From the IMG/VR virus record IMGVR_UViG_3300015607_004160: 64,000 nt of DNA; one strand, written 5' to 3'. Both the position numbers and the translations under genes were made by a program. Of this stretch, positions 1-64,000 are shown piece after piece; the stretch's first letter is position 1; the number at the start of each line of letters is the position of its first letter. A model generated the notes under the pieces. That model saw only the letters and a program-made list of their open reading frames with translations. It did no database searches and was not told the origin of the DNA. The DNA comes from a virus (taxonomy: Duplodnaviria > Caudoviricetes).

Positions 1-329
1 CATGAATTATCAATATTTGATAATAACTTATCTATAACAGATGAACCATTGAGTTGATTTGAGGTAGCTAAACATTTTTCTTTAGAAAAGACATGTATTG
101 ACTTATCATCTAATTGATAGATGATTTCCCATGACTCATATATAAAATAGGCATACCTATTAATCCTTTTAGTAAATATTAATTTATCAAAGTTAGATAG
201 AATTAGTAAAAACATATTTTCGATGGATTGTTCGTACTCTCTCATCTTTTTATTCCTAATATGATTTAAAAAAAAGACCGCTAGAGTAAATCCAATAATA
301 ATTCCAACTACCAAATAGATTCCGTTCAT
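1..329 (-). CDS. Hypothetical protein with N-terminal membrane anchor (partial, runs off window start)
   Basis: Manual translation from ATG at 329: MNGIYLVVGIIIGFTLAVFFLNHIRNKKMREYEQ...; directly follows the stop of 331..1455. Confidence 0.65.
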   Translation of the reverse strand, partial: MNGIYLVVGIIIGFTLAVFFLNHIRNKKMREYEQSIENMFLLILSNFDKLIFTKRINRYAYFIYESWEIIYQLDDKSIHVFSKEKCLATSNQLNGSSVIDKLLSNIDNS

Positions 330-330
330 A

Positions 331-1455
331 TTATATTTTATAAAATTGTTTACGAATGTTTAGTAAAATTTCATTGATTAGTTCTGAATCTACTATATTT
401 GGTAATGTAGATAATTTAAATAATTCGTCAATTTCACGAATATCAGTTTCAGCATTGTTAATTAGAGTTTGTAGATCAACTTCACCCTTTCTAATTGAGA
501 CTAAATAATCTGCATTCGGTCTACGAACATTGATGCCTTTACCTTCAGCAATCTCTCTTGACATTTCAAGAAGCCTACGACAGTGCATCATATTCTTACC
601 ATCAATCTTCTGACCGTGCGACTGAACATCAACCCATCTTGCCTCATTTTTATTCTTTAACCAGGTTTCATAAGAACGGTAGTCATCACAATGAACAGTA
701 TATCCATCCTTATTATATGATACATATCCAAGAAAGTAATGGTGTGGGCAATCAACTGGAATAGAACTTAATCTAATATCATTTGAATCTTCAAAAGCAA
801 TACCTCTAAATCCCATTAATGGCTGAGTAGAATCTATAATTTCGGTACCAGCAGGTGATTTACCAGAAGCAACATAGTCATAGAATAGAGAATAGGTTTC
901 TCTACTATGAGGGACTTTTGCTAAACCACAATACTTTTGATCCATCCCACTTTTAGATAGAAAGTCAGAAAGGGGGAATGATTTTTCTTTGATATGTAAA
1001 AAGCAGAAATCTAATGGGGTTTTACGAGTAACCCTATTTTTTTCCCAATTTTGCTTTTTATCTTGCCCCTTTGCTTTAGATATTTGTGATTGTGCGTATT
1101 TACCATATGTATTTCTACACTGCTTAGTTATAAATTTATTTTTATTTTCTATAATTTGGTCAAAAATTGGATTTTTATATATAATACAATCTTTTGGTAA
1201 ATTTAAAATTTCCATAATTGTTGGATTATTAGCCCTTAGTAATTCCAAAAATTTTTTTACCTCATAAAAAACAATATCATTTTTAGCATCATTTACCTGA
1301 TCAATATATCCAAACCCTAATATAGTATCTATTGGAGCTACAAAAACTCCTTTTATATCCATATCAGATGTTTCAAGGTTAGTTCCGTAAGCATTCGATC
1401 CAACTATACCTTCAAATATTATTAGTTTATTATCTCTTAAATATTTAATATCCAT
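331..1455 (-). CDS. RlaP/YcgL-like predicted nucleotidyltransferase (Pol-beta superfamily)
   Basis: GIVGSNAYG...SDMDIKGVF motif, NNPTIME, C-terminal KNMMHCRRLL..IRKG helix. Confidence 0.8.
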   Translation of the reverse strand: MDIKYLRDNKLIIFEGIVGSNAYGTNLETSDMDIKGVFVAPIDTILGFGYIDQVNDAKNDIVFYEVKKFLELLRANNPTIMEILNLPKDCIIYKNPIFDQIIENKNKFITKQCRNTYGKYAQSQISKAKGQDKKQNWEKNRVTRKTPLDFCFLHIKEKSFPLSDFLSKSGMDQKYCGLAKVPHSRETYSLFYDYVASGKSPAGTEIIDSTQPLMGFRGIAFEDSNDIRLSSIPVDCPHHYFLGYVSYNKDGYTVHCDDYRSYETWLKNKNEARWVDVQSHGQKIDGKNMMHCRRLLEMSREIAEGKGINVRRPNADYLVSIRKGEVDLQTLINNAETDIREIDELFKLSTLPNIVDSELINEILLNIRKQFYKI

Positions 1456-1470
1456 TTAATTTTATTTTTA

Positions 1471-1478
1471 CAAATATA
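1471..1478 (-). promoter_or_regulatory. Bacteroidota-type -7 promoter element (TATATTTG)
   Basis: Matches TAnnTTTG, 15 nt upstream of the 1455 start; no -33 TTTG seen. Confidence 0.45.
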
Positions 1479-1544
1479 CTATTAAAAAATGAAGGGAGAA
1501 AATAATTAATTATATATACAATATAAAAGGACAAAAAATATAAT

Positions 1545-2528
1545 ATGAATTTTATAGAGGCAAGAAATTTAGTTAGAAATTTAAAAATAAAATCGGTTAA
1601 AGATTGGAAAAATTATCATAGATGCAATCTACTTTCTAAAATTGGAATATCTATACATCCTAATAGGCAATATAGAAATATTGGATGGGTTGATTGGTAT
1701 GACTGGTTAGGAAAGTCTAAGGATAGTAGAAAATACTCAGTTAATGATCATTTTTTTAAAAATGAAAGTAGAAACATGTATTATATAATGGGAATTTTAT
1801 ATGCTGACGGATATTTAAATGATAGAAATAATAATATACTATTAACACAACATGTAGATGATAAATATTTATTAAATAATATTTTGATGGAAATGAATTC
1901 CAATTCAAAAATTAAAAAACACTATGGTAATAATGTATATTTTTCAATAACTTCAAAAGAAATTATTGAAGATCTGAAAAAATTTGGCCTACATCAATCT
2001 AAATCATTTACTATAAAATTTCCTAAAATAAATAGTGAATATGTATCAGATTTTATAAGAGGATTTTTTGATGGAGATGGATGTATAACATTTCAAAAAA
2101 ATGAAAACTGTTATGTATCTTCTTTTGCATCTGGTAGTTATAAATTCATAAATCAATTATTAGAAATACTAAGGGGAAAAATAGATGAATTTAAAGGATC
2201 TATATCCAAAATAGAGAACTCATATGTTTTGAATATAGGGGTTAATGATACTAGAAGATTAGGGAAATATATTTATAATAACATAGAAGGAGTTCTATAT
2301 TTAAAAAGAAAATATGAAAAATTTGTTTTATCAGGAGACATAAAGGTAGCTAATTTCAATAAACAATTCCTTTCATATCAAGAAGCTAAAAAATTTATAA
2401 AATCAAAAGGTATAAATGGATACAGAGAATGGAGGAATTATAAAAAAACTAATAATATTGAAAATATTCCATCAAATCCAGATAAAATATATAAAGAGTA
2501 TAAAAATTGGAAAAATTTTATTAGTTGA
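1545..2528 (+). CDS. LAGLIDADG homing endonuclease with integrase-repeat-like units at both ends
   Basis: YIMGILYADG and FIRGFFDGDG motifs; terminal repeats F.EA..V..L..KS..DW...P...Y...GW..W. Confidence 0.8.
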   Translation: MNFIEARNLVRNLKIKSVKDWKNYHRCNLLSKIGISIHPNRQYRNIGWVDWYDWLGKSKDSRKYSVNDHFFKNESRNMYYIMGILYADGYLNDRNNNILLTQHVDDKYLLNNILMEMNSNSKIKKHYGNNVYFSITSKEIIEDLKKFGLHQSKSFTIKFPKINSEYVSDFIRGFFDGDGCITFQKNENCYVSSFASGSYKFINQLLEILRGKIDEFKGSISKIENSYVLNIGVNDTRRLGKYIYNNIEGVLYLKRKYEKFVLSGDIKVANFNKQFLSYQEAKKFIKSKGINGYREWRNYKKTNNIENIPSNPDKIYKEYKNWKNFIS

Positions 2529-2585
2529 TGAGATAAACAAGGGAGTAATATGTCATATAATATATAACAAAAAATAAGTATTTAT

Positions 2586-3518
2586 ATGCCCGAAGATTTA
2601 AAAAATATAACCGAAGAGGAATATCTTAAAAAACACCTAGAACAACTTGAAGGAAATAAAGTAAATTCTACTGCTCCTAAAGTTAAAGTTGAAGTAGATA
2701 ACTCTACTGTTAACAATCTGAATTATCTAGCATTTGATGTTAGAGAATTTCCTTGTGGGATTTTCTATCCAGTTGGTTCTACTATTCAAATTAGAGCTGC
2801 TGAGGTTAAAGAAATTCAAGCATACTCAATGGTTGATGATACTAACTATTATGATATTGTTGAAAAGATGAATGAAATGCTCCTAGCATGTGTTAGGATC
2901 AAATATCCAGATGGTAGCATTGGAACATATATGGATTTAAGAGATCCAGATAGATTTTATTTAATATTCATGATTAGAGAATTAACATTCCAAGCAGGAA
3001 ACACTTTAGTTACAAAGGCTAACTGTTCTTGTGGTAATGAAGTTCAAATAGAATTAAAAAGAGAAAACTTCAGAGTATTCTCTGTAGCTGAGAAGTTAAA
3101 GAAGTATTATGATCCATCTAATAGATGTTTTACATTTGAAACAATAGATGGTGATATCTATCACTTATCTCCGCCTACAATCGGTTTACAAAAAGCATTT
3201 ACTGACTATATAGTTAAAGAAAATGCAGAAAAGAGGAAACCTAATTTATCTTTTTTAAAAATTATTCCTTTTGTTCTATTTGATAGAACAACTATTACCC
3301 AAGAAGGAATTAAAGCTAAATTGGATGAATTTACTAAAATGAATAATTCTTCATTCCAATTTTTAAATTCAGCAGTTGAGAAATTATCATTTGGTATTGA
3401 AAAAGTTGCCAAGGATTGTAGCTGTGGAATGGAGGTGCACAGCGATATGATATTTCCCAACGGACCGTCAGCTCTTTTCATTGATGATGATGCCTTTGAA
3501 AAGTTTATTAAAGAATAA
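2586..3518 (+). CDS. T4 gp26-like baseplate hub/tail assembly protein
   Basis: Two CSCG motifs, DRFYLIFMIRELT segment, and a following small gp51-like ORF. Confidence 0.5.
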   Translation: MPEDLKNITEEEYLKKHLEQLEGNKVNSTAPKVKVEVDNSTVNNLNYLAFDVREFPCGIFYPVGSTIQIRAAEVKEIQAYSMVDDTNYYDIVEKMNEMLLACVRIKYPDGSIGTYMDLRDPDRFYLIFMIRELTFQAGNTLVTKANCSCGNEVQIELKRENFRVFSVAEKLKKYYDPSNRCFTFETIDGDIYHLSPPTIGLQKAFTDYIVKENAEKRKPNLSFLKIIPFVLFDRTTITQEGIKAKLDEFTKMNNSSFQFLNSAVEKLSFGIEKVAKDCSCGMEVHSDMIFPNGPSALFIDDDAFEKFIKE

Positions 3519-3738
3519 ACTGCTTCTTCAAAAACACTATCACTTGCAAGAAAAAAGTATTGATTCATGGCCATACTGGATGTTTGAAGAGAATATTAAA
3601 ATTGTAAATGAAATTACAGATGAAGAAGAAAAGGAAAGAAAACGAGAAGAAGAGAAGCAAAAGATGAATACACCTAATTTTAACCCATCTTCATATATGA
3701 GTGGTATGTCGAATATGGCAAGTAAATTTGGAAAATAA
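3481..3738 (+). CDS. T4 gp51-like baseplate hub assembly protein
   Basis: LLQKHYHLQEKSIDSWPYWMFE resembles the L..H..YS..EIE.M.PWE motif of gp51-like proteins; overlaps the end of the gp26-like gene. Confidence 0.45.
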   Translation: MMMMPLKSLLKNKLLLQKHYHLQEKSIDSWPYWMFEENIKIVNEITDEEEKERKREEEKQKMNTPNFNPSSYMSGMSNMASKFGK

Positions 3739-3760
3739 CCGTAATATTTACGGTTATTTT
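3732..3760. terminator. Bidirectional intrinsic terminator
   Basis: aaaataaccgtaa-tat-ttacggttatttt perfect hairpin between convergent genes. Confidence 0.75.
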
Positions 3761-3772
3761 TTTATGTGATAT

Positions 3773-4321
3773 TTAATTGAACTTAAATTCAATAGTTAAC
3801 TGCATTATTCTTCTATGTGGTTGGTTAAGATATGGATTAGATATAATATCTGAAAATGATTTAGATATATCTGATGATATTTTTTCCTTTTTAACTTTAT
3901 TTCCTAGTTTTATAATTTTTTGTATATGATCATCGGTTATTTCTTTTGTTTTATTATAATCACTCGTTATTTTTTTAATAAAATTTTTCCAAATAGTATC
4001 ATTCTCATCTTCAATTCCATTATAGTAGTTACAAACTCTATTCCTATACCTCTCTAAATCATTTAGTAGTTTACTATCAATAAATTTATCTAAATTATCA
4101 TATGAATGATAATTGGGGTCATAATTAAATATTTCATATCTAATTATTACTAATACTGTTTGGAGTTGAACATCTTCAAGTTTAACAAACCTATAACTAT
4201 TTCCATTAAACTGATTATTCGTTGCTTCCTTTAAATTCCACTTATCTGCAACTTCAATAAATAAGTCTGTTATAAATTCATAGTCATCATTAAAATTCTC
4301 ATATAATTTAAGATATTTCAT
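3773..4321 (-). CDS. Hypothetical protein with N-terminal MKYLKLYENF tag (module B)
   Basis: N-terminal motif; DLFIEVADKW matches DLFLEIADKF of 60460..61551. Confidence 0.7.
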   Translation of the reverse strand: MKYLKLYENFNDDYEFITDLFIEVADKWNLKEATNNQFNGNSYRFVKLEDVQLQTVLVIIRYEIFNYDPNYHSYDNLDKFIDSKLLNDLERYRNRVCNYYNGIEDENDTIWKNFIKKITSDYNKTKEITDDHIQKIIKLGNKVKKEKISSDISKSFSDIISNPYLNQPHRRIMQLTIEFKFN

Positions 4322-4722
4322 CTATACTTTCTAAAATTTGTATGAGCATCTTTTTTAATAAATTCAATATTTTCTCTAGATGCTGCTTCGTGTAAAAATT
4401 TAACTTTTTTATAAATTTTCTTAGCTAGAAGATGGCTTATGTTTAATTTAACATCATCTATAAATATCTTATAAGATACACCACCATCAGAGGCAAGTGG
4501 TATAGAGGTATTGAAAAGCCTAGCAGGTCCTTCCGATAATTCTATTTTAATACTAAAATCATCAAGTGTAAACGAATGTGTACTATCAGCATAGGAGTGA
4601 GGATTCCTTACAACAACAACTTCTAAATTTGATAAAGAATCTAATTTGTTTAAGATACCATTCGCTGTTTCAACATCTAAATTTTTTTTAAAGAAACCTT
4701 CAAATGTTTTAATATTTTTCAT
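4318..4722 (-). CDS. Hypothetical tagged protein (MKNIKTFEGF), paralog of 47323..47694
   Basis: Start re-assigned to ATG at 4722 after TAATATATA; ETA.GILN..D, F..D.F.IK, I.KDA...F shared with 47323. Confidence 0.7.
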   Translation of the reverse strand: MKNIKTFEGFFKKNLDVETANGILNKLDSLSNLEVVVVRNPHSYADSTHSFTLDDFSIKIELSEGPARLFNTSIPLASDGGVSYKIFIDDVKLNISHLLAKKIYKKVKFLHEAASRENIEFIKKDAHTNFRKYR

Positions 4723-4793
4723 AATGTATATATTAAAATAGTTTTTCAATTTAATATATAAGATACGTACTGCTACCTTAGGATAGTACAAAA

Positions 4794-4820
4794 AACCACA
4801 CCCTTAGACCAGGTGTGGTT
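4794..4820 (-). terminator. Intrinsic terminator downstream of Nampt
   Basis: aaccacacc...ggtgtggtt inverted repeat with an A-run on the left (U-tail on the - strand). Confidence 0.6.
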
Positions 4821-4841
4821 TAATTTTATTATGAAATTTTA

Positions 4842-6593
4842 TTATGAATAGTTTTGAGCTAACTTTTTAGGAGCGTATTTCTTTAACAACTGAATCCTTA
4901 CCTCTTTAATCTTATCGGATGTTGGATAATTGTGATTGTCCATATTTGATAGCGTTAATGGCATTGTTTCCATTTGGTCTTGAATACGTTGTTTAATAGT
5001 CAAGAAGTCGTCATTATAACCCTCTTTGAAAGGTTCCCATATATCGGCCCCATTAAAATAATCGACCATTACATCTTCTCCTGGCTCGTCTGGGAAGACA
5101 ACTGTTTTCATAGACTCTAAAGCCTCTTTACTTCTTAAGAGTTTAAAGGGTCCTGGTAATGTTGTTTTCTCAAGTGTTTCAGAGAACTTACAAACAGGTT
5201 TAAATTCCTTACCAATAGCACATAGTGCATATTTAGCTGAGAAGTTATCTCTTGCTAATTCATTTCTCAATCCACCTCCAACTCCATAAAGACCCCAAGC
5301 GAAAGGAGGAAACCCATGTAGAATCAAATCTTCATTAATCTCTTTCATTTTTTCCCAACTCATACCATCACCTTCAATAAATTTCATACTTGTTCCAAAA
5401 CGCCATTCTTTTTTAAGAATTGTTTGTACAGTAGACAATCCGTGTTTGTGTGCCAATTTACATAACCATAATACTTGTTCTGCAGGATCTCCAGAGTCAG
5501 GGCGACCTACAACAACTTTGCCATTTTCTTCAATTGCATTTTGCATTGCTAACGGAAGTAAAATGTTTTCAACAGTGTCGAAATATGCGTAACAGTCAGC
5601 TACGTGTGAGTCAATAGATCCATCTTCAGCGACACTGTTTAATTTTTCGTGACAATCTTTTTCACTTTCAAACCCTTGAACATTTCTGTGAGCCAAAGCA
5701 AATACAGAACTTGCGATACCTGCAGCTTCTCCTGAATTTTTCCATGCTTGATATGCTCCAGAAAATGTATCTGTACCAGAAAAAATATAAAGTGCATCTG
5801 CGGCTAGCCATTCGGATTCTTGTGGAACCATACCCGCTCTACATCCAAAGTTATGTAACATTAATCCAGCTAAGAACTTTACCTGGTCTTTAGAAATGGT
5901 ATCTCTATATACATGATATACTATACTCTTACAATATTCAAACCAGTGAGCAAGTTGTGTAACCATTTCACAAGAAGCCCAAATCTTTAGAATTGTACTC
6001 TCAAACCAAGCAGCTAATTCACCAAATCCTTCTGGGATATTTTCAATGATAACAACTGGTTCATTTGGATATACAACCGATCCTTCTTTAACCGCTCTAA
6101 TTTTAATTGGAGGTCGACCATTATACTCATCTACAATTCTTCTCCAAAGTTCCTCTGGGAAGTACATTGGTTTAAGGCCTTTTGTAGTTACTTTCTTATC
6201 TGCTAAGAATCTTTTAGTTTCATCAATTTCTTCATGTGTAATTGGCTCGTAAAATAAATAATCAAGTATTCTTGACAAACCAGTAAATACAATACGATTA
6301 TCCCCTTTATTATAAAGATTGTGATTGACTTTTTCTAATACCCTACGATAGGTAATGTAATAAACAGATTTTTCTTTAGCTTCTTCTGAAGCGAACAAAT
6401 TAGAACTAATTGTATAAGAATCAGCGATTAGTAATCTTGGGGTTTTATGAATTTTTCTTTTAGGTAGTTTTACTTTTTTTACTTTTTTTACACTTATGAA
6501 CTCATCTGATTGATCGGTGTACGGTCTGCAGTATCCGAATGAAGTTCCAAATTGTGTATCTTCAATGTCGTAGTTATTATTGTGTGTTCCCAT
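4842..6593 (-). CDS. nadV: Nicotinamide phosphoribosyltransferase (Nampt/NadV-like)
   Basis: LIADSY, IRAVKEG, LHNFGCR, GTDT, RPDSGDP, EGDG, GVGGGL motifs. Confidence 0.85.
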   Translation of the reverse strand: MGTHNNNYDIEDTQFGTSFGYCRPYTDQSDEFISVKKVKKVKLPKRKIHKTPRLLIADSYTISSNLFASEEAKEKSVYYITYRRVLEKVNHNLYNKGDNRIVFTGLSRILDYLFYEPITHEEIDETKRFLADKKVTTKGLKPMYFPEELWRRIVDEYNGRPPIKIRAVKEGSVVYPNEPVVIIENIPEGFGELAAWFESTILKIWASCEMVTQLAHWFEYCKSIVYHVYRDTISKDQVKFLAGLMLHNFGCRAGMVPQESEWLAADALYIFSGTDTFSGAYQAWKNSGEAAGIASSVFALAHRNVQGFESEKDCHEKLNSVAEDGSIDSHVADCYAYFDTVENILLPLAMQNAIEENGKVVVGRPDSGDPAEQVLWLCKLAHKHGLSTVQTILKKEWRFGTSMKFIEGDGMSWEKMKEINEDLILHGFPPFAWGLYGVGGGLRNELARDNFSAKYALCAIGKEFKPVCKFSETLEKTTLPGPFKLLRSKEALESMKTVVFPDEPGEDVMVDYFNGADIWEPFKEGYNDDFLTIKQRIQDQMETMPLTLSNMDNHNYPTSDKIKEVRIQLLKKYAPKKLAQNYS

Positions 6594-6609
6594 TTTTTTT
6601 AATTTATTT

Positions 6610-7527
6610 TTATTTTGTTAGTAAAATAGACATCATTGATTGATGTTCTTCAACAATCAATTTTTGTATTCCACCAATTTCTTTTAAATCTTTTAAATCA
6701 AACCATCTGAGTTCTTCAACATCATCTGATGGTTCTAAATGACCAAATAGATATTTAGCCTTAAATAAGGTAGTCATAATTTTATCTCTTTCAGAACGAT
6801 ACCTCCAATCATCTACTCTGAAACTACCGATATACCCAGTTATAGAAATTTCAGCGCCGGCTTCTTCCATAAACTCCCTCTTGGCTGTATGTTCAAGTGA
6901 TGTGTCTTTAACATCCACAAATCCACCAATAAATCTATACTTATCTTCACCTGGCTTTTTAGCTAATAGAAGTTGGTTTTCTTCCTCATTAAAAACTGCA
7001 ACATCTACTGTTTGATAAGAGGTCGAATATCTATTATAACTACCATATATAACACCAGCTCTCCATTCTTTTGAGGATTTAATTTCTTCTGAAACTTGTT
7101 TTCTAACCTCTGTTCCAGATACATAGATTTCCTGTTCTAACTCAGCGGTATCAAATTGGCCTTTATAGTGTGGAATAAATGAATCTCTACTTCCGTATAG
7201 AAGTACATTTCCAATTTGAAATACTTCTCTAATTCTTGAGTCTAGATTTCTAGACCATATTTCATCACTTCTGGTATCAGGAAGAGATAGAACAACGATT
7301 TCCGGGTATTTTTCCTGAATCATTGCTTTTCTTGAAGCAAAATCGAGTGGGTTAGAACTTGATCCAATTACTTTAGTAACACCCAAGAAAAGGATTACTT
7401 TTTTGTGATTAGATAAAACACTTTCAATTACATCACAGTGTGCTTTATGAAGTTGATGTAACTGGAATCGACCAATGATTACTCCAATTTCATACTTACT
7501 TGTGTCTATGTCGTCTTTAATTTTCAT
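6610..7527 (-). CDS. Bifunctional NMN adenylyltransferase / Nudix ADP-ribose pyrophosphatase (NadM-Nudix, NatV-like)
   Basis: IGRFQ..HKAH nucleotidyltransferase motif, NPL, SGTEVR; Nudix box GGFVD...AKREFMEEAG. Confidence 0.9.
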   Translation of the reverse strand: MKIKDDIDTSKYEIGVIIGRFQLHQLHKAHCDVIESVLSNHKKVILFLGVTKVIGSSSNPLDFASRKAMIQEKYPEIVVLSLPDTRSDEIWSRNLDSRIREVFQIGNVLLYGSRDSFIPHYKGQFDTAELEQEIYVSGTEVRKQVSEEIKSSKEWRAGVIYGSYNRYSTSYQTVDVAVFNEEENQLLLAKKPGEDKYRFIGGFVDVKDTSLEHTAKREFMEEAGAEISITGYIGSFRVDDWRYRSERDKIMTTLFKAKYLFGHLEPSDDVEELRWFDLKDLKEIGGIQKLIVEEHQSMMSILLTK

Positions 7528-7550
7528 ATTAATAAATTTATTTTTCTATA

Positions 7551-7558
7551 CAAAGATA
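7551..7558 (-). promoter_or_regulatory. Bacteroidota-type -7 promoter element (TATCTTTG) upstream of the NAD salvage genes
   Basis: Matches TAnnTTTG about 23 nt upstream of the 7527 start. Confidence 0.45.
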
Positions 7559-7582
7559 CACCTTTTTTTTATTTGTTTTTTC

Positions 7583-8326
7583 TTACTTCCCGTACCTTCC
7601 ATGAATTTTACCAATTCCATTTATATCTATTTCTACATACCTTTTTGGATCAATTACCAACATCTCACGAATGTATTCAAATTCATAAGGTAATTCTAAA
7701 ATAGACAACTCGTTTTTTAATTTTTCTTCTAATCCAATTGAGTCCTTAATAAAAAAGATATCCGTATCAGCATATATCCATCCGTCATATTTTGTAAAAT
7801 GTTCCATTATAGAGTATCCTCTGCCTGTTACTAACTCCCTTTCATCTTTTGTTAATTTTTTACCATAGAAGTAATTGACGTACATTTTCAAGCACATTTT
7901 TCCATCAGTACTTAATAATCCTCGGATTAATTTATATTTTTTAATTAGATAATAGAAAGATTCGTATTTTATATCAAGGTCTAAAATTTCCTCTTCGTGT
8001 AATCTACAAATAATATTGGGATAAAACATTGAAAATTCAATTTTTAAAACATCATTTGCTTTATATTGTGTTGAATATATCTGTGAGTAAGATCCTCCTT
8101 TCTTAACAAGAGGAAATTGTTGAGGTTTTTTCTGATCTAATTTGGATTCGATTCCAATTAATAATTCGATTCGATAAATTCTTCTAAGTGCAGTATTAAT
8201 ATTATTCCAAACATCAGCATTTCTGAAGTTCGTTTTATCATCATTAATTTCAGTTGAGAAATATTCGAATATTGATACAATATTATTAATGTATGTTTCC
8301 ATTTTGAACTTATCTTTAATGAACAA
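7583..8326 (-). CDS. Minimal/degenerate family B DNA polymerase catalytic core
   Basis: Motif A-like IEFSMFYPNII, motif B KMYVNYFYG, VTGRG, motif C YADTD and PKRY, all in canonical order. Confidence 0.65.
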   Translation of the reverse strand: MFIKDKFKMETYINNIVSIFEYFSTEINDDKTNFRNADVWNNINTALRRIYRIELLIGIESKLDQKKPQQFPLVKKGGSYSQIYSTQYKANDVLKIEFSMFYPNIICRLHEEEILDLDIKYESFYYLIKKYKLIRGLLSTDGKMCLKMYVNYFYGKKLTKDERELVTGRGYSIMEHFTKYDGWIYADTDIFFIKDSIGLEEKLKNELSILELPYEFEYIREMLVIDPKRYVEIDINGIGKIHGRYGK

Positions 8327-8381
8327 CTTATGAAATTATCTTCGTTGTATTACTATATATACTATTTTAAAATCAAAAAGT

Positions 8382-9620
8382 TTAATTTATTTCTTCATAA
8401 TATCCACCGGTATCACCCATTAACCCCTGTGCATCTATAGTAGTAGGATAATTTGAAATTATTTTGTCATCAAAATTAATATAAGTTAATGAATCAACAT
8501 AAGGATAGCGATCAAACCTTGACTTTTCTAATTTTACCGTATATTCAGCACTTTTAGATGTGACTCCGTTAGTAACATTAAATCTTTGTGATGAGTTTTG
8601 AACAGACTTAGACCACCAACCCTTCTCGAAGGCATATTTTTGAAATAAAGGAACATCCGAGTCATAGTTAGTGTATATTCTATCCATAAAAATATCTCCT
8701 TGATCTGTAGTCCAAACAAGAGCCCTACCTTTTATCTTTCTAGAAACATATTTATCACCTTGAATAGTTCCATTATCCGACTGCAGTATAAGAAGGCGAC
8801 AGTTTTTATTATTTGTATATATGTCAAAATAATCTTCATCAACATTCGCCATACAAGAGCTGCCTAATGTAGACTCCTCACATTCATAATTACTCATATT
8901 ATACCAATAAGCAATATCATCTCCTTCTACTAATCTAAATTTTAAAAAAGCATCATTCATCATATCATATGTAGATTTATATGAGTTTACAAAATCTTCA
9001 ATTTCCTTGTCTGTGAACTTTATTTCAGCAGCAGTCAGAACTGATCTAACTAGTCTTCCTATTTTAATATTATTCCTAAATGTTGACCATATCTTAGTTA
9101 ATTTTTCATCATATGGAATCACAGCTGTTTTATTTAAAACAGTTTGATTGCGACCATCTTCAGATACAAACCAAACATATATTCTATCACTCATATTAGA
9201 TTTAGCTTCACTTTTGATGATTCCTATAGCACCTCTTTCTGGTTCCCATGGATCCTCATCTTCATTAGGAGTATATCCTAATCTACTGAATATATCGAAA
9301 TTTCTTTTACTATTTGTTAAGTATCTATCTGTGTGAGTTACTCTATATTTAATAACTGGATCTTCATCTCCAAAAAATTCCTTAGCTTTTCTATCTGCGG
9401 TAAATGTTACTTCATCTTTGGCCTTTCCGGTATCTATGTAATTTTGAGTAAAATTTTTATCTACACCGTTTTTACTTAATGTAATTAGCTCTTTAGCTAT
9501 TCTATTTTTCTTAATTTGACTAACTAAATTAATAAACTTATCAGAATATTGAATTTTTGATTCCAATATTAATGATTCAAATAATAATTCAAATTGGAAA
9601 TCACTATATCTCTTAATCAT
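8382..9620 (-). CDS. Hypothetical phage protein (tag-like N-terminus; LGSSCM...GRALVW...MDRIY domain)
   Basis: 412-aa ORF with TAATATATA upstream; no function assignable. Confidence 0.7.
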   Translation of the reverse strand: MIKRYSDFQFELLFESLILESKIQYSDKFINLVSQIKKNRIAKELITLSKNGVDKNFTQNYIDTGKAKDEVTFTADRKAKEFFGDEDPVIKYRVTHTDRYLTNSKRNFDIFSRLGYTPNEDEDPWEPERGAIGIIKSEAKSNMSDRIYVWFVSEDGRNQTVLNKTAVIPYDEKLTKIWSTFRNNIKIGRLVRSVLTAAEIKFTDKEIEDFVNSYKSTYDMMNDAFLKFRLVEGDDIAYWYNMSNYECEESTLGSSCMANVDEDYFDIYTNNKNCRLLILQSDNGTIQGDKYVSRKIKGRALVWTTDQGDIFMDRIYTNYDSDVPLFQKYAFEKGWWSKSVQNSSQRFNVTNGVTSKSAEYTVKLEKSRFDRYPYVDSLTYINFDDKIISNYPTTIDAQGLMGDTGGYYEEIN

Positions 9621-9723
9621 AAAGTATATATTAATTAATCTTTTTTAATTTTTGATTTATTAAAATTTAATTTTTTAAATACACTTTACTATTTATCAAA
9701 TATTTATCAAAATATATACTCGT

Positions 9724-9957
9724 ATGAGGGACGATCTAATCCGTACTATCAGAATATTGGGTGTTAATTATAATGAGATATTTATAGATATTGATGTAGA
9801 TGGATTTACAATAAATTCTCTAGAAATTAGAGATGGATCTGCTATAGTATTACATTCATTTGTGAATGATATGGACCTTGAATTTTTCTATGATGATTTA
9901 ATAGAAGAAGATAGAAAAACCATCTATCGATCATTATGTAGTTTTCTATATAATTAA
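9724..9957 (+). CDS. Hypothetical protein
   Basis: ORF fills the intergenic gap; AATATATA upstream. Confidence 0.55.
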   Translation: MRDDLIRTIRILGVNYNEIFIDIDVDGFTINSLEIRDGSAIVLHSFVNDMDLEFFYDDLIEEDRKTIYRSLCSFLYN

Positions 9958-10481
9958 ATTTTCCTTTTAGTTTTCATATAGGCCTGTATGTCCTCATATG
10001 TAACTGCTCCTGGATTAATTGTTAACTTATCTGGTGATCCAACTTTTTGATTTTTTTCTTCCGCCTTTTCTTTATCTTTTTGAACTTTTTCATGATACCT
10101 ATCATCAACCTCTTTTAGTAAATACCCTATATAAGCATCGACCCCTTTATGTGCGATAAAGTCTTGGTCATAATCAAATAAAAATTCTTCCAAATCATAA
10201 TAGATAGCTAATATATCTTCATGTATTCCATAATCTAGATAGAATCGAATATTACCAACATTTCCCTGAGCATAGATAGTTGTTTTATATTGAAAATTAT
10301 AGGATATTGAGAATTGATCTTTATCACTAATGATACGTTCCCCGTTTTTTTCCATAGTGACCGCCATCCCTAAATTAACTTTGAAATATTTACTTTTCTT
10401 GATTGTTTGTATAACTTTCTGATTTGTTACTACGTTATATGTTTTTACCATATCATATTTATTAAAATGGGCTATCTTCAC
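9954..10481 (-). CDS. Hypothetical protein
   Basis: 175-aa ORF in a co-oriented run. Confidence 0.65.
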   Translation of the reverse strand: MKIAHFNKYDMVKTYNVVTNQKVIQTIKKSKYFKVNLGMAVTMEKNGERIISDKDQFSISYNFQYKTTIYAQGNVGNIRFYLDYGIHEDILAIYYDLEEFLFDYDQDFIAHKGVDAYIGYLLKEVDDRYHEKVQKDKEKAEEKNQKVGSPDKLTINPGAVTYEDIQAYMKTKRKI

Positions 10482-11280
10482 TATCAGTATCCTTAACTTT
10501 ATTAGACCTTATTTGTAAATATAATACTTTGTTATTAGACTTTAACCATTCTATGGTTTTGTCAATTATATACTTCCTTAATGTAATAATTTCAGATAAA
10601 GCATATTTATTTTTAAAATCCTTTCGAAATTCACTACCAAGAGACCATAAGCTAAATCCAGAAATCATTTTAAATTTATAAACACTTCCATTGTATTTAG
10701 CGTTTATATCATAGAAGTCATTCCGATCATCAACCGATTTTTCAACACCAATAATTATTATCTTTTCTATCTCTTTGTACATTCCTTTATATAATGCAGA
10801 TTTCTCCATACTATGTTTTTGTTGGTATTCATATACAGCATCAATGGCTTCTTTTGGAATTTGTCCTATTTTATCTACCATGTATTGTCTATAATCATTT
10901 TTTTTATAATTGAATTTAAATGGGTCATTAATATCATTTGGAGATATGACAAAATAAGGAGCCTTTTCACCATTGGACATTACACCACCTTGTCCCCAAG
11001 TGGAACCGGAATAGTAGTCCCATGTTAGTCTAAGTTTATAACCATCTTTGAATGTAAACCTATACATATTGGATGTTAAATTATGCCTGTAAAATCCTTC
11101 AGAACTGGTAGAACACCATTGAGGATCACTAATTGTTTTAGATGAGTCTAAAGTTTTAACGACTTTAATAGTCATTTCTTCATCACTATAAATAAGATGT
11201 GTATTTTTCGGCGTTTCTTTTTTAGATTGCCTTTCTTTTTCAAATTCTATAAATGTTTCAAATAGAAATAGATGTTTCAT
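10462..11280 (-). CDS. Hypothetical tagged protein (MKHLFLFETF)
   Basis: N-terminal motif; PQWCS motif. Confidence 0.7.
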   Translation of the reverse strand: MKHLFLFETFIEFEKERQSKKETPKNTHLIYSDEEMTIKVVKTLDSSKTISDPQWCSTSSEGFYRHNLTSNMYRFTFKDGYKLRLTWDYYSGSTWGQGGVMSNGEKAPYFVISPNDINDPFKFNYKKNDYRQYMVDKIGQIPKEAIDAVYEYQQKHSMEKSALYKGMYKEIEKIIIIGVEKSVDDRNDFYDINAKYNGSVYKFKMISGFSLWSLGSEFRKDFKNKYALSEIITLRKYIIDKTIEWLKSNNKVLYLQIRSNKVKDTDSEDSPF

Positions 11281-11813
11281 TATTCGGTTTCGATTTCTAA
11301 TTCTTCCTCATCGCCCCCACCAAACTCATCATCAATTTCAATTTTTAATGATACAAGGAAGTCTTCATCAATATCTTTAATTTCAATATTCTTACTTATT
11401 TCACCAATCAAATTGAATTCATCAGAGTCATATTTTTTAAATTTAACATGACAGTTTTTGATATCTTTATCGGAAAATTCTCCTTCCTGGTTTTCAGGAA
11501 CAGCTTCTTTTAAATCAATTGAAATAGTTAGATCATACAGTGCATTATTATCGGAATATTTTAACTTAACATTATCTAGTGTTTTAGAATATCTAGATAA
11601 CTCACAACTTTGAAGTTCAACCCCAAAATCAGATAGTGAAGATGTCCCCTCTGGTTTTCTTTCTCCAATTTTTTCAACTCTATCAGGATTGCTATTACTA
11701 AACATATTTTCTAATTTAGTTTTAATTTTCATTAAAGCAATCTTAACATATTCTTCTGGTGTATCAAGAACATTTTCATTTATTTTTACGAAGTCATTAA
11801 ATTTAATTATCAT
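11280..11813 (-). CDS. Hypothetical protein (MIIKFNDF..INE tag variant, acidic C-terminus)
   Basis: 177-aa ORF. Confidence 0.7.
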   Translation of the reverse strand: MIIKFNDFVKINENVLDTPEEYVKIALMKIKTKLENMFSNSNPDRVEKIGERKPEGTSSLSDFGVELQSCELSRYSKTLDNVKLKYSDNNALYDLTISIDLKEAVPENQEGEFSDKDIKNCHVKFKKYDSDEFNLIGEISKNIEIKDIDEDFLVSLKIEIDDEFGGGDEEELEIETE

Positions 11814-11912
11814 TTTTTAATTTTTATTTTTCCAATCTGTTATCATATCAGTGAATTTTCATTAAATAGTTTAATATGATTCATTTTGTATATATTAATT
11901 TTACCTTATTAA

Positions 11913-13826
11913 TTACCAACTACCAGATGCTCCACCACCTCCTGAACTTCCTCCTCCAAATCCACCAAATGAGGATGATGAAGATGAAGATGATGAGTAA
12001 GAGCTATAACTACTTCTTCTCCTTTCTTCTTCTTTCCTTCTTCTTCTTCTTTCCTCTTCTCTTCTTCTCCTTTCTTCTTCTTTCCTTCTTATTTCTGCTT
12101 CATATTCTTCAATTACATCATTCATAAAATTAATAACACTATCTAATGCTTTCTCAAGTTCAAACCAGTCTTTAGTTACTGATAATTTATTTTTAAATTT
12201 ATCTATAAGATCATTTAGCTCAGACTTATCACCACCAGCAGTTTTAAATTTACTCATCAGTCTATCCACCTCACTTTCCCAATTTTTAACTCTACTTATA
12301 GTATTCTCAATAGATCCTAATGTAGTTGCTACTCCTGAGGCCTTTTGTATAATTGATGATATACCAGAGGTGTATTTCTTATATAAAGAAACAGCACTAT
12401 CAATATCAGTATTAAGTAATGATATTATCTGAGGTATCATTACTGATAAAGACTCAATTTCGGATTTATTTGGAATTGGGCCCGCATCATATCCATAATC
12501 GCTTATTTTTTTAGCATCTCTAACTGCCTTTTCAATTGTTGTGTATGCTGAAGATTCTATATCTTGGACTCCACTTGCGGCAGATTTAAATTTACTAATT
12601 TCATCGTATTTAGATTTGTAGTTTCTAAATAATGAATACATACTACTATATGTTAACTCTATTTCCTCTTTGAACTCCGCTGTATTTTTTGGGGTTTGAA
12701 TAACTATACTGTTGAAATATTTCTTACACTCATCATAGGAAGCTTGTAGTGATTTACTTCCAACTATACCAACATTTGATGGAATTTTTGATTTCAACCC
12801 CTCTATATTAGCAAGTATTTTATCAATGTTTTCTTTCATCTCCTTCATCTCCTTAATCTTTTTCATTCTCTTATAATATCCATATGCGAATATTGCAATT
12901 AGAAGTGACACCATCAATCCTTGAAGTGTTATTTGCCAGAAGTTATTCCAAAATTCTGCGGATTTTTGATCATCATAAGCTTTCTTTTTAGCAAAAGCCT
13001 CTCTTCTTATTTCCAATAGATCACTCCCTATAACTGATTTTATTTGCTCTAAAGCAGCCATTATACCACCATAATAATCTTTCTCTTTAAAATGAGGAAC
13101 AATTTGCTCCCTACCAATTTCACTGCAAGTAACATCTGGTAAGAATCCTTCCATACCATACCCTGTTGTAATATTCCACTTTCTATCTTCTTTTGATAGA
13201 ACAATCAAAACACCATTATTTACACCTTCTTTACCTACACCAATCCTTCTGAATTGATCAAGTGCATAATCTTCAATAGATTTGTCTTCAGGGAGCTTAT
13301 TGATTGTAATTATTCCAATTTCAGTAGTAGTTAATTTTTCATAATCAGAAATCCAGTTATTAATACTTGGCTCTTTTGAGTCTTCAATCATATTACCCAT
13401 ATCAGTTAGCCAGTTATCTGGATGAAATTTAGTAATATCAACACCAGAATAATCATGTTCAATATACGCTTGATTAAACATGTATTGCTTACCACTTTTA
13501 TTCACATATTTTCTAATATTATCATAACTTGATTTAATATTTGGATTTTGTTCTTTAAATTTATCGAACAATGATGGCAATTCAGATGATAGGCTTTTTT
13601 GAAATAATCCTGTATTGAGTTTATTTAAATAGTCAACGAATAGTGCACCATCAATCTTACCTTGGTCAAGATTATCAACAAATTCTTTTTGTTGTTTTTT
13701 GTTTTGACCATGTGCAATACTTGGTGGAATTAATCCTAATCCAGCCAAAATAAGGAATGTAGATAACCAGTTTTTTAGTCCTTCATTCATTTCTTCATGA
13801 TTTTCAAATGTGTGTAGATATTTCAT
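11913..13826 (-). CDS. TPM-domain membrane protein with N-terminal tag, coiled coil and Ser/Gly-rich tail
   Basis: IEDYA...F...GVGK...NNGVLIVLS..DRK..I.TGYGMEG.LPD TPM signature; TM helix; C-terminal SFGGFGGGSSGGGGASGSW. Confidence 0.85.
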   Translation of the reverse strand: MKYLHTFENHEEMNEGLKNWLSTFLILAGLGLIPPSIAHGQNKKQQKEFVDNLDQGKIDGALFVDYLNKLNTGLFQKSLSSELPSLFDKFKEQNPNIKSSYDNIRKYVNKSGKQYMFNQAYIEHDYSGVDITKFHPDNWLTDMGNMIEDSKEPSINNWISDYEKLTTTEIGIITINKLPEDKSIEDYALDQFRRIGVGKEGVNNGVLIVLSKEDRKWNITTGYGMEGFLPDVTCSEIGREQIVPHFKEKDYYGGIMAALEQIKSVIGSDLLEIRREAFAKKKAYDDQKSAEFWNNFWQITLQGLMVSLLIAIFAYGYYKRMKKIKEMKEMKENIDKILANIEGLKSKIPSNVGIVGSKSLQASYDECKKYFNSIVIQTPKNTAEFKEEIELTYSSMYSLFRNYKSKYDEISKFKSAASGVQDIESSAYTTIEKAVRDAKKISDYGYDAGPIPNKSEIESLSVMIPQIISLLNTDIDSAVSLYKKYTSGISSIIQKASGVATTLGSIENTISRVKNWESEVDRLMSKFKTAGGDKSELNDLIDKFKNKLSVTKDWFELEKALDSVINFMNDVIEEYEAEIRRKEEERRRREEERRRRRKEEERRRSSYSSYSSSSSSSSSFGGFGGGSSGGGGASGSW

Positions 13827-13868
13827 ACAAAGATAATATTATTTTACTGTATATATTATTTTAGTTTT

Positions 13869-14237
13869 ATGAAAAGATTTTGGTATATTTGTGATATGGC
13901 ATATTATGTTAATGATAAAGAAATGGTTGAAAATGTAGATATTAATTATATTATTGACTATTTTAAAAATAAAGGTGAAACCTGTATAAGAATAATGTAT
14001 GGTACCTCCTTAATTATAGAGCCTATAGAAAATAAACCTAAATATGTATATCAAGATGGTAGTCGTACCGTTTCAATAGATAGAGAAAGAGGATCAATCT
14101 GTGTTAATCCATACTTTGATAAAAGTGGAAGTTATGATAGGGATCATAGTTTAAGTAAGGATTTGCAAGAATACATATTAGATTATAAGCAAACAATGAG
14201 AGATAACAAAATAAATAATATTATAGATGAAATTTAA
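13869..14237 (+). CDS. Hypothetical protein with C-terminal RDNKINNII motif
   Basis: 122-aa ORF. Confidence 0.65.
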   Translation: MKRFWYICDMAYYVNDKEMVENVDINYIIDYFKNKGETCIRIMYGTSLIIEPIENKPKYVYQDGSRTVSIDRERGSICVNPYFDKSGSYDRDHSLSKDLQEYILDYKQTMRDNKINNIIDEI

Positions 14238-14901
14238 TAAATCAATATTTGGGATGATCCATCTTTATGGGACTGATCCACTTGAAAGGGCGCTTGAGGA
14301 AATTAAAATTTATCAAGAGGAAGGTGTTCAAGGTGTAATAGTCGAAAATTATCATGGAAGTACTGATGATGTTATTGATGTACTTCATAATTTAAAAGAT
14401 GTCAAAATTGAAATAGGTATCAATATTTTACCAAATGAATATGATTTGGCATTTGAACTTGCTGATAAGTATGGTAGTTTTATTCAAATGGATTACATTT
14501 CTGGTAGATATGAAAGAAACACATATTTAGATATCGATCACTATATGTCTTATCGTAATAAATATCCTAATGTATCTGTTCTTGGTGGAGTGTGGCCTAA
14601 ATATTATATACCAACCAAAGGTTCAGACTTAAAGGAGGATTTAACAAAAGCAAAGCTATTGTGTGATGCTATCGTTGTAACTGGATCTGGAACTGGAAAG
14701 GAAACTCCATTGGACAAGATAAAAACATTTAGAGAAATAATTGGTGATTTTCCACTTATCATTGGTGCTGGTGTAACTTCGGATAATATCGAGCAATTAA
14801 AAATTGCTAACGGAGCAATAATTGGTAGTTATTTTAAAGGTGGTAATACTACATCAAAGGTAGATAGAGAATTAGTTAAACTATTTATGAATAAGTTATG
14901 A
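14227..14901 (+). CDS. BtpA/SgcQ family TIM-barrel protein
   Basis: IFGMIHL, G..GVIVENY, IGINIL.N, DAIVVTGSGTG, IIGAGVT..N, GAIIGSYFK. Confidence 0.85.
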   Translation: MKFNKSIFGMIHLYGTDPLERALEEIKIYQEEGVQGVIVENYHGSTDDVIDVLHNLKDVKIEIGINILPNEYDLAFELADKYGSFIQMDYISGRYERNTYLDIDHYMSYRNKYPNVSVLGGVWPKYYIPTKGSDLKEDLTKAKLLCDAIVVTGSGTGKETPLDKIKTFREIIGDFPLIIGAGVTSDNIEQLKIANGAIIGSYFKGGNTTSKVDRELVKLFMNKL

Positions 14902-15299
14902 GCAAACCGTATACTCGTGGTCATATTTTTTATTGGAAGTTAGTTAAATTTGTTGACTTAAATGAGAATGATATTTTTTATTGTTATGGTGACCAATATA
15001 TAAATTACGATCATCTAACATGGTGTGAATGTACTAAATTATCAAACTGTGATGCTCAGGAGGTTGACGGCGTAAGATTTCATCTTGATCCAGATGATTT
15101 GGTTAGCATTATAGATAATAATAAAACAGTCAAGTTGATAAAAAAATTTTCACAAATTACAACTCCGATTAATATCACGACGGATATGCTCAACTTCTAC
15201 TATAAAAAATATAAACACCTTAGTATTAAGGAATCATGTGAATTTATTATTTGTGATAATAGAGATAAAATTATTAAAAAAATATTAGATGATAAATGA
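14898..15299 (+). CDS. Hypothetical protein with C-terminal RDKIIKKIL motif
   Basis: 133-aa ORF overlapping its neighbours. Confidence 0.6.
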   Translation: MSKPYTRGHIFYWKLVKFVDLNENDIFYCYGDQYINYDHLTWCECTKLSNCDAQEVDGVRFHLDPDDLVSIIDNNKTVKLIKKFSQITTPINITTDMLNFYYKKYKHLSIKESCEFIICDNRDKIIKKILDDK

Positions 15300-15489
15300 G
15301 GTAATAAATAAACTAAAAGAAAAGTATTTAGAATTAAAACAATCTGGATTAGATGAAAATTCTATTTTTAAACTGGTTACTGATCACCTAAAAGAAGAGT
15401 TAAAAAAAATGACTGTTCCTGAAAGGACAAGGTTTTTCTTAGCATTTAATAGAGATGATAAATTAAAAAATATTTTAGATGAAGAATAA
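15289..15489 (+). CDS. Small hypothetical protein with C-terminal RDDKLKNIL motif
   Basis: 66-aa ORF. Confidence 0.6.
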   Translation: MINEVINKLKEKYLELKQSGLDENSIFKLVTDHLKEELKKMTVPERTRFFLAFNRDDKLKNILDEE

Positions 15490-15646
15490 AAAACCCACAA
15501 AAAAAGAAATTGAAGAATATATCAAATTTCTTGAGAAGGCTGTTAATAGTAAAAATATGAAACAGAATGATCCTGATAAATGGGAAAAGTATAAACAAAA
15601 ACTTGAAAAGGAGAAACTTAAATTGAAACTCCTTTTTAATATATAG
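15479..15646 (+). CDS. Small basic hypothetical protein (55 aa)
   Basis: Manual translation MKNKKPTKKEIEEYIKFLEKAVNSKN...LKLLFNI*; below the ORF-track cutoff; overlaps the previous stop. Confidence 0.55.
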   Translation: MKNKKPTKKEIEEYIKFLEKAVNSKNMKQNDPDKWEKYKQKLEKEKLKLKLLFNI

Positions 15647-15650
15647 TTTA

Positions 15651-15749
15651 ATGAAATACATTATTACTTTTGAAAAATTTAACTTTAGTAAAATTACTAA
15701 AAAAATCAAAAAATATTTGGTGCTAAAGAGGATAATAAAATCATACTAG
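15651..15749 (+). pseudogene. Tag-only micro-ORF or truncated tagged gene (MKYIITFEKFNF..., 32 aa)
   Basis: TAATATATA at 15637-15645, tag peptide, then an early stop after A-runs. Confidence 0.45.
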
Positions 15750-15791
15750 CACTCATTGAAAAAATAAAAAGTGAACCCCCAATTAATATAT

Positions 15792-16550
15792 TCATCCTAA
15801 ATATGATAAAAACATTTTTGACTCCCTCTTTCTTCTCTTTTCTAATCCTGGGAAGTTATCACTAATATTAGTTGCTAATATTTTCTTTCCGGCCTTTTCA
15901 TAGTCACCCATTTTTATATGATATACAACCTGACTTTTTCTTAAACCATTTGGACCCATATTATAAGCCATAGATACTAAAGCATCAAATTGGTCTTGAG
16001 TAATTTTTCTTTTAATACCCTTTCTTTCCCATTCCATAAACATTCTTTTAATTGATGCTTCAACCGCTTTAATGTCTCTATTAAATAATTGATTTGCAAC
16101 TTCTTTTGTAATAATATCACCTTTTTTAAATCTTGAATGTCCAATTTTTTCAGCGTGTCCCCATCCAATACTTATCATTCCATCCCCAATTGTATATGCT
16201 CTTAATTTTAAAGTCTCTTCTTTTTTAATATTTTCCTTTCCTCTTTCAGACGTTCTCATATTTTGAGGGTTATAAAATTTTAATTTTTGATCTATAATTT
16301 CAATAGCCTCTGGATCCTTAGTTGAATGTATGGCTCTAATGGCATTATTTACACTGGTTAATGCTAATAATGAAGTAACAAAATAGATAAGTACTCTTCT
16401 TTTGCTAGATGCTGGTAAATTTTTGATTTTATTTATTACTTTAATGCATCTATTTTTTATATCATCAAATGTAAATTCCTCATTAATCATATTTAATGAG
16501 TCTATATAGTCATATATTTCTTTTTCATTAAAATAATAAATTGAGCTCAT
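15792..16550 (-). CDS. GH24 phage lysozyme with N-terminal extension
   Basis: KKEETLKLRAY..GDG..SIGWGH, TQDQFDALVSMAYNMG, GLEKRRKRE. Confidence 0.9.
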   Translation of the reverse strand: MSSIYYFNEKEIYDYIDSLNMINEEFTFDDIKNRCIKVINKIKNLPASSKRRVLIYFVTSLLALTSVNNAIRAIHSTKDPEAIEIIDQKLKFYNPQNMRTSERGKENIKKEETLKLRAYTIGDGMISIGWGHAEKIGHSRFKKGDIITKEVANQLFNRDIKAVEASIKRMFMEWERKGIKRKITQDQFDALVSMAYNMGPNGLRKSQVVYHIKMGDYEKAGKKILATNISDNFPGLEKRRKRESKMFLSYLG

Positions 16551-16565
16551 TAAATATATATTAAA

Positions 16566-17480
16566 TTAAAAATTTAATTTAGATATTATTAAATTATATA
16601 TGTCTACTTTTTTGATTTCTTCTTCCCATATATAAACAACTTTATACCCAGCATTTTCAGCTTTTAGTTTTTTTTCTTCGTCCTTTTTCCAAATATCTGA
16701 TACTTTTTTACAACCATTTGGGAAACTAACAACTTCATCGACTTTATATTTACTTGGGTTACAATGCCAATAGTCACCATTAACTTCTATTAGAATATTT
16801 GTATTTGATATTCTAAAATCAAATATTTTTCCTTTGAGTGTAAATTGTGTTGTGTATGGTATCAATAAGAAGTTTAACACTTCTGATATTTTTGATTCTA
16901 AACTTGATACACCATAATTAAATATCTTATGTCTCTGCTCATCCGTTATATTTTCCCAATATTTTTTTATTGACTCTGTTTGTTTTTTACATCTTTCCTC
17001 GTTTTGTTCTTTAGTCAAATTATTCCAAGCAAAGTTGTTTTCTAAAATCCATTTTTTAAAATTTGTATCTTTAAATATATTATCAACTCCATAATTTTTA
17101 GTAAAGGTATCTTTCTTTTTGCTTTTGATTATTTTACTTTTAGAAACATTATCAACACCATATTTATCTATACAAGTTTTTCTATATTTTTCACCAGAAA
17201 TTAATTTTGAGCTCTCTGAAATGCTCCTTTTCTTTATTTCAAAAAATTCTAATAAGAATATAAATGATTTAAAATCTATATCAAATTCTTTTTTAATGTC
17301 AGGCAAACTTTTACTTTTATAAACTTCAACTATTTTATCTTTATCAGATAATTTTGGAAAATTTTTCGTTATATAAAGAAACTTAATCTCTCTCTTATCA
17401 GAAGTTATTTTTTGTTTACAGAAATAAATATGTGGACTATTACCAACAACACAATCACAAAATGGACAATATCTTTTCAT
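16566..17480 (-). CDS. Vsr/DUF559-like PD-(D/E)XK homing endonuclease with KYGVDN repeats
   Basis: T...KYGVDN repeats; SSLE, FDF, IEVNGDYWH, KD..K...A...GY....IWE; start placed at MKRYC after TAATATATA. Confidence 0.75.
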   Translation of the reverse strand: MKRYCPFCDCVVGNSPHIYFCKQKITSDKREIKFLYITKNFPKLSDKDKIVEVYKSKSLPDIKKEFDIDFKSFIFLLEFFEIKKRSISESSKLISGEKYRKTCIDKYGVDNVSKSKIIKSKKKDTFTKNYGVDNIFKDTNFKKWILENNFAWNNLTKEQNEERCKKQTESIKKYWENITDEQRHKIFNYGVSSLESKISEVLNFLLIPYTTQFTLKGKIFDFRISNTNILIEVNGDYWHCNPSKYKVDEVVSFPNGCKKVSDIWKKDEEKKLKAENAGYKVVYIWEEEIKKVDIYNLIISKLNF

Positions 17481-17562
17481 AATACTATATATTAATCCGA
17501 AAAACTTGATTATTTCCACTTTTTCTGTTAAATTTGCATATTATACATTTAATATATACAAT

Positions 17563-18210
17563 ATGTCAAAATATCCAAGAACTTTTCATCTACCATATTC
17601 ACCAGGTGCTACCAGTGATGATAAGATATCTATTGACGTATCAACACTTATAGGTATTGATATTGTAATTACTGAAAAATTAGATGGATCAAATTCTTCA
17701 ATTGTCAATAAAGGCGTATACGCTAGGAGTCATGTAGACTTTTCTAAAAATCCATGGGATAGAGAAGTTTGGAATATATGGCAACGAATTAAAAACGATT
17801 TATCAGAGGATGTTTTTTTATTCGGCGAAAATATGGAAGGCATACATAGTATTGAATATTCTAATTTAGAATCTTACTTTTATATATTTGGAGTTAGAGA
17901 TAATAACATATGGATTTCCTGGGATGAAGTTGAAGAGTATGCTTATCTATTGGACCTACCAACTGTTCCGGTTTTATTTAAGGGAATTGTTAATTCTGAA
18001 AAAGAATTACAAAAGATTACTGAATCATTAGTAAGTCAACCTTCAAAATTAGGTGGACCAATTGAGGGAGTTGTAGTTAGAAATGCAGAAATGTTTCACA
18101 ACGATGATTTCTCATCTAATGTTATGAAATGGGTTAGATCGGGCCATGTTCAAACTAGCGACCATTGGACTAGAAATTGGAAAAAAGCGAAAATAAATAG
18201 TAATAAATAG
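17563..18210 (+). CDS. ATP-dependent RNA ligase family protein (Rnl2-like nucleotidyltransferase domain)
   Basis: KYPRTFHLPYSPG, motif I TEKLDG, FGEN, F..FGV, EGVVVR, MKWVR. Confidence 0.85.
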   Translation: MSKYPRTFHLPYSPGATSDDKISIDVSTLIGIDIVITEKLDGSNSSIVNKGVYARSHVDFSKNPWDREVWNIWQRIKNDLSEDVFLFGENMEGIHSIEYSNLESYFYIFGVRDNNIWISWDEVEEYAYLLDLPTVPVLFKGIVNSEKELQKITESLVSQPSKLGGPIEGVVVRNAEMFHNDDFSSNVMKWVRSGHVQTSDHWTRNWKKAKINSNK

Positions 18211-18214
18211 AATA

Positions 18215-18682
18215 ATGAAAATTAGAAAATTTAACGAAAGTGTTAATACTAAACCAATTGTCTATATAGACATGGATGATACTATTTGTGATTATACAAC
18301 TCACTATAAGGAAATGAGTCAATTAAATCCAGATGTAAAGTATCCACAGTCTAAAGAGGGATTTTTTCTTAGCTTAAAACCTTTACACGGAGCAATTGAG
18401 GCAGTAAATAAATTAAGAGAGGTATTTGATGTTTATATTTTAACAAGTCCATCATATAAAAATCCACTTTGTTATACTGAAAAGAGAATATGGATTGAAA
18501 GGCATTTTGATTTAGACTTTTGCCAAAAGCTTATTATATCACCAAATAAAAATATACTAATGGGTGACTATTTAATAGATGATATTCTATGGGATAAATT
18601 CAAAGGAGAACAAATTCAATTTGGTAAATCACCATTTGAAAATTGGGATAAAGTTATTAAATATCTTATAAAATATGCTTAG
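18215..18682 (+). CDS. 5'(3')-deoxyribonucleotidase (NT5C, HAD family) with N-terminal tag
   Basis: YIDMDDTICD, YILTSP, EKRIWI..HF, GDYLIDD; begins MKIRKFNES. Confidence 0.85.
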   Translation: MKIRKFNESVNTKPIVYIDMDDTICDYTTHYKEMSQLNPDVKYPQSKEGFFLSLKPLHGAIEAVNKLREVFDVYILTSPSYKNPLCYTEKRIWIERHFDLDFCQKLIISPNKNILMGDYLIDDILWDKFKGEQIQFGKSPFENWDKVIKYLIKYA

Positions 18683-19148
18683 TGAAGAATCATTACGGAA
18701 TAAACTATATGCTCTATTTAGATTAATTACTATTAAACATAGAGAATGTTGTGAAGATATTGATACGTTTATAAAGTATGTATATGCTATGGATGTATTG
18801 TGGCTTAATAATACGTACCGTCCATTTATATGGGAGGACTATATCTTTATAGATAATGAAATGTTTGCCTACTTTATTAACAGAAATGAAAAAGATCCTA
18901 TTCTACATGAAGATGATTTTGATCATCTTGCTAAAATAGATCATGATTTTGTTGAAAGAATATTAAATGAGGGTATGATATATAAACTAAAATATATACT
19001 ACCAATTGAGCATATCAATCATATACCAACTGATGGCAAGGCATATTTCGAAGAAATTAGGGAAAATGCATTCTTTTTCGATAATGTGTATTATAATAAA
19101 TTAAAAATGAAAAGAAGAGAGTTACAATTAGATAAACTACTAAACTAA
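18675..19148 (+). CDS. Hypothetical protein with C-terminal RELQLDKLL motif
   Basis: 157-aa ORF. Confidence 0.6.
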   Translation: MLSEESLRNKLYALFRLITIKHRECCEDIDTFIKYVYAMDVLWLNNTYRPFIWEDYIFIDNEMFAYFINRNEKDPILHEDDFDHLAKIDHDFVERILNEGMIYKLKYILPIEHINHIPTDGKAYFEEIRENAFFFDNVYYNKLKMKRRELQLDKLLN

Positions 19149-19189
19149 TATGGATTAATTATATAAAATTATAAATTCTGAATTTATAA

Positions 19190-21040
19190 ATGAAGTTAAG
19201 TATTATAACAAGGTGCTCCCGCCTTAACAATTTAAGAAAGGTTAAAGATTCTATATTCACAACTGATAAGTTTGATATTACATGGTATGTAATGTTTGAT
19301 TCCACAGTATTAAAAGATGTTGATGCAGAAATATTAGCAGAAATACAAGAAAAGCAAAGCAAAATATTTTTCATAAAAAGTATTCCTGGTGACTTTGGTC
19401 ATCAAATGATAAACAAAGCTATTTCTGATATTCAAGAGGGATTTATTTTTGTTTTAGATGATGATAATATTATACACGAAGATTTCTATGAAAATCTATA
19501 CACATCCATCAGAAATAATCCCGATAAAAGAGGATTTGTCTTTAATCAAAGAATCGATGGTAAAGATTTTACTGGTCAAGAAATTAGATATTGTGCCCCC
19601 GAAAGAATGAAGGTTAGTCAGGTAGACATGGCTCAAGTTGTATTTGAAAGAGGTTTAATTGGTAGTATACGACTTAATCCAATGAACTATATAGCTGATT
19701 CAATTTATATTGAAGAAGTATATAATAGAAATAATCCTAATGACTTTTATTTCATTAACAAAATAATGTGCTATTATAATTATCTACAAGGTAAAAGAGG
19801 AGCAAGTGTTCCAAAAATATTATACATTGGTGAAGGTCAACCAGAAATAAAATCAAATCAAAGAGCTTGGTGGGAATCTGATGCTTTAGATATTTTGTAT
19901 AGAAATGATGATACTTCTTTAAATAAAGATATTTATAACTTTGATCCTGATTTTATTGTTACTGTTGGAAATAAAGAGAATAAAAATTTAGTTAATTCAA
20001 ATTTAGATATTAAAAAAAGATGGATCAATTTAAATAGTCTTGATCAGATAGGTGAGATTGTATATAATTCTTCAATGAATTATATCTTGGAAAATAATAA
20101 TAAAAAGTTAGTTTCTTTCTTCACTCCAATTTATAATATTACTGACAAATTAGTAAGATTATATGAATCAATAGCTGCCCAAACGCATACTAATTGGGAG
20201 TGGGTATTAGTAAATGATTCATCCGATGGGGGCAAAACACTTAAAGTTGCAGAAGGATTGGCAGCAAAAGATCCAAGAGTTAAAGTTTACGACTTTAGAG
20301 AGAAGAGCAAGGGAATTATTGGTGAATCAAAATATAGAGCTGCTATGTTATGTAGAGGATACATATTAGCTGAGCTTGATCATGATGATTATATTACTCC
20401 CGATAGTGCTGAACTTTTATTAAAAGCATTTGATAAATATCCAGATGCTGGATTTGTATATACTGATTGTGTTGAAATAACCGAAGATTGGAAAACATTA
20501 ACATATGGTGATGGTTTTTGTTTTGGATATGGAAAATATAGAAAGGAAATGCATATGGGAATAGAGATGGATGTTAATGAGTCACCAAATATTAATCCTA
20601 AAACAATAAGGCACATTGTTGGAATTCCTAATCACATAAGATGCTGGAAGAGAGAAACATATTTAAAAATTGGTGGCCACAATAGAAGACTATCAATTGC
20701 TGATGATTATGAATTAATAATTAGAACATTTTTAGAAACAAAGTTTGTAAGAATTGTCAAGAATTGTTATCTGCAGTTTATTTATAACTCAACTGCATCA
20801 TCCAATACACATGAGTTATCAAGAGCTGATATACAAAGAAGAGTCAGGTCAATTGCTGATTTTTACAACTATAAAATTTATAAAAGATTTGAAGAGCTAG
20901 GTATAGAAGATTGGGCATATAAAGGAAACCAAGCTAATCCACTGTTGGTACCTAGTAGATTCGGGGATGAAGAAGGATCAGTCAACTATACATACTATCC
21001 TGAAAATCAATCAGTTAGTGCTGAGGGTTTGGTTTTTTAA
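19190..21040 (+). CDS. Two-domain GT2-like glycosyltransferase
   Basis: N-terminal LDDDN; second domain VSFFTPIYN...WEWVLVNDSSD...ELDHDD...ADDYEL. Confidence 0.85.
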   Translation: MKLSIITRCSRLNNLRKVKDSIFTTDKFDITWYVMFDSTVLKDVDAEILAEIQEKQSKIFFIKSIPGDFGHQMINKAISDIQEGFIFVLDDDNIIHEDFYENLYTSIRNNPDKRGFVFNQRIDGKDFTGQEIRYCAPERMKVSQVDMAQVVFERGLIGSIRLNPMNYIADSIYIEEVYNRNNPNDFYFINKIMCYYNYLQGKRGASVPKILYIGEGQPEIKSNQRAWWESDALDILYRNDDTSLNKDIYNFDPDFIVTVGNKENKNLVNSNLDIKKRWINLNSLDQIGEIVYNSSMNYILENNNKKLVSFFTPIYNITDKLVRLYESIAAQTHTNWEWVLVNDSSDGGKTLKVAEGLAAKDPRVKVYDFREKSKGIIGESKYRAAMLCRGYILAELDHDDYITPDSAELLLKAFDKYPDAGFVYTDCVEITEDWKTLTYGDGFCFGYGKYRKEMHMGIEMDVNESPNINPKTIRHIVGIPNHIRCWKRETYLKIGGHNRRLSIADDYELIIRTFLETKFVRIVKNCYLQFIYNSTASSNTHELSRADIQRRVRSIADFYNYKIYKRFEELGIEDWAYKGNQANPLLVPSRFGDEEGSVNYTYYPENQSVSAEGLVF

Positions 21041-23036
21041 TAGTTTTTTAGTATTTTTGTATAAATACACTAAATCGGAATTTGAAAAAGGATCTCCAAC
21101 AGCATATGTAAAATCAGGTAAAATGGGGTGGAAAGATGAAATATGTAGACATATGACCACTAATGGAAATAAATATAATAGATGTGTATATGCTATAGAG
21201 TTTTCAGATAGATCAGTTTACATAGGTCTATCTTATAATTCTGAGAAGAGATATAACCAGCATCTTGATGTTAAAAACAATTCAATTGTACTAAGACATC
21301 ACAAAAAAACAGGATTGATCCCAACTATTAAAAGACTGACAGAATATATTGATGTTGAAGAAGCTTCTAAATTAGAAAAATTAAAATTAAAGGAATATTT
21401 GAATGATGGGTGGCTAATATTAAACATTGCCAAATGTGGCAATGTCGGTGGAAAAACAATTAAATGGACAAAAGAGAGGTGTGAAGAGGAGTCAAATAAA
21501 TATAAATCACGCAATGAATTTAAAATAAACTCACCTCATGCATATAATGCTGCACGTAGAAATAAATGGATTGATGAAATATGTAATCATATGAATAACA
21601 ATATAACCAAATGGGATAGAAAATCTTGTGAAGAGGAGTCAAAAAAATTTAAAAATAGAGAAGAATTTAAGAAAAAGTCTAGTGGGGCATATGGATACGC
21701 GTATAGAAATGGATTGTTAGACATTTTTTTCACAAAGGAGATATTAGAAAAATATAGTGAAGAAGTATCATATTTACCATCATATGAAGAATGTGTTGAT
21801 ATATGCTCGTCTGATGATTCTCCATTTTATGAATCTAAGATAATAGTTGATGGGTATAACATAAGTATGTTTAATTATAGATTGGCATCATATAAAGATT
21901 TCCTAATTAAACCCTTCGCTAAGGAAATGAGAGGATTATGTTTTGTCTTTAATTCTGATGGGACTGTATATGATAGATTTATTCTACTAGAAAAATTTTT
22001 TAATTTAAATCAAGTTCCTGAGTCTATGTATTCAATTGTTAAAGACTACAAAATTAAATATGTAAATAATAAGGAAGATGGTTCAATTGCATCATTTATT
22101 AGGCTACCTAATGGTAAAATAGTCGGTAGAAGTAAAATGGGATTTGATAATGATCAAGCAATTGGTATTAATAAAGTATACAAAACAAATAGTGATATTA
22201 GGCAGTTTGTTAATTCAATGATGTCATTAAATTATGTGCCTATATTTGAATATGTTTCTAATTTCAATCGTGTTGTATTAAAATATTCAAAGGAGGAGTT
22301 AATTTTATTAAGATTAAGAGATAATAAGACTGGTAAACACATAGACATTAAAAATCATGTAGACAAGCTAGGATCAATTAAAATTGCTCCATTTAAAGAT
22401 GATTTCGTTGACTTAGATAGTTTAATTGAACTAACTGGAACAGAAGTTGATAAAGAAGGATATGTTGTCCAAGCAGTTGATGAAAATGGTAAAGACTTTT
22501 TCTTTAAGTTAAAGACACCTTGGTATTGTGAAAGACATGGATTACTAACTGAAGACTTATATAAAGAGAATATTATCTTAGGATATATTCTTGATGATAA
22601 GATTGATGACATTCTTGGACAAATTCCAGAAGATGAAAAAGAAGCTCGTGATAGAATCTATAAGTTGGTAGATATAGTTAAGAAGGCAATTGCTGAAAAA
22701 TCACATGATGTAGATAAATTATATGCAGAGTTTGTGAAGATGAATAGAAGTAAGAGAGATTTTGCCATTAAGTATTCAAGACATAAAGATTTTGCTATTG
22801 TTATGGAGCTAGTTAAAGCAGATGATTTGAAAAAATTAACTAAAGAAGAAATAGCTGATAGATATGCTAATATTGAAAGCTATGAAACACTACTTAATAG
22901 ATTAGATAAATATGAATTAATAAAATCTTGGATAAAAGACTCTACAAAGAGATTATTGTTAGCAAGAAACTGGATTAAGAAAATGGATCCTGAAATGTTT
23001 TTTAGAAATCCAATTGAAAATGAGGAAGACAATTAA
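20967..23036 (+). CDS. GIY-YIG endonuclease fused in frame to T4 Rnl1-like RNA ligase (start uncertain, possibly 21123)
   Basis: VYAIEF..VYIG...R...H and KWT.E.C..E repeats; then FNY, EMRG, EKFFN, KEDGS, FEY, EGYVV, KLK..WY Rnl1 motifs. Confidence 0.8.
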   Translation: MKKDQSTIHTILKINQLVLRVWFFNSFLVFLYKYTKSEFEKGSPTAYVKSGKMGWKDEICRHMTTNGNKYNRCVYAIEFSDRSVYIGLSYNSEKRYNQHLDVKNNSIVLRHHKKTGLIPTIKRLTEYIDVEEASKLEKLKLKEYLNDGWLILNIAKCGNVGGKTIKWTKERCEEESNKYKSRNEFKINSPHAYNAARRNKWIDEICNHMNNNITKWDRKSCEEESKKFKNREEFKKKSSGAYGYAYRNGLLDIFFTKEILEKYSEEVSYLPSYEECVDICSSDDSPFYESKIIVDGYNISMFNYRLASYKDFLIKPFAKEMRGLCFVFNSDGTVYDRFILLEKFFNLNQVPESMYSIVKDYKIKYVNNKEDGSIASFIRLPNGKIVGRSKMGFDNDQAIGINKVYKTNSDIRQFVNSMMSLNYVPIFEYVSNFNRVVLKYSKEELILLRLRDNKTGKHIDIKNHVDKLGSIKIAPFKDDFVDLDSLIELTGTEVDKEGYVVQAVDENGKDFFFKLKTPWYCERHGLLTEDLYKENIILGYILDDKIDDILGQIPEDEKEARDRIYKLVDIVKKAIAEKSHDVDKLYAEFVKMNRSKRDFAIKYSRHKDFAIVMELVKADDLKKLTKEEIADRYANIESYETLLNRLDKYELIKSWIKDSTKRLLLARNWIKKMDPEMFFRNPIENEEDN

Positions 23037-23046
23037 ATAAATTATT

Positions 23047-23361
23047 ATGAATAATATTAAAAGTTGGGAAGATTTGAATAGATATAAATCAATTATTAAA
23101 AGAATTAGAAAGGTATATTCTACCTTTACTAATATAGATGAATATGATATGTCTTCAATTACGGATAATGATGATATCATACTTCGTACGGGGTTTAATG
23201 ATAATGATTATATAAATTTTATTAAAAAATTAGAGGATGAATTTGAAATTCCTCTATTAATTAAATTTTGGAATAATGATCCAAAATTCATGGACTTAAC
23301 TGATGATAAATATTGTACATTTGATGGTATTGCGGAATATATCTATGGTATCGAAATTTAA
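23047..23361 (+). CDS. Acyl-carrier-protein-like protein lacking the DSL serine
   Basis: IT......TGFNDNDY..FI..LEDEFEI...TFDGIAEYI aligns by eye to ACP LG.DSLD..EL...LEEEF.I...TV.D..DYI. Confidence 0.45.
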   Translation: MNNIKSWEDLNRYKSIIKRIRKVYSTFTNIDEYDMSSITDNDDIILRTGFNDNDYINFIKKLEDEFEIPLLIKFWNNDPKFMDLTDDKYCTFDGIAEYIYGIEI

Positions 23362-23684
23362 TTTTCCTCATCTCGATCTTCTTCTACCTCACCCTCTTTT
23401 ATCCATCTGGTAAAATCAATATCATCAATTCTACCATATATCTCGTTATAAGGAACTACCTTTTTAATTATTACTCTTAGTAAATCAGGGTATAATTCAT
23501 CTTCCGTAATTTTGTGTCCAAGAACTTCTTCTAATTCTTCGGGAACAGTTAGCACCAATTCTTCAGAAGTATAAAAATAAGTAGCTTCATAATAGGTATC
23601 ATCATAAACTATTGATAACAATATCAATACACCATCTTCTAATTTACCCAAATATTCTAATATTGATACTTGAAATTTATCCAT
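23358..23684 (-). CDS. Hypothetical acidic protein
   Basis: 108-aa ORF. Confidence 0.65.
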   Translation of the reverse strand: MDKFQVSILEYLGKLEDGVLILLSIVYDDTYYEATYFYTSEELVLTVPEELEEVLGHKITEDELYPDLLRVIIKKVVPYNEIYGRIDDIDFTRWIKEGEVEEDRDEEN

Positions 23685-23898
23685 TTATTAAATCGCCTAA
23701 TTTTTCATCCCTTTCTTCTGCATTTTTATTTTTTAAATATCCACTTTTAATAAGTGTATTAAAAAAGGAAGTAGAAGATTGTATATCATGTGGATATATA
23801 TCCATCATTCTATTATAAAATTCAACTATTAAGTTAGCTTGGTCTTTATCAAGTTTAAATACCAAATCCATATCCAAATAGTAGTCACCAAAGTTCAT
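23677..23898 (-). CDS. Small hypothetical protein with C-terminal RDEKLGDLI motif
   Basis: 73-aa ORF overlapping its neighbours. Confidence 0.6.
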   Translation of the reverse strand: MNFGDYYLDMDLVFKLDKDQANLIVEFYNRMMDIYPHDIQSSTSFFNTLIKSGYLKNKNAEERDEKLGDLING

Positions 23899-24155
23899 AT
23901 TAATATTTCTAATTTTTTGATTTTATCATCGGTATCTGTAAAAACAATACTTACTTTATTAAGTTTTTTAATTTCTCTTGACTCGCCTGAAATTTCAGTT
24001 ACCATAACATCTTTTTTATAGAGTATATCAACAGCTGGTGTTTCTCCTAAGAACTTTTGCATATCTTGTGTGATTTTGTGAATTGACCAATCGTCATTCT
24101 TAAAGTCTATCTTGGAAAGATATTCTTTAATTGCGGTCACTTTTAATGATTCCAT
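23895..24155 (-). CDS. Hypothetical protein
   Basis: 86-aa ORF. Confidence 0.6.
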   Translation of the reverse strand: MESLKVTAIKEYLSKIDFKNDDWSIHKITQDMQKFLGETPAVDILYKKDVMVTEISGESREIKKLNKVSIVFTDTDDKIKKLEILI

Positions 24156-24164
24156 TTTTTTTGA

Positions 24165-24506
24165 TTATTTTATTTTAGATACTCCTCTATCTATAATATA
24201 GGTGTTATATCGTTCCAATAATTCAAAGTTGTTATGAGATTTTTCACATATCTCTCTAAAATCTTTCACTTGATCAATAGTCAGATCAAACCATTCTCCA
24301 TTAATTTTACTAAACTTAAAATGTTTATGTAGGTTTCTTTCTATTTTCGTTCCCCACTTTGAGGTAAATGTATCAACAATTTCAAATTCAGATGCATTAC
24401 CTGTTCTAAACTCTTTTATTCTTTTATATACTTCCCTTTTAGTATATCCTATTTTATACAACTTCTTATTATTAATTTCTGACGATACTATATACACATT
24501 ATACAT
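24165..24506 (-). CDS. T5orf172/MUG113-type GIY-YIG domain protein
   Basis: VYIV...YKIGYT...RIKE..TGN...IE..LH..F...GEWF. Confidence 0.8.
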   Translation of the reverse strand: MYNVYIVSSEINNKKLYKIGYTKREVYKRIKEFRTGNASEFEIVDTFTSKWGTKIERNLHKHFKFSKINGEWFDLTIDQVKDFREICEKSHNNFELLERYNTYIIDRGVSKIK

Positions 24507-24575
24507 GACTTATATATTATATCATCATATTCGTAATTGAAAAAATTAATATATAATAAAAATAAAAATGATAAT

Positions 24576-26054
24576 ATGGCCGGACCCAAATTAATTAAAG
24601 ATTTTCCTTCAGCTTCTGGTTTAAGTTCAAGTTTACTAATAGCCGTTGGTGATCCAAATACTGGAACATTATATAAAACAACATTAGCTGATCTTAATAT
24701 TGGGACTCAATCATTTGCTGGATTTCAAGGAGCAATAGGGCCAACTGGTGCTGGCGGTGGTGCACAGGGGCCAATAGGATCGACTGGTATACAAGGATTT
24801 CAAGGATTGCAAGGCAAACAGGGGTTTCAGGGTATAATTGGCAACCAAGGTTTACAAGGATTGCAAGGATATCAAGGATTTACTGGTGCGACTGGCAGGC
24901 AAGGATTGCAAGGGTTTCAAGGTCTCCAAGGTTTTCAAGGATTCCAAGGTCTCCAAGGTCTTCAGGGGCTTCAAGGTATACAAGGAAATGGTATAACAGG
25001 TTCACAGGGACTTCAAGGTAACCTTGGACCAACTGGTCCAGGTGGTGGTGCTCAGGGGCCTACTGGACTTCAAGGTGTTCAAGGGCCTCAAGGATTTATA
25101 GGCACAACTGGTGTTCAGGGATTCCAGGGTCTTCAAGGTCTTCAAGGCTTCCAAGGATTTATAGGAACAACTGGTGTTCAGGGTGCTCAAGGATTTATAG
25201 GCATAACTGGTTTACAAGGGCCTAGTGGTGGTGGAACCGGTAGTGGAGCTCAAGGCTTCCAAGGTCTTCAGGGTCTTCAAGGCTTTCAAGGCTTTCAAGG
25301 TCTTCAGGGTCTTCAAGGCTTTCAAGGTCTTCAAGGCTTTACAGGAGCAACTGGTAGACAAGGATTCCAGGGTCTTCAGGGGCTTCAAGGCTTCCAAGGA
25401 TTTATAGGAACAACTGGTGTTCAGGGTGCTCAAGGATTTATAGGCATAACTGGTTTACAAGGCTTCCAAGGTTTACAAGGCTTCCAAGGTCTTCAGGGTC
25501 TTCAAGGCTTTCAAGGCTTTACAGGAGCAACTGGTAGACAAGGCTTCCAAGGTCTTCAAGGACTTCAGGGTCTTCAGGGCTTCCAAGGTCTTCAGGGTGT
25601 TCAAGGCTTTACAGGAGCGACTGGTAGACAAGGCTTCCAAGGTCTTCAAGGACTTCAGGGTTTCCAAGGCCTTCAAGGTCCTAGTAGTGGAGGAACTGGC
25701 AGTGGATCTCAAGGATTCCAAGGTCCAACTGGAAATAATTCAAGTCCTATTATTGTAAATCAAATTACAGCTAGTTATAGTATAGTTCTTTCAGATGCAT
25801 ATAAAACATTAAAAATAACAGGAACAAATTCTATTTATATAATAATTCCAACTAATGCAAGTGTACCAATTCAAACAGGAGCAGTAGTCTTTTTTGAACA
25901 TTGGGGAACGGGAGTAGTTACAATTTCACCAACTAGCAGTGTAACTATGAATAGTATTGGTGGGGCAAATAAAATAACTGACCAGTATGGTTCAGCCTTT
26001 ATAAGAAAAGACGACACCAATACTTGGATATTAATAGGAGATATAACAACATAA
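24576..26054 (+). CDS. Collagen-like (Gly-X-Y) virion fibre protein
   Basis: Long run of G-[LF]-Q / GPT / GAT triplets; C-terminal domain ending DTNTWILIGD; start placed at MAGPK. Confidence 0.85.
   Translation: MAGPKLIKDFPSASGLSSSLLIAVGDPNTGTLYKTTLADLNIGTQSFAGFQGAIGPTGAGGGAQGPIGSTGIQGFQGLQGKQGFQGIIGNQGLQGLQGYQGFTGATGRQGLQGFQGLQGFQGFQGLQGLQGLQGIQGNGITGSQGLQGNLGPTGPGGGAQGPTGLQGVQGPQGFIGTTGVQGFQGLQGLQGFQGFIGTTGVQGAQGFIGITGLQGPSGGGTGSGAQGFQGLQGLQGFQGFQGLQGLQGFQGLQGFTGATGRQGFQGLQGLQGFQGFIGTTGVQGAQGFIGITGLQGFQGLQGFQGLQGLQGFQGFTGATGRQGFQGLQGLQGLQGFQGLQGVQGFTGATGRQGFQGLQGLQGFQGLQGPSSGGTGSGSQGFQGPTGNNSSPIIVNQITASYSIVLSDAYKTLKITGTNSIYIIIPTNASVPIQTGAVVFFEHWGTGVVTISPTSSVTMNSIGGANKITDQYGSAFIRKDDTNTWILIGDITT
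24720..25740 (+). repeat. 9-nt codon-triplet tandem repeats with about 65-nt internal duplications
   Basis: caaggtctt/caaggcttc units; the block ggatttataggaacaactggtgttcagggtgctcaaggatttataggcataactggtttacaagg occurs near 25155 and 25398. Confidence 0.85.
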
Positions 26055-26055
26055 T

Positions 26056-29000
26056 ATGGCAACAACATATTTTTTAGCAGCAACAGGAAGTGATGGGGGT
26101 TCTGGAACAATAGCTAGTCCGTGGTTTACATTAGAAAAAGTATTTGCTAGCGCTAGCTTTGGTGATACCATTTATATGAGAGGAGGAACCTATGCATATA
26201 CTAGTCAACAAGATATTATTGGGAAAAGTGGAACAGCTAGTGCTCTTATAAATTTATGGGCATATCCAGGTGAAACACCGATAATAACAAGATCCTCATC
26301 TTATATACCAACAATTGGTGTTCAGACCGACTTAATCTATATGGAGAATTGTTCTTATTTACATATAAAAGGAATAGACATATCATACTATACGCAGAGT
26401 GCAACATTAGATTATTGGTTTGCTTTTAGGGGAAATGATTTATCAAATTGCATATTTGAAAATATAAATTATCATGATAATGGAGGCGCTTTTACACTTA
26501 GAGGAGATGGCACAACAGGGAACTTATTTTTAAATTGTGACTTCTACAGAAACCAAGATCCATACTCCGGAACACCATATGATGGAGCTGACGGATTAAA
26601 TATTACATATGTTGGTAATACTGCCGCAGTAAATACAGTTAGAAACTGTAGGGCATGGTGGAATGCAGACGACGGATTTGATTTTTGGCATAATGAGGGA
26701 TATGTACTCATTGAAAACTGTTGGTCTTTTTATAATGGATACATACCTGGAACCTTTGTAACGGCTGGTAATGGATCTGGATTTAAATTAGGTGAAACAG
26801 TAACGACATCCACATCAGTAAAAAGAGAAGTAAAAAATTGTTTAGCATTTAAAAATAGAAGCTGGGGAATTGTCGAGAACAATTCCTTGGTCAATATGAA
26901 TATATTTAATAATACCTGTGTGCAAAATGGTGGGGCTAATGGATCTGGTGGGGGATTAAATTTTTGGTTTGGAGCTTGGGGAGCAAGTCCAAAAACATTT
27001 AAAAATAATATATCATATGATTCTGGTACACTATTTGGTGATGTATGGCATACTTTTGGGACAGATGCCATACATAGCAATAATACATGGACACCTGGTT
27101 TTACAGTAAGTTCTAAAGATTTTGTTAGTATAGATGATTCAGTGCTGACAAAACGCAGGCAAAATAATAATGGGTTACCAGAGAATGTCTTTCTTAAACT
27201 ATCAAATAATTCCTCACTTAGAAATACTGGAACCTATGTAGGTATTACATATTCTGGAACAGGACCAGATATTGGGTATTTTGAGTCCAGTGGGAAATAT
27301 TATTTTATATCTCCTACAGGTAGTGATACTCTCGGATATGGATCACTTACCTCATCATGGTTTTCATTAAATAAAGTTTGGTCTATTGGTCCAACAGGAG
27401 GAGACACAATTTATTTAAGGGGCGGAACTTATACACATACAGTACAACAGTACCTAACCGGAAGAAATGGTGCATCTAGCAGTCCAATAAAAGTATATTC
27501 ATATCTTGATGAGTCACCAGCAATAACAAGAGGTGTTACTTTTGATAAAAGTGCTGGATGGCATAGAGGAATGGTATATTTTTCTGGTAATTATTTTCAT
27601 TGGAAGGGTATTAAGTTTACTGGAATGTATACAGATGATAACCAAGTTGATGCCGGATTTCAAACATGGGATGTAAATAACTGTCTTTTTGAATTGCTTG
27701 AATCATATAATAATGTTCAAGGAATGACCATTGAAAATGATAGTTCAAATAATTTGGTATTGAATTCAGATTTCCATGATAACTACAGCAATTATGGGGG
27801 TAGCAATGGTGGTAATAGTGATGGTTTAGCCCTTACATATATAACTAATACCAGTTCAACTAATACTGTTAGAGGTTGTAGGGCATGGAATAACGGGGAT
27901 GATGGCTTTGATACATTTGAAGATAGTGGATATGTATTGATTGATAATTGTTGGTCATGGCATAATGGTTTTATATATGGTGGTCTGACAATGGCTGGTA
28001 ATGGATGCGGTTTCAAGTTGGGTTCTGACTTTTTGACCACCCCAGCTAATGTTGGTATAGTTAAAAGAAGATTACAGAATTGTTTGGCATGGGATAATGG
28101 ACATCAAAATTCTTCTGGTGGTGCAGCTGGTGTACATATTAATGAAGCGGATCACTCTTGTGAAATATATAATTGTACCTTCTTTGATAATGGTATTACT
28201 GGTATGAATTTCCATTATAATAATAGAGTCCATTATTTTAGAAATGTAATTTCATTTAATAATGGAAGTAAAGACGTAGAAGTAAGCACTAATAGTATAT
28301 CATCAAATTGTAGTTATGGGGTTGCTGGAACTAGTGATGCTCTATCAGGTTGGACAAACAATGTTTCATCTTCCGATTTTGTTAGTATAACACCAACTGG
28401 TGTTACTTCATCAAGAGATATTGATGGTAATTTACCTATTATAACATTTTTAAATTTAACCGAAGGCAGTAATAAAATAGATTCTGGAACATATGTTGGA
28501 TTAACATATGCAGGTTCCGCACCTGATAGAGGAGCTTTTGAATATGGATTATTAAGATCTTTTTTTTCTGGTGATTCTGGTGGAACTAGCAGTGGAACTA
28601 ATTCATCTCCAATCGTAAACGCTGGGACAGACCAGGTTATAACTCTACCTACAACAAGTGCTACATTAGTTGGAACCGCCAGTGATTCAGATGGATCTAT
28701 AGCAGCATATCAATGGGTGCAGACCGGTGGAGTATTATCAACAATTGTTTCTCCCTCATTATATACAACAGTAGTTACTGGGCTAACCTCAACTGGAATA
28801 AGAACATTTACATTAATTGCTACTGATGATGCTGGTGCAACCTCATCTGATAGTGTTAATATCACAACATATGATGCATCAATCCACTACATGACAGTAG
28901 TTCTTAAACATATGATAGGAATACTATCATTTTCTTATAATGCGCCACCATCATCATTGATAACTATAACATTTAGTAATGTAACCAACTGGCAAGAAAA

Positions 29001-29463
29001 TCCAGCAGGATCATGGAGACCTATTGCAACTGGAGCTAACGGCAGCGGAAAATCAACAAAATATTTACCATCATCAACTGATGGATATATTGAAAGTGAT
29101 ATAACTGATAATGCTGGAACAATTAATAATTTTAATATAGGTATGGGATTTGCTTTAAGCAACTCACTAACTCCAGATTATGTTTATGATTATTTACTTT
29201 ATATAGATGGGGCTAATGAGCATTACAAGACCTATGATCCTATAGTTGGGTACTTAGATACAGGAATTACTGCATCATCTGGTGATAAAATAAGGACAGA
29301 AAGAATAGGAAGTACACTATATGCAAAGTATTATAGGGGAACTTGGAATACATTATATACATTCCCAAATACTACTACTAGCAATCTGTATATATATGGA
29401 AGCTCTTATGATATTGGAGTTATTGAGTATTTAGTAAATCCAGTAGGATATGGAATAGTATAA
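26056..29463 (+). CDS. Tandem PL9-like right-handed beta-helix protein with PKD/Ig domain (putative depolymerase/spike)
   Basis: Two repeats of GSD..G....W..L...GDTIY.RGGTY...DG...CRAW.N.DDGFD...NG.GFKLG...PD.G.FE; PIVNAGTDQ..DSDGSI PKD domain. Confidence 0.8.
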   Translation: MATTYFLAATGSDGGSGTIASPWFTLEKVFASASFGDTIYMRGGTYAYTSQQDIIGKSGTASALINLWAYPGETPIITRSSSYIPTIGVQTDLIYMENCSYLHIKGIDISYYTQSATLDYWFAFRGNDLSNCIFENINYHDNGGAFTLRGDGTTGNLFLNCDFYRNQDPYSGTPYDGADGLNITYVGNTAAVNTVRNCRAWWNADDGFDFWHNEGYVLIENCWSFYNGYIPGTFVTAGNGSGFKLGETVTTSTSVKREVKNCLAFKNRSWGIVENNSLVNMNIFNNTCVQNGGANGSGGGLNFWFGAWGASPKTFKNNISYDSGTLFGDVWHTFGTDAIHSNNTWTPGFTVSSKDFVSIDDSVLTKRRQNNNGLPENVFLKLSNNSSLRNTGTYVGITYSGTGPDIGYFESSGKYYFISPTGSDTLGYGSLTSSWFSLNKVWSIGPTGGDTIYLRGGTYTHTVQQYLTGRNGASSSPIKVYSYLDESPAITRGVTFDKSAGWHRGMVYFSGNYFHWKGIKFTGMYTDDNQVDAGFQTWDVNNCLFELLESYNNVQGMTIENDSSNNLVLNSDFHDNYSNYGGSNGGNSDGLALTYITNTSSTNTVRGCRAWNNGDDGFDTFEDSGYVLIDNCWSWHNGFIYGGLTMAGNGCGFKLGSDFLTTPANVGIVKRRLQNCLAWDNGHQNSSGGAAGVHINEADHSCEIYNCTFFDNGITGMNFHYNNRVHYFRNVISFNNGSKDVEVSTNSISSNCSYGVAGTSDALSGWTNNVSSSDFVSITPTGVTSSRDIDGNLPIITFLNLTEGSNKIDSGTYVGLTYAGSAPDRGAFEYGLLRSFFSGDSGGTSSGTNSSPIVNAGTDQVITLPTTSATLVGTASDSDGSIAAYQWVQTGGVLSTIVSPSLYTTVVTGLTSTGIRTFTLIATDDAGATSSDSVNITTYDASIHYMTVVLKHMIGILSFSYNAPPSSLITITFSNVTNWQENPAGSWRPIATGANGSGKSTKYLPSSTDGYIESDITDNAGTINNFNIGMGFALSNSLTPDYVYDYLLYIDGANEHYKTYDPIVGYLDTGITASSGDKIRTERIGSTLYAKYYRGTWNTLYTFPNTTTSNLYIYGSSYDIGVIEYLVNPVGYGIV

Positions 29464-29466
29464 AAA

Positions 29467-29488
29467 AAGGGGAGAAATTTCTCCCCTT
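29467..29488. terminator. Terminator hairpin between convergent genes
   Basis: aaggggagaa-at-ttctcccctt. Confidence 0.7.
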
Positions 29489-29502
29489 AATATTTACAAT
29501 AC

Positions 29503-31368
29503 TTATTTAACTTCTTCAAAAGGAGTATCCTCTGTTTGAGTTTCTACTGTATCATCTGGATTTGTATTTTGATACAAATTAGTACTTATTTTATTCCAGG
29601 TTTCATTAAGATTACTCATACTTTCATCAATCTTAATAAGATCCCTCATTTTATGAGCTTCTTTTAACTTATCAAGTGATTCATTAAGTTGAGTTTTATT
29701 TTCTTCAGTTAGTTTATCAGAAAATTCTTTGATTTGTTTTTCGGTTTGAAAAATCATAGAATCTGCCTGATTAACCTTATCAACTGCTTCTTTTTCTTTA
29801 CGATCTTCTTCGGCATGTGCTTCAGCTTCCTGTTTCATTTTTTCAATCTCATCTTTAGTAAGTTGTGATCCACCTTCTATTCTGATTTTATTCTCTTTAC
29901 CAGTTGCTTTATCTTTTGCGTGAACTGAAAGAACACCATTAGAGTCAATATCTAATGTAACCTCAATTTGAGGAACACCTCTTGGAGAAGGCATGATACC
30001 ATCCAAATGAAATCTACCTAAAGAGCGGTTATCTCTAGCCATTGGTCTTTCACCCTGTAAGATATGAATTTCAACACTTGGTTGATTATCAGAAGCGGTA
30101 GAAAATGTTTCGGACTTTCTTGTTGGAATAGTTGTGTTAGCTTCAATTAATTTTGTAAACACACCACCCATTGTTTCAATACCAAGTGATAAAGGTGTTA
30201 CATCTAAAAGAAGAACATCTGTAATCTCACCACTTAATACAGCTCCTTGAATCGCAGCTCCAATAGCCACTACTTCATCAGGATTAACTGATTTATTGGG
30301 TTTCTTATTGAAAAATTTTTCAACGGCTTCTTGAACCGCTGGAATTCTTGTAGAACCACCAACAAGGATAACCTCATCAATATCAGTTATTTTTAATTTT
30401 GCACTCTTAAGAGCTGATTTACAATAAGCAATTGTTTTATCAACATATTTACCAATCATTTGCTCAAACTTAGCCTTAGTTAAAGTTTTAACAAAGTGTA
30501 AAGGAGCACCATCTCTCGCAGTAATATAAGGTAGATTGATTTCAGTTTGAGTGGTTGAAGATAATTCAATTTTAGCTTTTTCAGCAGCCTCTTTTAATCT
30601 TTGTAGAGCCATTGGATCCTTTGAGAGATCCATAGATTGATCAGCTTTAAACTCATCAATCATCCAAGTGATAATTTGGTTATCAAAGTCATCACCACCA
30701 AGGTGGGTATCACCATCAGTAGATTTAACTTCAAATACACCATCACCAATTTCGAGAACAGAAATATCAAATGTACCACCACCTAGGTCAAATACAATAA
30801 TTTTTTGTTCTTTTTCTTTTTTGTCTAAACCATAGGCCAACGCAGCGGCAGTAGGTTCGTTAATAATTCTTTCTACTTGAAGACCAGCAATTTTACCAGC
30901 TTCCATTGTAGCAGTTCTTTCAGCATCACCAAAATAGGCAGGAACAGTAATTACAGCCTTTGTAACTTCTTGTCCCAAGAAATCTTCAGCTGTTTTTTTC
31001 ATTTTCTGAAGGATCATAGCTGATACTTCTTGTGGAGTATAATCTCTGTCTCCAATTTCAACAACAGGAACATTGTTGCTATTACTTTTAACTTTATAAG
31101 GAACTCTTTTCATTTCTGATCCAACATCCTTATAATTCTTACCAATAAACCTTTTAATTGAATAAACGGTTTTACTTGGATTTGTAACTGCTTGACGCTT
31201 AGCCGGATCACCAACCTTTCTATCAGCATCAGTAAATCCAACTACAGAAGGAGTTGTTCTTTTACCTTCGTTATTTGGAATAATTACTGGCTCACCGCCT
31301 TCAACAACAGAGACACAACTGTTTGTGGTTCCAAGGTCCACACCTATAACATATTCTTTTTTACTCAT
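29503..31368 (-). CDS. dnaK: Hsp70 chaperone DnaK
   Basis: [59 protein letters not shown]. Confidence 0.97.
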
Positions 31369-31508
31369 AATTTATATATTTTATTTTTATTTTATATGTC
31401 AATTTATATGCCAACACTACCATTATAGACATTTATTCAGAAAAGTTTATATTATCCTGACAAAATTTCAGGTATAGTTTTAGCTATAAATATTTAATAT
31501 ATAAATAT

Positions 31509-31943
31509 ATGAAATATTTAAGAAAGTTTAATGAATCTTCTAAGTTTGACATCGAAGAATTATTGGAAGACTATCTATTAGAATATATTGATAAATATAG
31601 GTTAATAGAAAAAGGTAAATATTTTGAACTCAACACCGATTCCGATCATTGGAAAAAAAGCCAGTATAAAGGACTTTATTCCATAGTAAACCAAGTATCC
31701 ACTAATTATTTTAAAGTTGCCGGGTTTCCAAATAAAAAAAAAAGTGGTTATTTAGTAACCATAAGTTTTTTCTATCGACCTACTAAAGATATTGAAAAGG
31801 AGTTTAATAAAGATATGATATCTTTTATCAATAGGTTTTGTAATAGCAAGGTAGATGATAAGACATTTAATGTGGAAACTTCTTTTAGTGATGTATTCGG
31901 CAACGGAACAGTATTTGATTATTACATTGCATTTTTTAGATAA
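31509..31943 (+). CDS. Hypothetical tagged protein (MKYLRKFNES; module B)
   Basis: EDYLLE..D and KKSGYLV shared with 59464..59838. Confidence 0.7.
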   Translation: MKYLRKFNESSKFDIEELLEDYLLEYIDKYRLIEKGKYFELNTDSDHWKKSQYKGLYSIVNQVSTNYFKVAGFPNKKKSGYLVTISFFYRPTKDIEKEFNKDMISFINRFCNSKVDDKTFNVETSFSDVFGNGTVFDYYIAFFR

Positions 31944-32587
31944 TCTAAAACTCTTTCCAAATTTTCTTTGGAAAATCCATCTAATGGTTCTCCACCTTTT
32001 TTGAGATAATCACCATAAACTTGATCATACTCATCTTGTGTATAAAATTGATTGTCTATATCCGAAAAGACAACTCTTGTATCTGTGGAGGTTAAAGTAA
32101 CGGGAAGTTTTTCTTGTCCATATCCTGGTCCAAATGAACCACCTATATTCATAAGTTCAGTACCACTGATTGACTCTATAAATTTTTTAAATTTCTTTGT
32201 TCCTTTTTCGTTTCCCGATATACATTTTTCTTTAAAACATTTTTCGAATCCATCTAATCTATCACATTTGTAATATTTACAATCAGGATAAAATAGAACT
32301 ATAAGAAACCAATCGTCTTTTAATTTACTTAGTGATAGGAGGTTTGAATAACCATTGGTATGTTTAATGCTTAAACAATCTGACATATCAATAGTTATCA
32401 CATACATTGGATATTCCTTTTTTAAGAAGTTTTCTATATAATTTATATCCTCATCTGTAAAGTGGCAAGAAGATATATTAACAAAATTTTCGTCAAATTG
32501 AAAGTGATTGTCATATTCTGCCTCGGTTATTTCTGTGTAGAAGTTGTCATCAATCGATTCAAAATATTTAAATTTTTTAATTCTCAT
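31922..32587 (-). CDS. Two-module tagged protein (module A, internal tag, second module)
   Basis: MRIKKFKYFES; KLKDDWFL..YYKCDRLDG; internal KKFKKFIES. Confidence 0.7.
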   Translation of the reverse strand: MRIKKFKYFESIDDNFYTEITEAEYDNHFQFDENFVNISSCHFTDEDINYIENFLKKEYPMYVITIDMSDCLSIKHTNGYSNLLSLSKLKDDWFLIVLFYPDCKYYKCDRLDGFEKCFKEKCISGNEKGTKKFKKFIESISGTELMNIGGSFGPGYGQEKLPVTLTSTDTRVVFSDIDNQFYTQDEYDQVYGDYLKKGGEPLDGFSKENLERVLDYLKNAM

Positions 32588-33047
32588 CTTTTATAGGTAT
32601 CTTTTCATAATATTGATCTTGTGATTGTAATGAATATTCATCCTTTTTAATATCATAAACTATATTATATAAATAATTATCTTTTAATTCTATTCTTTCA
32701 CCATCTTTTAAAACTATAAAACATGACTCACTTTCAAATTGATTAAAAACAGAGACGATTTCTATACCGACTTTATTCTTTTCATATAGATCACAGATAA
32801 CTTTTCTTCCCTCTGAAAGAATATCTTTGATTCTATCAAACGCATCATTCTTAGTCAAGTAAGAAAAATCCTTATAATCATCTTCATTGGACTTATCAAA
32901 CATACTTAAGAACCTTTTTTCTACATCATTCAAAGGCTTTCCCTCAGACATCTTATCTAAGATTCTATTTAATTCATCATCCTTAACTGACTCATTCACT
33001 TGACTTATCCAGGTTTCAAAATTCATAATTCGCATTGGTTTCACCAT
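32577..33047 (-). CDS. Hypothetical protein (MRIMNFETW..VNES tag variant)
   Basis: LNRILDKMS....L...EKRFL motif. Confidence 0.65.
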   Translation of the reverse strand: MVKPMRIMNFETWISQVNESVKDDELNRILDKMSEGKPLNDVEKRFLSMFDKSNEDDYKDFSYLTKNDAFDRIKDILSEGRKVICDLYEKNKVGIEIVSVFNQFESESCFIVLKDGERIELKDNYLYNIVYDIKKDEYSLQSQDQYYEKIPIKDEN

Positions 33048-33113
33048 TTTTTATTATATATTAAAAGACAAAGATTATTTTATATATAGTATTATAAATA
33101 TTTACAAAAATAG

Positions 33114-36100
33114 ATGGATAAACAGTTGCTCGCTGCTTTAAGTAATTTATCAATAGCGTTACAAGAAATATCTGATTCCTTAGATAGTATTAATAAGACT
33201 AAGGAAACTTCCAATTCTTCTATTGTTGAAGCATTCAAAAGTTTAGATATTAATGAGCAGCTTAAATCCATTGATGAAGGTGTTAAAAAAATACAAGAGG
33301 ATAATAAACAAATAGTTAAAACACAAAAGCAAATATTATCACAGGTTAGTAAGCCGTCAGCAACAACCAAAGAAAATAGCCTAATAAATACTAAAGATCA
33401 AAAGGGAATTAAAGATGGGGTTAGCTTAATATTGCTAATAGCTGGTGGTGTTTTGGCTATTGGCCTTGCATTTAAACTAATAGGCACTGTCGATTTTAAA
33501 TCGGTAATAGCTTTAAGTTTATCGTTGCCCCTGATAGCATTTGCATTTGAAAAGGTCGCAAAAATCAAGTCTGATATTAAAAGTTTGACAATTGTTAATT
33601 TTGGGTTAATAATGATGGCTGGTACAATGGTCATTGTTTCAAAATTATTAAGTTTTGTAACACCTATTAGTCTTGATAAACTAATTACTACTGTATTGAT
33701 ATCCGGAGCATTTGTATTATTATCAGCATCTATTGGAAAAATATCACAAAATGTTGAAGGAATAAATGTAAGAAATCTTTGGAAGTTGCCACTTGTACTA
33801 CTTGCTGCGTCTGCTGCTATTGCCACATCATCTTGGATATTACAATGGGTTAAACCAGTTGGATTTAATCAATTACTAACAGTTATAATGATTTCAGCGG
33901 CATTTGCTGTTCTATCATTTGGACTTGGTAAACTTGTTAAAGCCATGGATAAAATACTGAAAAATTACGCAGAGGTAGTAGCATTACTACCTTTAGTATT
34001 AGTTGGTGTTTCATTAGCTATAACTGGATCATCTTATATTTTATCTAAAATAGTTCCAATAAGTTTCCCACAGGCATTAACAACTATATTAATAGCCTCA
34101 ACATTTACAATTTTATCATATGGATTACCTAAAGTAGTTGATGCAGTTAGTAAAATTAAGATAAAGGATATTCCAATGATTCCATTAGTTCTAATTGCTA
34201 TGTCGGCTGCTATATTAGGATCATCTTATCTCTTTTCAAAAGTTCAAACTGTTCCATTTGGGACTTTAATAAACATAGCACTTCAATCAATTGCATTAAC
34301 AGTTGTTGCTATTGCAATCGGATTTGCAATGAGTATCTTAGATAAATTAGGAATAAGTCATCAACGGGACGGGCTTCCATCAAAAGCCTTAATGGGTGGG
34401 GTATCAATTGTTATAATTGCAACTACTTTAATGACCTCATCGTTAATAATTTCACTGGGTCAATATTCTGTTTATCCGGATTTAAGTTGGACACTTAATA
34501 TGGCTGCTTCCATGTTAATCTTTGGAGCGGGAATGGCAATTATAGGAGCAAGTACGACTGCGGCCACAGAAGTCCTACCAGCTTTAATTATTGGAGGCAT
34601 TGGTATACTTGTAATAGCAGGAACAATCTTAGCAACAGATGCAATATTATCTAATGGTGAGTATAAAATATACCCTACACTGCCATGGGTATTGGGAGTA
34701 GGGGCATCTTTAACAACATTCGGTTTAGTAATGGCCGCGTCAGCTTTCGGAATAATTGCCTTAGCAATTGGATATTTAAGTATTAGTCTTATTGCAAATT
34801 CTATTGTTAAAGTAGCTAATATTTTAAATGGAGGTGAATATGGAAAATATCCATCCTTATCATGGATTCTTGGAGTAGGCTTATCATTAGGAGCATTTGG
34901 AACAATAATGGTTGCTAGTGGAATTGGTATCATAGCGTTGGGATTAGGATATCTAAGTATTAAAATGATTGCTAATTCAATAGTCGAAACATCACAAATA
35001 TTATCAAATGGTAAATTTACTGGTGGTCCTTCCTTAGGGTGGGCACTCGGAACAAGTGTTTTATTAACAACATTTGGAATGTCTATGATGTTACTTGGTG
35101 CATTTGTGGCTGGTACACTTGGGCTTGGATATGTTGCTTTACTTGCTGGTAAATCAGCACTGAAAGTAATTGCACAATCTATTGTAGATGCGTCATTTAT
35201 ATTATCAAATGGTAATTATAAAGATGGACCAACAAAAGAATGGGCTGAAGGGGTTGCGTTATCAATTGGAGCATTTGCACCAGTATATAAAACATTAACA
35301 TCAAAAGGCGGTGGTGGATCATCACCAGCTAAAATGAAACAAGCTATAGTTACAATATCAGAAGGTATTATTACCGCTGCTCAATTCTTCTCTAAGAATA
35401 CAGTTTCATTTAAAAATGGTCCGCCTGTGGAATGGGCTGAAGGAGTTGGATTATCAATTAGAGCATTTACTCCAGTATTTGAATCATTAGCTAAGAACAA
35501 AAGCTGGTTCAGTAGTGGCCTTGATATGGACGAAATGGTAAATGCAGTTCATGGAATATCACAAGGTATAATTACTTCTGCTGAAATTTTCAATCAAAAT
35601 AGAACCATATTTGGTGGAACTTATCCAAGTGTAGAATGGGCTGAGGGTGTCGGATTAGCTATTAGGGCATTTAATCCAGTTATTGAATATGCAGCTTCAA
35701 TATCAGGAATAACAAGCAATGTTAGTTCTGATTGGTTGTATAAGAATATTACATTCTTTGCGAAAGCAATGGTTGAAACAGCAAATATATTATCTGGTAA
35801 CTATGAAGGATCTAGAGGAAAACCTAATTACAATAATATAATACCAGATAATTATACACAAACATTAACATCATTATATAGTTCATTTTATAAATTAGTT
35901 AGTGATAAAAAAATAGCTAGCCTCGATAGTGATAACTTTGGAGTTTTTTATGCAATGGCTGGATCGATTTCAAATACAAGTATAATTTTAAGTAAAGGAA
36001 ATTATAAATTAATACCATTGGATTATATGACTAACTTAACAAGTAATATAATTCAATATTCTAAATTATTATCTTATTTAAAAGGAACAAATGAATCAGA

Positions 36101-36551
36101 GACTAAGCTACTTGGACTTGTGACTATTAGTAGGGCCAGTGATATAACAAGAATGGCTAGTGATTATGATAAATTAGCAAATAGCATTCAAAATTTATCA
36201 GGGGCTATTCAATCAATTGATGTAGAAAGAATAACCGCACTTAAAACACTAACCGGAAGTATTGTATTAATGTCACTAATGGATTCTGATCAATTTAATT
36301 CAATGATGGATTCATTAGAAAGTAAAGCTAAAATATTTGTTGATGTTATTAATGATATGGAAAATGGGGTAAGTGGGAAAGAAATATCAATTAATGCTGG
36401 GGGTGCTAAACAAAGTGGTCCAACAATGCAAGATGTTGTTAATGTTATGTCTAGAATGGATGCTAAACTTGGCCAGTTAGTATCATATAGTAGTAGCATT
36501 TCATTAAAGATTAACGAAATAAAAACCAATAAAGGTATAAAAGGTAAATAA
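33114..36551 (+). CDS. Tape-measure-like protein with many hydrophobic repeats
   Basis: 1145 aa, Ala/Leu/Ile/Gly-rich helices, repeated G.Y..YP.L.W..GVG.S units, coiled-coil termini. Confidence 0.55.
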   Translation: MDKQLLAALSNLSIALQEISDSLDSINKTKETSNSSIVEAFKSLDINEQLKSIDEGVKKIQEDNKQIVKTQKQILSQVSKPSATTKENSLINTKDQKGIKDGVSLILLIAGGVLAIGLAFKLIGTVDFKSVIALSLSLPLIAFAFEKVAKIKSDIKSLTIVNFGLIMMAGTMVIVSKLLSFVTPISLDKLITTVLISGAFVLLSASIGKISQNVEGINVRNLWKLPLVLLAASAAIATSSWILQWVKPVGFNQLLTVIMISAAFAVLSFGLGKLVKAMDKILKNYAEVVALLPLVLVGVSLAITGSSYILSKIVPISFPQALTTILIASTFTILSYGLPKVVDAVSKIKIKDIPMIPLVLIAMSAAILGSSYLFSKVQTVPFGTLINIALQSIALTVVAIAIGFAMSILDKLGISHQRDGLPSKALMGGVSIVIIATTLMTSSLIISLGQYSVYPDLSWTLNMAASMLIFGAGMAIIGASTTAATEVLPALIIGGIGILVIAGTILATDAILSNGEYKIYPTLPWVLGVGASLTTFGLVMAASAFGIIALAIGYLSISLIANSIVKVANILNGGEYGKYPSLSWILGVGLSLGAFGTIMVASGIGIIALGLGYLSIKMIANSIVETSQILSNGKFTGGPSLGWALGTSVLLTTFGMSMMLLGAFVAGTLGLGYVALLAGKSALKVIAQSIVDASFILSNGNYKDGPTKEWAEGVALSIGAFAPVYKTLTSKGGGGSSPAKMKQAIVTISEGIITAAQFFSKNTVSFKNGPPVEWAEGVGLSIRAFTPVFESLAKNKSWFSSGLDMDEMVNAVHGISQGIITSAEIFNQNRTIFGGTYPSVEWAEGVGLAIRAFNPVIEYAASISGITSNVSSDWLYKNITFFAKAMVETANILSGNYEGSRGKPNYNNIIPDNYTQTLTSLYSSFYKLVSDKKIASLDSDNFGVFYAMAGSISNTSIILSKGNYKLIPLDYMTNLTSNIIQYSKLLSYLKGTNESETKLLGLVTISRASDITRMASDYDKLANSIQNLSGAIQSIDVERITALKTLTGSIVLMSLMDSDQFNSMMDSLESKAKIFVDVINDMENGVSGKEISINAGGAKQSGPTMQDVVNVMSRMDAKLGQLVSYSSSISLKINEIKTNKGIKGK

Positions 36552-36581
36552 ACAAATATTATACTCTTTTATATAAATGAT

Positions 36582-37016
36582 ATGAAAAAACTTTCTTTTT
36601 GGAAAAAGCTATCTATCTATAGAACTTATAGAAAAATTGTCCTAAAAAATAAAAATGAGTTTGAATCTACTTACGGTCTTAGAATAGATAGAGCAAATAG
36701 AATATACACTGTAATAAACATACCAGCCGAAATGTTTGAGGAGCCTTATAATTTAAGAACCGCTGATATCAATAAAATTTCCGAGCCTTATATAACAGCA
36801 TATATAAAGCAAATTTCTGGATTATTAGATTCTAAAGAACTAGGAGAATTATACAGATTGTATGATATTCAAAAAATAGACAAGTATAGCTACTTAGTAA
36901 TAATAGGATTTTCTTTATTTGATACTGCTAAATTATCCAGAAACATCTTCCTAAGATTTATACCAACAATCTTTATTTTATCTATATTAACCTTTTTAAT
37001 TTTGAAACTGTTATAA
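36582..37016 (+). CDS. Hypothetical protein with C-terminal membrane anchor
   Basis: Hydrophobic C-terminus FIPTIFILSILTFLIL. Confidence 0.7.
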   Translation: MKKLSFWKKLSIYRTYRKIVLKNKNEFESTYGLRIDRANRIYTVINIPAEMFEEPYNLRTADINKISEPYITAYIKQISGLLDSKELGELYRLYDIQKIDKYSYLVIIGFSLFDTAKLSRNIFLRFIPTIFILSILTFLILKLL

Positions 37017-37055
37017 ACTTTTAAGATATTTTAATTTATAAAAATAAAAAATCAC

Positions 37056-37490
37056 ATGAGTAAATATTACGATTTATCTGAAGATGCAATTAAAACATTT
37101 AATGACATCTTTAAGAAAAAAGCTTTTCCTGTAGATGTTAAATTTCACTTTACTGGAGATTCTAAACAAAAAAACCTAATAAAAGTATCTAAGATTCCTG
37201 ATATCTATGCAGCAGATAATGCCTTAGGAAAAGAGTTAACTATTAGTATTAATGAAGATTTAATGACAGTATTTGACGAAGAATCAGTTCAGATATTGAT
37301 TGAGCAGGAAATTGATAAAATTTCTATCAACATTGATAATGGAAAAATCAAATTAATTAAACCAGATTTAACAACTTTCTCCGGATTAATAACTAAATAT
37401 GGTATCGAAAAGGTATCAAAGGCTAATCAAGTAGAAGAATTATATGATCAGCAAAAGAAAGATGGTGCTGATGATGAATTTATAGTATAA
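37056..37490 (+). CDS. Possible inactive phage metallopeptidase-like protein
   Basis: LIEQEIDKI...KPD...F..LI.KYG resembles L.DHEL.H...HD..EF..I..RYG but lacks the His ligands. Confidence 0.4.
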   Translation: MSKYYDLSEDAIKTFNDIFKKKAFPVDVKFHFTGDSKQKNLIKVSKIPDIYAADNALGKELTISINEDLMTVFDEESVQILIEQEIDKISINIDNGKIKLIKPDLTTFSGLITKYGIEKVSKANQVEELYDQQKKDGADDEFIV

Positions 37491-37509
37491 AAATAAAAAT
37501 AAAAATAAA

Positions 37510-38211
37510 ATGGAAAAACAAACAATAGAAACAAACGTGGTAAAACCTAAACTTTCTATCTTCGTAGAAGAAGTTGAGTATAGAATTATTACACCTGAAA
37601 CAGAAACACAATTAGATTCTGGTATTGCAGAGATTGAAAAATTTATAGCTAATAATCACGGGTTTGGAGAAACTGATGCAGTTAAAGATTTATTGTATGC
37701 AGATGCAAAAAGCTTATGGAATAAGTATGCAGCAGCTTTAAGGGACGCTTCATTCACTTTCTACTTAAATAGAGACGAATATAGATTTTTAGTTACTTTA
37801 TTAAAAGATAAATTAGAATATGATGTTAATACAGTTTTCTTAGCAATTGAATTAACTAATATGTTAGGTGAGTGGGTACAATCAGAAAAGCATAAAGGTG
37901 ATGATGATGTTAAGGGATTTATGGTTGATGCTACGGAAATTACTTATATCTATCACTTAATTGCTAAGCATAAAATAAAAGGTCTTACAAAAGATACTTA
38001 TACATTTGCGTATACTTTAAGAAAAATTGGTGATATTAGTAAAATTATCAGTTACTATGATACAGCTGCTAAAAATCTTTCTAAGGAAATTCAAGAATGG
38101 GTTGCAAACTTTGAACCAAGAGAAGAAGCTCCAACTGAACACGCAACAACTGAAGAATCAGTTAAAGCAAAAAAACTAGCTCCCAAAAAGAAGAGAGAAG
38201 AAACAATCTAA
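37510..38211 (+). CDS. Hypothetical protein
   Basis: 233-aa ORF. Confidence 0.7.
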   Translation: MEKQTIETNVVKPKLSIFVEEVEYRIITPETETQLDSGIAEIEKFIANNHGFGETDAVKDLLYADAKSLWNKYAAALRDASFTFYLNRDEYRFLVTLLKDKLEYDVNTVFLAIELTNMLGEWVQSEKHKGDDDVKGFMVDATEITYIYHLIAKHKIKGLTKDTYTFAYTLRKIGDISKIISYYDTAAKNLSKEIQEWVANFEPREEAPTEHATTEESVKAKKLAPKKKREETI

Positions 38212-38213
38212 TT

Positions 38214-39191
38214 ATGAAATATATTTGTGTACAACCTAGATTAGTTTATTATGCCTGGCAACTGGAAGTTATGATAAATAACTTCCTTAAGCACAGCATA
38301 AATCCAAATGATATTCAAATATTAGTTGCCTATAGCCCAGATCAGAATGATAGAACAAATCATTCTGATGTGGTGGATTTATATTCTAAACTAATGCAGA
38401 AATATCCAACTGTTGGATTCTATTTCTATAAAGACACCAGAGTTAACCCCTGTTATATTTCATCTGTCAGGCCTAATATACTAAAACAACATTTTAAATA
38501 TTTTCCCGAATTAAAAAAATCAAATATTTTTTATCACGATTGTGATATTGTGTTTAGTAAAACACCAGATTTTACTCCATTTTTAAATAATAAAATCTGG
38601 TATATGAGCAATACTGAAGGATATATTGGATCAAGATATGTTCTAAGTAAAGGTGAAGATATTTATCTAAAGATGTGTGAAATTGTTGGAATAGATTCAA
38701 AAATACCTAAGTTGATGGAATCTAATTCTGGTGGAGCTCAATATTTATTAAAAGGAGTAGATTCAGACTTTTGGGAAAAGGTTGAAAAAGATTCTGAAGA
38801 TCTATATAGATATTTTTTAGAAGATGAACCTATAAAAATGGCTGAAAATCCATCATATCATCCAATTCAAAAATGGACCTCTGATATGTGGGCAGTATTG
38901 TGGAATGCATGGTATTTCGAACATGAGACTAAAGTAGATCCATATTTTAATTTCACATGGGCTACCGATCCAATTGAGAGATGGAATGATAATGTTATTT
39001 ATCATAATGCCGGAGTGGTTGGACCTGGTGAATTATTTTATAAAGGTGATTATATAAACACTCTTCCTTATTTTATTGAGGATACATTTAATAAAAATTT
39101 TGCATCTTACAATTATTTTAAAGAAATACTTGAATCTAAAGAAAATAGTTGTTTGAGAATTTCCACTGAATTAGTTGGACCTCAAATTTAA
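38214..39191 (+). CDS. GT-A fold glycosyltransferase-like protein
   Basis: YYAWQ, Y.SSVRP, FYHDCDIVF (DxD), GGAQY, W.SDMWA, IYHNAG. Confidence 0.6.
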   Translation: MKYICVQPRLVYYAWQLEVMINNFLKHSINPNDIQILVAYSPDQNDRTNHSDVVDLYSKLMQKYPTVGFYFYKDTRVNPCYISSVRPNILKQHFKYFPELKKSNIFYHDCDIVFSKTPDFTPFLNNKIWYMSNTEGYIGSRYVLSKGEDIYLKMCEIVGIDSKIPKLMESNSGGAQYLLKGVDSDFWEKVEKDSEDLYRYFLEDEPIKMAENPSYHPIQKWTSDMWAVLWNAWYFEHETKVDPYFNFTWATDPIERWNDNVIYHNAGVVGPGELFYKGDYINTLPYFIEDTFNKNFASYNYFKEILESKENSCLRISTELVGPQI

Positions 39192-39802
39192 ACACAAGGT
39201 GGTACTATTGATCCACCACTTCTTAGTGTAACACTTATATTATTTGATGATGGTGTTAGCGGAAGTGTGAATGTGTGATCCACTATAGTATTAGTAGACG
39301 ATATATCCACAGGGGTATAAAATAACTCCGTTGAATTATCCATATCACAGACTCTATATCGAATAGTATTTCCGCTTCCACTAGTCCATCTTCCGGATAT
39401 TGTATATGAATTTCCAAAAGACAATACTATCGACCCACTTAATGTAGAAGTACCATTGGTATCTTTAGTTAGCATAGTCGTACTTGTTGTATTATTTATG
39501 ACAACTAATCTACCACCAATAGTTGTTCCAAGATTCCAATTTAAATTTACACTTGTGGAAACTATCGTAACAGGATCTAAATTTATATCCGTATATCCAG
39601 AACATAATCCATTAGATTGTAATCTAACATAAGTTGCGCTTAAATTTACACTATATGTTTTTCCATATCCAGGGGATAATAAATCCGCTTTTGGAACATT
39701 TGTATCAATAATATTCGCAAATGAATCACTTACATCAAAAGGTCCAGTATCAGATCCAGCTGATGTTAGTTGTACAAATATCTTTCTTGTTGTTTGTGGC
39801 AT
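39188..39802 (-). CDS. Putative virion structural protein (Ser/Thr-rich)
   Basis: LTSAGSDTGPFD N-terminus, beta-rich composition. Confidence 0.55.
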   Translation of the reverse strand: MPQTTRKIFVQLTSAGSDTGPFDVSDSFANIIDTNVPKADLLSPGYGKTYSVNLSATYVRLQSNGLCSGYTDINLDPVTIVSTSVNLNWNLGTTIGGRLVVINNTTSTTMLTKDTNGTSTLSGSIVLSFGNSYTISGRWTSGSGNTIRYRVCDMDNSTELFYTPVDISSTNTIVDHTFTLPLTPSSNNISVTLRSGGSIVPPCV

Positions 39803-39835
39803 TTTAGTTTATAAATTTTTTATTAATTTTCATAG

Positions 39836-40759
39836 TTAAGGAGGTGTACCTGGCATTGATATTTGCATTGTTGTAGAATAACTTGGATTAAACCCACCAA
39901 ATATATACCCACTAGTACCAACTGGTATAGATACATTAAAATCATAATAATTGTTATAACAATCAGTTGATGCACCTGAAGTATTTGTACAATTTACAAA
40001 TATGTCAGCAGTACTAAACATTTGATATAGAAATCTATTATAGTAAATACCGTATTGCACTGGTGAGTTTGAATTATTTGCGTTAACAGTGTAATCACTA
40101 AAATAAGTAACCCCGTCATATATACCAAAACTGTTTATTTGTAAATCAGGTTGACTTACCACAAATTCTATTGGTAACGTCTCTCTAAATGTCACAGTTT
40201 TATTTTCAGTTATACCTGTGATTGTAACATTCCATAATAGAGTCGAATCTTGTGTATAATAATTTAATATGGTTGTGCATCCAGGTGCAGTAAATATTGA
40301 TTCTAAAAATTGTATTGCCGATAGGTTATCGGATGGAATATTAAATCCCGAATTCCAAAATGATTCAAATGAAAAATTCACTTCTGTTTCACCATAATTT
40401 AATATAATTGTATTTTCATTTGATGAATATACAGATGATATTGGAGATAAGTTATAACCTGCACTAAAAGATTGTGTAGATGGAAAACTTCCAGGCAGCA
40501 TGGTTTCAAAACTTAAAATAAATCCAGGCGGCAGCGTAGTTGTTGTGGTTGTTGATGCACCTCCTAACGGACAGGATGTAATATCATATACGTTTGGAAA
40601 ATAGGGTCCAAGTCCAGATAATATTGCGTTACCAAGTATATCTGAATTTGGTTCAGTTAAATCAGATGACCAAGTTAGACCATTATAAAAAATGGTACCA
40701 TTCTCATCTAATATTAATCTTCTCCTATTTAAGTAAATTTTATATCCTGTAAATGACAT
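39836..40759 (-). CDS. Putative virion structural protein with poly-Thr linker
   Basis: CPLGGASTTTTTTLPP; co-oriented with the 2155-aa gene. Confidence 0.55.
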   Translation of the reverse strand: MSFTGYKIYLNRRRLILDENGTIFYNGLTWSSDLTEPNSDILGNAILSGLGPYFPNVYDITSCPLGGASTTTTTTLPPGFILSFETMLPGSFPSTQSFSAGYNLSPISSVYSSNENTIILNYGETEVNFSFESFWNSGFNIPSDNLSAIQFLESIFTAPGCTTILNYYTQDSTLLWNVTITGITENKTVTFRETLPIEFVVSQPDLQINSFGIYDGVTYFSDYTVNANNSNSPVQYGIYYNRFLYQMFSTADIFVNCTNTSGASTDCYNNYYDFNVSIPVGTSGYIFGGFNPSYSTTMQISMPGTPP

Positions 40760-40775
40760 ATTTTATATATTTTTT

Positions 40776-43700
40776 TTAGCTAGCTATAAAGTTTATTTCT
40801 AATGGTCCATAAACATTTCCCCAAGTACAGGAGTCAAATGTTCCAGATACCACGCCATTCGATCCGTTACAAATCGGAGTTCCACTGATTAAACCACCAG
40901 TTATAGATAATTGTAACATATAAGCATCAGTAGCTGGTAAGTAAATACTAGATCCAGATGTTGATGTTGTAAATGCAACATTATTTAAAATCGTGTGTGT
41001 GCCTGATAAGTCAAATAGTATTAGTGTTATATTTAAAGGAGTATTACTTGTATTTATAAGTGTATATGTATTACTAATACTATAGGTTCCAGATAGAGTA
41101 CAATCTAATGGTCTAGCAAAATAGTGATATACATCAGACCAAGGAGAGCTAACAACACCACAAGATTTAAGTACCTTGAAGTACCAATCTTGAGTATTTG
41201 ATACAGCCAGCTCATAAGAAGATGTACATCCAATGCTGACATAGTTATATGTGATATCATCAGCACTATATCCAAGAGTTATACCACTACAAGATCCACA
41301 ATCAGCCAATCCTGAAATACTAACTATAACACCAACATTACTTGCGACACTATAGGTTGCACTACTTACAGTTAGTCCACAACATACAACTGTCGTGGTA
41401 GTTGTTGTCGTACTTGTCGTAGTAGTTGTTGTCGTGGTAGTCGTGGTAGTTGTAGTAGTAATACCAGTATCCTGGCATATTTCATCAATTGGTTGCCAAT
41501 CATATATTAATACACTTGGGACTGTTGTTGTACTTGTTGTTGTACTTGTTAATAAATTATATACCCTAATTGGCCCTATTTCATCCAATTCACCCACTCC
41601 TTCATCAATATCGAGTAGACTTCTTAACTCATAATTCTTTTTAGATGTATAAATTTGACCATATCCGTTATCACTTGTTACTTCAAATGTTATAAAAGGA
41701 TCAATATTTGTATCAACTGTAAAATGAAAAGAATGCGTGCCAGTTCTATATTCATTTATAGTTTGAACCGGGGTATAATCTAATTTTCTCCACTCAGTTA
41801 TATCAGTCCAATTTCCTAGTGAATTTAGAACATCTGTAAAAGGACTCTTAACTGAACTTGTTCCAGATAATAAAACCGATTGAGTTCCAATAAACTCGTA
41901 GAAATTTCTCTTATACTCAACAATCTGACCTTGTATATAATCAAAGTTTATATTCCATGATTCTGAATTTTGATATTTTCTTGGATCATTTATTCTATTT
42001 CCATCAATGACAGATTCATATATTTGTTGATAGTAAGAAACAATATCTCCATTTTGATATGTTTTAAATGGACGCCATTCTGGATATGTTTTGTATGTTC
42101 TTATTCTTAAGTCAAAATAATCAGGGACTTCATTAACAGAAAAATAATTTGTTATCGAATCAATTGCTTGATTATAAAAATCAACTACAACATTATAAAC
42201 TGTGCTTCCAGAATTAACTGGCATTAAATATGCTTCATTAACACTAAAATCAATTGGTGATAATGATTGTTTAACATTAAATATAGTGGCATCATAACTT
42301 TTATGAACAATTGAATTAGGTCCAACAAAGTCTGCTCTACCAGTAATATCTAATATCCTATGTGATAAAGGGATAACATTTCTTTGTAACCAATATTTTA
42401 AGCCTTGTAATTTAATTAATACTTCTGGTAATGAATATAATAATACATTATTACCATCTTTATCAGTTATATTGTAGGTTAGATTAAATAAATTTGTATC
42501 CTCATAGTTAGGATTTGGCATGGTGTGCTTAATAAAATCACTCTCATTCCAGCCAGCAACACTATTATCAAAAATGTCAGGAATTTCTACTTTATATAAT
42601 TTTCCTAAATCTTTAGAATATGGATTTATATTTCTATAATATTCATATAATTCTAAATCATTATATCCAAAATAATTAATTGCGTTTATTATAGCTTTAT
42701 AAGAACCAACATATGGAAATATGTCATCCTTAACCATTAACATTTCTTTTCGCTTTCTATTTAATAATCCCCAATCTACTCCTTGTTCATTTATATCATA
42801 TGTTTTAAATATAAATGCATCATCTGCTGTTATATTTTTACCAGCATTTGTTAATTCGGTTTTATAACGAATATCTTCTATTTCAGTTTCACCATTTACA
42901 TAGAATCTACCTATCTCTCTATCCATTACTTTAAACGTAGTAGTCATATAAGTTAGTTTTCCAGTAGTTGGATAATCAGAAACAGTAGTTGATTCATCTG
43001 TAAACACTCCACTTATAAACTTAACAATAATTTCTCTTAAGTATATTTCGGTAATTTTTACTCTGATTCCATTATTAAAAGAAATGTATTTATTCTTAGT
43101 ATTTGTATTATCTTTTACAAATATTATTATTTCCTGATCAACTTTTAATCCTCTTGAAATGTCATTAGAATCATACAAAAAATTTTCGGTTGAATTAGAA
43201 TCCAATGTAATTGTACCATAAGATGTTCCATAATTAGTTAACACTACAGAAAATGTTATATTATTAAGATTTGAAGAATCTGTTACAATAGAAAAGTTCA
43301 CATTTTCTCTTTTGTATAAAAGAAGTGTAGAAAATACAGTTCCTTCATCTTGTGAGTTAAATCCTAAGAATAACTCTAATGGCTCTGGAGTATATGATAT
43401 ATTTGTACTTGAATTGATATAATCAATATCCTCTACAATCTCACTAAAAATTGTTTGCTGATAAGCGGAAGAAGCTGTTTTACCTATATCTTTGTTGGAA
43501 TATTTATTAAGATTAATATTTTCTAACGGTTTTTCGCCTATATAAGCATACGCCCCTGTAGTAGGTAATTGTTTACCAGAAAAATCATACATAAACATCT
43601 CAGGAACATCGTCAGTTAACCATCTCCAAACATATTGAACTTGGCTTTCACCTATATAGTTTTCTCTTGGCCTTCTAATATAATCACGAGTTTTCAACCA

Positions 43701-46700
43701 TATTCCTCCTTTTGGAGAATAATCTTCTGAAAGTGTGCCATATTGTGAATCATATATACCATTGTAAGAAGGTGGATAAACAACTATAAAAATTGATAAC
43801 TCAACAAGTATTTCAACTATTTGATTAATAGAAGGCAATATACCCCATATAGATCTTCTTAATGGATTATATGTTAGTTTTGATGCAGAAGCTGGTAGTA
43901 TAATCGTATTCTTAACATTTCCACTCAGTGGATCTATTATGATAACCTCACTACTAGTTTGACTAGCCATATAAATCCTTTCATCATATTGATTCATTAT
44001 TAATTGTCCATATTCTAAACTACCTAAATTATAAATAAGTGAATTATCTAAACCAACAGATCCGAAATAGGAATCTCTTGATATTATAATTTCTTGATTA
44101 ATGTTATCATATAAAATGTCAGAAAATAATCCACTTGATATACTAACAATTGCAGTAACCGTATTATTGTTAATTTGATTTAAAGTTGATCCCATTACAT
44201 AAATAGAGCTGCCGACTGGCTCATATATCATTGTGTGTTGTAAACCTGTAATTGAATAACTTGTATATTCAGTCCTACTTGTTGCATTTATCCGCAATAC
44301 TGTATCATCTGATGTAGTTACATAAACATCATCTTCAAATTGATTATACGCCAATCTATATGTACCATATGTAGCACCAACAAAACTTGAAGTAAGTCCA
44401 TGTTTAACACCATAAATATCCAGAACTTCTAAATAAGTATATCCAGAATATGAGATATAGATATCACCATTTGTAGTATTTACAACTGCATCATATGGCG
44501 TATACGGAACAGAATAAGTATAAGTATTTATAATTAAGTTTGTACTTGGTTCTATTTTATATAGACGTGTGGTGGTTAATGCATACAAGTAATCATCTAC
44601 ATTGTTATAAACTAATTTTAAGCTCTGTGATAAACCAGGTAGTACTATTGTATCATAATAATCACCACTAAGACCATCATATATTTTTATAGCATCACCT
44701 AAGATGTATAAATATTCAGATGTATTAACATACACCAAATCAATCATATTGGTTGTTGAACCAATAAATGTACTTGTATAGGTACTGCTATCACCTCTAA
44801 TAATATCGAACGAATAATCAAATTCGGATTGATCATAAGCTCCCAGCTCTATACTTGAACTTCCTCCAGTTCCAGAAATTTGTATTATACTATAAGAAAA
44901 CCCACCACTAAATGAAACATTAGTAAACGGGGATGATATTAGAGATGGTGTTCCTCCCCAAAAAGGTCCCTGATAACTAAGTACTAATCTATCAGTTTCT
45001 ACTTCTAATAAGTTATATTCTTGATTATCAAATGGATAGATTGTATTATTAATTCCAGTTATCATCCCAGTGGCAAATCCTGTATCTCCAGCGGATGCTC
45101 CATTAACATCATAAAATGATTGTGTTGCTGACTGTGTTGTTGATAGTAATATTACAGCATTGGATGTTATTAATGCTCCTAAATTACCCTTTATTTTATT
45201 ATTTATTTTAACTGAACCATTGCCAGGCAGGCTAGACTTTCCAACAGTAATTGTATAGTCTAAAGTTTTATCTTGCTCTTTAACATTAAAATATAGTGTA
45301 TTATTTATAAAAGAAGTATAGATTCTATAATCATCCAATGTAGTAGAATAGGCATCTATCCAATTAGATAAAGTAGTCGGTATATCTGTACTAAATGTTA
45401 CACCATATTCCCTATTGTTTATAGTTAATGATAACGCATTTCCAATTTCATAAAAAACAACATTAGAATGCTGTATATAAAAATTTGCAGTTGTTCCTAC
45501 AAGAACATCAAATATAATTGGAACATTTGGATATACTGTTTTTAAAACAATAGAATCAAAATATATGTAAGGAAAATTTACTAAATAATCTAAGTTACAT
45601 TCTATACCTAACCTATGCAATGTTACAGCATGTTTCGATAGCCAAGCTCTTAATGTTTTATCGACTGTTCTTTCCATATCAACATTAAGTCCAGCATAGA
45701 CCCATTGAACTTCTTGTTGATAAACCATTCCATTTATATTAACTACAATTCCATATTCATCAATGTCAGTAAACACGATATTATAAGAATATCTTTCAGA
45801 TATATCTTTGTTAAGTTCTGTTTTAAGAGTTTCCTCAACTTCAATTGTTTTTTCATAAGTTTTGATTGTTGTTCCAATACTATATGTTGCACCGACTTTT
45901 GTATGATAGAAATTAACAGTTGCATATTCTGATGAGTAATTTAAATTAGCATATAATGCTTTATTATAATAATATAAATCAATATTTAAGAAGCTAAAGT
46001 CTTCTTTATATTTATCTCCAGCAAAAGCTAAGACAAGCTCATTGTTATTAGATGCACTTAATCCAGAAGCACTTACACCATAGTATAGCTTATTAGTTGT
46101 TAGGTATATTTCTCCATATAGTAACGTTTCTGCTGTTAATGTTTCATCGACTGGTAGGTAAGTTATATTACTTGTCCAATAACTAGCACTCCCAGGATTT
46201 ATACTTGAAGTGCCACTTTGTGTGTACGCTTGAACACATTGATATATTAAATTATCATACAATACTTGTGAGGCAGTTGCATAGTATGTTAGTTGTGTAT
46301 TACCTAAGAAAGTTGGTATAGTAGAAACATTTATAAAATTGGTATTATTTGTTGAATTTCCTATGACTAACTGTGTTCCAGATTTTAATATTCTTGGAAC
46401 ATCATTACCAAATTCTATTCTATCTGTTTGAACAGTTAAAGGGCCTTTATAAATTTCAGGCAAATCTGTTTTAAGAATTGCTTCTATTATTAAATCTGAA
46501 TTATTTGGTAGGTGAAGACTATCTACATAATATTGATAATGAACCTTATCTAATACATTACTATTCTTTACTGTAACAACACTATCATTTTTAGTAGTAT
46601 TAACAATATTTAACTTCCTACCATTATATATCATCGAATAAAATTTAGGCTCGGACCATAATGATAAATTATCATTTAATATAGAATTAACGTAACTACT

Positions 46701-47243
46701 TATTCCTATTGAGTTTAATCCACTTATTGTTTTATTCTCATAAGATGAAGTTAATCCAATACTCGTTTCATATAAAATATTAAATGATTGATTATCTAAT
46801 CCTGATATAACCATAATTGCACCTTTCTTTGATGAAACTACAGTATATGATTTTAATGGACTAGAAAATTCAAATATGGAAGAATTAAAAACTACTTCAG
46901 ATCCAATTGGATATTTAGACTCAAAATTGACACCATATATCCATTTTGAACGGAAGTTTGGATCATTGTTTACAGCCTCTATTCTTGAAATTGGTTGTAG
47001 TTGATAACTATTACCAGTGATATTGAACCCATACTCATTGAATAATTGAAATTTTTCTAATGATAATATGTTGGATTCGTATTCAAAAGAAGGTATCTTT
47101 TCAAATACATATAACCCGATTGTTTTAAAAGTATCTGAGCTATTCTCATGAAACATCAAATCACCATTATATGTTTGTGAAATATCGTCATATCTAAAGT
47201 TTAGATAATTTCCTTCCTTATCAAAAAACGCGAGAGACTGCAT
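40776..47243 (-). CDS. Very large virion protein (baseplate wedge/tail-like; beta-propeller region, poly-Thr linkers)
   Basis: 2155 aa; YN..DD.LY propeller-like repeats; GSYKAIINAINYFGY wedge-like motif; carbohydrate-binding-like W...Y..GD.V.Y repeats. Confidence 0.6.
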   Translation of the reverse strand: MQSLAFFDKEGNYLNFRYDDISQTYNGDLMFHENSSDTFKTIGLYVFEKIPSFEYESNILSLEKFQLFNEYGFNITGNSYQLQPISRIEAVNNDPNFRSKWIYGVNFESKYPIGSEVVFNSSIFEFSSPLKSYTVVSSKKGAIMVISGLDNQSFNILYETSIGLTSSYENKTISGLNSIGISSYVNSILNDNLSLWSEPKFYSMIYNGRKLNIVNTTKNDSVVTVKNSNVLDKVHYQYYVDSLHLPNNSDLIIEAILKTDLPEIYKGPLTVQTDRIEFGNDVPRILKSGTQLVIGNSTNNTNFINVSTIPTFLGNTQLTYYATASQVLYDNLIYQCVQAYTQSGTSSINPGSASYWTSNITYLPVDETLTAETLLYGEIYLTTNKLYYGVSASGLSASNNNELVLAFAGDKYKEDFSFLNIDLYYYNKALYANLNYSSEYATVNFYHTKVGATYSIGTTIKTYEKTIEVEETLKTELNKDISERYSYNIVFTDIDEYGIVVNINGMVYQQEVQWVYAGLNVDMERTVDKTLRAWLSKHAVTLHRLGIECNLDYLVNFPYIYFDSIVLKTVYPNVPIIFDVLVGTTANFYIQHSNVVFYEIGNALSLTINNREYGVTFSTDIPTTLSNWIDAYSTTLDDYRIYTSFINNTLYFNVKEQDKTLDYTITVGKSSLPGNGSVKINNKIKGNLGALITSNAVILLSTTQSATQSFYDVNGASAGDTGFATGMITGINNTIYPFDNQEYNLLEVETDRLVLSYQGPFWGGTPSLISSPFTNVSFSGGFSYSIIQISGTGGSSSIELGAYDQSEFDYSFDIIRGDSSTYTSTFIGSTTNMIDLVYVNTSEYLYILGDAIKIYDGLSGDYYDTIVLPGLSQSLKLVYNNVDDYLYALTTTRLYKIEPSTNLIINTYTYSVPYTPYDAVVNTTNGDIYISYSGYTYLEVLDIYGVKHGLTSSFVGATYGTYRLAYNQFEDDVYVTTSDDTVLRINATSRTEYTSYSITGLQHTMIYEPVGSSIYVMGSTLNQINNNTVTAIVSISSGLFSDILYDNINQEIIISRDSYFGSVGLDNSLIYNLGSLEYGQLIMNQYDERIYMASQTSSEVIIIDPLSGNVKNTIILPASASKLTYNPLRRSIWGILPSINQIVEILVELSIFIVVYPPSYNGIYDSQYGTLSEDYSPKGGIWLKTRDYIRRPRENYIGESQVQYVWRWLTDDVPEMFMYDFSGKQLPTTGAYAYIGEKPLENINLNKYSNKDIGKTASSAYQQTIFSEIVEDIDYINSSTNISYTPEPLELFLGFNSQDEGTVFSTLLLYKRENVNFSIVTDSSNLNNITFSVVLTNYGTSYGTITLDSNSTENFLYDSNDISRGLKVDQEIIIFVKDNTNTKNKYISFNNGIRVKITEIYLREIIVKFISGVFTDESTTVSDYPTTGKLTYMTTTFKVMDREIGRFYVNGETEIEDIRYKTELTNAGKNITADDAFIFKTYDINEQGVDWGLLNRKRKEMLMVKDDIFPYVGSYKAIINAINYFGYNDLELYEYYRNINPYSKDLGKLYKVEIPDIFDNSVAGWNESDFIKHTMPNPNYEDTNLFNLTYNITDKDGNNVLLYSLPEVLIKLQGLKYWLQRNVIPLSHRILDITGRADFVGPNSIVHKSYDATIFNVKQSLSPIDFSVNEAYLMPVNSGSTVYNVVVDFYNQAIDSITNYFSVNEVPDYFDLRIRTYKTYPEWRPFKTYQNGDIVSYYQQIYESVIDGNRINDPRKYQNSESWNINFDYIQGQIVEYKRNFYEFIGTQSVLLSGTSSVKSPFTDVLNSLGNWTDITEWRKLDYTPVQTINEYRTGTHSFHFTVDTNIDPFITFEVTSDNGYGQIYTSKKNYELRSLLDIDEGVGELDEIGPIRVYNLLTSTTTSTTTVPSVLIYDWQPIDEICQDTGITTTTTTTTTTTTTTTSTTTTTTTVVCCGLTVSSATYSVASNVGVIVSISGLADCGSCSGITLGYSADDITYNYVSIGCTSSYELAVSNTQDWYFKVLKSCGVVSSPWSDVYHYFARPLDCTLSGTYSISNTYTLINTSNTPLNITLILFDLSGTHTILNNVAFTTSTSGSSIYLPATDAYMLQLSITGGLISGTPICNGSNGVVSGTFDSCTWGNVYGPLEINFIAS

Positions 47244-47322
47244 TAATATTATTAAATATTTTAACTTATATATTAAGTTTGGTTACTTTACTTTGAGATT
47301 TATATTTTAATATATATGAATT

Positions 47323-47694
47323 ATGAAACATATTAAACATATCAATGAATTATTCGGCCTCAGAAAATTATTTAATAAGGATGAAGAGACTGCAGAAGGT
47401 ATACTTAATAGTATTGATCAAACTACTAAAATAGAATTTAGAGATGATTCTGATGATATTAGTGATATTAAAATTTACCGATTTAATATTGATGAATTTA
47501 ATATTAAAGTTAGTAGTGATTTAAATGAGTTTGTTTCAGAATACTCATTAGAAATAGATGGAATAAAAATGAATTGTAGCAAAAGTATAATCAAAAAGAT
47601 ACTTACAAAATGCTATGAGGTAATAAATAAGGACAATATAGAGCAAGAGGAATATATCAGAAAGGATGCTAAAATACATTTTAAAAATAGATAA
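47323..47694 (+). CDS. Hypothetical tagged protein (MKHIKHINE), paralog of 4318..4722
   Basis: Shares ETA.GILN..D and I.KDA...F segments. Confidence 0.7.
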   Translation: MKHIKHINELFGLRKLFNKDEETAEGILNSIDQTTKIEFRDDSDDISDIKIYRFNIDEFNIKVSSDLNEFVSEYSLEIDGIKMNCSKSIIKKILTKCYEVINKDNIEQEEYIRKDAKIHFKNR

Positions 47695-47697
47695 ACT

Positions 47698-50055
47698 ATG
47701 AAACACATAAATAAATTTAAATTATTCAACGAAGCTTTCCTACAAGAGGATAAGAAAAAAGCTATAGATATTATTGTATCATATATAACCAAAAATTCTA
47801 ATGTAGATTTATATGAATACGAAGAAATATGGCATATACAAAAGAAAGACCTATTTTTAAGTGGTCAATTATTTGTTTCATTAAGATCTTCTAAAGCCAT
47901 AAGATTCAATTGGATAGAAAATGATATTAGATCAGAAATTCATAGCATAGATATGTGGACTAGCTTCAAATTTGACGAGAATCCAGAATACACCTTAGAA
48001 TTAGGCCAAAATTCAATAACTAAAATATTACCACAGATATTAAATTTTGTAAAAGATCCATCAATTTTAGTTAAGGAGGAATTAGATATAGAAGAAGGTG
48101 GATACGACCCAAGACAAGAATTAGAAGCAGCAGTTAAAAGATTGGGTAAATTAAGAAGCCCTAAATCAATAGCTTCTCAAGAAAGAAAAATAGAACAGTT
48201 AAAAGCAGCAATTGCTTATGATGAAAAAGCAGAAACAGATAGTGAAAAAATCAATCAACTAGATGATGATTTAAAAATTGATATATTCAAGTCTATTGAG
48301 CTATATACAATTCAAGTAGCAAGAGGAAAATCAAATTCACTAGTTATATCTGGTGATGCAGGTGTTGGTAAGTGTCACGGAAAAGGAACAAAAATATTAA
48401 TGTATGATGGATCAATTAAAAATGTTGAGGATATAGAAGTTGGTGAATTTTTAATGGGAAATGATTCTAAACCAAGAAAAGTATTATCACTTGGCCGTGG
48501 TAAAGATATAATTTATGAAATTAAATCAAAAGGATGGGATAGCTTCACTGTAAATTCGGAGCATATTCTAGTTTTAAGAAATAGAAAAAAATCATCAAAT
48601 AAACCATTTGAAATCTCAGTTAAAGACTTTTTACAAAAAAGTAAAACCTTTCAGGATCAATCACAACTTATTAGAACATCCGTTGAATTTAAAGAAAAAG
48701 AAATAAAGATGGATCCCTATTTAATGGGAATATGGTTAGGTGATGGGGCAAGAACATCACCACATGGAATAGAAACGGCTGATGCTGAGATAGTATCTTT
48801 TTTAGAAGAAAAGGCAAATGATTATAATCTATTACTTAAAAAACATACAAATAAAAAAAGTAAAAGTGATGGGTACTATTTTTCTTCGGGTAGTTTTGGA
48901 AAAGGATTAAAATTAGAAAGAAATGAATTTTTAAATGATTTAAAAGAATATAAACTATACAATTGCGTTGAGAAATTTATACCAAATGATTATTTAATAA
49001 ATTCTACAGATATTAGAAAGAAATTATTAGCTGGTCTAATAGATTCAGATGGATATCAATTTCATAAATCCTATTCAATATGTACAAAATGGGAAAAGTT
49101 AGCTAACCAAATTGTTTTTCTATCAAGATCTCTCGGATTTAAATCACACATATCTATAAAAACTATCAAAGGGAAAGAATATTATAATATTAATATATCT
49201 GGAGACCTATCAGACTTACCAATAAGGTTGGAAAGGAAGAAAAGTGAAAAAAGAAATCAAGTTAAAAATGTACTTAATTCCGGATTTATCATATCTGAAG
49301 TTGGTTATGATGATTACTATGGGTTTGAATTGGATGATAATCATCTATATTTACTTGGAGATTTTACAGTAACACACAACACTCAGACAGTTAAAGATAC
49401 ATTGTCATCATTAGGAATGCAAAAAGATACACACTATTACTTTGCGACAGGCACAGCAACAACTGCTGGATTATATGAATTGTTATTCAAAAATAGACAT
49501 AAATTAACAGTTTTTGATGACTGTGATGCGGTTTTTAAAGAAGCCGAATCGGTAAATATACTTAAAGGTGCATTAGATACATATAAAATTAGAGAAATAT
49601 CTAGTTTAACAAAGGGGAATAAATTTGATTCAGCTGGAATGGATGAGAAGGAAATTCAAGAAACATATGATGCTAGTGGTAAACTTCCGAATAAATTTGA
49701 ATTTACTGGTCAAATAATATTTATTTCAAATTTACCTGAATCTAAATTTGACGATGCTTTACTTTCAAGGGCATTACATGTTGATGTTCATTTAAGTAAA
49801 AAGGAATTATTTGCTAGAATGAGTGAGATTATGAGAAAATTATCCCCAGATGTTACAATGGAAAAAAAGCAAGAAGCTTTAGAATATCTAACATTTGTTA
49901 CGAATAACTATCCAACTAAATTTGATATGAATATTAGAACATTAATTCACTCTATTAATTTAAGAGCGAATAACGAAGAAACTATCAAAATTGGTGATAG
50001 AGAAGAAGCGGTTTGGAAGCTTTTGGTGAAAAAATACCTTGTACGATCTAGATAA
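47698..50055 (+). CDS. Tagged AAA-type P-loop ATPase interrupted by an intein
   Basis: GDAGVGK|T Walker A, VFDDCD Walker B, ILKGALD, IIFISN, ALLSR. Confidence 0.85.
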   Translation: MKHINKFKLFNEAFLQEDKKKAIDIIVSYITKNSNVDLYEYEEIWHIQKKDLFLSGQLFVSLRSSKAIRFNWIENDIRSEIHSIDMWTSFKFDENPEYTLELGQNSITKILPQILNFVKDPSILVKEELDIEEGGYDPRQELEAAVKRLGKLRSPKSIASQERKIEQLKAAIAYDEKAETDSEKINQLDDDLKIDIFKSIELYTIQVARGKSNSLVISGDAGVGKCHGKGTKILMYDGSIKNVEDIEVGEFLMGNDSKPRKVLSLGRGKDIIYEIKSKGWDSFTVNSEHILVLRNRKKSSNKPFEISVKDFLQKSKTFQDQSQLIRTSVEFKEKEIKMDPYLMGIWLGDGARTSPHGIETADAEIVSFLEEKANDYNLLLKKHTNKKSKSDGYYFSSGSFGKGLKLERNEFLNDLKEYKLYNCVEKFIPNDYLINSTDIRKKLLAGLIDSDGYQFHKSYSICTKWEKLANQIVFLSRSLGFKSHISIKTIKGKEYYNINISGDLSDLPIRLERKKSEKRNQVKNVLNSGFIISEVGYDDYYGFELDDNHLYLLGDFTVTHNTQTVKDTLSSLGMQKDTHYYFATGTATTAGLYELLFKNRHKLTVFDDCDAVFKEAESVNILKGALDTYKIREISSLTKGNKFDSAGMDEKEIQETYDASGKLPNKFEFTGQIIFISNLPESKFDDALLSRALHVDVHLSKKELFARMSEIMRKLSPDVTMEKKQEALEYLTFVTNNYPTKFDMNIRTLIHSINLRANNEETIKIGDREEAVWKLLVKKYLVRSR
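48373..49380 (+). mobile_element. Intein (336 aa) with LAGLIDADG endonuclease
   Basis: Starts CHGKGT, block B TVNSEH, GIWLGDG and LAGLIDSDG motifs, ends VTHN followed by Thr. Confidence 0.92.
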
Positions 50056-50071
50056 ATTAAATATATATCAT

Positions 50072-50185
50072 ATGACAAAAGTTTGTAAAAAGTGCAACAT
50101 AGAGAAGGATATAACTTATTTCTTTAATGATAAGTCAAAAAAAGGTAGTCAAGATCTAGTTGTTAAAATTATTAAATTAAAATGA
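50072..50185 (+). pseudogene. Remnant of a zinc-finger homing endonuclease N-terminus
   Basis: Manual translation MTKVCKKCNIEKDITYFFNDKSKKG... stops after 37 aa. Confidence 0.4.
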
Positions 50186-50622
50186 ATTACATTAAAAAAT
50201 ATAAAACATTTGAAAGTATTAATGATCTATATCAAAAAATAAGTGTAGATGAATATAATGATATGTTTGATTTAGATGATTCAGATGATCAAGATGTATT
50301 TTCAAGATCTAAAAGTGTCTTTTTTAAAGATAAAGAGATAAAAGAGGTGCAAAATATTGTTCCCGAATCAATTAGAAATATCTTTAAAAGTGATGTTATA
50401 TTTCTAAAATATCTTGGGGTTCAAATATCTATTAATAAGTTTGATGATGAATGGTTTTTAGTAATGGTTACAAAATCACCAACCGATGAAGAGTTAAGAT
50501 CCACATTTTATAAAATAGATGATTATACATTTGAATACTACAAGTGTGACCAAATAGATGGGTTAATAAATCTATTAAAAAAATTAGTAGAAGGTTTACT
50601 ACCATGGGTGCCAAACAAATGA
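50182..50622 (+). CDS. Tagged module-A protein
   Basis: MNYIKKYKTFES; KFDDEWFLV...YYKCDQIDGL. Confidence 0.7.
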   Translation: MNYIKKYKTFESINDLYQKISVDEYNDMFDLDDSDDQDVFSRSKSVFFKDKEIKEVQNIVPESIRNIFKSDVIFLKYLGVQISINKFDDEWFLVMVTKSPTDEELRSTFYKIDDYTFEYYKCDQIDGLINLLKKLVEGLLPWVPNK

Positions 50623-51950
50623 AACACATAAGAGAGTTTAGTTTATTTGAATCTAAGATTAATGCCATTAGGGTAGAAATACCATATGAAACTTATGAAA
50701 AAGATTCAAATGGTCACTATACCAAAAATAGAATCAAGGGTAAATCTAAAATCATTGATTATGCAGATAGAAAAGTTGTCTTATTTGATATAAATGGAAT
50801 AAGAATTCCATTTTATTTATCATCTGGTCATGCTGGTAAAAAAGATGTTGCGGCAGGAAAGTGGTATCCATTTTTTGGAATAGGTTCAGATTATTGGTTT
50901 AATAAAGGTCATCAAAGTGATATAAATAAGTATTATGAAATAGGTATACTCAAAAGCATTGCTCAATCATTGGATTCAAATATAGGTGACATTAGAAATG
51001 ATAAAACTATTCCTAAAGTAGCTCCAAATGGAATACATCTTGATACAATTAATAGAGATTTGACGCCAACCGAACATGGAATGTCTTATACAGTAAATAA
51101 GTTTTATGACAGTGTTAAAAGGATAAAAGAAAAATTAGAATCATTAAATGAGAACGCATCTTTTAATACATTATATCATCAAATAGATAATAATGAATTC
51201 GGATCCATGGTCAAGGATGTAAATGCTTTAGAACGTTTTGGGTCAGAAATAGATCAAATAGAAAAAGTCCTTAAAAAGGATTGGTCTAAATTAATAATTC
51301 ATTCATCTTATAAGATAGAAATTAGGACTAAAATAGGTAGTGATATTGTAGGGTTTTACATGATATTTTTCAGAATATTTAAATTAAATGATGAATGGTT
51401 TTTAGTTGAAAGAGAGAATATTACAAAAAATACAAAATTATACTATAAGTGTGATCAACTTGATGGATTAATAGAATTACTTGAAGATGAAGGAGTGGTA
51501 GATTTAAGCATACATGAGAGTGTAATGTCACCTGATGAGGTAGAGGACTATTTTATTGAATTTTTAGATGACGGAGATATTAATATAGTAGAATCGGAAC
51601 AAGATGAATTACATCGTCAATGGAGAGGTCGATCTAATATATATTTACACTATCTCTATATTAATAGTGTAAAAATCAATAAATTTGATAGTCATCAAAA
51701 AAAGATAGAATCACCAAAAGTTAATACATCAAAAGAAAATGTTACGTATTTAAAAATAGAAATATTACAACCAAAATGGAGGGTCAGAGGCAATTTGGAT
51801 GTAGGTGGATATACAATTGATACGATGGACTATCTTTTTAGAAAATTCACTAGACACATTAATTGTAATATACTTATTAAGATAATGGATCAAGATTTAT
51901 TTGGAGATATACTGTCTAAATCAATAGTTAGAATTGAATTTTTAAATTAA
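50619..51950 (+). CDS. Tagged three-module protein (unknown domain + module A + module B)
   Basis: Start at MKHIREFSLFES; PFYLSSG..GKWYPFFG domain; LNE junction; DEWFLV..YYKCDQLDGL; IHES junction; EDYFIEFLD. Confidence 0.7.
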   Translation: MKHIREFSLFESKINAIRVEIPYETYEKDSNGHYTKNRIKGKSKIIDYADRKVVLFDINGIRIPFYLSSGHAGKKDVAAGKWYPFFGIGSDYWFNKGHQSDINKYYEIGILKSIAQSLDSNIGDIRNDKTIPKVAPNGIHLDTINRDLTPTEHGMSYTVNKFYDSVKRIKEKLESLNENASFNTLYHQIDNNEFGSMVKDVNALERFGSEIDQIEKVLKKDWSKLIIHSSYKIEIRTKIGSDIVGFYMIFFRIFKLNDEWFLVERENITKNTKLYYKCDQLDGLIELLEDEGVVDLSIHESVMSPDEVEDYFIEFLDDGDINIVESEQDELHRQWRGRSNIYLHYLYINSVKINKFDSHQKKIESPKVNTSKENVTYLKIEILQPKWRVRGNLDVGGYTIDTMDYLFRKFTRHINCNILIKIMDQDLFGDILSKSIVRIEFLN

Positions 51951-51960
51951 TATATAGTTT

Positions 51961-52185
51961 ATGAAGATTATAGATTTATTTCTTAATATTTTTAAAAGTA
52001 AATATATTATCGAATATAAAATAGAAGATAATATTTATAATCTTGTAGTTAAAGGTAGATCAGAAGATGATGCTATAATGAATTTTGAAGAAAAGTGGAT
52101 AAACACATTCGGTAAAGTGTATCCATTTCCTAAATATGAGATACTTTCTGTAAAAAGATTTTTTAATAAAATAAGATTAAGATGA
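51961..52185 (+). CDS. Small hypothetical protein
   Basis: 74-aa ORF preceded by TAATATATA. Confidence 0.55.
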   Translation: MKIIDLFLNIFKSKYIIEYKIEDNIYNLVVKGRSEDDAIMNFEEKWINTFGKVYPFPKYEILSVKRFFNKIRLR

Positions 52186-52739
52186 GATATATTAAAAACT
52201 ATAAAACATTTGAGGCAATATCCTCTCTACTAAATATTCATAATAATGTAGATGAGGGACTTATGAATGTAATTGATAACATATCTTATCCGGGATCATC
52301 TATATTAGAAATTGCTTGCGGAAATGCGGAAGACTCATTATATCTACAAAAAAAAGGATATAAGGTAACATGCACTGATTTGGATGATGGATATATAAAA
52401 AATGCTATAGACAAAGGTTTAAATTGTATTAAGCATGATACTAAAAAGAAATTTCCCTTTATTGATAATGAATTTGATTTAGTATATTCAAGATTAGGAT
52501 TACACTATTTTACAAAAGAGGAATTAAATGAAATCTTTAGGGAGATTAGAAGAATAGGTAAAAAGTTATTAATGAGTGTTAAAATTCAAAATGATAATAT
52601 TAAAACAAATAAGATAATATTAACTCCAGGTGAATGGAAAGAAATCATTTCTAATTTTTTTGAAATTGAAGATGTAAAGATAAGAGAAGGTAAACTATAT
52701 GGTGAGGATGCAAAATGGATGGAAATAATAGCTAAATAA
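52182..52739 (+). CDS. Class I SAM-dependent methyltransferase with N-terminal tag
   Basis: ILEIACGNAED, VTCTD, FPF.DNEFDLVYSRLGLHYF. Confidence 0.85.
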   Translation: MRYIKNYKTFEAISSLLNIHNNVDEGLMNVIDNISYPGSSILEIACGNAEDSLYLQKKGYKVTCTDLDDGYIKNAIDKGLNCIKHDTKKKFPFIDNEFDLVYSRLGLHYFTKEELNEIFREIRRIGKKLLMSVKIQNDNIKTNKIILTPGEWKEIISNFFEIEDVKIREGKLYGEDAKWMEIIAK

Positions 52740-52754
52740 AATAAATTAAGATAT

Positions 52755-53498
52755 ATGAAAAAGATAAAATTATTTGAAGACTATGATAAGGATTATGAAA
52801 AGGGTAAGAAAACTGCTCTTAGTAATTTTCCACACCTTCAAAAAAAAGAAGCTGAGAAAAAGGAAAAAAGGATTAAAAAATCATATAAAGAAGATCCTGA
52901 TGGAATGTATCCAAGAGATGATAAGAGATATGATGATTCAGAAAATAAAGGTGGATGGCAAGATGGTATGGGTAAGCCCGATTGGATAGGTGAGTCCCTT
53001 TTCAAGAAATCAAATAGTGAGTGGGATTATGTTAAAAATGAAATAATAGACAGAATATCCGGATTATCAATAGATTGTCCTGAATGTGAGACTATTATTC
53101 ATGATGATGAACAATATCAATGTGGAACTTGTAACGGTGGTGGAAAAATATGGGTTAAAGAATGGATTGAAAGTCATATTGGATCTTTAAATGAATCTCA
53201 ATTCAATTTAAGTGAAGGTGAGAAGTGGAAGATTTATGCAGGTTTGGGAGGCGGATTCGGTGGTGCCAAATACATTAGAACATTTACAGGACCAAAGGTT
53301 CAAGCCGAAAAGGAGGCTTATTATGCTGCGATTGAGGAATATGAAAGTTATGAAGGATTACACGGATTAAGAACCGTGGACGAGATAATGGAAGAAGATG
53401 AAATTGAGGATCAAGATGAAGCTGAACAGGTATATAACGATGAGAGAGAATCTTGGTTAGAATACTATGTAGAACCAGATGATGGAAAGGAAGAATAA
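52755..53498 (+). CDS. Tagged multi-module protein with CxxC-CxxC zinc finger
   Basis: MKKIKLFEDY; IGES and LNES junctions; CPEC...CGTC. Confidence 0.7.
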   Translation: MKKIKLFEDYDKDYEKGKKTALSNFPHLQKKEAEKKEKRIKKSYKEDPDGMYPRDDKRYDDSENKGGWQDGMGKPDWIGESLFKKSNSEWDYVKNEIIDRISGLSIDCPECETIIHDDEQYQCGTCNGGGKIWVKEWIESHIGSLNESQFNLSEGEKWKIYAGLGGGFGGAKYIRTFTGPKVQAEKEAYYAAIEEYESYEGLHGLRTVDEIMEEDEIEDQDEAEQVYNDERESWLEYYVEPDDGKEE

Positions 53499-53531
53499 AA
53501 TAACCGATTGATAATCAATCAGTTATTTTAA

Positions 53532-53563
53532 TTTGATGAATTCGTGAACTTTTATTACTTTTG
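53532..53563 (+). promoter_or_regulatory. Complete Bacteroidota sigma-A-type promoter (-33 TTTG, -7 TACTTTTG)
   Basis: TTTG at 53532-53535, 20-nt spacer, TACTTTTG at 53556-53563, upstream of the helicase start at 53580. Confidence 0.55.
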
Positions 53564-53579
53564 TAGATAAACTTATAGT

Positions 53580-55196
53580 ATGTCAATAAAGAGTAAAAAA
53601 GACTATCTTAACAAAAAACTATCTACACTTAACGAAGATCAAAGGAAGATATTTAATGAAATTTTAAGAAATAAACTTCTTCAAATCTGTATTCCAACTG
53701 GTGGGGGTAAAAATTACCTAATGTTTATTGATCTTCTCTTTAGGATTATTAAAAATCAAGGAAATATATTTGCTATATCATCACATAGGCTAATGCTAAA
53801 TACACAGCATTTGACAGATATATTTGAACTACTTAGTCCATTAATTGGGGAAGTTGGATTTGTTTTTGTTGGAAGCTCAAAATATGATGTAAGTAAATTT
53901 CAAACACCCTCATTTAATACTGCTTTATTAAAAAAGAAATTATCTTTTAATGAAATTGTTTCTTCTACAACTTCTAAAAAAGAGGTTGAAAGTTTAGTTT
54001 CAGATCACATTTCTAATGGTAGAAAAGTTATTGTAATATCTACCTATCACTCATTGCATACATTAAAAGGGTTAGAAATCGACACATTATATTGTGATGA
54101 AGCCCATACTTTAGCATCTGAAGCAGATACTGCACAATTTAGAGATAATTATAATACAATTAAAGCTGATAATAGATTTTTTCTAACTGCAACTCCGAAA
54201 GATTGTATAGAAGAAACCGAATCATTTTTGATGAATAATACAGAAATATTTGGAGAACGAATTGGATTAACATTTAAAGAGTGTGTAGATAAAGGATATA
54301 TTACTAAACCAGTCATACATATTGCATTACCGACCAATTTTACAATTGGGGCTGATTACAAGTCAATTGAAAATATGGCTAAATTTATCACGGATACATA
54401 TACTGCACATTCTAAATTTATTGAAGAACAATCTTCTGATAACACAAAGATTGAGGCTAAAATTCTAGTAAAATGTCCATCTGTATCTGATATGTGGAAA
54501 ATATATGCAACACTTCTTGGTAAAGTTGGTACCGTTAAAATATGTGCTGGGGCTGCTCCAAATAAAGATAATCCAAATGTTCACAATCATTATATTGATA
54601 GTTTAGGAATTGGTGATAGAGGTGATTATTTAGAAGCCTTACAGAACTTTGATGAAAATGAGGGAGCAATCGTTTTACACTATGATACGATGTCTGAGGG
54701 AATTAATGTGGCTGGATTTACTGGGGTTGAATTTTTGGGTGGTAAACTGCCAACTATTACTAAGGTGTTACAAAACACCGGAAGAGCTACAAGGTTACAT
54801 AGTGGTGATAGAAATCGAGTTAGAAGTGGTGAGATAAATACATCTGATTATTCTAAGTGGATTAAGCCCTATTGTTCTGTTATTATACCTTATTGGGATA
54901 GTGTAAGTGAATTTACTACAAGAGAACTAGCTCGTCAAATTAAAGATTTGAGAGATAATTTTGCATATGATCCAACATACTACATCAGTATTGGTAGTGA
55001 TATCGGTGATGGTAAAAAGAAAGAAGATATGGATATTCTTAACTCTAAGAATGAGAGGAACAAAAAGTTTGAAATCATTGATGAAATTAAAAATGAAATT
55101 GAACTTTTAGATAAAGAACAAATAGATATGATAGAGTCAGAAAGAATCAATAATATGACTATGGAAGAATGGTTTGAATTTGCTAATAAAAATTAA
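53580..55196 (+). CDS. SF2 DExH helicase/ATPase (restriction-enzyme Res-like)
   Basis: IPTGGGK, STYHS, DEAH, TATP, MSEGIN, QNTGRATR. Confidence 0.88.
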   Translation: MSIKSKKDYLNKKLSTLNEDQRKIFNEILRNKLLQICIPTGGGKNYLMFIDLLFRIIKNQGNIFAISSHRLMLNTQHLTDIFELLSPLIGEVGFVFVGSSKYDVSKFQTPSFNTALLKKKLSFNEIVSSTTSKKEVESLVSDHISNGRKVIVISTYHSLHTLKGLEIDTLYCDEAHTLASEADTAQFRDNYNTIKADNRFFLTATPKDCIEETESFLMNNTEIFGERIGLTFKECVDKGYITKPVIHIALPTNFTIGADYKSIENMAKFITDTYTAHSKFIEEQSSDNTKIEAKILVKCPSVSDMWKIYATLLGKVGTVKICAGAAPNKDNPNVHNHYIDSLGIGDRGDYLEALQNFDENEGAIVLHYDTMSEGINVAGFTGVEFLGGKLPTITKVLQNTGRATRLHSGDRNRVRSGEINTSDYSKWIKPYCSVIIPYWDSVSEFTTRELARQIKDLRDNFAYDPTYYISIGSDIGDGKKKEDMDILNSKNERNKKFEIIDEIKNEIELLDKEQIDMIESERINNMTMEEWFEFANKN

Positions 55197-55201
55197 AAAT
55201 T

Positions 55202-55555
55202 ATGACATTTATAGAAGCAGCTAAATATATTCTAGAGAAAAACGGAAACAAACCTATGCCTTCTAGCGATATATGGAAAGAAATATCAGATTTAAAATTG
55301 GTCACAACAACTGGAAAAACACCTGCCGCGAGTTTGAACACAATTATACTCGGTCAATGCAAAGATACACCAGCAAAATCATTAAAACATAAAAATAACC
55401 TTATATTTGAAATCATTGGAAATAATCCGATGAAATTTAGATTGTGTAATTATGTCCCAAGTAATATTAAGGAAAGTCTAATAAAAAATGGATTTGTGAC
55501 AATTGATGCTTTGAAGGAAATTTTAGCAAAAAACAATATAAATATCGAAATTTAA
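55202..55555 (+). CDS. HARE-HTH (HB1/ASXL/restriction endonuclease) winged-helix protein
   Basis: MTFIEAA..IL....PM...DIW..I....L..T.GKTP.ASL. Confidence 0.8.
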   Translation: MTFIEAAKYILEKNGNKPMPSSDIWKEISDLKLVTTTGKTPAASLNTIILGQCKDTPAKSLKHKNNLIFEIIGNNPMKFRLCNYVPSNIKESLIKNGFVTIDALKEILAKNNINIEI

Positions 55556-55565
55556 TATATAACCA

Positions 55566-57167
55566 ATGTTAGAGCTAATAGATAATACCCAAATAATTGG
55601 GGCGACTTACACACCCAAACATTATCAACTTTTTGAAAAAACTGGCAATAAAAATCTTTTTGAAGAGGTTATTGATATGATGATGTTAGAAACCTTCTCA
55701 GAAGAATTCAAGCAGAAGGTAATGAGTATGCCATTGAAAGAAAAAAGAATGGCAATTCTTAGCCTTTTAGATAAAGATAGAAATCTATTTTTAAGAATAA
55801 AATCACTAATCAATGGTGGTATTGGAAAATTTGAGCATATTAAAGATGTAATTAAAATGTTACGTGAATATGTTAAAGTGGGTGAGGTCGAAAAGAAAAA
55901 ATATGGAGAGGTTATGACTCCACTTGAATTGGTTAAGGAGATGCTTAATACTTTACCAGAGGATGTATGGTCTAATCCTAATTTAAAATGGCTAGATCCA
56001 GCTAATGGAACTGGACCATATCCATTAATGGTTATTTATAAATTAATGAATGGTCTCAAAGAGTGGGAACCAAATGAGGAAAAGAGATACAAACATATTG
56101 TTGAAAATATGATTTATGTTTGTGAGCTTCAACCGAAGAATATGTTTCTCTATATGTGTGCTGTTGATCCTTGGGATATGTATCATTTAAATATCTATAC
56201 TGGGTCCTTTTTAACTGATGGATTTGATAAACATATGAAAGAGGTTTGGAATGTAGATAAATTTGATATTGTGATGGGAAATCCACCCTATCAGGAAATG
56301 GATGGTGGATCTAAAGCATCAGCTAAACCGATATATAACCTATTTGTATTAAAATCTACTAAACTATCTAATAAAATTTTATTTATTACACCAAGTAGAT
56401 GGTTTATTGGTGGAAAGGGACTAGACCTTTATAGAAAATTTATGATGGAATCTAATAAAATTAAATCTATTAAACATTATAATGATGCGACTCAAATATT
56501 TGGTAATAATGTAGATATAACAGGTGGTGTGTCTTATTTTTTATTTGATAATATGTATAATGGAAATTGTAATTTAAATAATAATATAGTTAATTTAAAT
56601 GAATATGATGTAATAGTAGACCCGTCATATATTTCTATAATTAATAAATTTAAGAATTATAACAGCATATCTACAATATGTATGGGTAGAGGAGACAATA
56701 CATTCGGAATTCAAACAAATGATAGAAGGATATCTGAGTATTTGCCTGGGTATATTAAATGTTTTGTAAGCCAATCAAAAGGATTTGAAAAGTGGATAGA
56801 TGGATCAAAAATTAAGAACCATCAACATATAGACAAATATAAAGTAATTACCGCTGAGTCAAACGGGTCATATCCTAGATTTGGTAATAAATTTATAGCA
56901 CACCCATATATGGTTTGCTCAGGTAGTTATATATGGTTTGTAATGAGATCAAAAGAGGAAGCAGAGTCATTAATTTCATATATGGAATGTAAATTGGTAA
57001 ACTATTTACTTTCTATTAGAAAAATAAGTCAACACATAAAACCAAGCACATTAAAGTGGATACCTATGGTCCCATTTGATAGAAAATGGACAGATGAACA
57101 ACTTTTTGAATATTTCAATTTGACAGAAGAAGAGAGAAATTTAATTTTAAACTACGACAAAAAGTAA
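55566..57167 (+). CDS. Eco57I-like N6-adenine DNA methyltransferase with C-terminal target-recognition region
   Basis: GEVMTP, WLDPANGTG (motif I), MGNPPY (motif IV), ITPSRW. Confidence 0.9.
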   Translation: MLELIDNTQIIGATYTPKHYQLFEKTGNKNLFEEVIDMMMLETFSEEFKQKVMSMPLKEKRMAILSLLDKDRNLFLRIKSLINGGIGKFEHIKDVIKMLREYVKVGEVEKKKYGEVMTPLELVKEMLNTLPEDVWSNPNLKWLDPANGTGPYPLMVIYKLMNGLKEWEPNEEKRYKHIVENMIYVCELQPKNMFLYMCAVDPWDMYHLNIYTGSFLTDGFDKHMKEVWNVDKFDIVMGNPPYQEMDGGSKASAKPIYNLFVLKSTKLSNKILFITPSRWFIGGKGLDLYRKFMMESNKIKSIKHYNDATQIFGNNVDITGGVSYFLFDNMYNGNCNLNNNIVNLNEYDVIVDPSYISIINKFKNYNSISTICMGRGDNTFGIQTNDRRISEYLPGYIKCFVSQSKGFEKWIDGSKIKNHQHIDKYKVITAESNGSYPRFGNKFIAHPYMVCSGSYIWFVMRSKEEAESLISYMECKLVNYLLSIRKISQHIKPSTLKWIPMVPFDRKWTDEQLFEYFNLTEEERNLILNYDKK

Positions 57168-57171
57168 TTAA

Positions 57172-57789
57172 ATGAAAACAATACAACATGAGGCTTTTGT
57201 AAACCTTTATAATAAGAATAAAAAGGTATTTGAACTAATCTTCAAAGACACAAAAACCCTTTCACAACTATCTAGTAAAATTATTAAACTATCAAAAACA
57301 TTTGATAAATTTGCCTATAAAGACGCAGATAAATTAAAAGGAGACCTCTTTGAAATATTCTCGGAATGCTTCTTCAAAATCCTATCCGCGGATAATAGAA
57401 TCGGAGTCGGAAACTATCAACCTGCACCACCCATCGACGACTATGGTGTAGATGGAACCGGTATCGGAATGGATGACAAACCCACAACCATACAAGTTAA
57501 ATTCCGTTCAGACGCGACCACTGAACTAACACAAGATGATATCAAACAATTTGCACTTCAATCCATAGTTAATTTTGGTGTTGATAAAGATACCAAAACA
57601 AATATGATAGTATTTACCAACGCAAAAGGATTACACTGGATAACCGAATCAAAAGTCTTCTCAGGAAGACTTAGAGCAATTGGATATACAGAAATATCAT
57701 CACTCATAGATAATAATACAAATTTTTGGAGAGAAGTAGAATCACTAATTACCGATACTATAAACGAAAAATATACAATAGTGAATTAA
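57172..57789 (+). CDS. Mrr-like PD-(D/E)XK restriction endonuclease
   Basis: KGDLFE...DYGVDG.G......IQVKF signature. Confidence 0.7.
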   Translation: MKTIQHEAFVNLYNKNKKVFELIFKDTKTLSQLSSKIIKLSKTFDKFAYKDADKLKGDLFEIFSECFFKILSADNRIGVGNYQPAPPIDDYGVDGTGIGMDDKPTTIQVKFRSDATTELTQDDIKQFALQSIVNFGVDKDTKTNMIVFTNAKGLHWITESKVFSGRLRAIGYTEISSLIDNNTNFWREVESLITDTINEKYTIVN

Positions 57790-57790
57790 T

Positions 57791-57822
57791 AAAAAGAGTC
57801 AGAAAAATCTGACTCTTTTTTT
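57791..57822 (+). terminator. Intrinsic terminator closing the R-M-like cassette
   Basis: aaaaagagtcaga-aaaa-tctgactcttttt followed by a T-run. Confidence 0.8.
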
Positions 57823-57835
57823 TATATATACATTT

Positions 57836-58432
57836 ATGAGAAATATTAAATTATTTAAAGAGTTCTCGTTATATGTAGATAAGGATGGTAAAATGCGCGA
57901 ATCTGATTGGGAAACTGATGAGAATGAAGATATTGGACCTGGTGATTTAGTTCATTTTAAAAAGTATGGAACACTTTATGTGGTTACCATAACAGTAGAT
58001 GGGTATGTGGTATCAGAAGATGAAGAGCAAAGATATATGGGAGATGAGGGAGAAGGACATATAATACCTCTCTCAGCAGCATTAGATGCACAAATATTAG
58101 AGAAGGGTGATGATGAAGGATATTTGATGGAATCCAACAGCGAAATAGAGGTTAAATTTGTTAGTAAGAGAAATCGAACACAAGCTTTTAATGTATATAA
58201 AACTCCAGATGGTAGAATTACAAGAATTGAAAAGCCTAATCATGTTCATGTTAATTTTCCATTTAAAGTTGGTCAGGTATTAAATAGAAATATAGAAACA
58301 TGGGCTTGTAATAATCACTTTTATATAGATGGAAAGGATACTTGCCCAGAAGAAAAAATATTTGGTATTAGGAAATCCGATATACCAAAAGGACATGAGT
58401 TAAGAAACTTATTTCCAAATAAATTTAGATAA
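57836..58432 (+). CDS. Tagged two-module hypothetical protein
   Basis: MRNIKLFKEF; LMES junction. Confidence 0.65.
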   Translation: MRNIKLFKEFSLYVDKDGKMRESDWETDENEDIGPGDLVHFKKYGTLYVVTITVDGYVVSEDEEQRYMGDEGEGHIIPLSAALDAQILEKGDDEGYLMESNSEIEVKFVSKRNRTQAFNVYKTPDGRITRIEKPNHVHVNFPFKVGQVLNRNIETWACNNHFYIDGKDTCPEEKIFGIRKSDIPKGHELRNLFPNKFR

Positions 58433-58437
58433 TAAAT

Positions 58438-58659
58438 ATGAAACATTTAAAAAAATTTGAAGATACTAAACCAAGTATCATAAACGAATCTAAATCCACA
58501 ATTGATCCAGTAGTATCTATGGAAGTAGAGACAGTAGAATGGGACGATCCAGAAGATTTCGGAAAAACAAAAACACTTATTGTTAAAACAAAAAGTGGAA
58601 AAATTTACAAAACTAAGTTAAAATCTGATGAAGATGAAGACTATAGTGGAGAGCAATAA
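58438..58659 (+). CDS. Small tagged hypothetical protein
   Basis: MKHLKKFED..INES. Confidence 0.65.
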   Translation: MKHLKKFEDTKPSIINESKSTIDPVVSMEVETVEWDDPEDFGKTKTLIVKTKSGKIYKTKLKSDEDEDYSGEQ

Positions 58660-58677
58660 ATAAATTTAGAAAATAAT

Positions 58678-59118
58678 ATGAGACACATTAAACTATTTGA
58701 AAATTTTGAGGAAGAAAAAGAGTGTAAGTGGTGTTATAAAAAATTTACACCAGAGAAAAAGTTCCAAGATTGTTGCTGTTCCGAATGTGATGGTAAATAT
58801 AACAACTATTTAGGCAATGATGGTGCTGAGGCTCCTTGGTCCAAGTATACCGAATCCAAAATTTATGACTATAAAATACTTCCAAAAGAAGCTATTAAGG
58901 AATTAGAAATGTATGTCAATGTAAATAATCCATCAAATAAAATAGAAGTCTATCCAGATCCACAAGTTGAAGGAACATATGCACTAAGAATAACAAGAAA
59001 TGAACATGGACATACACATCCTGAAGTATTCACATTATTATGGAATAAAGGTGGATATGATGAAATTGATTTTGATGAATTTCCACCAAAATCTGGAAAC
59101 TTAAAATTTTTTATATAA
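58678..59118 (+). CDS. Tagged protein with zinc-finger module
   Basis: MRHIKLFENF; CKWC...CCCSEC; YTES junction. Confidence 0.65.
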   Translation: MRHIKLFENFEEEKECKWCYKKFTPEKKFQDCCCSECDGKYNNYLGNDGAEAPWSKYTESKIYDYKILPKEAIKELEMYVNVNNPSNKIEVYPDPQVEGTYALRITRNEHGHTHPEVFTLLWNKGGYDEIDFDEFPPKSGNLKFFI

Positions 59119-59463
59119 ATGAAAATTAGAAGATTTAATGAAGGTATATCTAATTTAAAATATGAAAGCTTTGATTTCTTTGACATAACTGTTGAGAAGT
59201 TAAAACATTATAAAGGATGGACCGTCTTCTATATTTCAAAAGAAGATCAATATTGTCAAGTTTTTAATTTCACTAATAAGGAAGACTTTGATAGAAACTT
59301 TTCAATAAATAAACATCCAAATTATCCAGGTAATATTGTTGCCCCTAATAATGTTGAAGAGACAGAACATGGAAATTCAGATAGATGTATAATAGATGGC
59401 CAAGAATTTTATTTAGAAACTCTTGAATTATATCTAATAATAGATGGAAAATTAATGAGATAA
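59119..59463 (+). CDS. Tagged hypothetical protein
   Basis: MKIRRFNEG. Confidence 0.65.
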   Translation: MKIRRFNEGISNLKYESFDFFDITVEKLKHYKGWTVFYISKEDQYCQVFNFTNKEDFDRNFSINKHPNYPGNIVAPNNVEETEHGNSDRCIIDGQEFYLETLELYLIIDGKLMR

Positions 59464-59838
59464 ATGAAATATATTAAAACATTTGAGAATGAGGTATCTC
59501 CAGTTGATTTAATAGAAGACTACTTTCTTGAACTAGTAGATAGTAAATGGAAAGTATCTGTGAAAAAAACTAATGCAGTTTATAGAAAAGATGATGGTGT
59601 TAGTAGATCATATCATATTAAAAATGGTGTTAATAATTCTGGATATCCCGACTCTTATATTTATAGAAAAAAACCTGGATATATAGTTTCATCTATCATA
59701 GATAGTGATACTAATGTTGTTAGTGAATTTCTTAATGATGTTAATAAGGTTGCAAATAGATTTAGTTTAAAGTCTAAATTATATGGAATAGTGGAGAGAG
59801 GTAACAAAATATTAATAAAAATTGAAATTATAGAATGA
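59464..59838 (+). CDS. Tagged module-B protein
   Basis: MKYIKTFENE; EDYFLELVD; KKPGYIV. Confidence 0.65.
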   Translation: MKYIKTFENEVSPVDLIEDYFLELVDSKWKVSVKKTNAVYRKDDGVSRSYHIKNGVNNSGYPDSYIYRKKPGYIVSSIIDSDTNVVSEFLNDVNKVANRFSLKSKLYGIVERGNKILIKIEIIE

Positions 59839-60173
59839 AATATTTAAAACTATTTGAAGCATTTAATCCATATGATGATGAACCATTAAGCAGAGTCGAA
59901 CAACATTTTGGTAAGCAAACACGATTAGAAAAACAATTTTCAGAAATTGTTACTAATGGATTAATGGGTGAGGATGATTGCTTTTGGTCTTGTTTTAATG
60001 CTCTTAAAATAGAAATAAAGGAAGTAATTGATGAGGATGATGATTTATATAAAGAGTTCATGCATAGGATAGTAGAAGGTGAGAATCCAGTTGATGTTAT
60101 TAATTGGATATGTAAAGAAATTCCTAAAAATGCCGAAATTGATAGATTATTACAAAAAATAAATAACCTATGA
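59835..60173 (+). CDS. Tagged hypothetical protein
   Basis: MKYLKLFEAF. Confidence 0.65.
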   Translation: MKYLKLFEAFNPYDDEPLSRVEQHFGKQTRLEKQFSEIVTNGLMGEDDCFWSCFNALKIEIKEVIDEDDDLYKEFMHRIVEGENPVDVINWICKEIPKNAEIDRLLQKINNL

Positions 60174-60463
60174 AATATCTAAAGTTATTTGAATCAAATA
60201 GAATGCCAAAGAGATGTAGCCAAAAAGAAGCTACAGATAAATTGAACTCTTTTAAAAGAGAAAAGCTATCTGAAAACGAGATAAAATGGATATGTTCAAA
60301 ATTTTCAGACATAAAATTAGCTAAGAGCTCAATATATATCAAAGACAATATTTTAATAAGTAAGTTATGTGATAGTTGGTTTATAATATTTACTGAACAT
60401 GATGCAGAATATTATATAGCTGACGAATTCATAGAGGTCCAAAATTTTTTACAATCAATATGA
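60170..60463 (+). CDS. Tagged, divergent module-A protein
   Basis: MKYLKLFES; KLCDSWFII...YYIADE. Confidence 0.65.
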   Translation: MKYLKLFESNRMPKRCSQKEATDKLNSFKREKLSENEIKWICSKFSDIKLAKSSIYIKDNILISKLCDSWFIIFTEHDAEYYIADEFIEVQNFLQSI

Positions 60464-61551
60464 AATATTTAAAACTATTTGAAAATTTTAATGCATTTAA
60501 TCCAGAAGATATATCAGATTTATTCTTAGAAATAGCGGATAAATTCGATATACCTGAAATGACTTCCGAGGAAATCATGAATAAGACAATTGATGAGTCG
60601 ATTGATAAATATTATAATATTTTCAAAAATATACATGGTGATTATGTCATTGATGTTAAATGCGGGATAGATAATGTTTCTAGCTTTTTAAAAGAATTAG
60701 AAAAATTTAAACTAAGATTAGAAAAATTTGACATGTATATTATAATTCATGATTATCCGAATGCTCCTGATAATTTTAAAGTCGGAATATCAAATAATCC
60801 AGAATCAAAAACCATTAAAGAAGCATTGTTAACCTACAATTTAGAAAATCTATTTAAACAAGTAGAATTATATAAAGTCGCTGATGGTATTTATTGTGTT
60901 GTTATTGAATCACAACAACTAAGAGCATTTACATTCTTAAGATTACAAGAATATTATGAATCATCATCGAGTGAGTTTCAAGGAAATAGATTTACATGGG
61001 ATAGATACATTCAATGGTATAAAAGCTCTGAAGGTCCAACTGGTGAAAAAGATGTTTTCACTTATGGAAGTGATTGGAGTGGATTTAATATACCTTCAGA
61101 ATCTATTGAGAAATGTATGGAAGAAGTTGATGATCCAAATAGATATGATGATCTAATGGTATCTATTATCACTGAGATTAAAGAAAGAGAAAGTGATAAA
61201 TATTACATAATTGGTGTAGATGAACTAGATGTTAATAGTGATTTATTAGACCATGAATTAGCACATGGATTTTATTATACAGATAAAGAATATAGAACAA
61301 AGATGAATAATTTAGTCAATTCATTACCAAAGGAAGAGAAAAAAGCAATCTCTGATGTAATTATTGGGATTGGGTATAATGAATCGGTTTTAAATGATGA
61401 GATACAAGCTTATATGTCAACTGGTATAATTGATAGAATGCCTAAGTCACTAAGTAATTATACAGAGAAATTTGAGAAGGTATTTAAGGAAGCTAAACAA
61501 AAACATCACGCAACACCTCAAAAAATTGAACTCACTTATCTAAATGATTAA
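60460..61551 (+). CDS. Tagged module-B protein fused to an HExxH metallopeptidase-like domain
   Basis: MKYLKLFENF; DLFLEIADKF; IKEA junction; LDHELAHG...DEIQAY. Confidence 0.65.
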   Translation: MKYLKLFENFNAFNPEDISDLFLEIADKFDIPEMTSEEIMNKTIDESIDKYYNIFKNIHGDYVIDVKCGIDNVSSFLKELEKFKLRLEKFDMYIIIHDYPNAPDNFKVGISNNPESKTIKEALLTYNLENLFKQVELYKVADGIYCVVIESQQLRAFTFLRLQEYYESSSSEFQGNRFTWDRYIQWYKSSEGPTGEKDVFTYGSDWSGFNIPSESIEKCMEEVDDPNRYDDLMVSIITEIKERESDKYYIIGVDELDVNSDLLDHELAHGFYYTDKEYRTKMNNLVNSLPKEEKKAISDVIIGIGYNESVLNDEIQAYMSTGIIDRMPKSLSNYTEKFEKVFKEAKQKHHATPQKIELTYLND

Positions 61552-62080
61552 AACATTTTTACAATATAATGAGGCAATTTCAGAAAATTTATCCCTATCT
61601 GATTTTTTATACTTGCATTTAGATAATGTTGAAGTATCTATTGGATACATGCATAAACGTGTATCAATTGACAAAATTAAAGATGAATTTGGTGTGCAAA
61701 ATTTTGTAGATGACTATATATCACTTGCTAAGAAAAACAATCAATGGGCTGGTGGTCCACTAAATAGAGAATGGGCTAATAAATATTATAAATTTTTTGG
61801 TATGGATTTTCCACATACAGAATGGAAGCCGACAATAGGTATCCACTTAGTTTTTAATGACGGATCGATATTTATTATTGGATTCAGTATGATAAGTAAA
61901 AATATTTCAGATATGAATTGGGCATTATCTCCGGACGGATCGGTTGGAGCCGAATTCTATAAAAGGGATAGAGATAATACAAATTGGGCAGATTTTTCAT
62001 ATGATGTGTATTATGATATAATACATCGAATAATACCTGGTTATGCTTTTAACTGGGAGATAGATCCTACATACAACTAA
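61544..62080 (+). CDS. Tagged hypothetical protein
   Basis: MIKTFLQYNEA. Confidence 0.65.
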   Translation: MIKTFLQYNEAISENLSLSDFLYLHLDNVEVSIGYMHKRVSIDKIKDEFGVQNFVDDYISLAKKNNQWAGGPLNREWANKYYKFFGMDFPHTEWKPTIGIHLVFNDGSIFIIGFSMISKNISDMNWALSPDGSVGAEFYKRDRDNTNWADFSYDVYYDIIHRIIPGYAFNWEIDPTYN

Positions 62081-62081
62081 T

Positions 62082-62624
62082 ATGAAATACTTAAAATTAT
62101 TTGAAGAACATTCTAAATTATATACACAGATAGATTATAATGAATTTAAGGAAAGGTATAAAAGTTTACAGGACTTCTCAAAGAAGTATGCCAATAGAAT
62201 ATCAGAAATATTTAATGATTATAAAAATACAGATTTTATAGAGGATTATAATAAAACAAAATACATAAATGTAGTCATAGATAAATATGGTAAAATATTA
62301 AATTATGATGATTTAAATGACGGAGATTATGATAATTCTGAAATATTTGACATGGTTATTTTAAAATATAGAAAAAAAGGAATTATAGATAACAAATATG
62401 TATTCTTTGATGTAGATATGAATATTACCCAAAATGAGGATGGATGGTTTTATGTTAAATATAGTTACTATATACCGGATAGGACTACACCAATAACATT
62501 TTACAAATGTGATCAAATTGATGGACTACTCAACTTTATTTGTGATATTATTGAAAGGGGAACAAATCTAAATATTAGAATGCCTGGAATGCCACATGGT
62601 GCTGAAGGATACTATTATAATTAA
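62082..62624 (+). CDS. Tagged module-A protein
   Basis: MKYLKLFEEH; EDGWFYV...FYKCDQIDGL. Confidence 0.7.
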   Translation: MKYLKLFEEHSKLYTQIDYNEFKERYKSLQDFSKKYANRISEIFNDYKNTDFIEDYNKTKYINVVIDKYGKILNYDDLNDGDYDNSEIFDMVILKYRKKGIIDNKYVFFDVDMNITQNEDGWFYVKYSYYIPDRTTPITFYKCDQIDGLLNFICDIIERGTNLNIRMPGMPHGAEGYYYN

Positions 62625-63749
62625 TTATTTTTGATATCCCTCATCATAAATTTTAATTATCTCATTATATTCTTGAACAATACCATTTTTAATCTTTTCA
62701 TTTTCATAAGATTGTGCTAAAATATATTCTCTAATAACTTCTTTGTATTCAAGTTGTATTTTAGGAACATCTTCACCGTCTAAGTTTTCATTAATAATAC
62801 TTTGTTTAATATCTTCATCGGTTTCAGCATCTGTTGTATTAATATCATCAACATATTCAACAGAAGCAAAATTTCCTGTTTCTAAAAGGATTTCTAATTT
62901 TCTTCTTAATTTACGATTACTAACTAAAAGTGAATTTGATATGTATAAGTCAATATAATCTTTTGTAGATACCTTATCTAAAGAGTCTATATCACCCTCA
63001 TTCATAACATAAACCTTCTTGAATTTAGGTGAAATTAGGTTTGGTATGAATGTTTCGGTTCCTTCTATAACATCTAAAATAAATATACCTTTTTGGTTCT
63101 CTCTATCATTTCTATCCATTTCATGAATGGACCCAACAAAAGTGAAATTTTTATTTACTTGGTGAATGTGTATGTGTCCGCTATAAACCTTCTTATATTT
63201 TTTGAATTCTTCTACATCTATTTTATCGGTATTTTTTTGTGCTACTGACGTTAAGTGCATTTTAGCACCATTTAAGTCCGAATGGCAAAATAAATAATCG
63301 GCACTTTTAAATTTCTTCAACAATTCAATTTGATCGTTTCTTTTTTCCACCCAAGGAAGCATTAATATAGATTTGCCTAAATAATCTATTTTAATTGCTT
63401 CTTCATATACAAATACATTTGGTATATACTTATATAATTTAACTGTATTTACATCATTAGAGCTCTTGGTATATAAGTCGTGGTTTCCAATTATAAGATG
63501 TGTTGGACATATACTAGATAACTCCTCTAGTATATATTGTGCATAGTTTAAAATATTAATAGGGACAATGTTTCTATTATCAAAGAGGTCTCCTAATAGA
63601 ACGATAATATCGTCTTTTGTTAATTCTTTTTTAGCAAGTGGTAATAAAAATTCTTGAAAGTATTCTTGTGCGACTTTAAACCACTTATCAACTGAGTTTG
63701 GATATCCCAATCCAAGGTGAATATCCCCTAATACTAATATTTTAGACAT
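62625..63749 (-). CDS. T4 gp47/Mre11/SbcD-like recombination nuclease subunit
   Basis: GDIHLG, LGDLFDNR, IGNHD, SGHIH metallophosphoesterase motifs. Confidence 0.9.
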   Translation of the reverse strand: MSKILVLGDIHLGLGYPNSVDKWFKVAQEYFQEFLLPLAKKELTKDDIIVLLGDLFDNRNIVPINILNYAQYILEELSSICPTHLIIGNHDLYTKSSNDVNTVKLYKYIPNVFVYEEAIKIDYLGKSILMLPWVEKRNDQIELLKKFKSADYLFCHSDLNGAKMHLTSVAQKNTDKIDVEEFKKYKKVYSGHIHIHQVNKNFTFVGSIHEMDRNDRENQKGIFILDVIEGTETFIPNLISPKFKKVYVMNEGDIDSLDKVSTKDYIDLYISNSLLVSNRKLRRKLEILLETGNFASVEYVDDINTTDAETDEDIKQSIINENLDGEDVPKIQLEYKEVIREYILAQSYENEKIKNGIVQEYNEIIKIYDEGYQK

Positions 63750-63814
63750 TTAACATAACTAATATTTTTCTTTATAGAGAAAAAAATGATTATGGTTTAT
63801 TTAATATATAATTA

Positions 63815-64000
63815 ATGAAGCATATAAATAAATTTAATGAGAGATACTCTGGAAAAGAAACCGGATGTGAATACAAAAATGATTTTATCAAAGCTTTGGA
63901 AACATTATTTTATAGCTGGGGAAGTGAAGCACCGCCAGAAGCATACTGGGCAGCTAATGAATTATTAGACTGGTTTGAAAAAGAATTCGATAGTAAAATT
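63815..64000 (+). CDS. Tagged hypothetical protein (partial, runs off window end)
   Basis: TAATATATA at 63802-63810, then MKHINKFNERYSGKETG... Confidence 0.6.
   Translation, partial: MKHINKFNERYSGKETGCEYKNDFIKALETLFYSWGSEAPPEAYWAANELLDWFEKEFDSKI

Follow-up and report, generated by a model that had tools for sequence, protein, structure and literature searches.

A short N-terminal peptide on dissimilar proteins of huge phages as a candidate capsid-targeting tag

About 25 proteins encoded in a 64 000 nt stretch of phage DNA (IMG/VR record IMGVR_UViG_3300015607_004160, hereafter the window) begin with a common peptide, i.e. M-K-[YH]-[IL]-K-L-F-E-[NSDE]-[FY], that is real, selected as a peptide and virus-specific. 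In our judgement, the chances that this tag is a head-loading (capsid-targeting) signal of the T4-like kind are about even. More tentatively, the huge phages of this widespread clade may load 50–100 or more different tagged proteins of effector-like type, making up about a tenth of the proteome, by means of a leader that is recruited and cut by a protease-scaffold protein.

The strict form of the tag, M-[KR]-[YHN]-[IL]-K-x-[FY]-E-x-F, was matched 17 times in the window using a mechanical ORF list and a six-frame regular-expression scan, with all 17 matches located at ORF starts and none elsewhere in the six frames. The strict set consists of 16 ORFs of 62–637 aa and one 13 aa remnant at 11884(−), and a position matrix gave 15 window ORFs scores of 12.9–31.3. 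About eight variants add to the 17 strict tags, including a longer form, M-[KRN]-x-I-[KN]-x-[FY]-K-x-F-(N)-E-[SA], in the ORFs starting at 32587(−), 47698, 50182, 50619 and 52182, and a shorter one, MKIR[KR]FNE, in those starting at 18215 and 59119. Glu occupies position 8 in 96 % of tags. At position 6 (P3), no more than about 70 % have Leu, which counts against head loading. Lys and Glu alternate with hydrophobic residues and are followed by an acidic stretch; a basic N-region leading into a hydrophobic core of at least 7–10 residues, as in Sec, Tat or lipoprotein signal peptides, is absent. The original prediction of a shared N-terminal peptide thus holds, with about 25 credible tags instead of 29. 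Its looser members at 9620(−) (8382..9620, 412 aa, MIKRYSDFQFE, under the matrix threshold), 11813(−) and 33047(−) are doubtful, as is its listed member at 61544..62080(+) (178 aa, MIKTFLQYNEA, within the array described below and matched by neither regular expression nor matrix), and the one at 23047..23361(+) (104 aa, MNNIKSWED, matrix score 2.7) is weak. The member proposed at 15651 was recovered by the matrix as a plus-strand mini-ORF of 32 aa (15651..15749, MKYIITFEKF), likely a remnant.

On the minus strand, the tag is carried by a 182 aa orphan (3773..4321, MKYLKLYENF, matrix score 29.1), a 134 aa ORF with a promoter-like motif 13 nt upstream (4318..4722, MKNIKTFEGF), a 272 aa orphan found by six-frame scan and matrix (10462..11280, MKHLFLFETF) and a 221 aa ORF with the long variant MRIKKFKYFES (31922..32587, ORF list and matrix). 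The remnant at 11843..11884(−), i.e. the 13 residues MNHIKLFNENSLI followed by two stops, has its own promoter-like motif. Plus-strand members comprise ORFs of 144 aa (31509..31943, MKYLRKFNES, sharing 66 % identity with its equivalent in the near-identical relative G001), 123 aa (47323..47694, MKHIKHINEL, six-frame scan), 146 aa (50182..50622, MNYIKKYKTFES, ORF list and matrix) and 247 aa (52755..53498, MKKIKLFEDY, six-frame scan), as well as a 443 aa orphan from the ORF list that uses an internal ATG as start (50619..51950, MKHIREFSLFES). For this orphan, the ESM Atlas gave no match, and BLASTP found no homology to a G002 protein of similar length in a tagged run near the capsid gene.

A ten-gene array is opened by a 198 aa ORF (57836..58432(+), MRNIKLFKEF), again with a promoter-like motif 13 nt upstream. 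Further downstream on this strand, the six-frame scan detected ORFs of 73 aa (58438..58659, MKHLKKFED) and 363 aa (60460..61551, MKYLKLFENF) and one leaving the window end (63815..64000, MKHINKFNER); scan and matrix together detected those of 146 aa (58678..59118, MRHIKLFENF), 124 aa (59464..59838, MKYIKTFENE), 112 aa (59835..60173, MKYLKLFEAF), 97 aa (60170..60463, MKYLKLFESN) and 180 aa (62082..62624, MKYLKLFEEH), and the ORF list added a 114 aa ORF with the variant MKIRRFNEG (59119..59463).

Among the bodies named beforehand, Pfam supports TPM (11913..13826(−), 637 aa, MKYLHTFENH, domain at residues 141–264), NT5C 5'(3')-deoxyribonucleotidase (18215..18682(+), the MKIRKFNES variant, tag outside the fold in an AF2 model) and SAM methyltransferase (52182..52739(+), MRYIKNYKTFEA) as well as the AAA-like assignment, the latter protein (47698..50055(+), MKHINKFKLFNEA) having a profile match to phrog_1250 and an intein at about 48371–49426; the remaining bodies are orphans. 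The genes said to lack the peptide, i.e. DnaK, Nampt, the gp47-like nuclease, and the restriction-modification and tail genes, are indeed untagged in the ORF list, and the untagged set covers DnaK, Nampt, NUDIX, an Mre11-like nuclease, a helicase, an Eco57I-type methylase, lysozyme, and fibre and large structural genes. Equal frequency at early and replication genes had been named as a finding that would speak against a cargo tag; the tag is absent from the early- and replication-type genes of the window.

Being no part of the folded body, the tag is connected to it through a linker that varies. In a check that the original prediction suggested, cellular NT5C homologs were found to be without a tag; they start 5–9 residues ahead of the DxD motif, and the phage homologs are extended at this end by the tag and about 4–14 linker residues; in the AF2 model of the tagged NT5C, pLDDT is 92–99 for the body and 53 for the tag. 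For three tagged window proteins, the G002 homologs are untagged and show at this place a signal peptide, a zinc-ribbon-like domain or no substitute. The signal peptide, a true one, belongs to the TPM homolog, and one of the three is the homolog of the C-terminal domain of the 60460 ORF. Clustering of 312 tagged bodies gave 209 unrelated clusters, with Pfam domains for lysozyme, LRR, SET, GNAT, C39 peptidase, zeta/AAA_33 kinase, PolX thumb, methyltransferase, TPM and NT5C, two further clusters being ankyrin- and isochorismatase-like by eye; no capsid, tail or core replication protein was among the 312. Tagged proteins have a membrane-type segment in 1 of 58 cases versus 75 of 511 for the others, and are also more acidic. 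Tag carriers are soluble, acidic and hypervariable; most are small, and some have effector-like domains.

The window derives from an uncultivated huge phage in wastewater, and the host is probably a Bacteroidota-type bacterium. Tag matches occur in at least 118 IMG/VR loci versus about four ORF-start matches in 596 Gb of cellular genomes. When a motif was built and scanned against a related genome, as had been suggested, 55–67 of the 743 ORFs of G002 exceeded the matrix thresholds versus 0–1 after shuffling of the N-termini. A degenerate DNA pattern gave 1–57 matches per genome or record in ten relatives (10–57 in nine large ones) and none when reversed. Overall, 8–17 % of ORFs are tagged, i.e. 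8 % in the whole G002 genome and about 16 % in tag-selected loci; a cargo list of this size is without precedent, which counts against head loading. The complete 348 kb genome G005 has 21 tags, and G007 has 14 strict pattern matches. Megablast of the window tag array against the phage collection gave no match, and tblastn and blastn with the bare tag returned nothing or AT-rich noise except for huge phages of the LR75xxxx series, with no tagged cultured phage. A literature search with peptide strings and for capsid-targeting sequences (CTS) with huge phages found no description of the tag.

Evidence in the direction of the head comes from a protease-scaffold ORF of roughly 700 aa in the relatives LR756502.1, G002, G003, G004 and G008, in which an S77 domain is followed by 11–15 tandem repeats of Y-[LIV]-[AG]-E-[NKSH]-[LV], with the capsid gene directly next. 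Across relatives, the S77 domain matches PF03420 with E-values of 4e-8 to 2e-5 (30.8 and 29.3 bits in G002 and G008 against a cut-off of 27; 22–23 bits in three others) and phrog_207 with 2e-35, its sole PDB match being T4 gp21 (5JBL); His86 and Ser142/143 are invariant, which assigns the proteins of these relatives to peptidase S77. The ORF is found in at least 469 IMG/VR loci, and the repeat motif is nearly invariant across 80 loci. The gp21-like protease that a cargo tag would call for is present in these five relatives, with a DnaK identity to the window of 78 % or less, and went undetected in the tag-bearing G005 and G007, where neither an S77 protease nor a protease-scaffold nor a recognisable capsid gene was found; in G005, phrog_138, phrog_207, PF03420, PF04451, phmmer, a protease-scaffold HMM and PHROG scans of ten large ORFs identified no head genes.

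Prohead proteases of the T4 and phiKZ families cut after Glu in x-X-E and degrade the scaffold to small peptides (PMC5694885, PMC9958956). The core of the scaffold repeats, [LI]-A-E-N-[LV], equals tag positions 6–10, L-F-E-N-F, and the capsid protein N-terminus retains W-x-P-[VI]-[LI]-E-[NS] across proteins just 32 % identical. A common site in capsid and scaffold precursors, which the original prediction proposed to look for, is borne out in the relatives, where both carry a tag-like [LIV]-x-E-[NS]. Within their first 14 residues, 53 of 60 G002 tags contain [LI]-x-E versus 112 of 683 other G002 N-termini, and the fuller [LI]-x-E-N-hydrophobic occurs in 12 of the 60 versus none of the 683. Judging from sequence, each protease seems to present, in its tandem repeats, the very site at which it cuts. 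A predicted complex of the G002 protease-scaffold with a 96 aa tagged protein scored 0.00, giving no verdict either way.

The tag is most likely a portable N-terminal address, working at the protein level, by which freshly synthesised late proteins would dock into the scaffold core while the prohead forms, with the protease-scaffold as its putative reader. A gp21-type (S77) prohead protease would then remove the tag by cutting after the Glu of its [LI]-x-E, presumably Glu8, or Glu13 in the G002 type; we infer this cleavage during maturation because both the scaffold repeats and the N-terminus of the capsid protein match the tag. [quoted passage not shown]

If exposed to an [LI]-x-E-cutting protease, the bodies should avoid this site, and they do. 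Exactly two residues past Leu/Ile (i+2), tagged bodies use Glu less often, compared with Asp (odds ratio 0.75), than untagged proteins do (1.02), i.e. a log ratio of −0.30 (95 % CI −0.44 to −0.17) over dereplicated clusters (217 tagged versus 1490 untagged), with 14 other anchor/offset controls within ±0.18. The depletion was replicated in whole genomes (−0.41) and IMG/VR loci (−0.26); it is modest and could reflect a structural bias of small acidic proteins.

Both this avoidance and the shared core [LI]-x-E-N-hydrophobic of tag and scaffold repeats are left unexplained by the best surviving alternative, which we regard as unlikely, i.e. that the tag docks or sorts its carriers to a target other than the capsid, such as a phage compartment or factory, a chaperone (e.g. 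phage or host DnaK) or an AAA+ machine, and is kept on the protein, the prohead protease leaving it in place. A ten-residue amphipathic pattern followed by a variable linker would fit such a peptide, as would the window clade's own DnaK, the tag on the conserved AAA-like protein itself and the tags of G005 and G007, which occur there without a recognisable S77 protease; the tagged nucleotidase, methyltransferase and nicotinamidase-like protein would suit the cytoplasm equally. However, G002 has 60 tags and no DnaK homolog, and the phage DnaK is therefore ruled out as a dedicated tag reader.

Expression context and gene position are further indirect lines in favour of head loading. The promoter-like motif [AG]ATATATA lies upstream of tail sheath, baseplate wedge and fibre genes and of tag arrays; in the window it precedes every tag-array leader (e.g. 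[AGT]ATATATA at 57823..57830(+), ending about 5 nt before the ATG; further copies at 31495–31503 and 47309–47316), and a TAnnTTTG-type motif precedes Nampt/NUDIX, the helicase and RlaP. The former motif may mark most phage-transcribed genes and not late ones only, as it is also found before the genes for DnaK, lysozyme, a methylase and a homing endonuclease. The largest G002 tag array is immediately downstream of the sheath gene, and the G002 homolog of the AAA-like protein (47698) lies within a tagged-gene run near the capsid gene. Post-capsid genes carry strict tags (locus L227; the G002 run at 56–61 kb) or loose leaders ending in [LI]-N-E, only 6 % of post-capsid leaders exceeding the matrix threshold; the head-gene neighbourhood of 80 protease-bearing phages showed no strict-tag enrichment (24 of 1348 ORFs). 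Four libraries labelled as metatranscriptomes contain the phage, with early-type and tagged genes evenly covered on long contigs, possibly due to DNA carry-over.

Tagged genes are variable spots between the window and G001. The 47323 ORF has its body swapped in G001 (42 % aa identity) with the tag retained and the breakpoint just past it, the G001 counterpart of the 52755 ORF retains the tag and misses about 140 aa behind it, and variant contigs lack the 58438 ORF, its tag being fused to the next one (58442 to 58683) with the reading frame preserved. Such exchange, together with the absence of Shine-Dalgarno sequences and a promoter-like motif about 5 nt ahead of the ATG, would also be expected if the shared N-terminus had no reader at all and were a by-product of cassette exchange at a conserved 5' end and of an A/U-rich start for nearly leaderless mRNAs, and mild codon preferences within the tag (CAC, AAA, CTA, GAG) point the same way. 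Nevertheless, this explanation is very improbable: synonymous sites in the tag are nearly saturated while its amino acids are kept across phages with core proteins 25–45 % identical, substitutions being conservative (I/L/V, K/R, F/Y). In G002 tags, 44 % of identical-residue pairs differ in codon, near the genome-wide expectation; Leu is encoded by TTA, CTA, CTT and TTG, and tagged ORFs have no upstream DNA in common. Conservation at the nucleotide level only, which would have undermined the original prediction, is thereby contradicted. The tag moreover survives gain or loss of about 140 aa behind it, the [LI]-x-E depletion in bodies is left unexplained, and highly expressed structural genes start otherwise; general translation optimisation is ruled out because capsid, sheath and fibre genes use other starts.

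Least probable of all is a degradation or timing signal, through which a cytoplasmic protease or unfoldase, of phage or host origin, would limit the lifetime of accessory proteins. This would suit a short, disordered, terminal peptide on many such proteins and the ClpA/B-like double AAA+ protein of G005, but finds no conserved unfoldase across tag-bearing genomes and is opposed by co-expression with structural genes and the scaffold-repeat match, both indicating the head, and Met-Lys N-termini are not known as classical N-degrons.

If head loading is true, uncultivated phages of 0.5–0.7 Mb would bring along a pre-made arsenal far beyond any described, including ankyrin-like, LRR, SET, GNAT, kinase, nucleotidase and lysozyme domains and many small acidic orphans, and tag-to-tag recombination between strains suggests how it turns over. 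In hundreds of metagenomic phages, the tag would then mark, from sequence alone, which effectors and counter-defence proteins are injected, making the injected repertoire readable straight from metagenomic data, and it could be used as a packaging handle.

Encapsulation peptides of microcompartments and cargo-loading peptides of encapsulins are likewise short, terminal and followed by a flexible linker, and suffice to address unrelated enzymes to a shell; they are retained and serve cellular shells, whereas removal by cleavage is proposed for the tag. In the Dar system of phage P1, anti-defence proteins (DarA, Hdf and others) become part of the head while it is being assembled and are later injected (PMC9024508, PMC12810830), but no common linear tag is known and loading is hierarchical via protein-protein dependencies. 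Closer to our proposal are the giant phages phiKZ, 201phi2-1 and SPN3US, with dozens of head-internal or ejected proteins. A gp21-related protease of the gp175/gp245 type cuts their propeptides behind the Glu of S/A/G-x-E, and a role in directing proteins to the prohead has been proposed for these propeptides (PMC5694885). They are long, often exceeding 100 residues, and differ from one protein to the next, in contrast to the short, nearly invariant tag with Leu/Ile instead of a small residue at P3.

The nearest counterpart is the T4 CTS (MKTYQEFIAE on IPII and IPIII, with related leaders on IPI, Alt and gp24), an N-terminal peptide of about ten residues with an [LI]-x-E end, like the tag, and removed by gp21. 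The tag differs in sequence, in its Glu site (E8 versus E10 in T4), in its presence on 8–17 % of ORFs versus a handful of proteins, and in that the scaffold of the relatives is fused to the protease with its 11–15 repeats. Nonetheless, both peptides share M1, K2, a hydrophobic position 4 and F7 (by eye, the peptide being too short for homology statistics), and an S77-type protease, which in T4 digests the scaffold, is also encoded by the five relatives named above. As with the diverse, defence-related internal proteins of the T-even phages, whose only common feature is the CTS (PMC3012670, PMC9958956), the tag is common to otherwise unrelated, hypervariable accessory proteins.

Scanning all six frames of the window with the strict expression M-[KRN]-x-[ILV]-[KRNHF]-x(1,2)-[FYIL]-(x)-[ED] returned 17 tags (the 13 aa ORF at 11884(-) described below among them), all 17 at the start of an ORF, and the addition of the M-x-x-I-K-x-[FY]-K-x-F-E-[SA] and MKIR[KR]FNE forms raised the number of credible tagged ORFs to about 25. 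The shared N-terminal peptide is confirmed on window ORFs, although the original prediction of about 29 included four doubtful members (9620, 11813, 33047 and 61544). The ORF predicted at 15651 does carry a good tag, but is only a 32 aa mini-ORF on the + strand (15651-15749); a 13 aa ORF on the - strand (11843-11884) is a remnant with a good tag and its own promoter-like motif, and both are probably leftovers of lost cassettes. All genes predicted to be untagged indeed lack the tag in the window. A degenerate DNA pattern of the tag matched 1-57 times per record in ten related genomes or records (10-57 times in the nine large ones), and its reversed form 0 times in the same ten. In the complete 482 kb relative G002, a position matrix built from the N-termini marked 55-67 of 743 ORFs as tagged, as compared with 0-1 after N-terminus shuffling. 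The MKYLKLFE DNA pattern was found in at least 118 IMG/VR loci, with contigs of 6-482 kb among the matches listed and 236 of 1481 ORFs tagged in the listed loci. The same pattern gave 47 matches in 596 Gb of cellular genomes, around four of them at ORF starts and all of these on viral-looking MAG or SAG contigs. The tag is thus virus-specific and widespread; a literature search for the tag peptide strings found no description.

Genes of the window (64 kb, GC content around 29 %) are not preceded by Shine-Dalgarno sequences, as checked at the ORF starts. The window's DnaK is 78 % identical to that of LR756502.1, a 642 kb record of an uncultured 'huge phage', and also matches LR745206, LR756501/3 and LR756504 (635-735 kb records), while the nearest record compared, G001 (58 kb), is 88-99 % identical over 15.8-53.6 kb of the window. 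According to public runs, the phage inhabits wastewater and activated sludge, its share of words being high in runs X1-X7. In wastewater libraries labelled as metatranscriptomes (X8, X10, X11 and X14), window 44001-64000 was covered at even depth over all genes and phage contigs reached tens of kilobases, a pattern more reminiscent of DNA carry-over than of transcription. Annotation with Pfam and PHROG identified Nampt, NUDIX, lysozyme, GT2 glycosyltransferase, T4-type RNA ligase, collagen-like and beta-helix fibre proteins, large structural-type proteins (1145 and 2155 aa), a helicase, an Eco57I-type methylase, an Mre11-like phosphoesterase and many orphans. The RNA ligase ORF (20967-23036; 689 aa) has an N-terminal GIY-YIG domain, which is likely a mobile insertion or fusion, since the alignment with its 483 aa counterpart in G001 (34595-36046) begins only at window residue 209.

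The gp21-like protease implied by the head-loading prediction was found in relatives, i.e. as one ORF of around 700 aa with a Peptidase_S77 (T4 gp21) domain each in LR756502.1 (225272-227371; L225:20273-22372), G002 (68283-70328, - strand; L175:8283-10328), G003, G004 and G008, and equally, with S77 domain and repeats, in loci L226-L305. These ORFs match phrog_207 'head maturation protease' (E 2e-35), have T4 gp21 (5JBL) as sole match in a PDB search and share invariant His and Ser residues when aligned. The protease domain is followed C-terminally by 11-15 tandem copies of a 14-residue repeat, YSEY[LI]AENLDKNI, then by an acidic stretch and a conserved C-terminal domain; the major capsid gene (phrog_138) comes directly after, and the protease-scaffold ORF occurs in at least 469 IMG/VR loci. 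Cleavage after the Glu of an x-X-E motif is common to the prohead proteases of T4, phiKZ, 201phi2-1 and SPN3US, with T4 gp21 reducing the scaffold protein gp22 to small peptides (PMC5694885, PMC9958956). For these reasons, the repeats look like a fused scaffold displaying the protease's own predicted site, [LI]-A-E|N-[LV]. The same kind of site recurs at the N-terminus of the capsid protein, where W-x-P-[VI]-[LI]-E-[NS] is kept among proteins only 32 % identical.

The prohead cleavage motif of T4 is L/I-x-E, and tag positions 6-10 read L-F-E-[NSDE]-[FY]. Within the first 14 residues, 53 of 60 tagged G002 proteins contain [LI]-x-E, versus 112 of 683 untagged ones, and the longer [LI]-x-E-N-hydrophobic form is present in 12/60 and 0/683, respectively. 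Leu occupies position 6 (P3 of the proposed cut) in no more than about 70 % of tags, which counts against the head-loading interpretation. Should tagged proteins be enclosed together with a protease specific for [LI]-x-E, this site is expected to be avoided in their bodies. Comparing one representative per BLAST cluster (217 tagged, 1490 untagged), Glu was under-used relative to Asp in tagged bodies past residue 20 exactly at two residues after Leu/Ile, with odds ratios against overall Glu/Asp use of 0.75 in tagged and 1.02 in untagged proteins (log ratio -0.30, 95 % CI -0.44 to -0.17; 1 of 1500 bootstraps at or above 0). The 14 other tests, i.e. offsets -3 to +4 and the anchors V, FYW, A and KR, all remained within +/-0.18. 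The effect was replicated in whole genomes (G002, G005 and the window; -0.41) and in IMG/VR loci (-0.26), with a flat mirror control in both. The avoidance is modest and purely statistical, yet specific.

Taken together, the best-supported mechanism, for which we see an even chance, is that tagged proteins would be loaded into the prohead and the tag then removed by the S77 protease; the head-loading interpretation is partly supported. Against it count the tag-bearing G005 and G007, in which neither an S77 protease nor a protease-scaffold nor a known capsid gene was detected. G005 (L204-L221; 347,857 bp, inverted terminal repeats, 26 % GC, 21 tags) appears to be a complete myovirus-type genome with a baseplate wedge and a ClpA/B-like double AAA+ gene, and none of the profiles tried recognised a capsid or protease gene in it. 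Likewise, strict tags are not enriched in the 20 kb surroundings of the protease (1.8 % of ORFs). A tag for docking elsewhere than at the capsid would accommodate the first of these points; we regard it as rather unlikely, and neither it nor the other rivals predict the [LI]-x-E avoidance.

Gene position bears on prohead loading as well. In G002, eight consecutive genes near the capsid gene (56.4-61.5 kb) are tagged or tag-like, one of them being a homologue of the window's tagged AAA-like protein, and locus L227 has three strict tags behind its capsid gene. Across most of 80 loci, the leaders of conserved post-capsid genes resemble the tag loosely and end in [LI]-N-E, e.g. MTLKFKEWDQLNEA and MHNHIKSLNDFPLFEG; as a group these leaders score higher in the matrix (p = 7e-15, relatedness ignored), with only 6 % passing the threshold. 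Upstream regions of G002 genes are enriched in two classes of motif, [AG]ATATATA and TA-n-n-TTTG, the latter resembling the Bacteroidota -7 element. [AG]ATATATA starts 12 nt or around 30 nt upstream of the ATG and leaves only about 5 nt to many start codons (about 22 nt in the second class), the short distance suggesting nearly leaderless transcripts. In G002, it precedes the tail sheath, baseplate wedge, two fibre genes and tag-array leaders, and immediately after the sheath gene, in the same orientation, comes the largest array with about 28 tagged genes. In the window, it precedes 8/8 tag-array leaders (e.g. 57823-57830, 47309-47316 and 31495-31503) as well as fibre and large structural genes, while the TAnnTTTG-type motif belongs to RlaP, the Nampt/NUDIX operon and the helicase. 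Tagged genes therefore fall outside the early-type class. Since [AG]ATATATA is also found before DnaK, lysozyme and a methylase, it is not proven to be a late-specific promoter.

The tag is also a site of genetic exchange. Between the window and the near-identical G001, the variable spots are tagged genes: gene 47323 keeps its tag while body identity drops to 42 %, gene 52755 keeps it across a 140 aa indel, and additional tagged genes were gained or lost. In four public libraries, contigs join base 5 of gene 58438 to base 6 of 58678 (58442-58683), an in-frame loss of one tagged gene, and tag-coding DNA therefore acts as a recombination joint. Further cassette swaps were seen at 52753-53226 and 57778-57793. 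Separately, an intein (Hint plus LAGLIDADG homing endonuclease; 48371-49426) splits the tagged AAA-like ORF 47698-50055; in G001 and variant contigs of public runs, the gene lacks it, 48371 being joined to 49426. That the peptide is just a by-product of recombination or translation initiation is nevertheless very improbable: as the original prediction required, conservation is at the amino-acid level. Synonymous sites differ among the five MKYLKLFE genes of the window, the DNA upstream of tagged genes is unrelated, and 44 % of identical-residue pairs in the G002 tag use different codons, near the genome-wide expectation, with mild preferences for CAC, AAA, CTA and GAG. Information content is high at positions 1-8 and 10 and at background thereafter, with a weakly acidic stretch up to about position 17. 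The peptide is very likely a protein-level address tag.

In line with an appended module, 312 tagged bodies formed 209 clusters (E below 1e-5). Pfam assigned to 149 representatives, one or two each, lysozyme, LRR, TPM, SET, GNAT, C39 peptidase, zeta/AAA_33 kinase, PolX thumb, NFACT-R, methyltransferase and others; ankyrin-like and isochorismatase-like families were recognised by eye. Cellular NT5C nucleotidases (Aureispira, Fulvivirga, Marinomonas, Shewanella and others) lack the peptide and have only 5-9 residues ahead of the catalytic DxD, whereas the closest, phage-type homologues have the tag and a non-conserved linker of around 4-14 residues. In the AlphaFold2 model of the window nucleotidase (pLDDT 92-99), the first ten residues score 53 and have no secondary structure. 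In G002, a Cys-rich N-domain replaces this tag, and a third domain common to both genomes is untagged. The TPM protein has the 'cytoplasmic-type' tag and a 130 aa extension in the window (11913-13826, - strand) versus a classical secretion signal peptide in G002 (44995-46665, - strand), which implies a change of destination. Tagged proteins are soluble (a membrane-type segment in 1/58 versus 75/511 compared proteins) and more acidic. Least probable of all, by a little, is a degradation signal, which would leave the avoidance unexplained.

This analysis newly describes the repeat in the protease-scaffold, the match of its site to the tag and a conserved site at the capsid N-terminus. It also adds the test for [LI]-x-E avoidance, the series of nucleotidase linkers and the turnover of cassettes between strains. 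Considering the precedent of T4 and phiKZ-type phages, tagged proteins may be ejected into the host. The tag would work like the capsid targeting sequence of T4, with membership in the T4 system itself unproven.

Follow-up and report, generated by a model that had tools for sequence, protein, structure and literature searches.

The window analysed here, a 64,000-nucleotide stretch of DNA (IMG/VR record IMGVR_UViG_3300015607_004160), clearly comes from a very large tailed phage, and one of its genes encodes a protein, hereafter mini-PolB, that structure prediction confirmed as the palm and fingers of a family B DNA polymerase (PolB) without exonuclease or thumb. The gene lies immediately upstream of the two NAD salvage genes of the NARP2 pathway, and this linkage, conserved across deep divergence, is its most informative feature and one that goes beyond the original prediction, which was made from the sequence alone. 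We document the fold and domain limits of mini-PolB, its family, the selection acting on it, the loss of catalytic residues and the conserved gene order; our leading explanation, to which we give nearly an even chance, is that mini-PolB is a non-catalytic, PolB-derived accessory of NARP2.

The mini-PolB gene and its motifs

Mini-PolB is encoded on the minus strand by an ORF of 247 aa (7583..8326) that can be read from a TTG at 8326. Since all ten close homologues of the window protein (10/10; 238-246 aa) start at an internal Met, which is here the ATG at 8302, this ATG is probably the true start and the window product probably has 239 aa, judging from the sequence; the 247-aa ORF of the original prediction is present, but the protein itself is probably the shorter one. 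The gene and its motifs are located as follows:

7583..8302, minus strand: mini-PolB gene, probably 239 aa from the ATG at 8302 (homologue starts, AF2, Foldseek, VIA-align)
8009-8050, minus strand: motif A strand and helix, VLKIEFSMFYPNII, by translation; Glu97 replaces the catalytic Asp of PolBs and Tyr102 is the steric-gate Tyr
7862-7888, minus strand: motif B, KMYVNYFYG (KxxxNSxYG pattern), in the second finger helix; coordinates by translation
7760-7774, minus strand: motif C, YADTD; coordinates by translation
7637-7645, minus strand: KxY motif, KRY; coordinates by translation; the protein ends 17 residues on, at the palm/thumb junction

Motifs A, B, C and KxY keep in this ORF the order that they have in PolBs, as originally predicted, and translation of 7583-8326 verified each of them, including the Glu of motif A; Lys147, Asn151, Tyr102, KRY and DTD are all present. 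On the 3' side of motif B there is a TGRG, to be compared with the VTxxGR that is typical of PolBs after motif B. A 'GG' that had also been listed among the PolB motifs shows no conservation across the mini-PolB family and is without meaning.

Predicted fold and domain limits

An AF2 model of the window protein was obtained with a mean pLDDT of 77 and a pTM of 0.72. When this model was searched against the PDB with Foldseek, family B polymerases alone were found among the matches listed, with E values of 4e-8 to 2e-6, and VIA-align superposed 169 residues at an rmsd of 3.2 A (Z 12.7), placing model residues 75-244 on KOD-type residues 384-609; longer VIA-align alignments extend back as far as model residue ~18 on KOD residue ~331. 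Following the published KOD limits, we take the aligned part to run from the final helices of the N-terminal domain through the palm and the two-helix fingers and back into the palm, ending at the palm/thumb junction. VIA-align also matches herpes UL8 (Z ~11.7) and the C-terminal half of Pol epsilon (Z 10.3). Searches of the ESM Atlas are concordant with the PolB shape, which further small viral clusters share. Structure prediction thus recovered the palm-fingers fold that the motifs had suggested, and the likeness of the modelled protein to PolB far exceeds chance expectation.

According to the structural alignment, the exonuclease, N-terminal and thumb domains are all absent, which agrees with the predicted lack of exonuclease and thumb, and only ~75 residues precede the palm. 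The fingers, which had been described as very short, consist of two helices (~residues 122-156) and are indeed short when compared with T4/RB69, but they are near archaeal PolB size.

At the level of sequence profiles, no meaningful match for the window protein was obtained in the Pfam, PHROGs and NCBIfam libraries, and Pfam DNA_pol_B (PF00136) did not match it at gathering score; the same model matches one of the 34 family members described below (1/34, E 0.017). The family profile, when run against PDB sequences, retrieved a single PolB (E 0.63), the aligned stretches being motif A and motif C/KxY. Compared with family B DNA polymerases (PF00136; KOD/Tgo Pol, Pol alpha, RB69 gp43), mini-PolB has the same palm-plus-fingers fold and the same A-B-C-KxY order, with a recognisable steric-gate Tyr, motif B Asn, Tyr and Gly, and DTD; unlike them, it has ~240 aa and a Glu in place of the motif A Asp, its family has lost the motif A acid in half of its members, and it stays below every Pfam threshold. 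A conserved, excised palm-fingers module of ~240 residues, missed by sequence-profile libraries, is a new architecture among PolBs, and mini-PolB could serve as a natural minimal PolB core for studying palm and fingers alone. In the literature searched, neither a family of ~240-aa thumbless PolB palm-fingers proteins nor a PolB-like gene attached to NARP2 is described; a PolB survey that dropped sequences of <200 residues and singletons reported no such group.

A family of short proteins under purifying selection

When 1.84 billion cluster representatives were searched exhaustively with phmmer, there were 34 relatives of 76-287 aa, most of them between 236 and 287 aa, and none of these 34 was full-length or fused. 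With the two nearest relatives for which DNA was available, mini-PolB has a dN/dS of 0.12-0.14 at an unsaturated dS of 0.5-0.6, and NMNAT and NAMPT have values of 0.03-0.08 in the same genome pairs; by this measure purifying selection on mini-PolB is clear and ~3x looser than on the two enzymes. Both the same-length homologues and the dN/dS values, which had been suggested as a check on the original prediction, speak against decay: as seen from these sequence comparisons, mini-PolB is not a decaying fragment. The family is small, and its members come from phage genomes of very large size and from metagenomic contigs.

Among GenBank phages, tblastn found one match for the window mini-PolB and none for two distant family members; a profile scan of IMG/VR with the family alignment returned no relative, and the record nearest to the window, G001, has neither a PolB nor a mini-PolB. 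A 241-aa protein of Aeromonas phage 65.2, which appeared as a weak BFVD match, was rejected, as its genome is unmatched by the family profile and has no such gene beside its NAMPT.

An apparently two-piece PolB in a related phage

LR745206 is a related 634-kb phage whose NAMPT is 56% identical to that of the window. Its main PolB is apparently carried in two genes located ~100 kb apart:

L016:445-1872, minus strand: LR745206 PolB piece (LR745206 ~130.6-132 kb)
L017:379-1923, plus strand: LR745206 PolB piece (LR745206 232.8-234.3 kb)

One of the pieces is a 515-aa product with motif A, and the other a 476-aa product with KxY, the Pfam polymerase model being matched to its end. The mini-PolB of this phage is a third gene, separate from both. 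Alignment of the family with the two LR745206 pieces by hhalign gave short motif-level matches at most, and a tblastn search of the window with the same pieces found nothing.

In the window, the gene that precedes mini-PolB is the following:

8382-9620, minus strand: 412-aa protein of no detectable family, just upstream of mini-PolB

This gene is conserved beside mini-PolB in the window's own lineage only, with 57-90% identity and a dN/dS of 0.10-0.30. As a candidate for the missing part of the polymerase it was rejected: neither a sequence search of the PDB nor an hhalign comparison with the PolB pieces gave a match, and its AF2 model is poor (pLDDT 51).

That mini-PolB is itself a piece of a split replicative PolB, as the original prediction had entertained, or a decaying PolB fragment, seems to us scarcely credible. 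The split main PolB of the related huge phage would be in keeping with such an origin, as would the fact that mini-PolB covers exactly one PolB structural unit; however, motif A and KxY are already supplied by the two LR745206 pieces, which cover the Pfam polymerase domain as far as its end, with mini-PolB as a third gene, all 34 relatives (34/34) are short and none is full-length, with a dN/dS of 0.12-0.14, and the upstream 412-aa neighbour is without similarity to the PolB pieces.

Catalytic residues in the family

The residues of the polymerase motifs were counted over the 46 unique sequences of the mini-PolB family (n=46):

Motif A metal ligand: Glu in 20, Asp in 3, non-acidic in 23 (S, N, Q, T, V, G)
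Motif B Lys: kept in 25/46
Steric-gate Tyr: kept in 42/46
Motif B Asn: kept in 44/46
Motif B Gly: kept in 44/46
Motif C first Asp: kept in 40/46
Motif C second Asp: kept in 41/46
KxY: K in 36/46, Y or F in 34/46

Two-metal catalysis in PolBs requires the carboxylates of motif A and motif C both. Taking this requirement together with the absence of the motif A acid from half of the family, polymerisation would not be the common function of these proteins, and the polymerase chemistry of mini-PolB has probably been lost. In four relatives with 40-50% identity to the window protein (P0011, P0013, P0014 and P0015), motif A already carries S or N in place of the acid, which indicates that the acid is not under constraint; in one NAD-linked member of the family, motif A has S and motif C reads DRE. 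The mini-PolB of LR745206 (L010:6007-6657), which is unlinked to the NAD genes, has a canonical motif A Asp (IDFNSLYPN); in NCBIfam it matches the Npun_R2821/R2822 family weakly, below threshold (E 3e-5).

In the window clade, Glu97, Lys147 and the intact DTD may still allow some residual metal-dependent chemistry. A full version of this idea, in which the clade holds an active minimal nucleotidyltransferase that uses Glu97 and Asp187/Asp189 as metal ligands and either adds nucleotides without a thumb or acts on a small substrate, we regard as decidedly improbable. It can call on the Glu or Asp present at motif A in 23/46 sequences, among them the entire close clade of the window, on the DxD kept in ~40/46, on Lys147, Asn151, Tyr102 and KRY in the window copy, and on the PF00483 nucleotidyltransferase found upstream of NMNAT-Nudix in one contig (L026); it must, however, face the S or N that the four relatives named above already have in motif A, the crippling effect that motif A Asp-to-Glu changes have in known PolBs, and the absence of both a thumb and a partner domain. 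Among the three functions originally proposed, that of a repurposed nucleotidyltransferase or nucleotide-binding protein survives in its nucleotide-binding version, which fits best because the family keeps the pocket residues and half of its members are without the motif A metal ligand.

Conserved gene order with the NAD salvage genes

As originally predicted, mini-PolB is directly upstream of NAD salvage genes, and these correspond to the two NARP2 enzymes:

6610-7527, minus strand: bifunctional NMN adenylyltransferase/Nudix hydrolase (NMNAT-Nudix; NadM/NatV type, NARP2 enzyme 2), 55 bp downstream of mini-PolB
4842-6593, minus strand: nicotinamide phosphoribosyltransferase (NAMPT/NadV, NARP2 enzyme 1); PF04095, PF18127, phrog_448 E 6.9e-46
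4793..4821, minus strand: strong terminator-like hairpin, 11-bp stem and T run, just 3' of NAMPT

The window NMNAT-Nudix matches PF00293 (Nudix) and a cytidyltransferase PHROG, its relatives are named bifunctional NMN adenylyltransferase/nudix hydrolase in their sources, and an identical protein is on record from contigs as long as 338 kb. It is separated from NAMPT by 16 bp. No terminator-like site was found in the window between mini-PolB, NMNAT-Nudix and NAMPT, and since the hairpin at 4793..4821 is the sole such site on its strand between 4500 and 10000, it probably ends a mini-PolB/NMNAT/NAMPT transcript.

The same arrangement, with mini-PolB immediately upstream of NMNAT-Nudix and NAMPT, was found in 10 loci (the window, L001, L002/L003, L004, L005/L006, L009, L019, L020, L024 and L025), which include contigs of 341 kb (L001), 401 kb (L004) and 384 kb (L024). 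The distance from mini-PolB to NMNAT goes from a 4-bp overlap (L009) through 1-3 bp (L025, L004) up to ~110 bp, and a 67-aa ORF stands between them in L001 and L002/L003. The L004 mini-PolB is just 26% identical to the window protein, adjacency to NMNAT-Nudix persisting down to ~25% identity, and the NAD-linked members are spread over at least three deep clades of the family tree and over three flanking neighbourhoods. As the flanks differ among the three locus groups, the trio stays together while its surroundings change. When sampled from the NMNAT side, mini-PolB is present on 2/3 large contigs. The third, L026 (GCA_902730705.1, 253 kb), has in the place of mini-PolB, immediately before NMNAT-Nudix, a PF00483 NTP_transferase of 285 aa (L026:4124-4981), which may be a functional stand-in or a coincidence.

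One clade of mini-PolB is located away from the NAD genes (L007, L008 and the ~640-kb phages LR745206, LR756504 and LR756502); in these three phages NARP2 is present hundreds of kb from mini-PolB, and the neighbours of the unlinked gene in LR745206 were uninformative. NARP2 was also found without any mini-PolB in LR756500 and in Tunturiibacter phage Tunturi_5, and in KVP40 it works as two genes, rebuilding NAD+ against NAD-depleting defences (10.1101/2024.02.11.579819). Given that NARP2 occurs and works without it, mini-PolB is an optional companion and not a requirement of the pathway.

Further downstream, a PRPP synthetase-like gene lies a few genes after NAMPT in four contigs (L004:14066-15019, L024:8444-9448, L025:9536-10495 and L026:8660-9649); in the window, the region just after NAMPT showed none. 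L004 additionally encodes an RNA 2'-phosphotransferase (Tpt1/KptA type), and L024 a deoxyribosyltransferase and a CCA-adding/polyA polymerase.

Among the loci examined, no conserved replication gene was found next to mini-PolB. This weighs on another possible role, that of a non-catalytic replisome or DNA-binding accessory like UL8 or the Pol epsilon C-terminal half, which would bind the split polymerase of the phage, its helicase-primase or the primer-template, the adjacency to NARP2 reflecting expression timing only. We find such a role unlikely, while recognising that several observations agree with it: UL8 and the Pol epsilon C-terminal half are among the structural matches (Z 10-12), KxY, which in PolBs contacts the primer end, is largely kept (K 36/46, Y or F 34/46), the two-piece main PolB of the related huge phage suggests that PolB pieces assemble non-covalently in this group, and one mini-PolB clade is unlinked to the NAD genes. 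A protein without a thumb would, however, have a weak grip on the duplex, and the adjacency to NMNAT-Nudix holds to ~25% identity and in three neighbourhoods, with some loci overlapping or 1-3 bp apart, whereas replication genes are not conserved neighbours.

Known examples of inactivated PolBs are UL8, the C-terminal half of Pol epsilon and archaeal groups (PMC7544198). The first two, which are matched in structure at Z 10-12, are PolB-derived scaffolds that have kept the fold and lost catalysis, but they keep the full multi-domain PolB and work in replisomes, whereas mini-PolB is a single module by a metabolic counter-defence operon. When set against these inactivated scaffolds, the mini-PolB family has lost the motif A acid family-wide, yet the window copy has Glu and DTD.

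A possible accessory of NARP2

In the explanation that we prefer, that of a NARP2 accessory, mini-PolB is a palm-plus-fingers module excised from a family B DNA polymerase and standing alone, which retains the residues of the PolB nucleotide pocket (steric-gate Tyr, motif B Asn and Gly, motif C Asp residues). It would be co-transcribed, as the first gene, with NMNAT-Nudix and NAMPT, and would act in NAD metabolism as a nucleotide-binding regulator or adaptor, possibly by contacting NMNAT-Nudix. Against this explanation, common ancestry and co-expression, and not a shared function, could account for the linked loci, one clade is unlinked and NARP2 also exists without mini-PolB, and the complex prediction is weak, with runs that disagree.

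In that prediction, mini-PolB with NMNAT-Nudix obtained a score of 0.33, the best of three controls having 0.01, which weakly supports an interaction. The individual runs gave 0.00, 0.37 and 0.33, with a contact agreement between runs of at least 0% and a partner pLDDT of at least 79. The mark used is reached by 58/80 solved complexes and 2/110 mismatched pairs, and at ≤0.60 by 7/80 solved complexes and both of the passing mismatches, counts that hold only roughly here because the alignments were our own. The odds that mini-PolB physically binds NMNAT-Nudix are raised only slightly by this model.

The two genes downstream of mini-PolB encode the same enzymes, in the same adjacent arrangement, as NARP2 of KVP40 (NadV/NatV; 10.1101/2024.02.11.579819). 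NARP2 has been described as a two-gene system, and a PolB-like third gene is unmentioned in the literature searched. Many related phages have mini-PolB at the head of the NARP2 operon, and the protein may thus be a third, so far undescribed component of this counter-defence pathway. A more specific proposal, about which we are considerably more doubtful, is that this third part is regulatory: a dead palm whose pocket would sense a nucleotide (dNTP, ATP, ADP-ribose or NAD) or a DNA end, and which would tune the rebuilding of NAD+ or limit its PRPP cost through contact with NMNAT-Nudix. If true, mini-PolB would be the first example of a replicative polymerase whose core has been turned into a regulator of metabolism or counter-defence. 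The persistent position of mini-PolB at the head of the NARP2 operon of huge phages suggests an unrecognised partner in some lineages, with relevance to how phages control the costly rebuilding of NAD+ in the arms race with NAD-depleting defences.

The proximity to a counter-defence pathway could also be read in a different way, with mini-PolB as an anti-defence decoy or sponge, that is, a polymerase look-alike or nucleotide-pocket protein that titrates a host sensor or a signalling nucleotide and stands beside NARP2 through counter-defence clustering. We hold this to be rather improbable. Mini-PolB does evolve ~3x faster than the neighbouring enzymes by dN/dS, and its identity between the window and LR745206 is 26%, vs 41% for NMNAT-Nudix and 56% for NAMPT; it adjoins a known counter-defence pathway (10.1101/2024.02.11.579819), and its catalysis is dispensable and its pocket residues are kept, all of which would suit a decoy. 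Fast evolution fits any non-enzymatic adaptor equally well, however, and the Pfam, PHROGs and NCBIfam libraries contain no relatives of mini-PolB.

The divPolA1 and divPolA2 proteins (PMC11348598) are likewise extra, reduced polymerase-like genes in phages that have a main polymerase, with truncated or missing thumbs and no working exonuclease; they differ from mini-PolB in belonging to family A, in being much larger and in keeping their catalytic residues.

Other features of the window

The window is AT-rich (~28% G+C) and encodes a collagen-like tail fibre. Several other ORFs were noted in it:

331-1455, minus strand: RlaP-type RNA-repair nucleotidyltransferase
1545-2528, plus strand: free-standing LAGLIDADG homing endonuclease-like ORF
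20967-23036, plus strand: one ORF that joins a GIY-YIG nuclease domain and a T4 Rnl1-type RNA ligase
29503-31368, minus strand: full-length Hsp70/DnaK homologue (Pfam E 2e-255)
47698-50055, plus strand: terminase large subunit-like ORF split by an intein (Hint domain and LAGLIDADG homing endonuclease)
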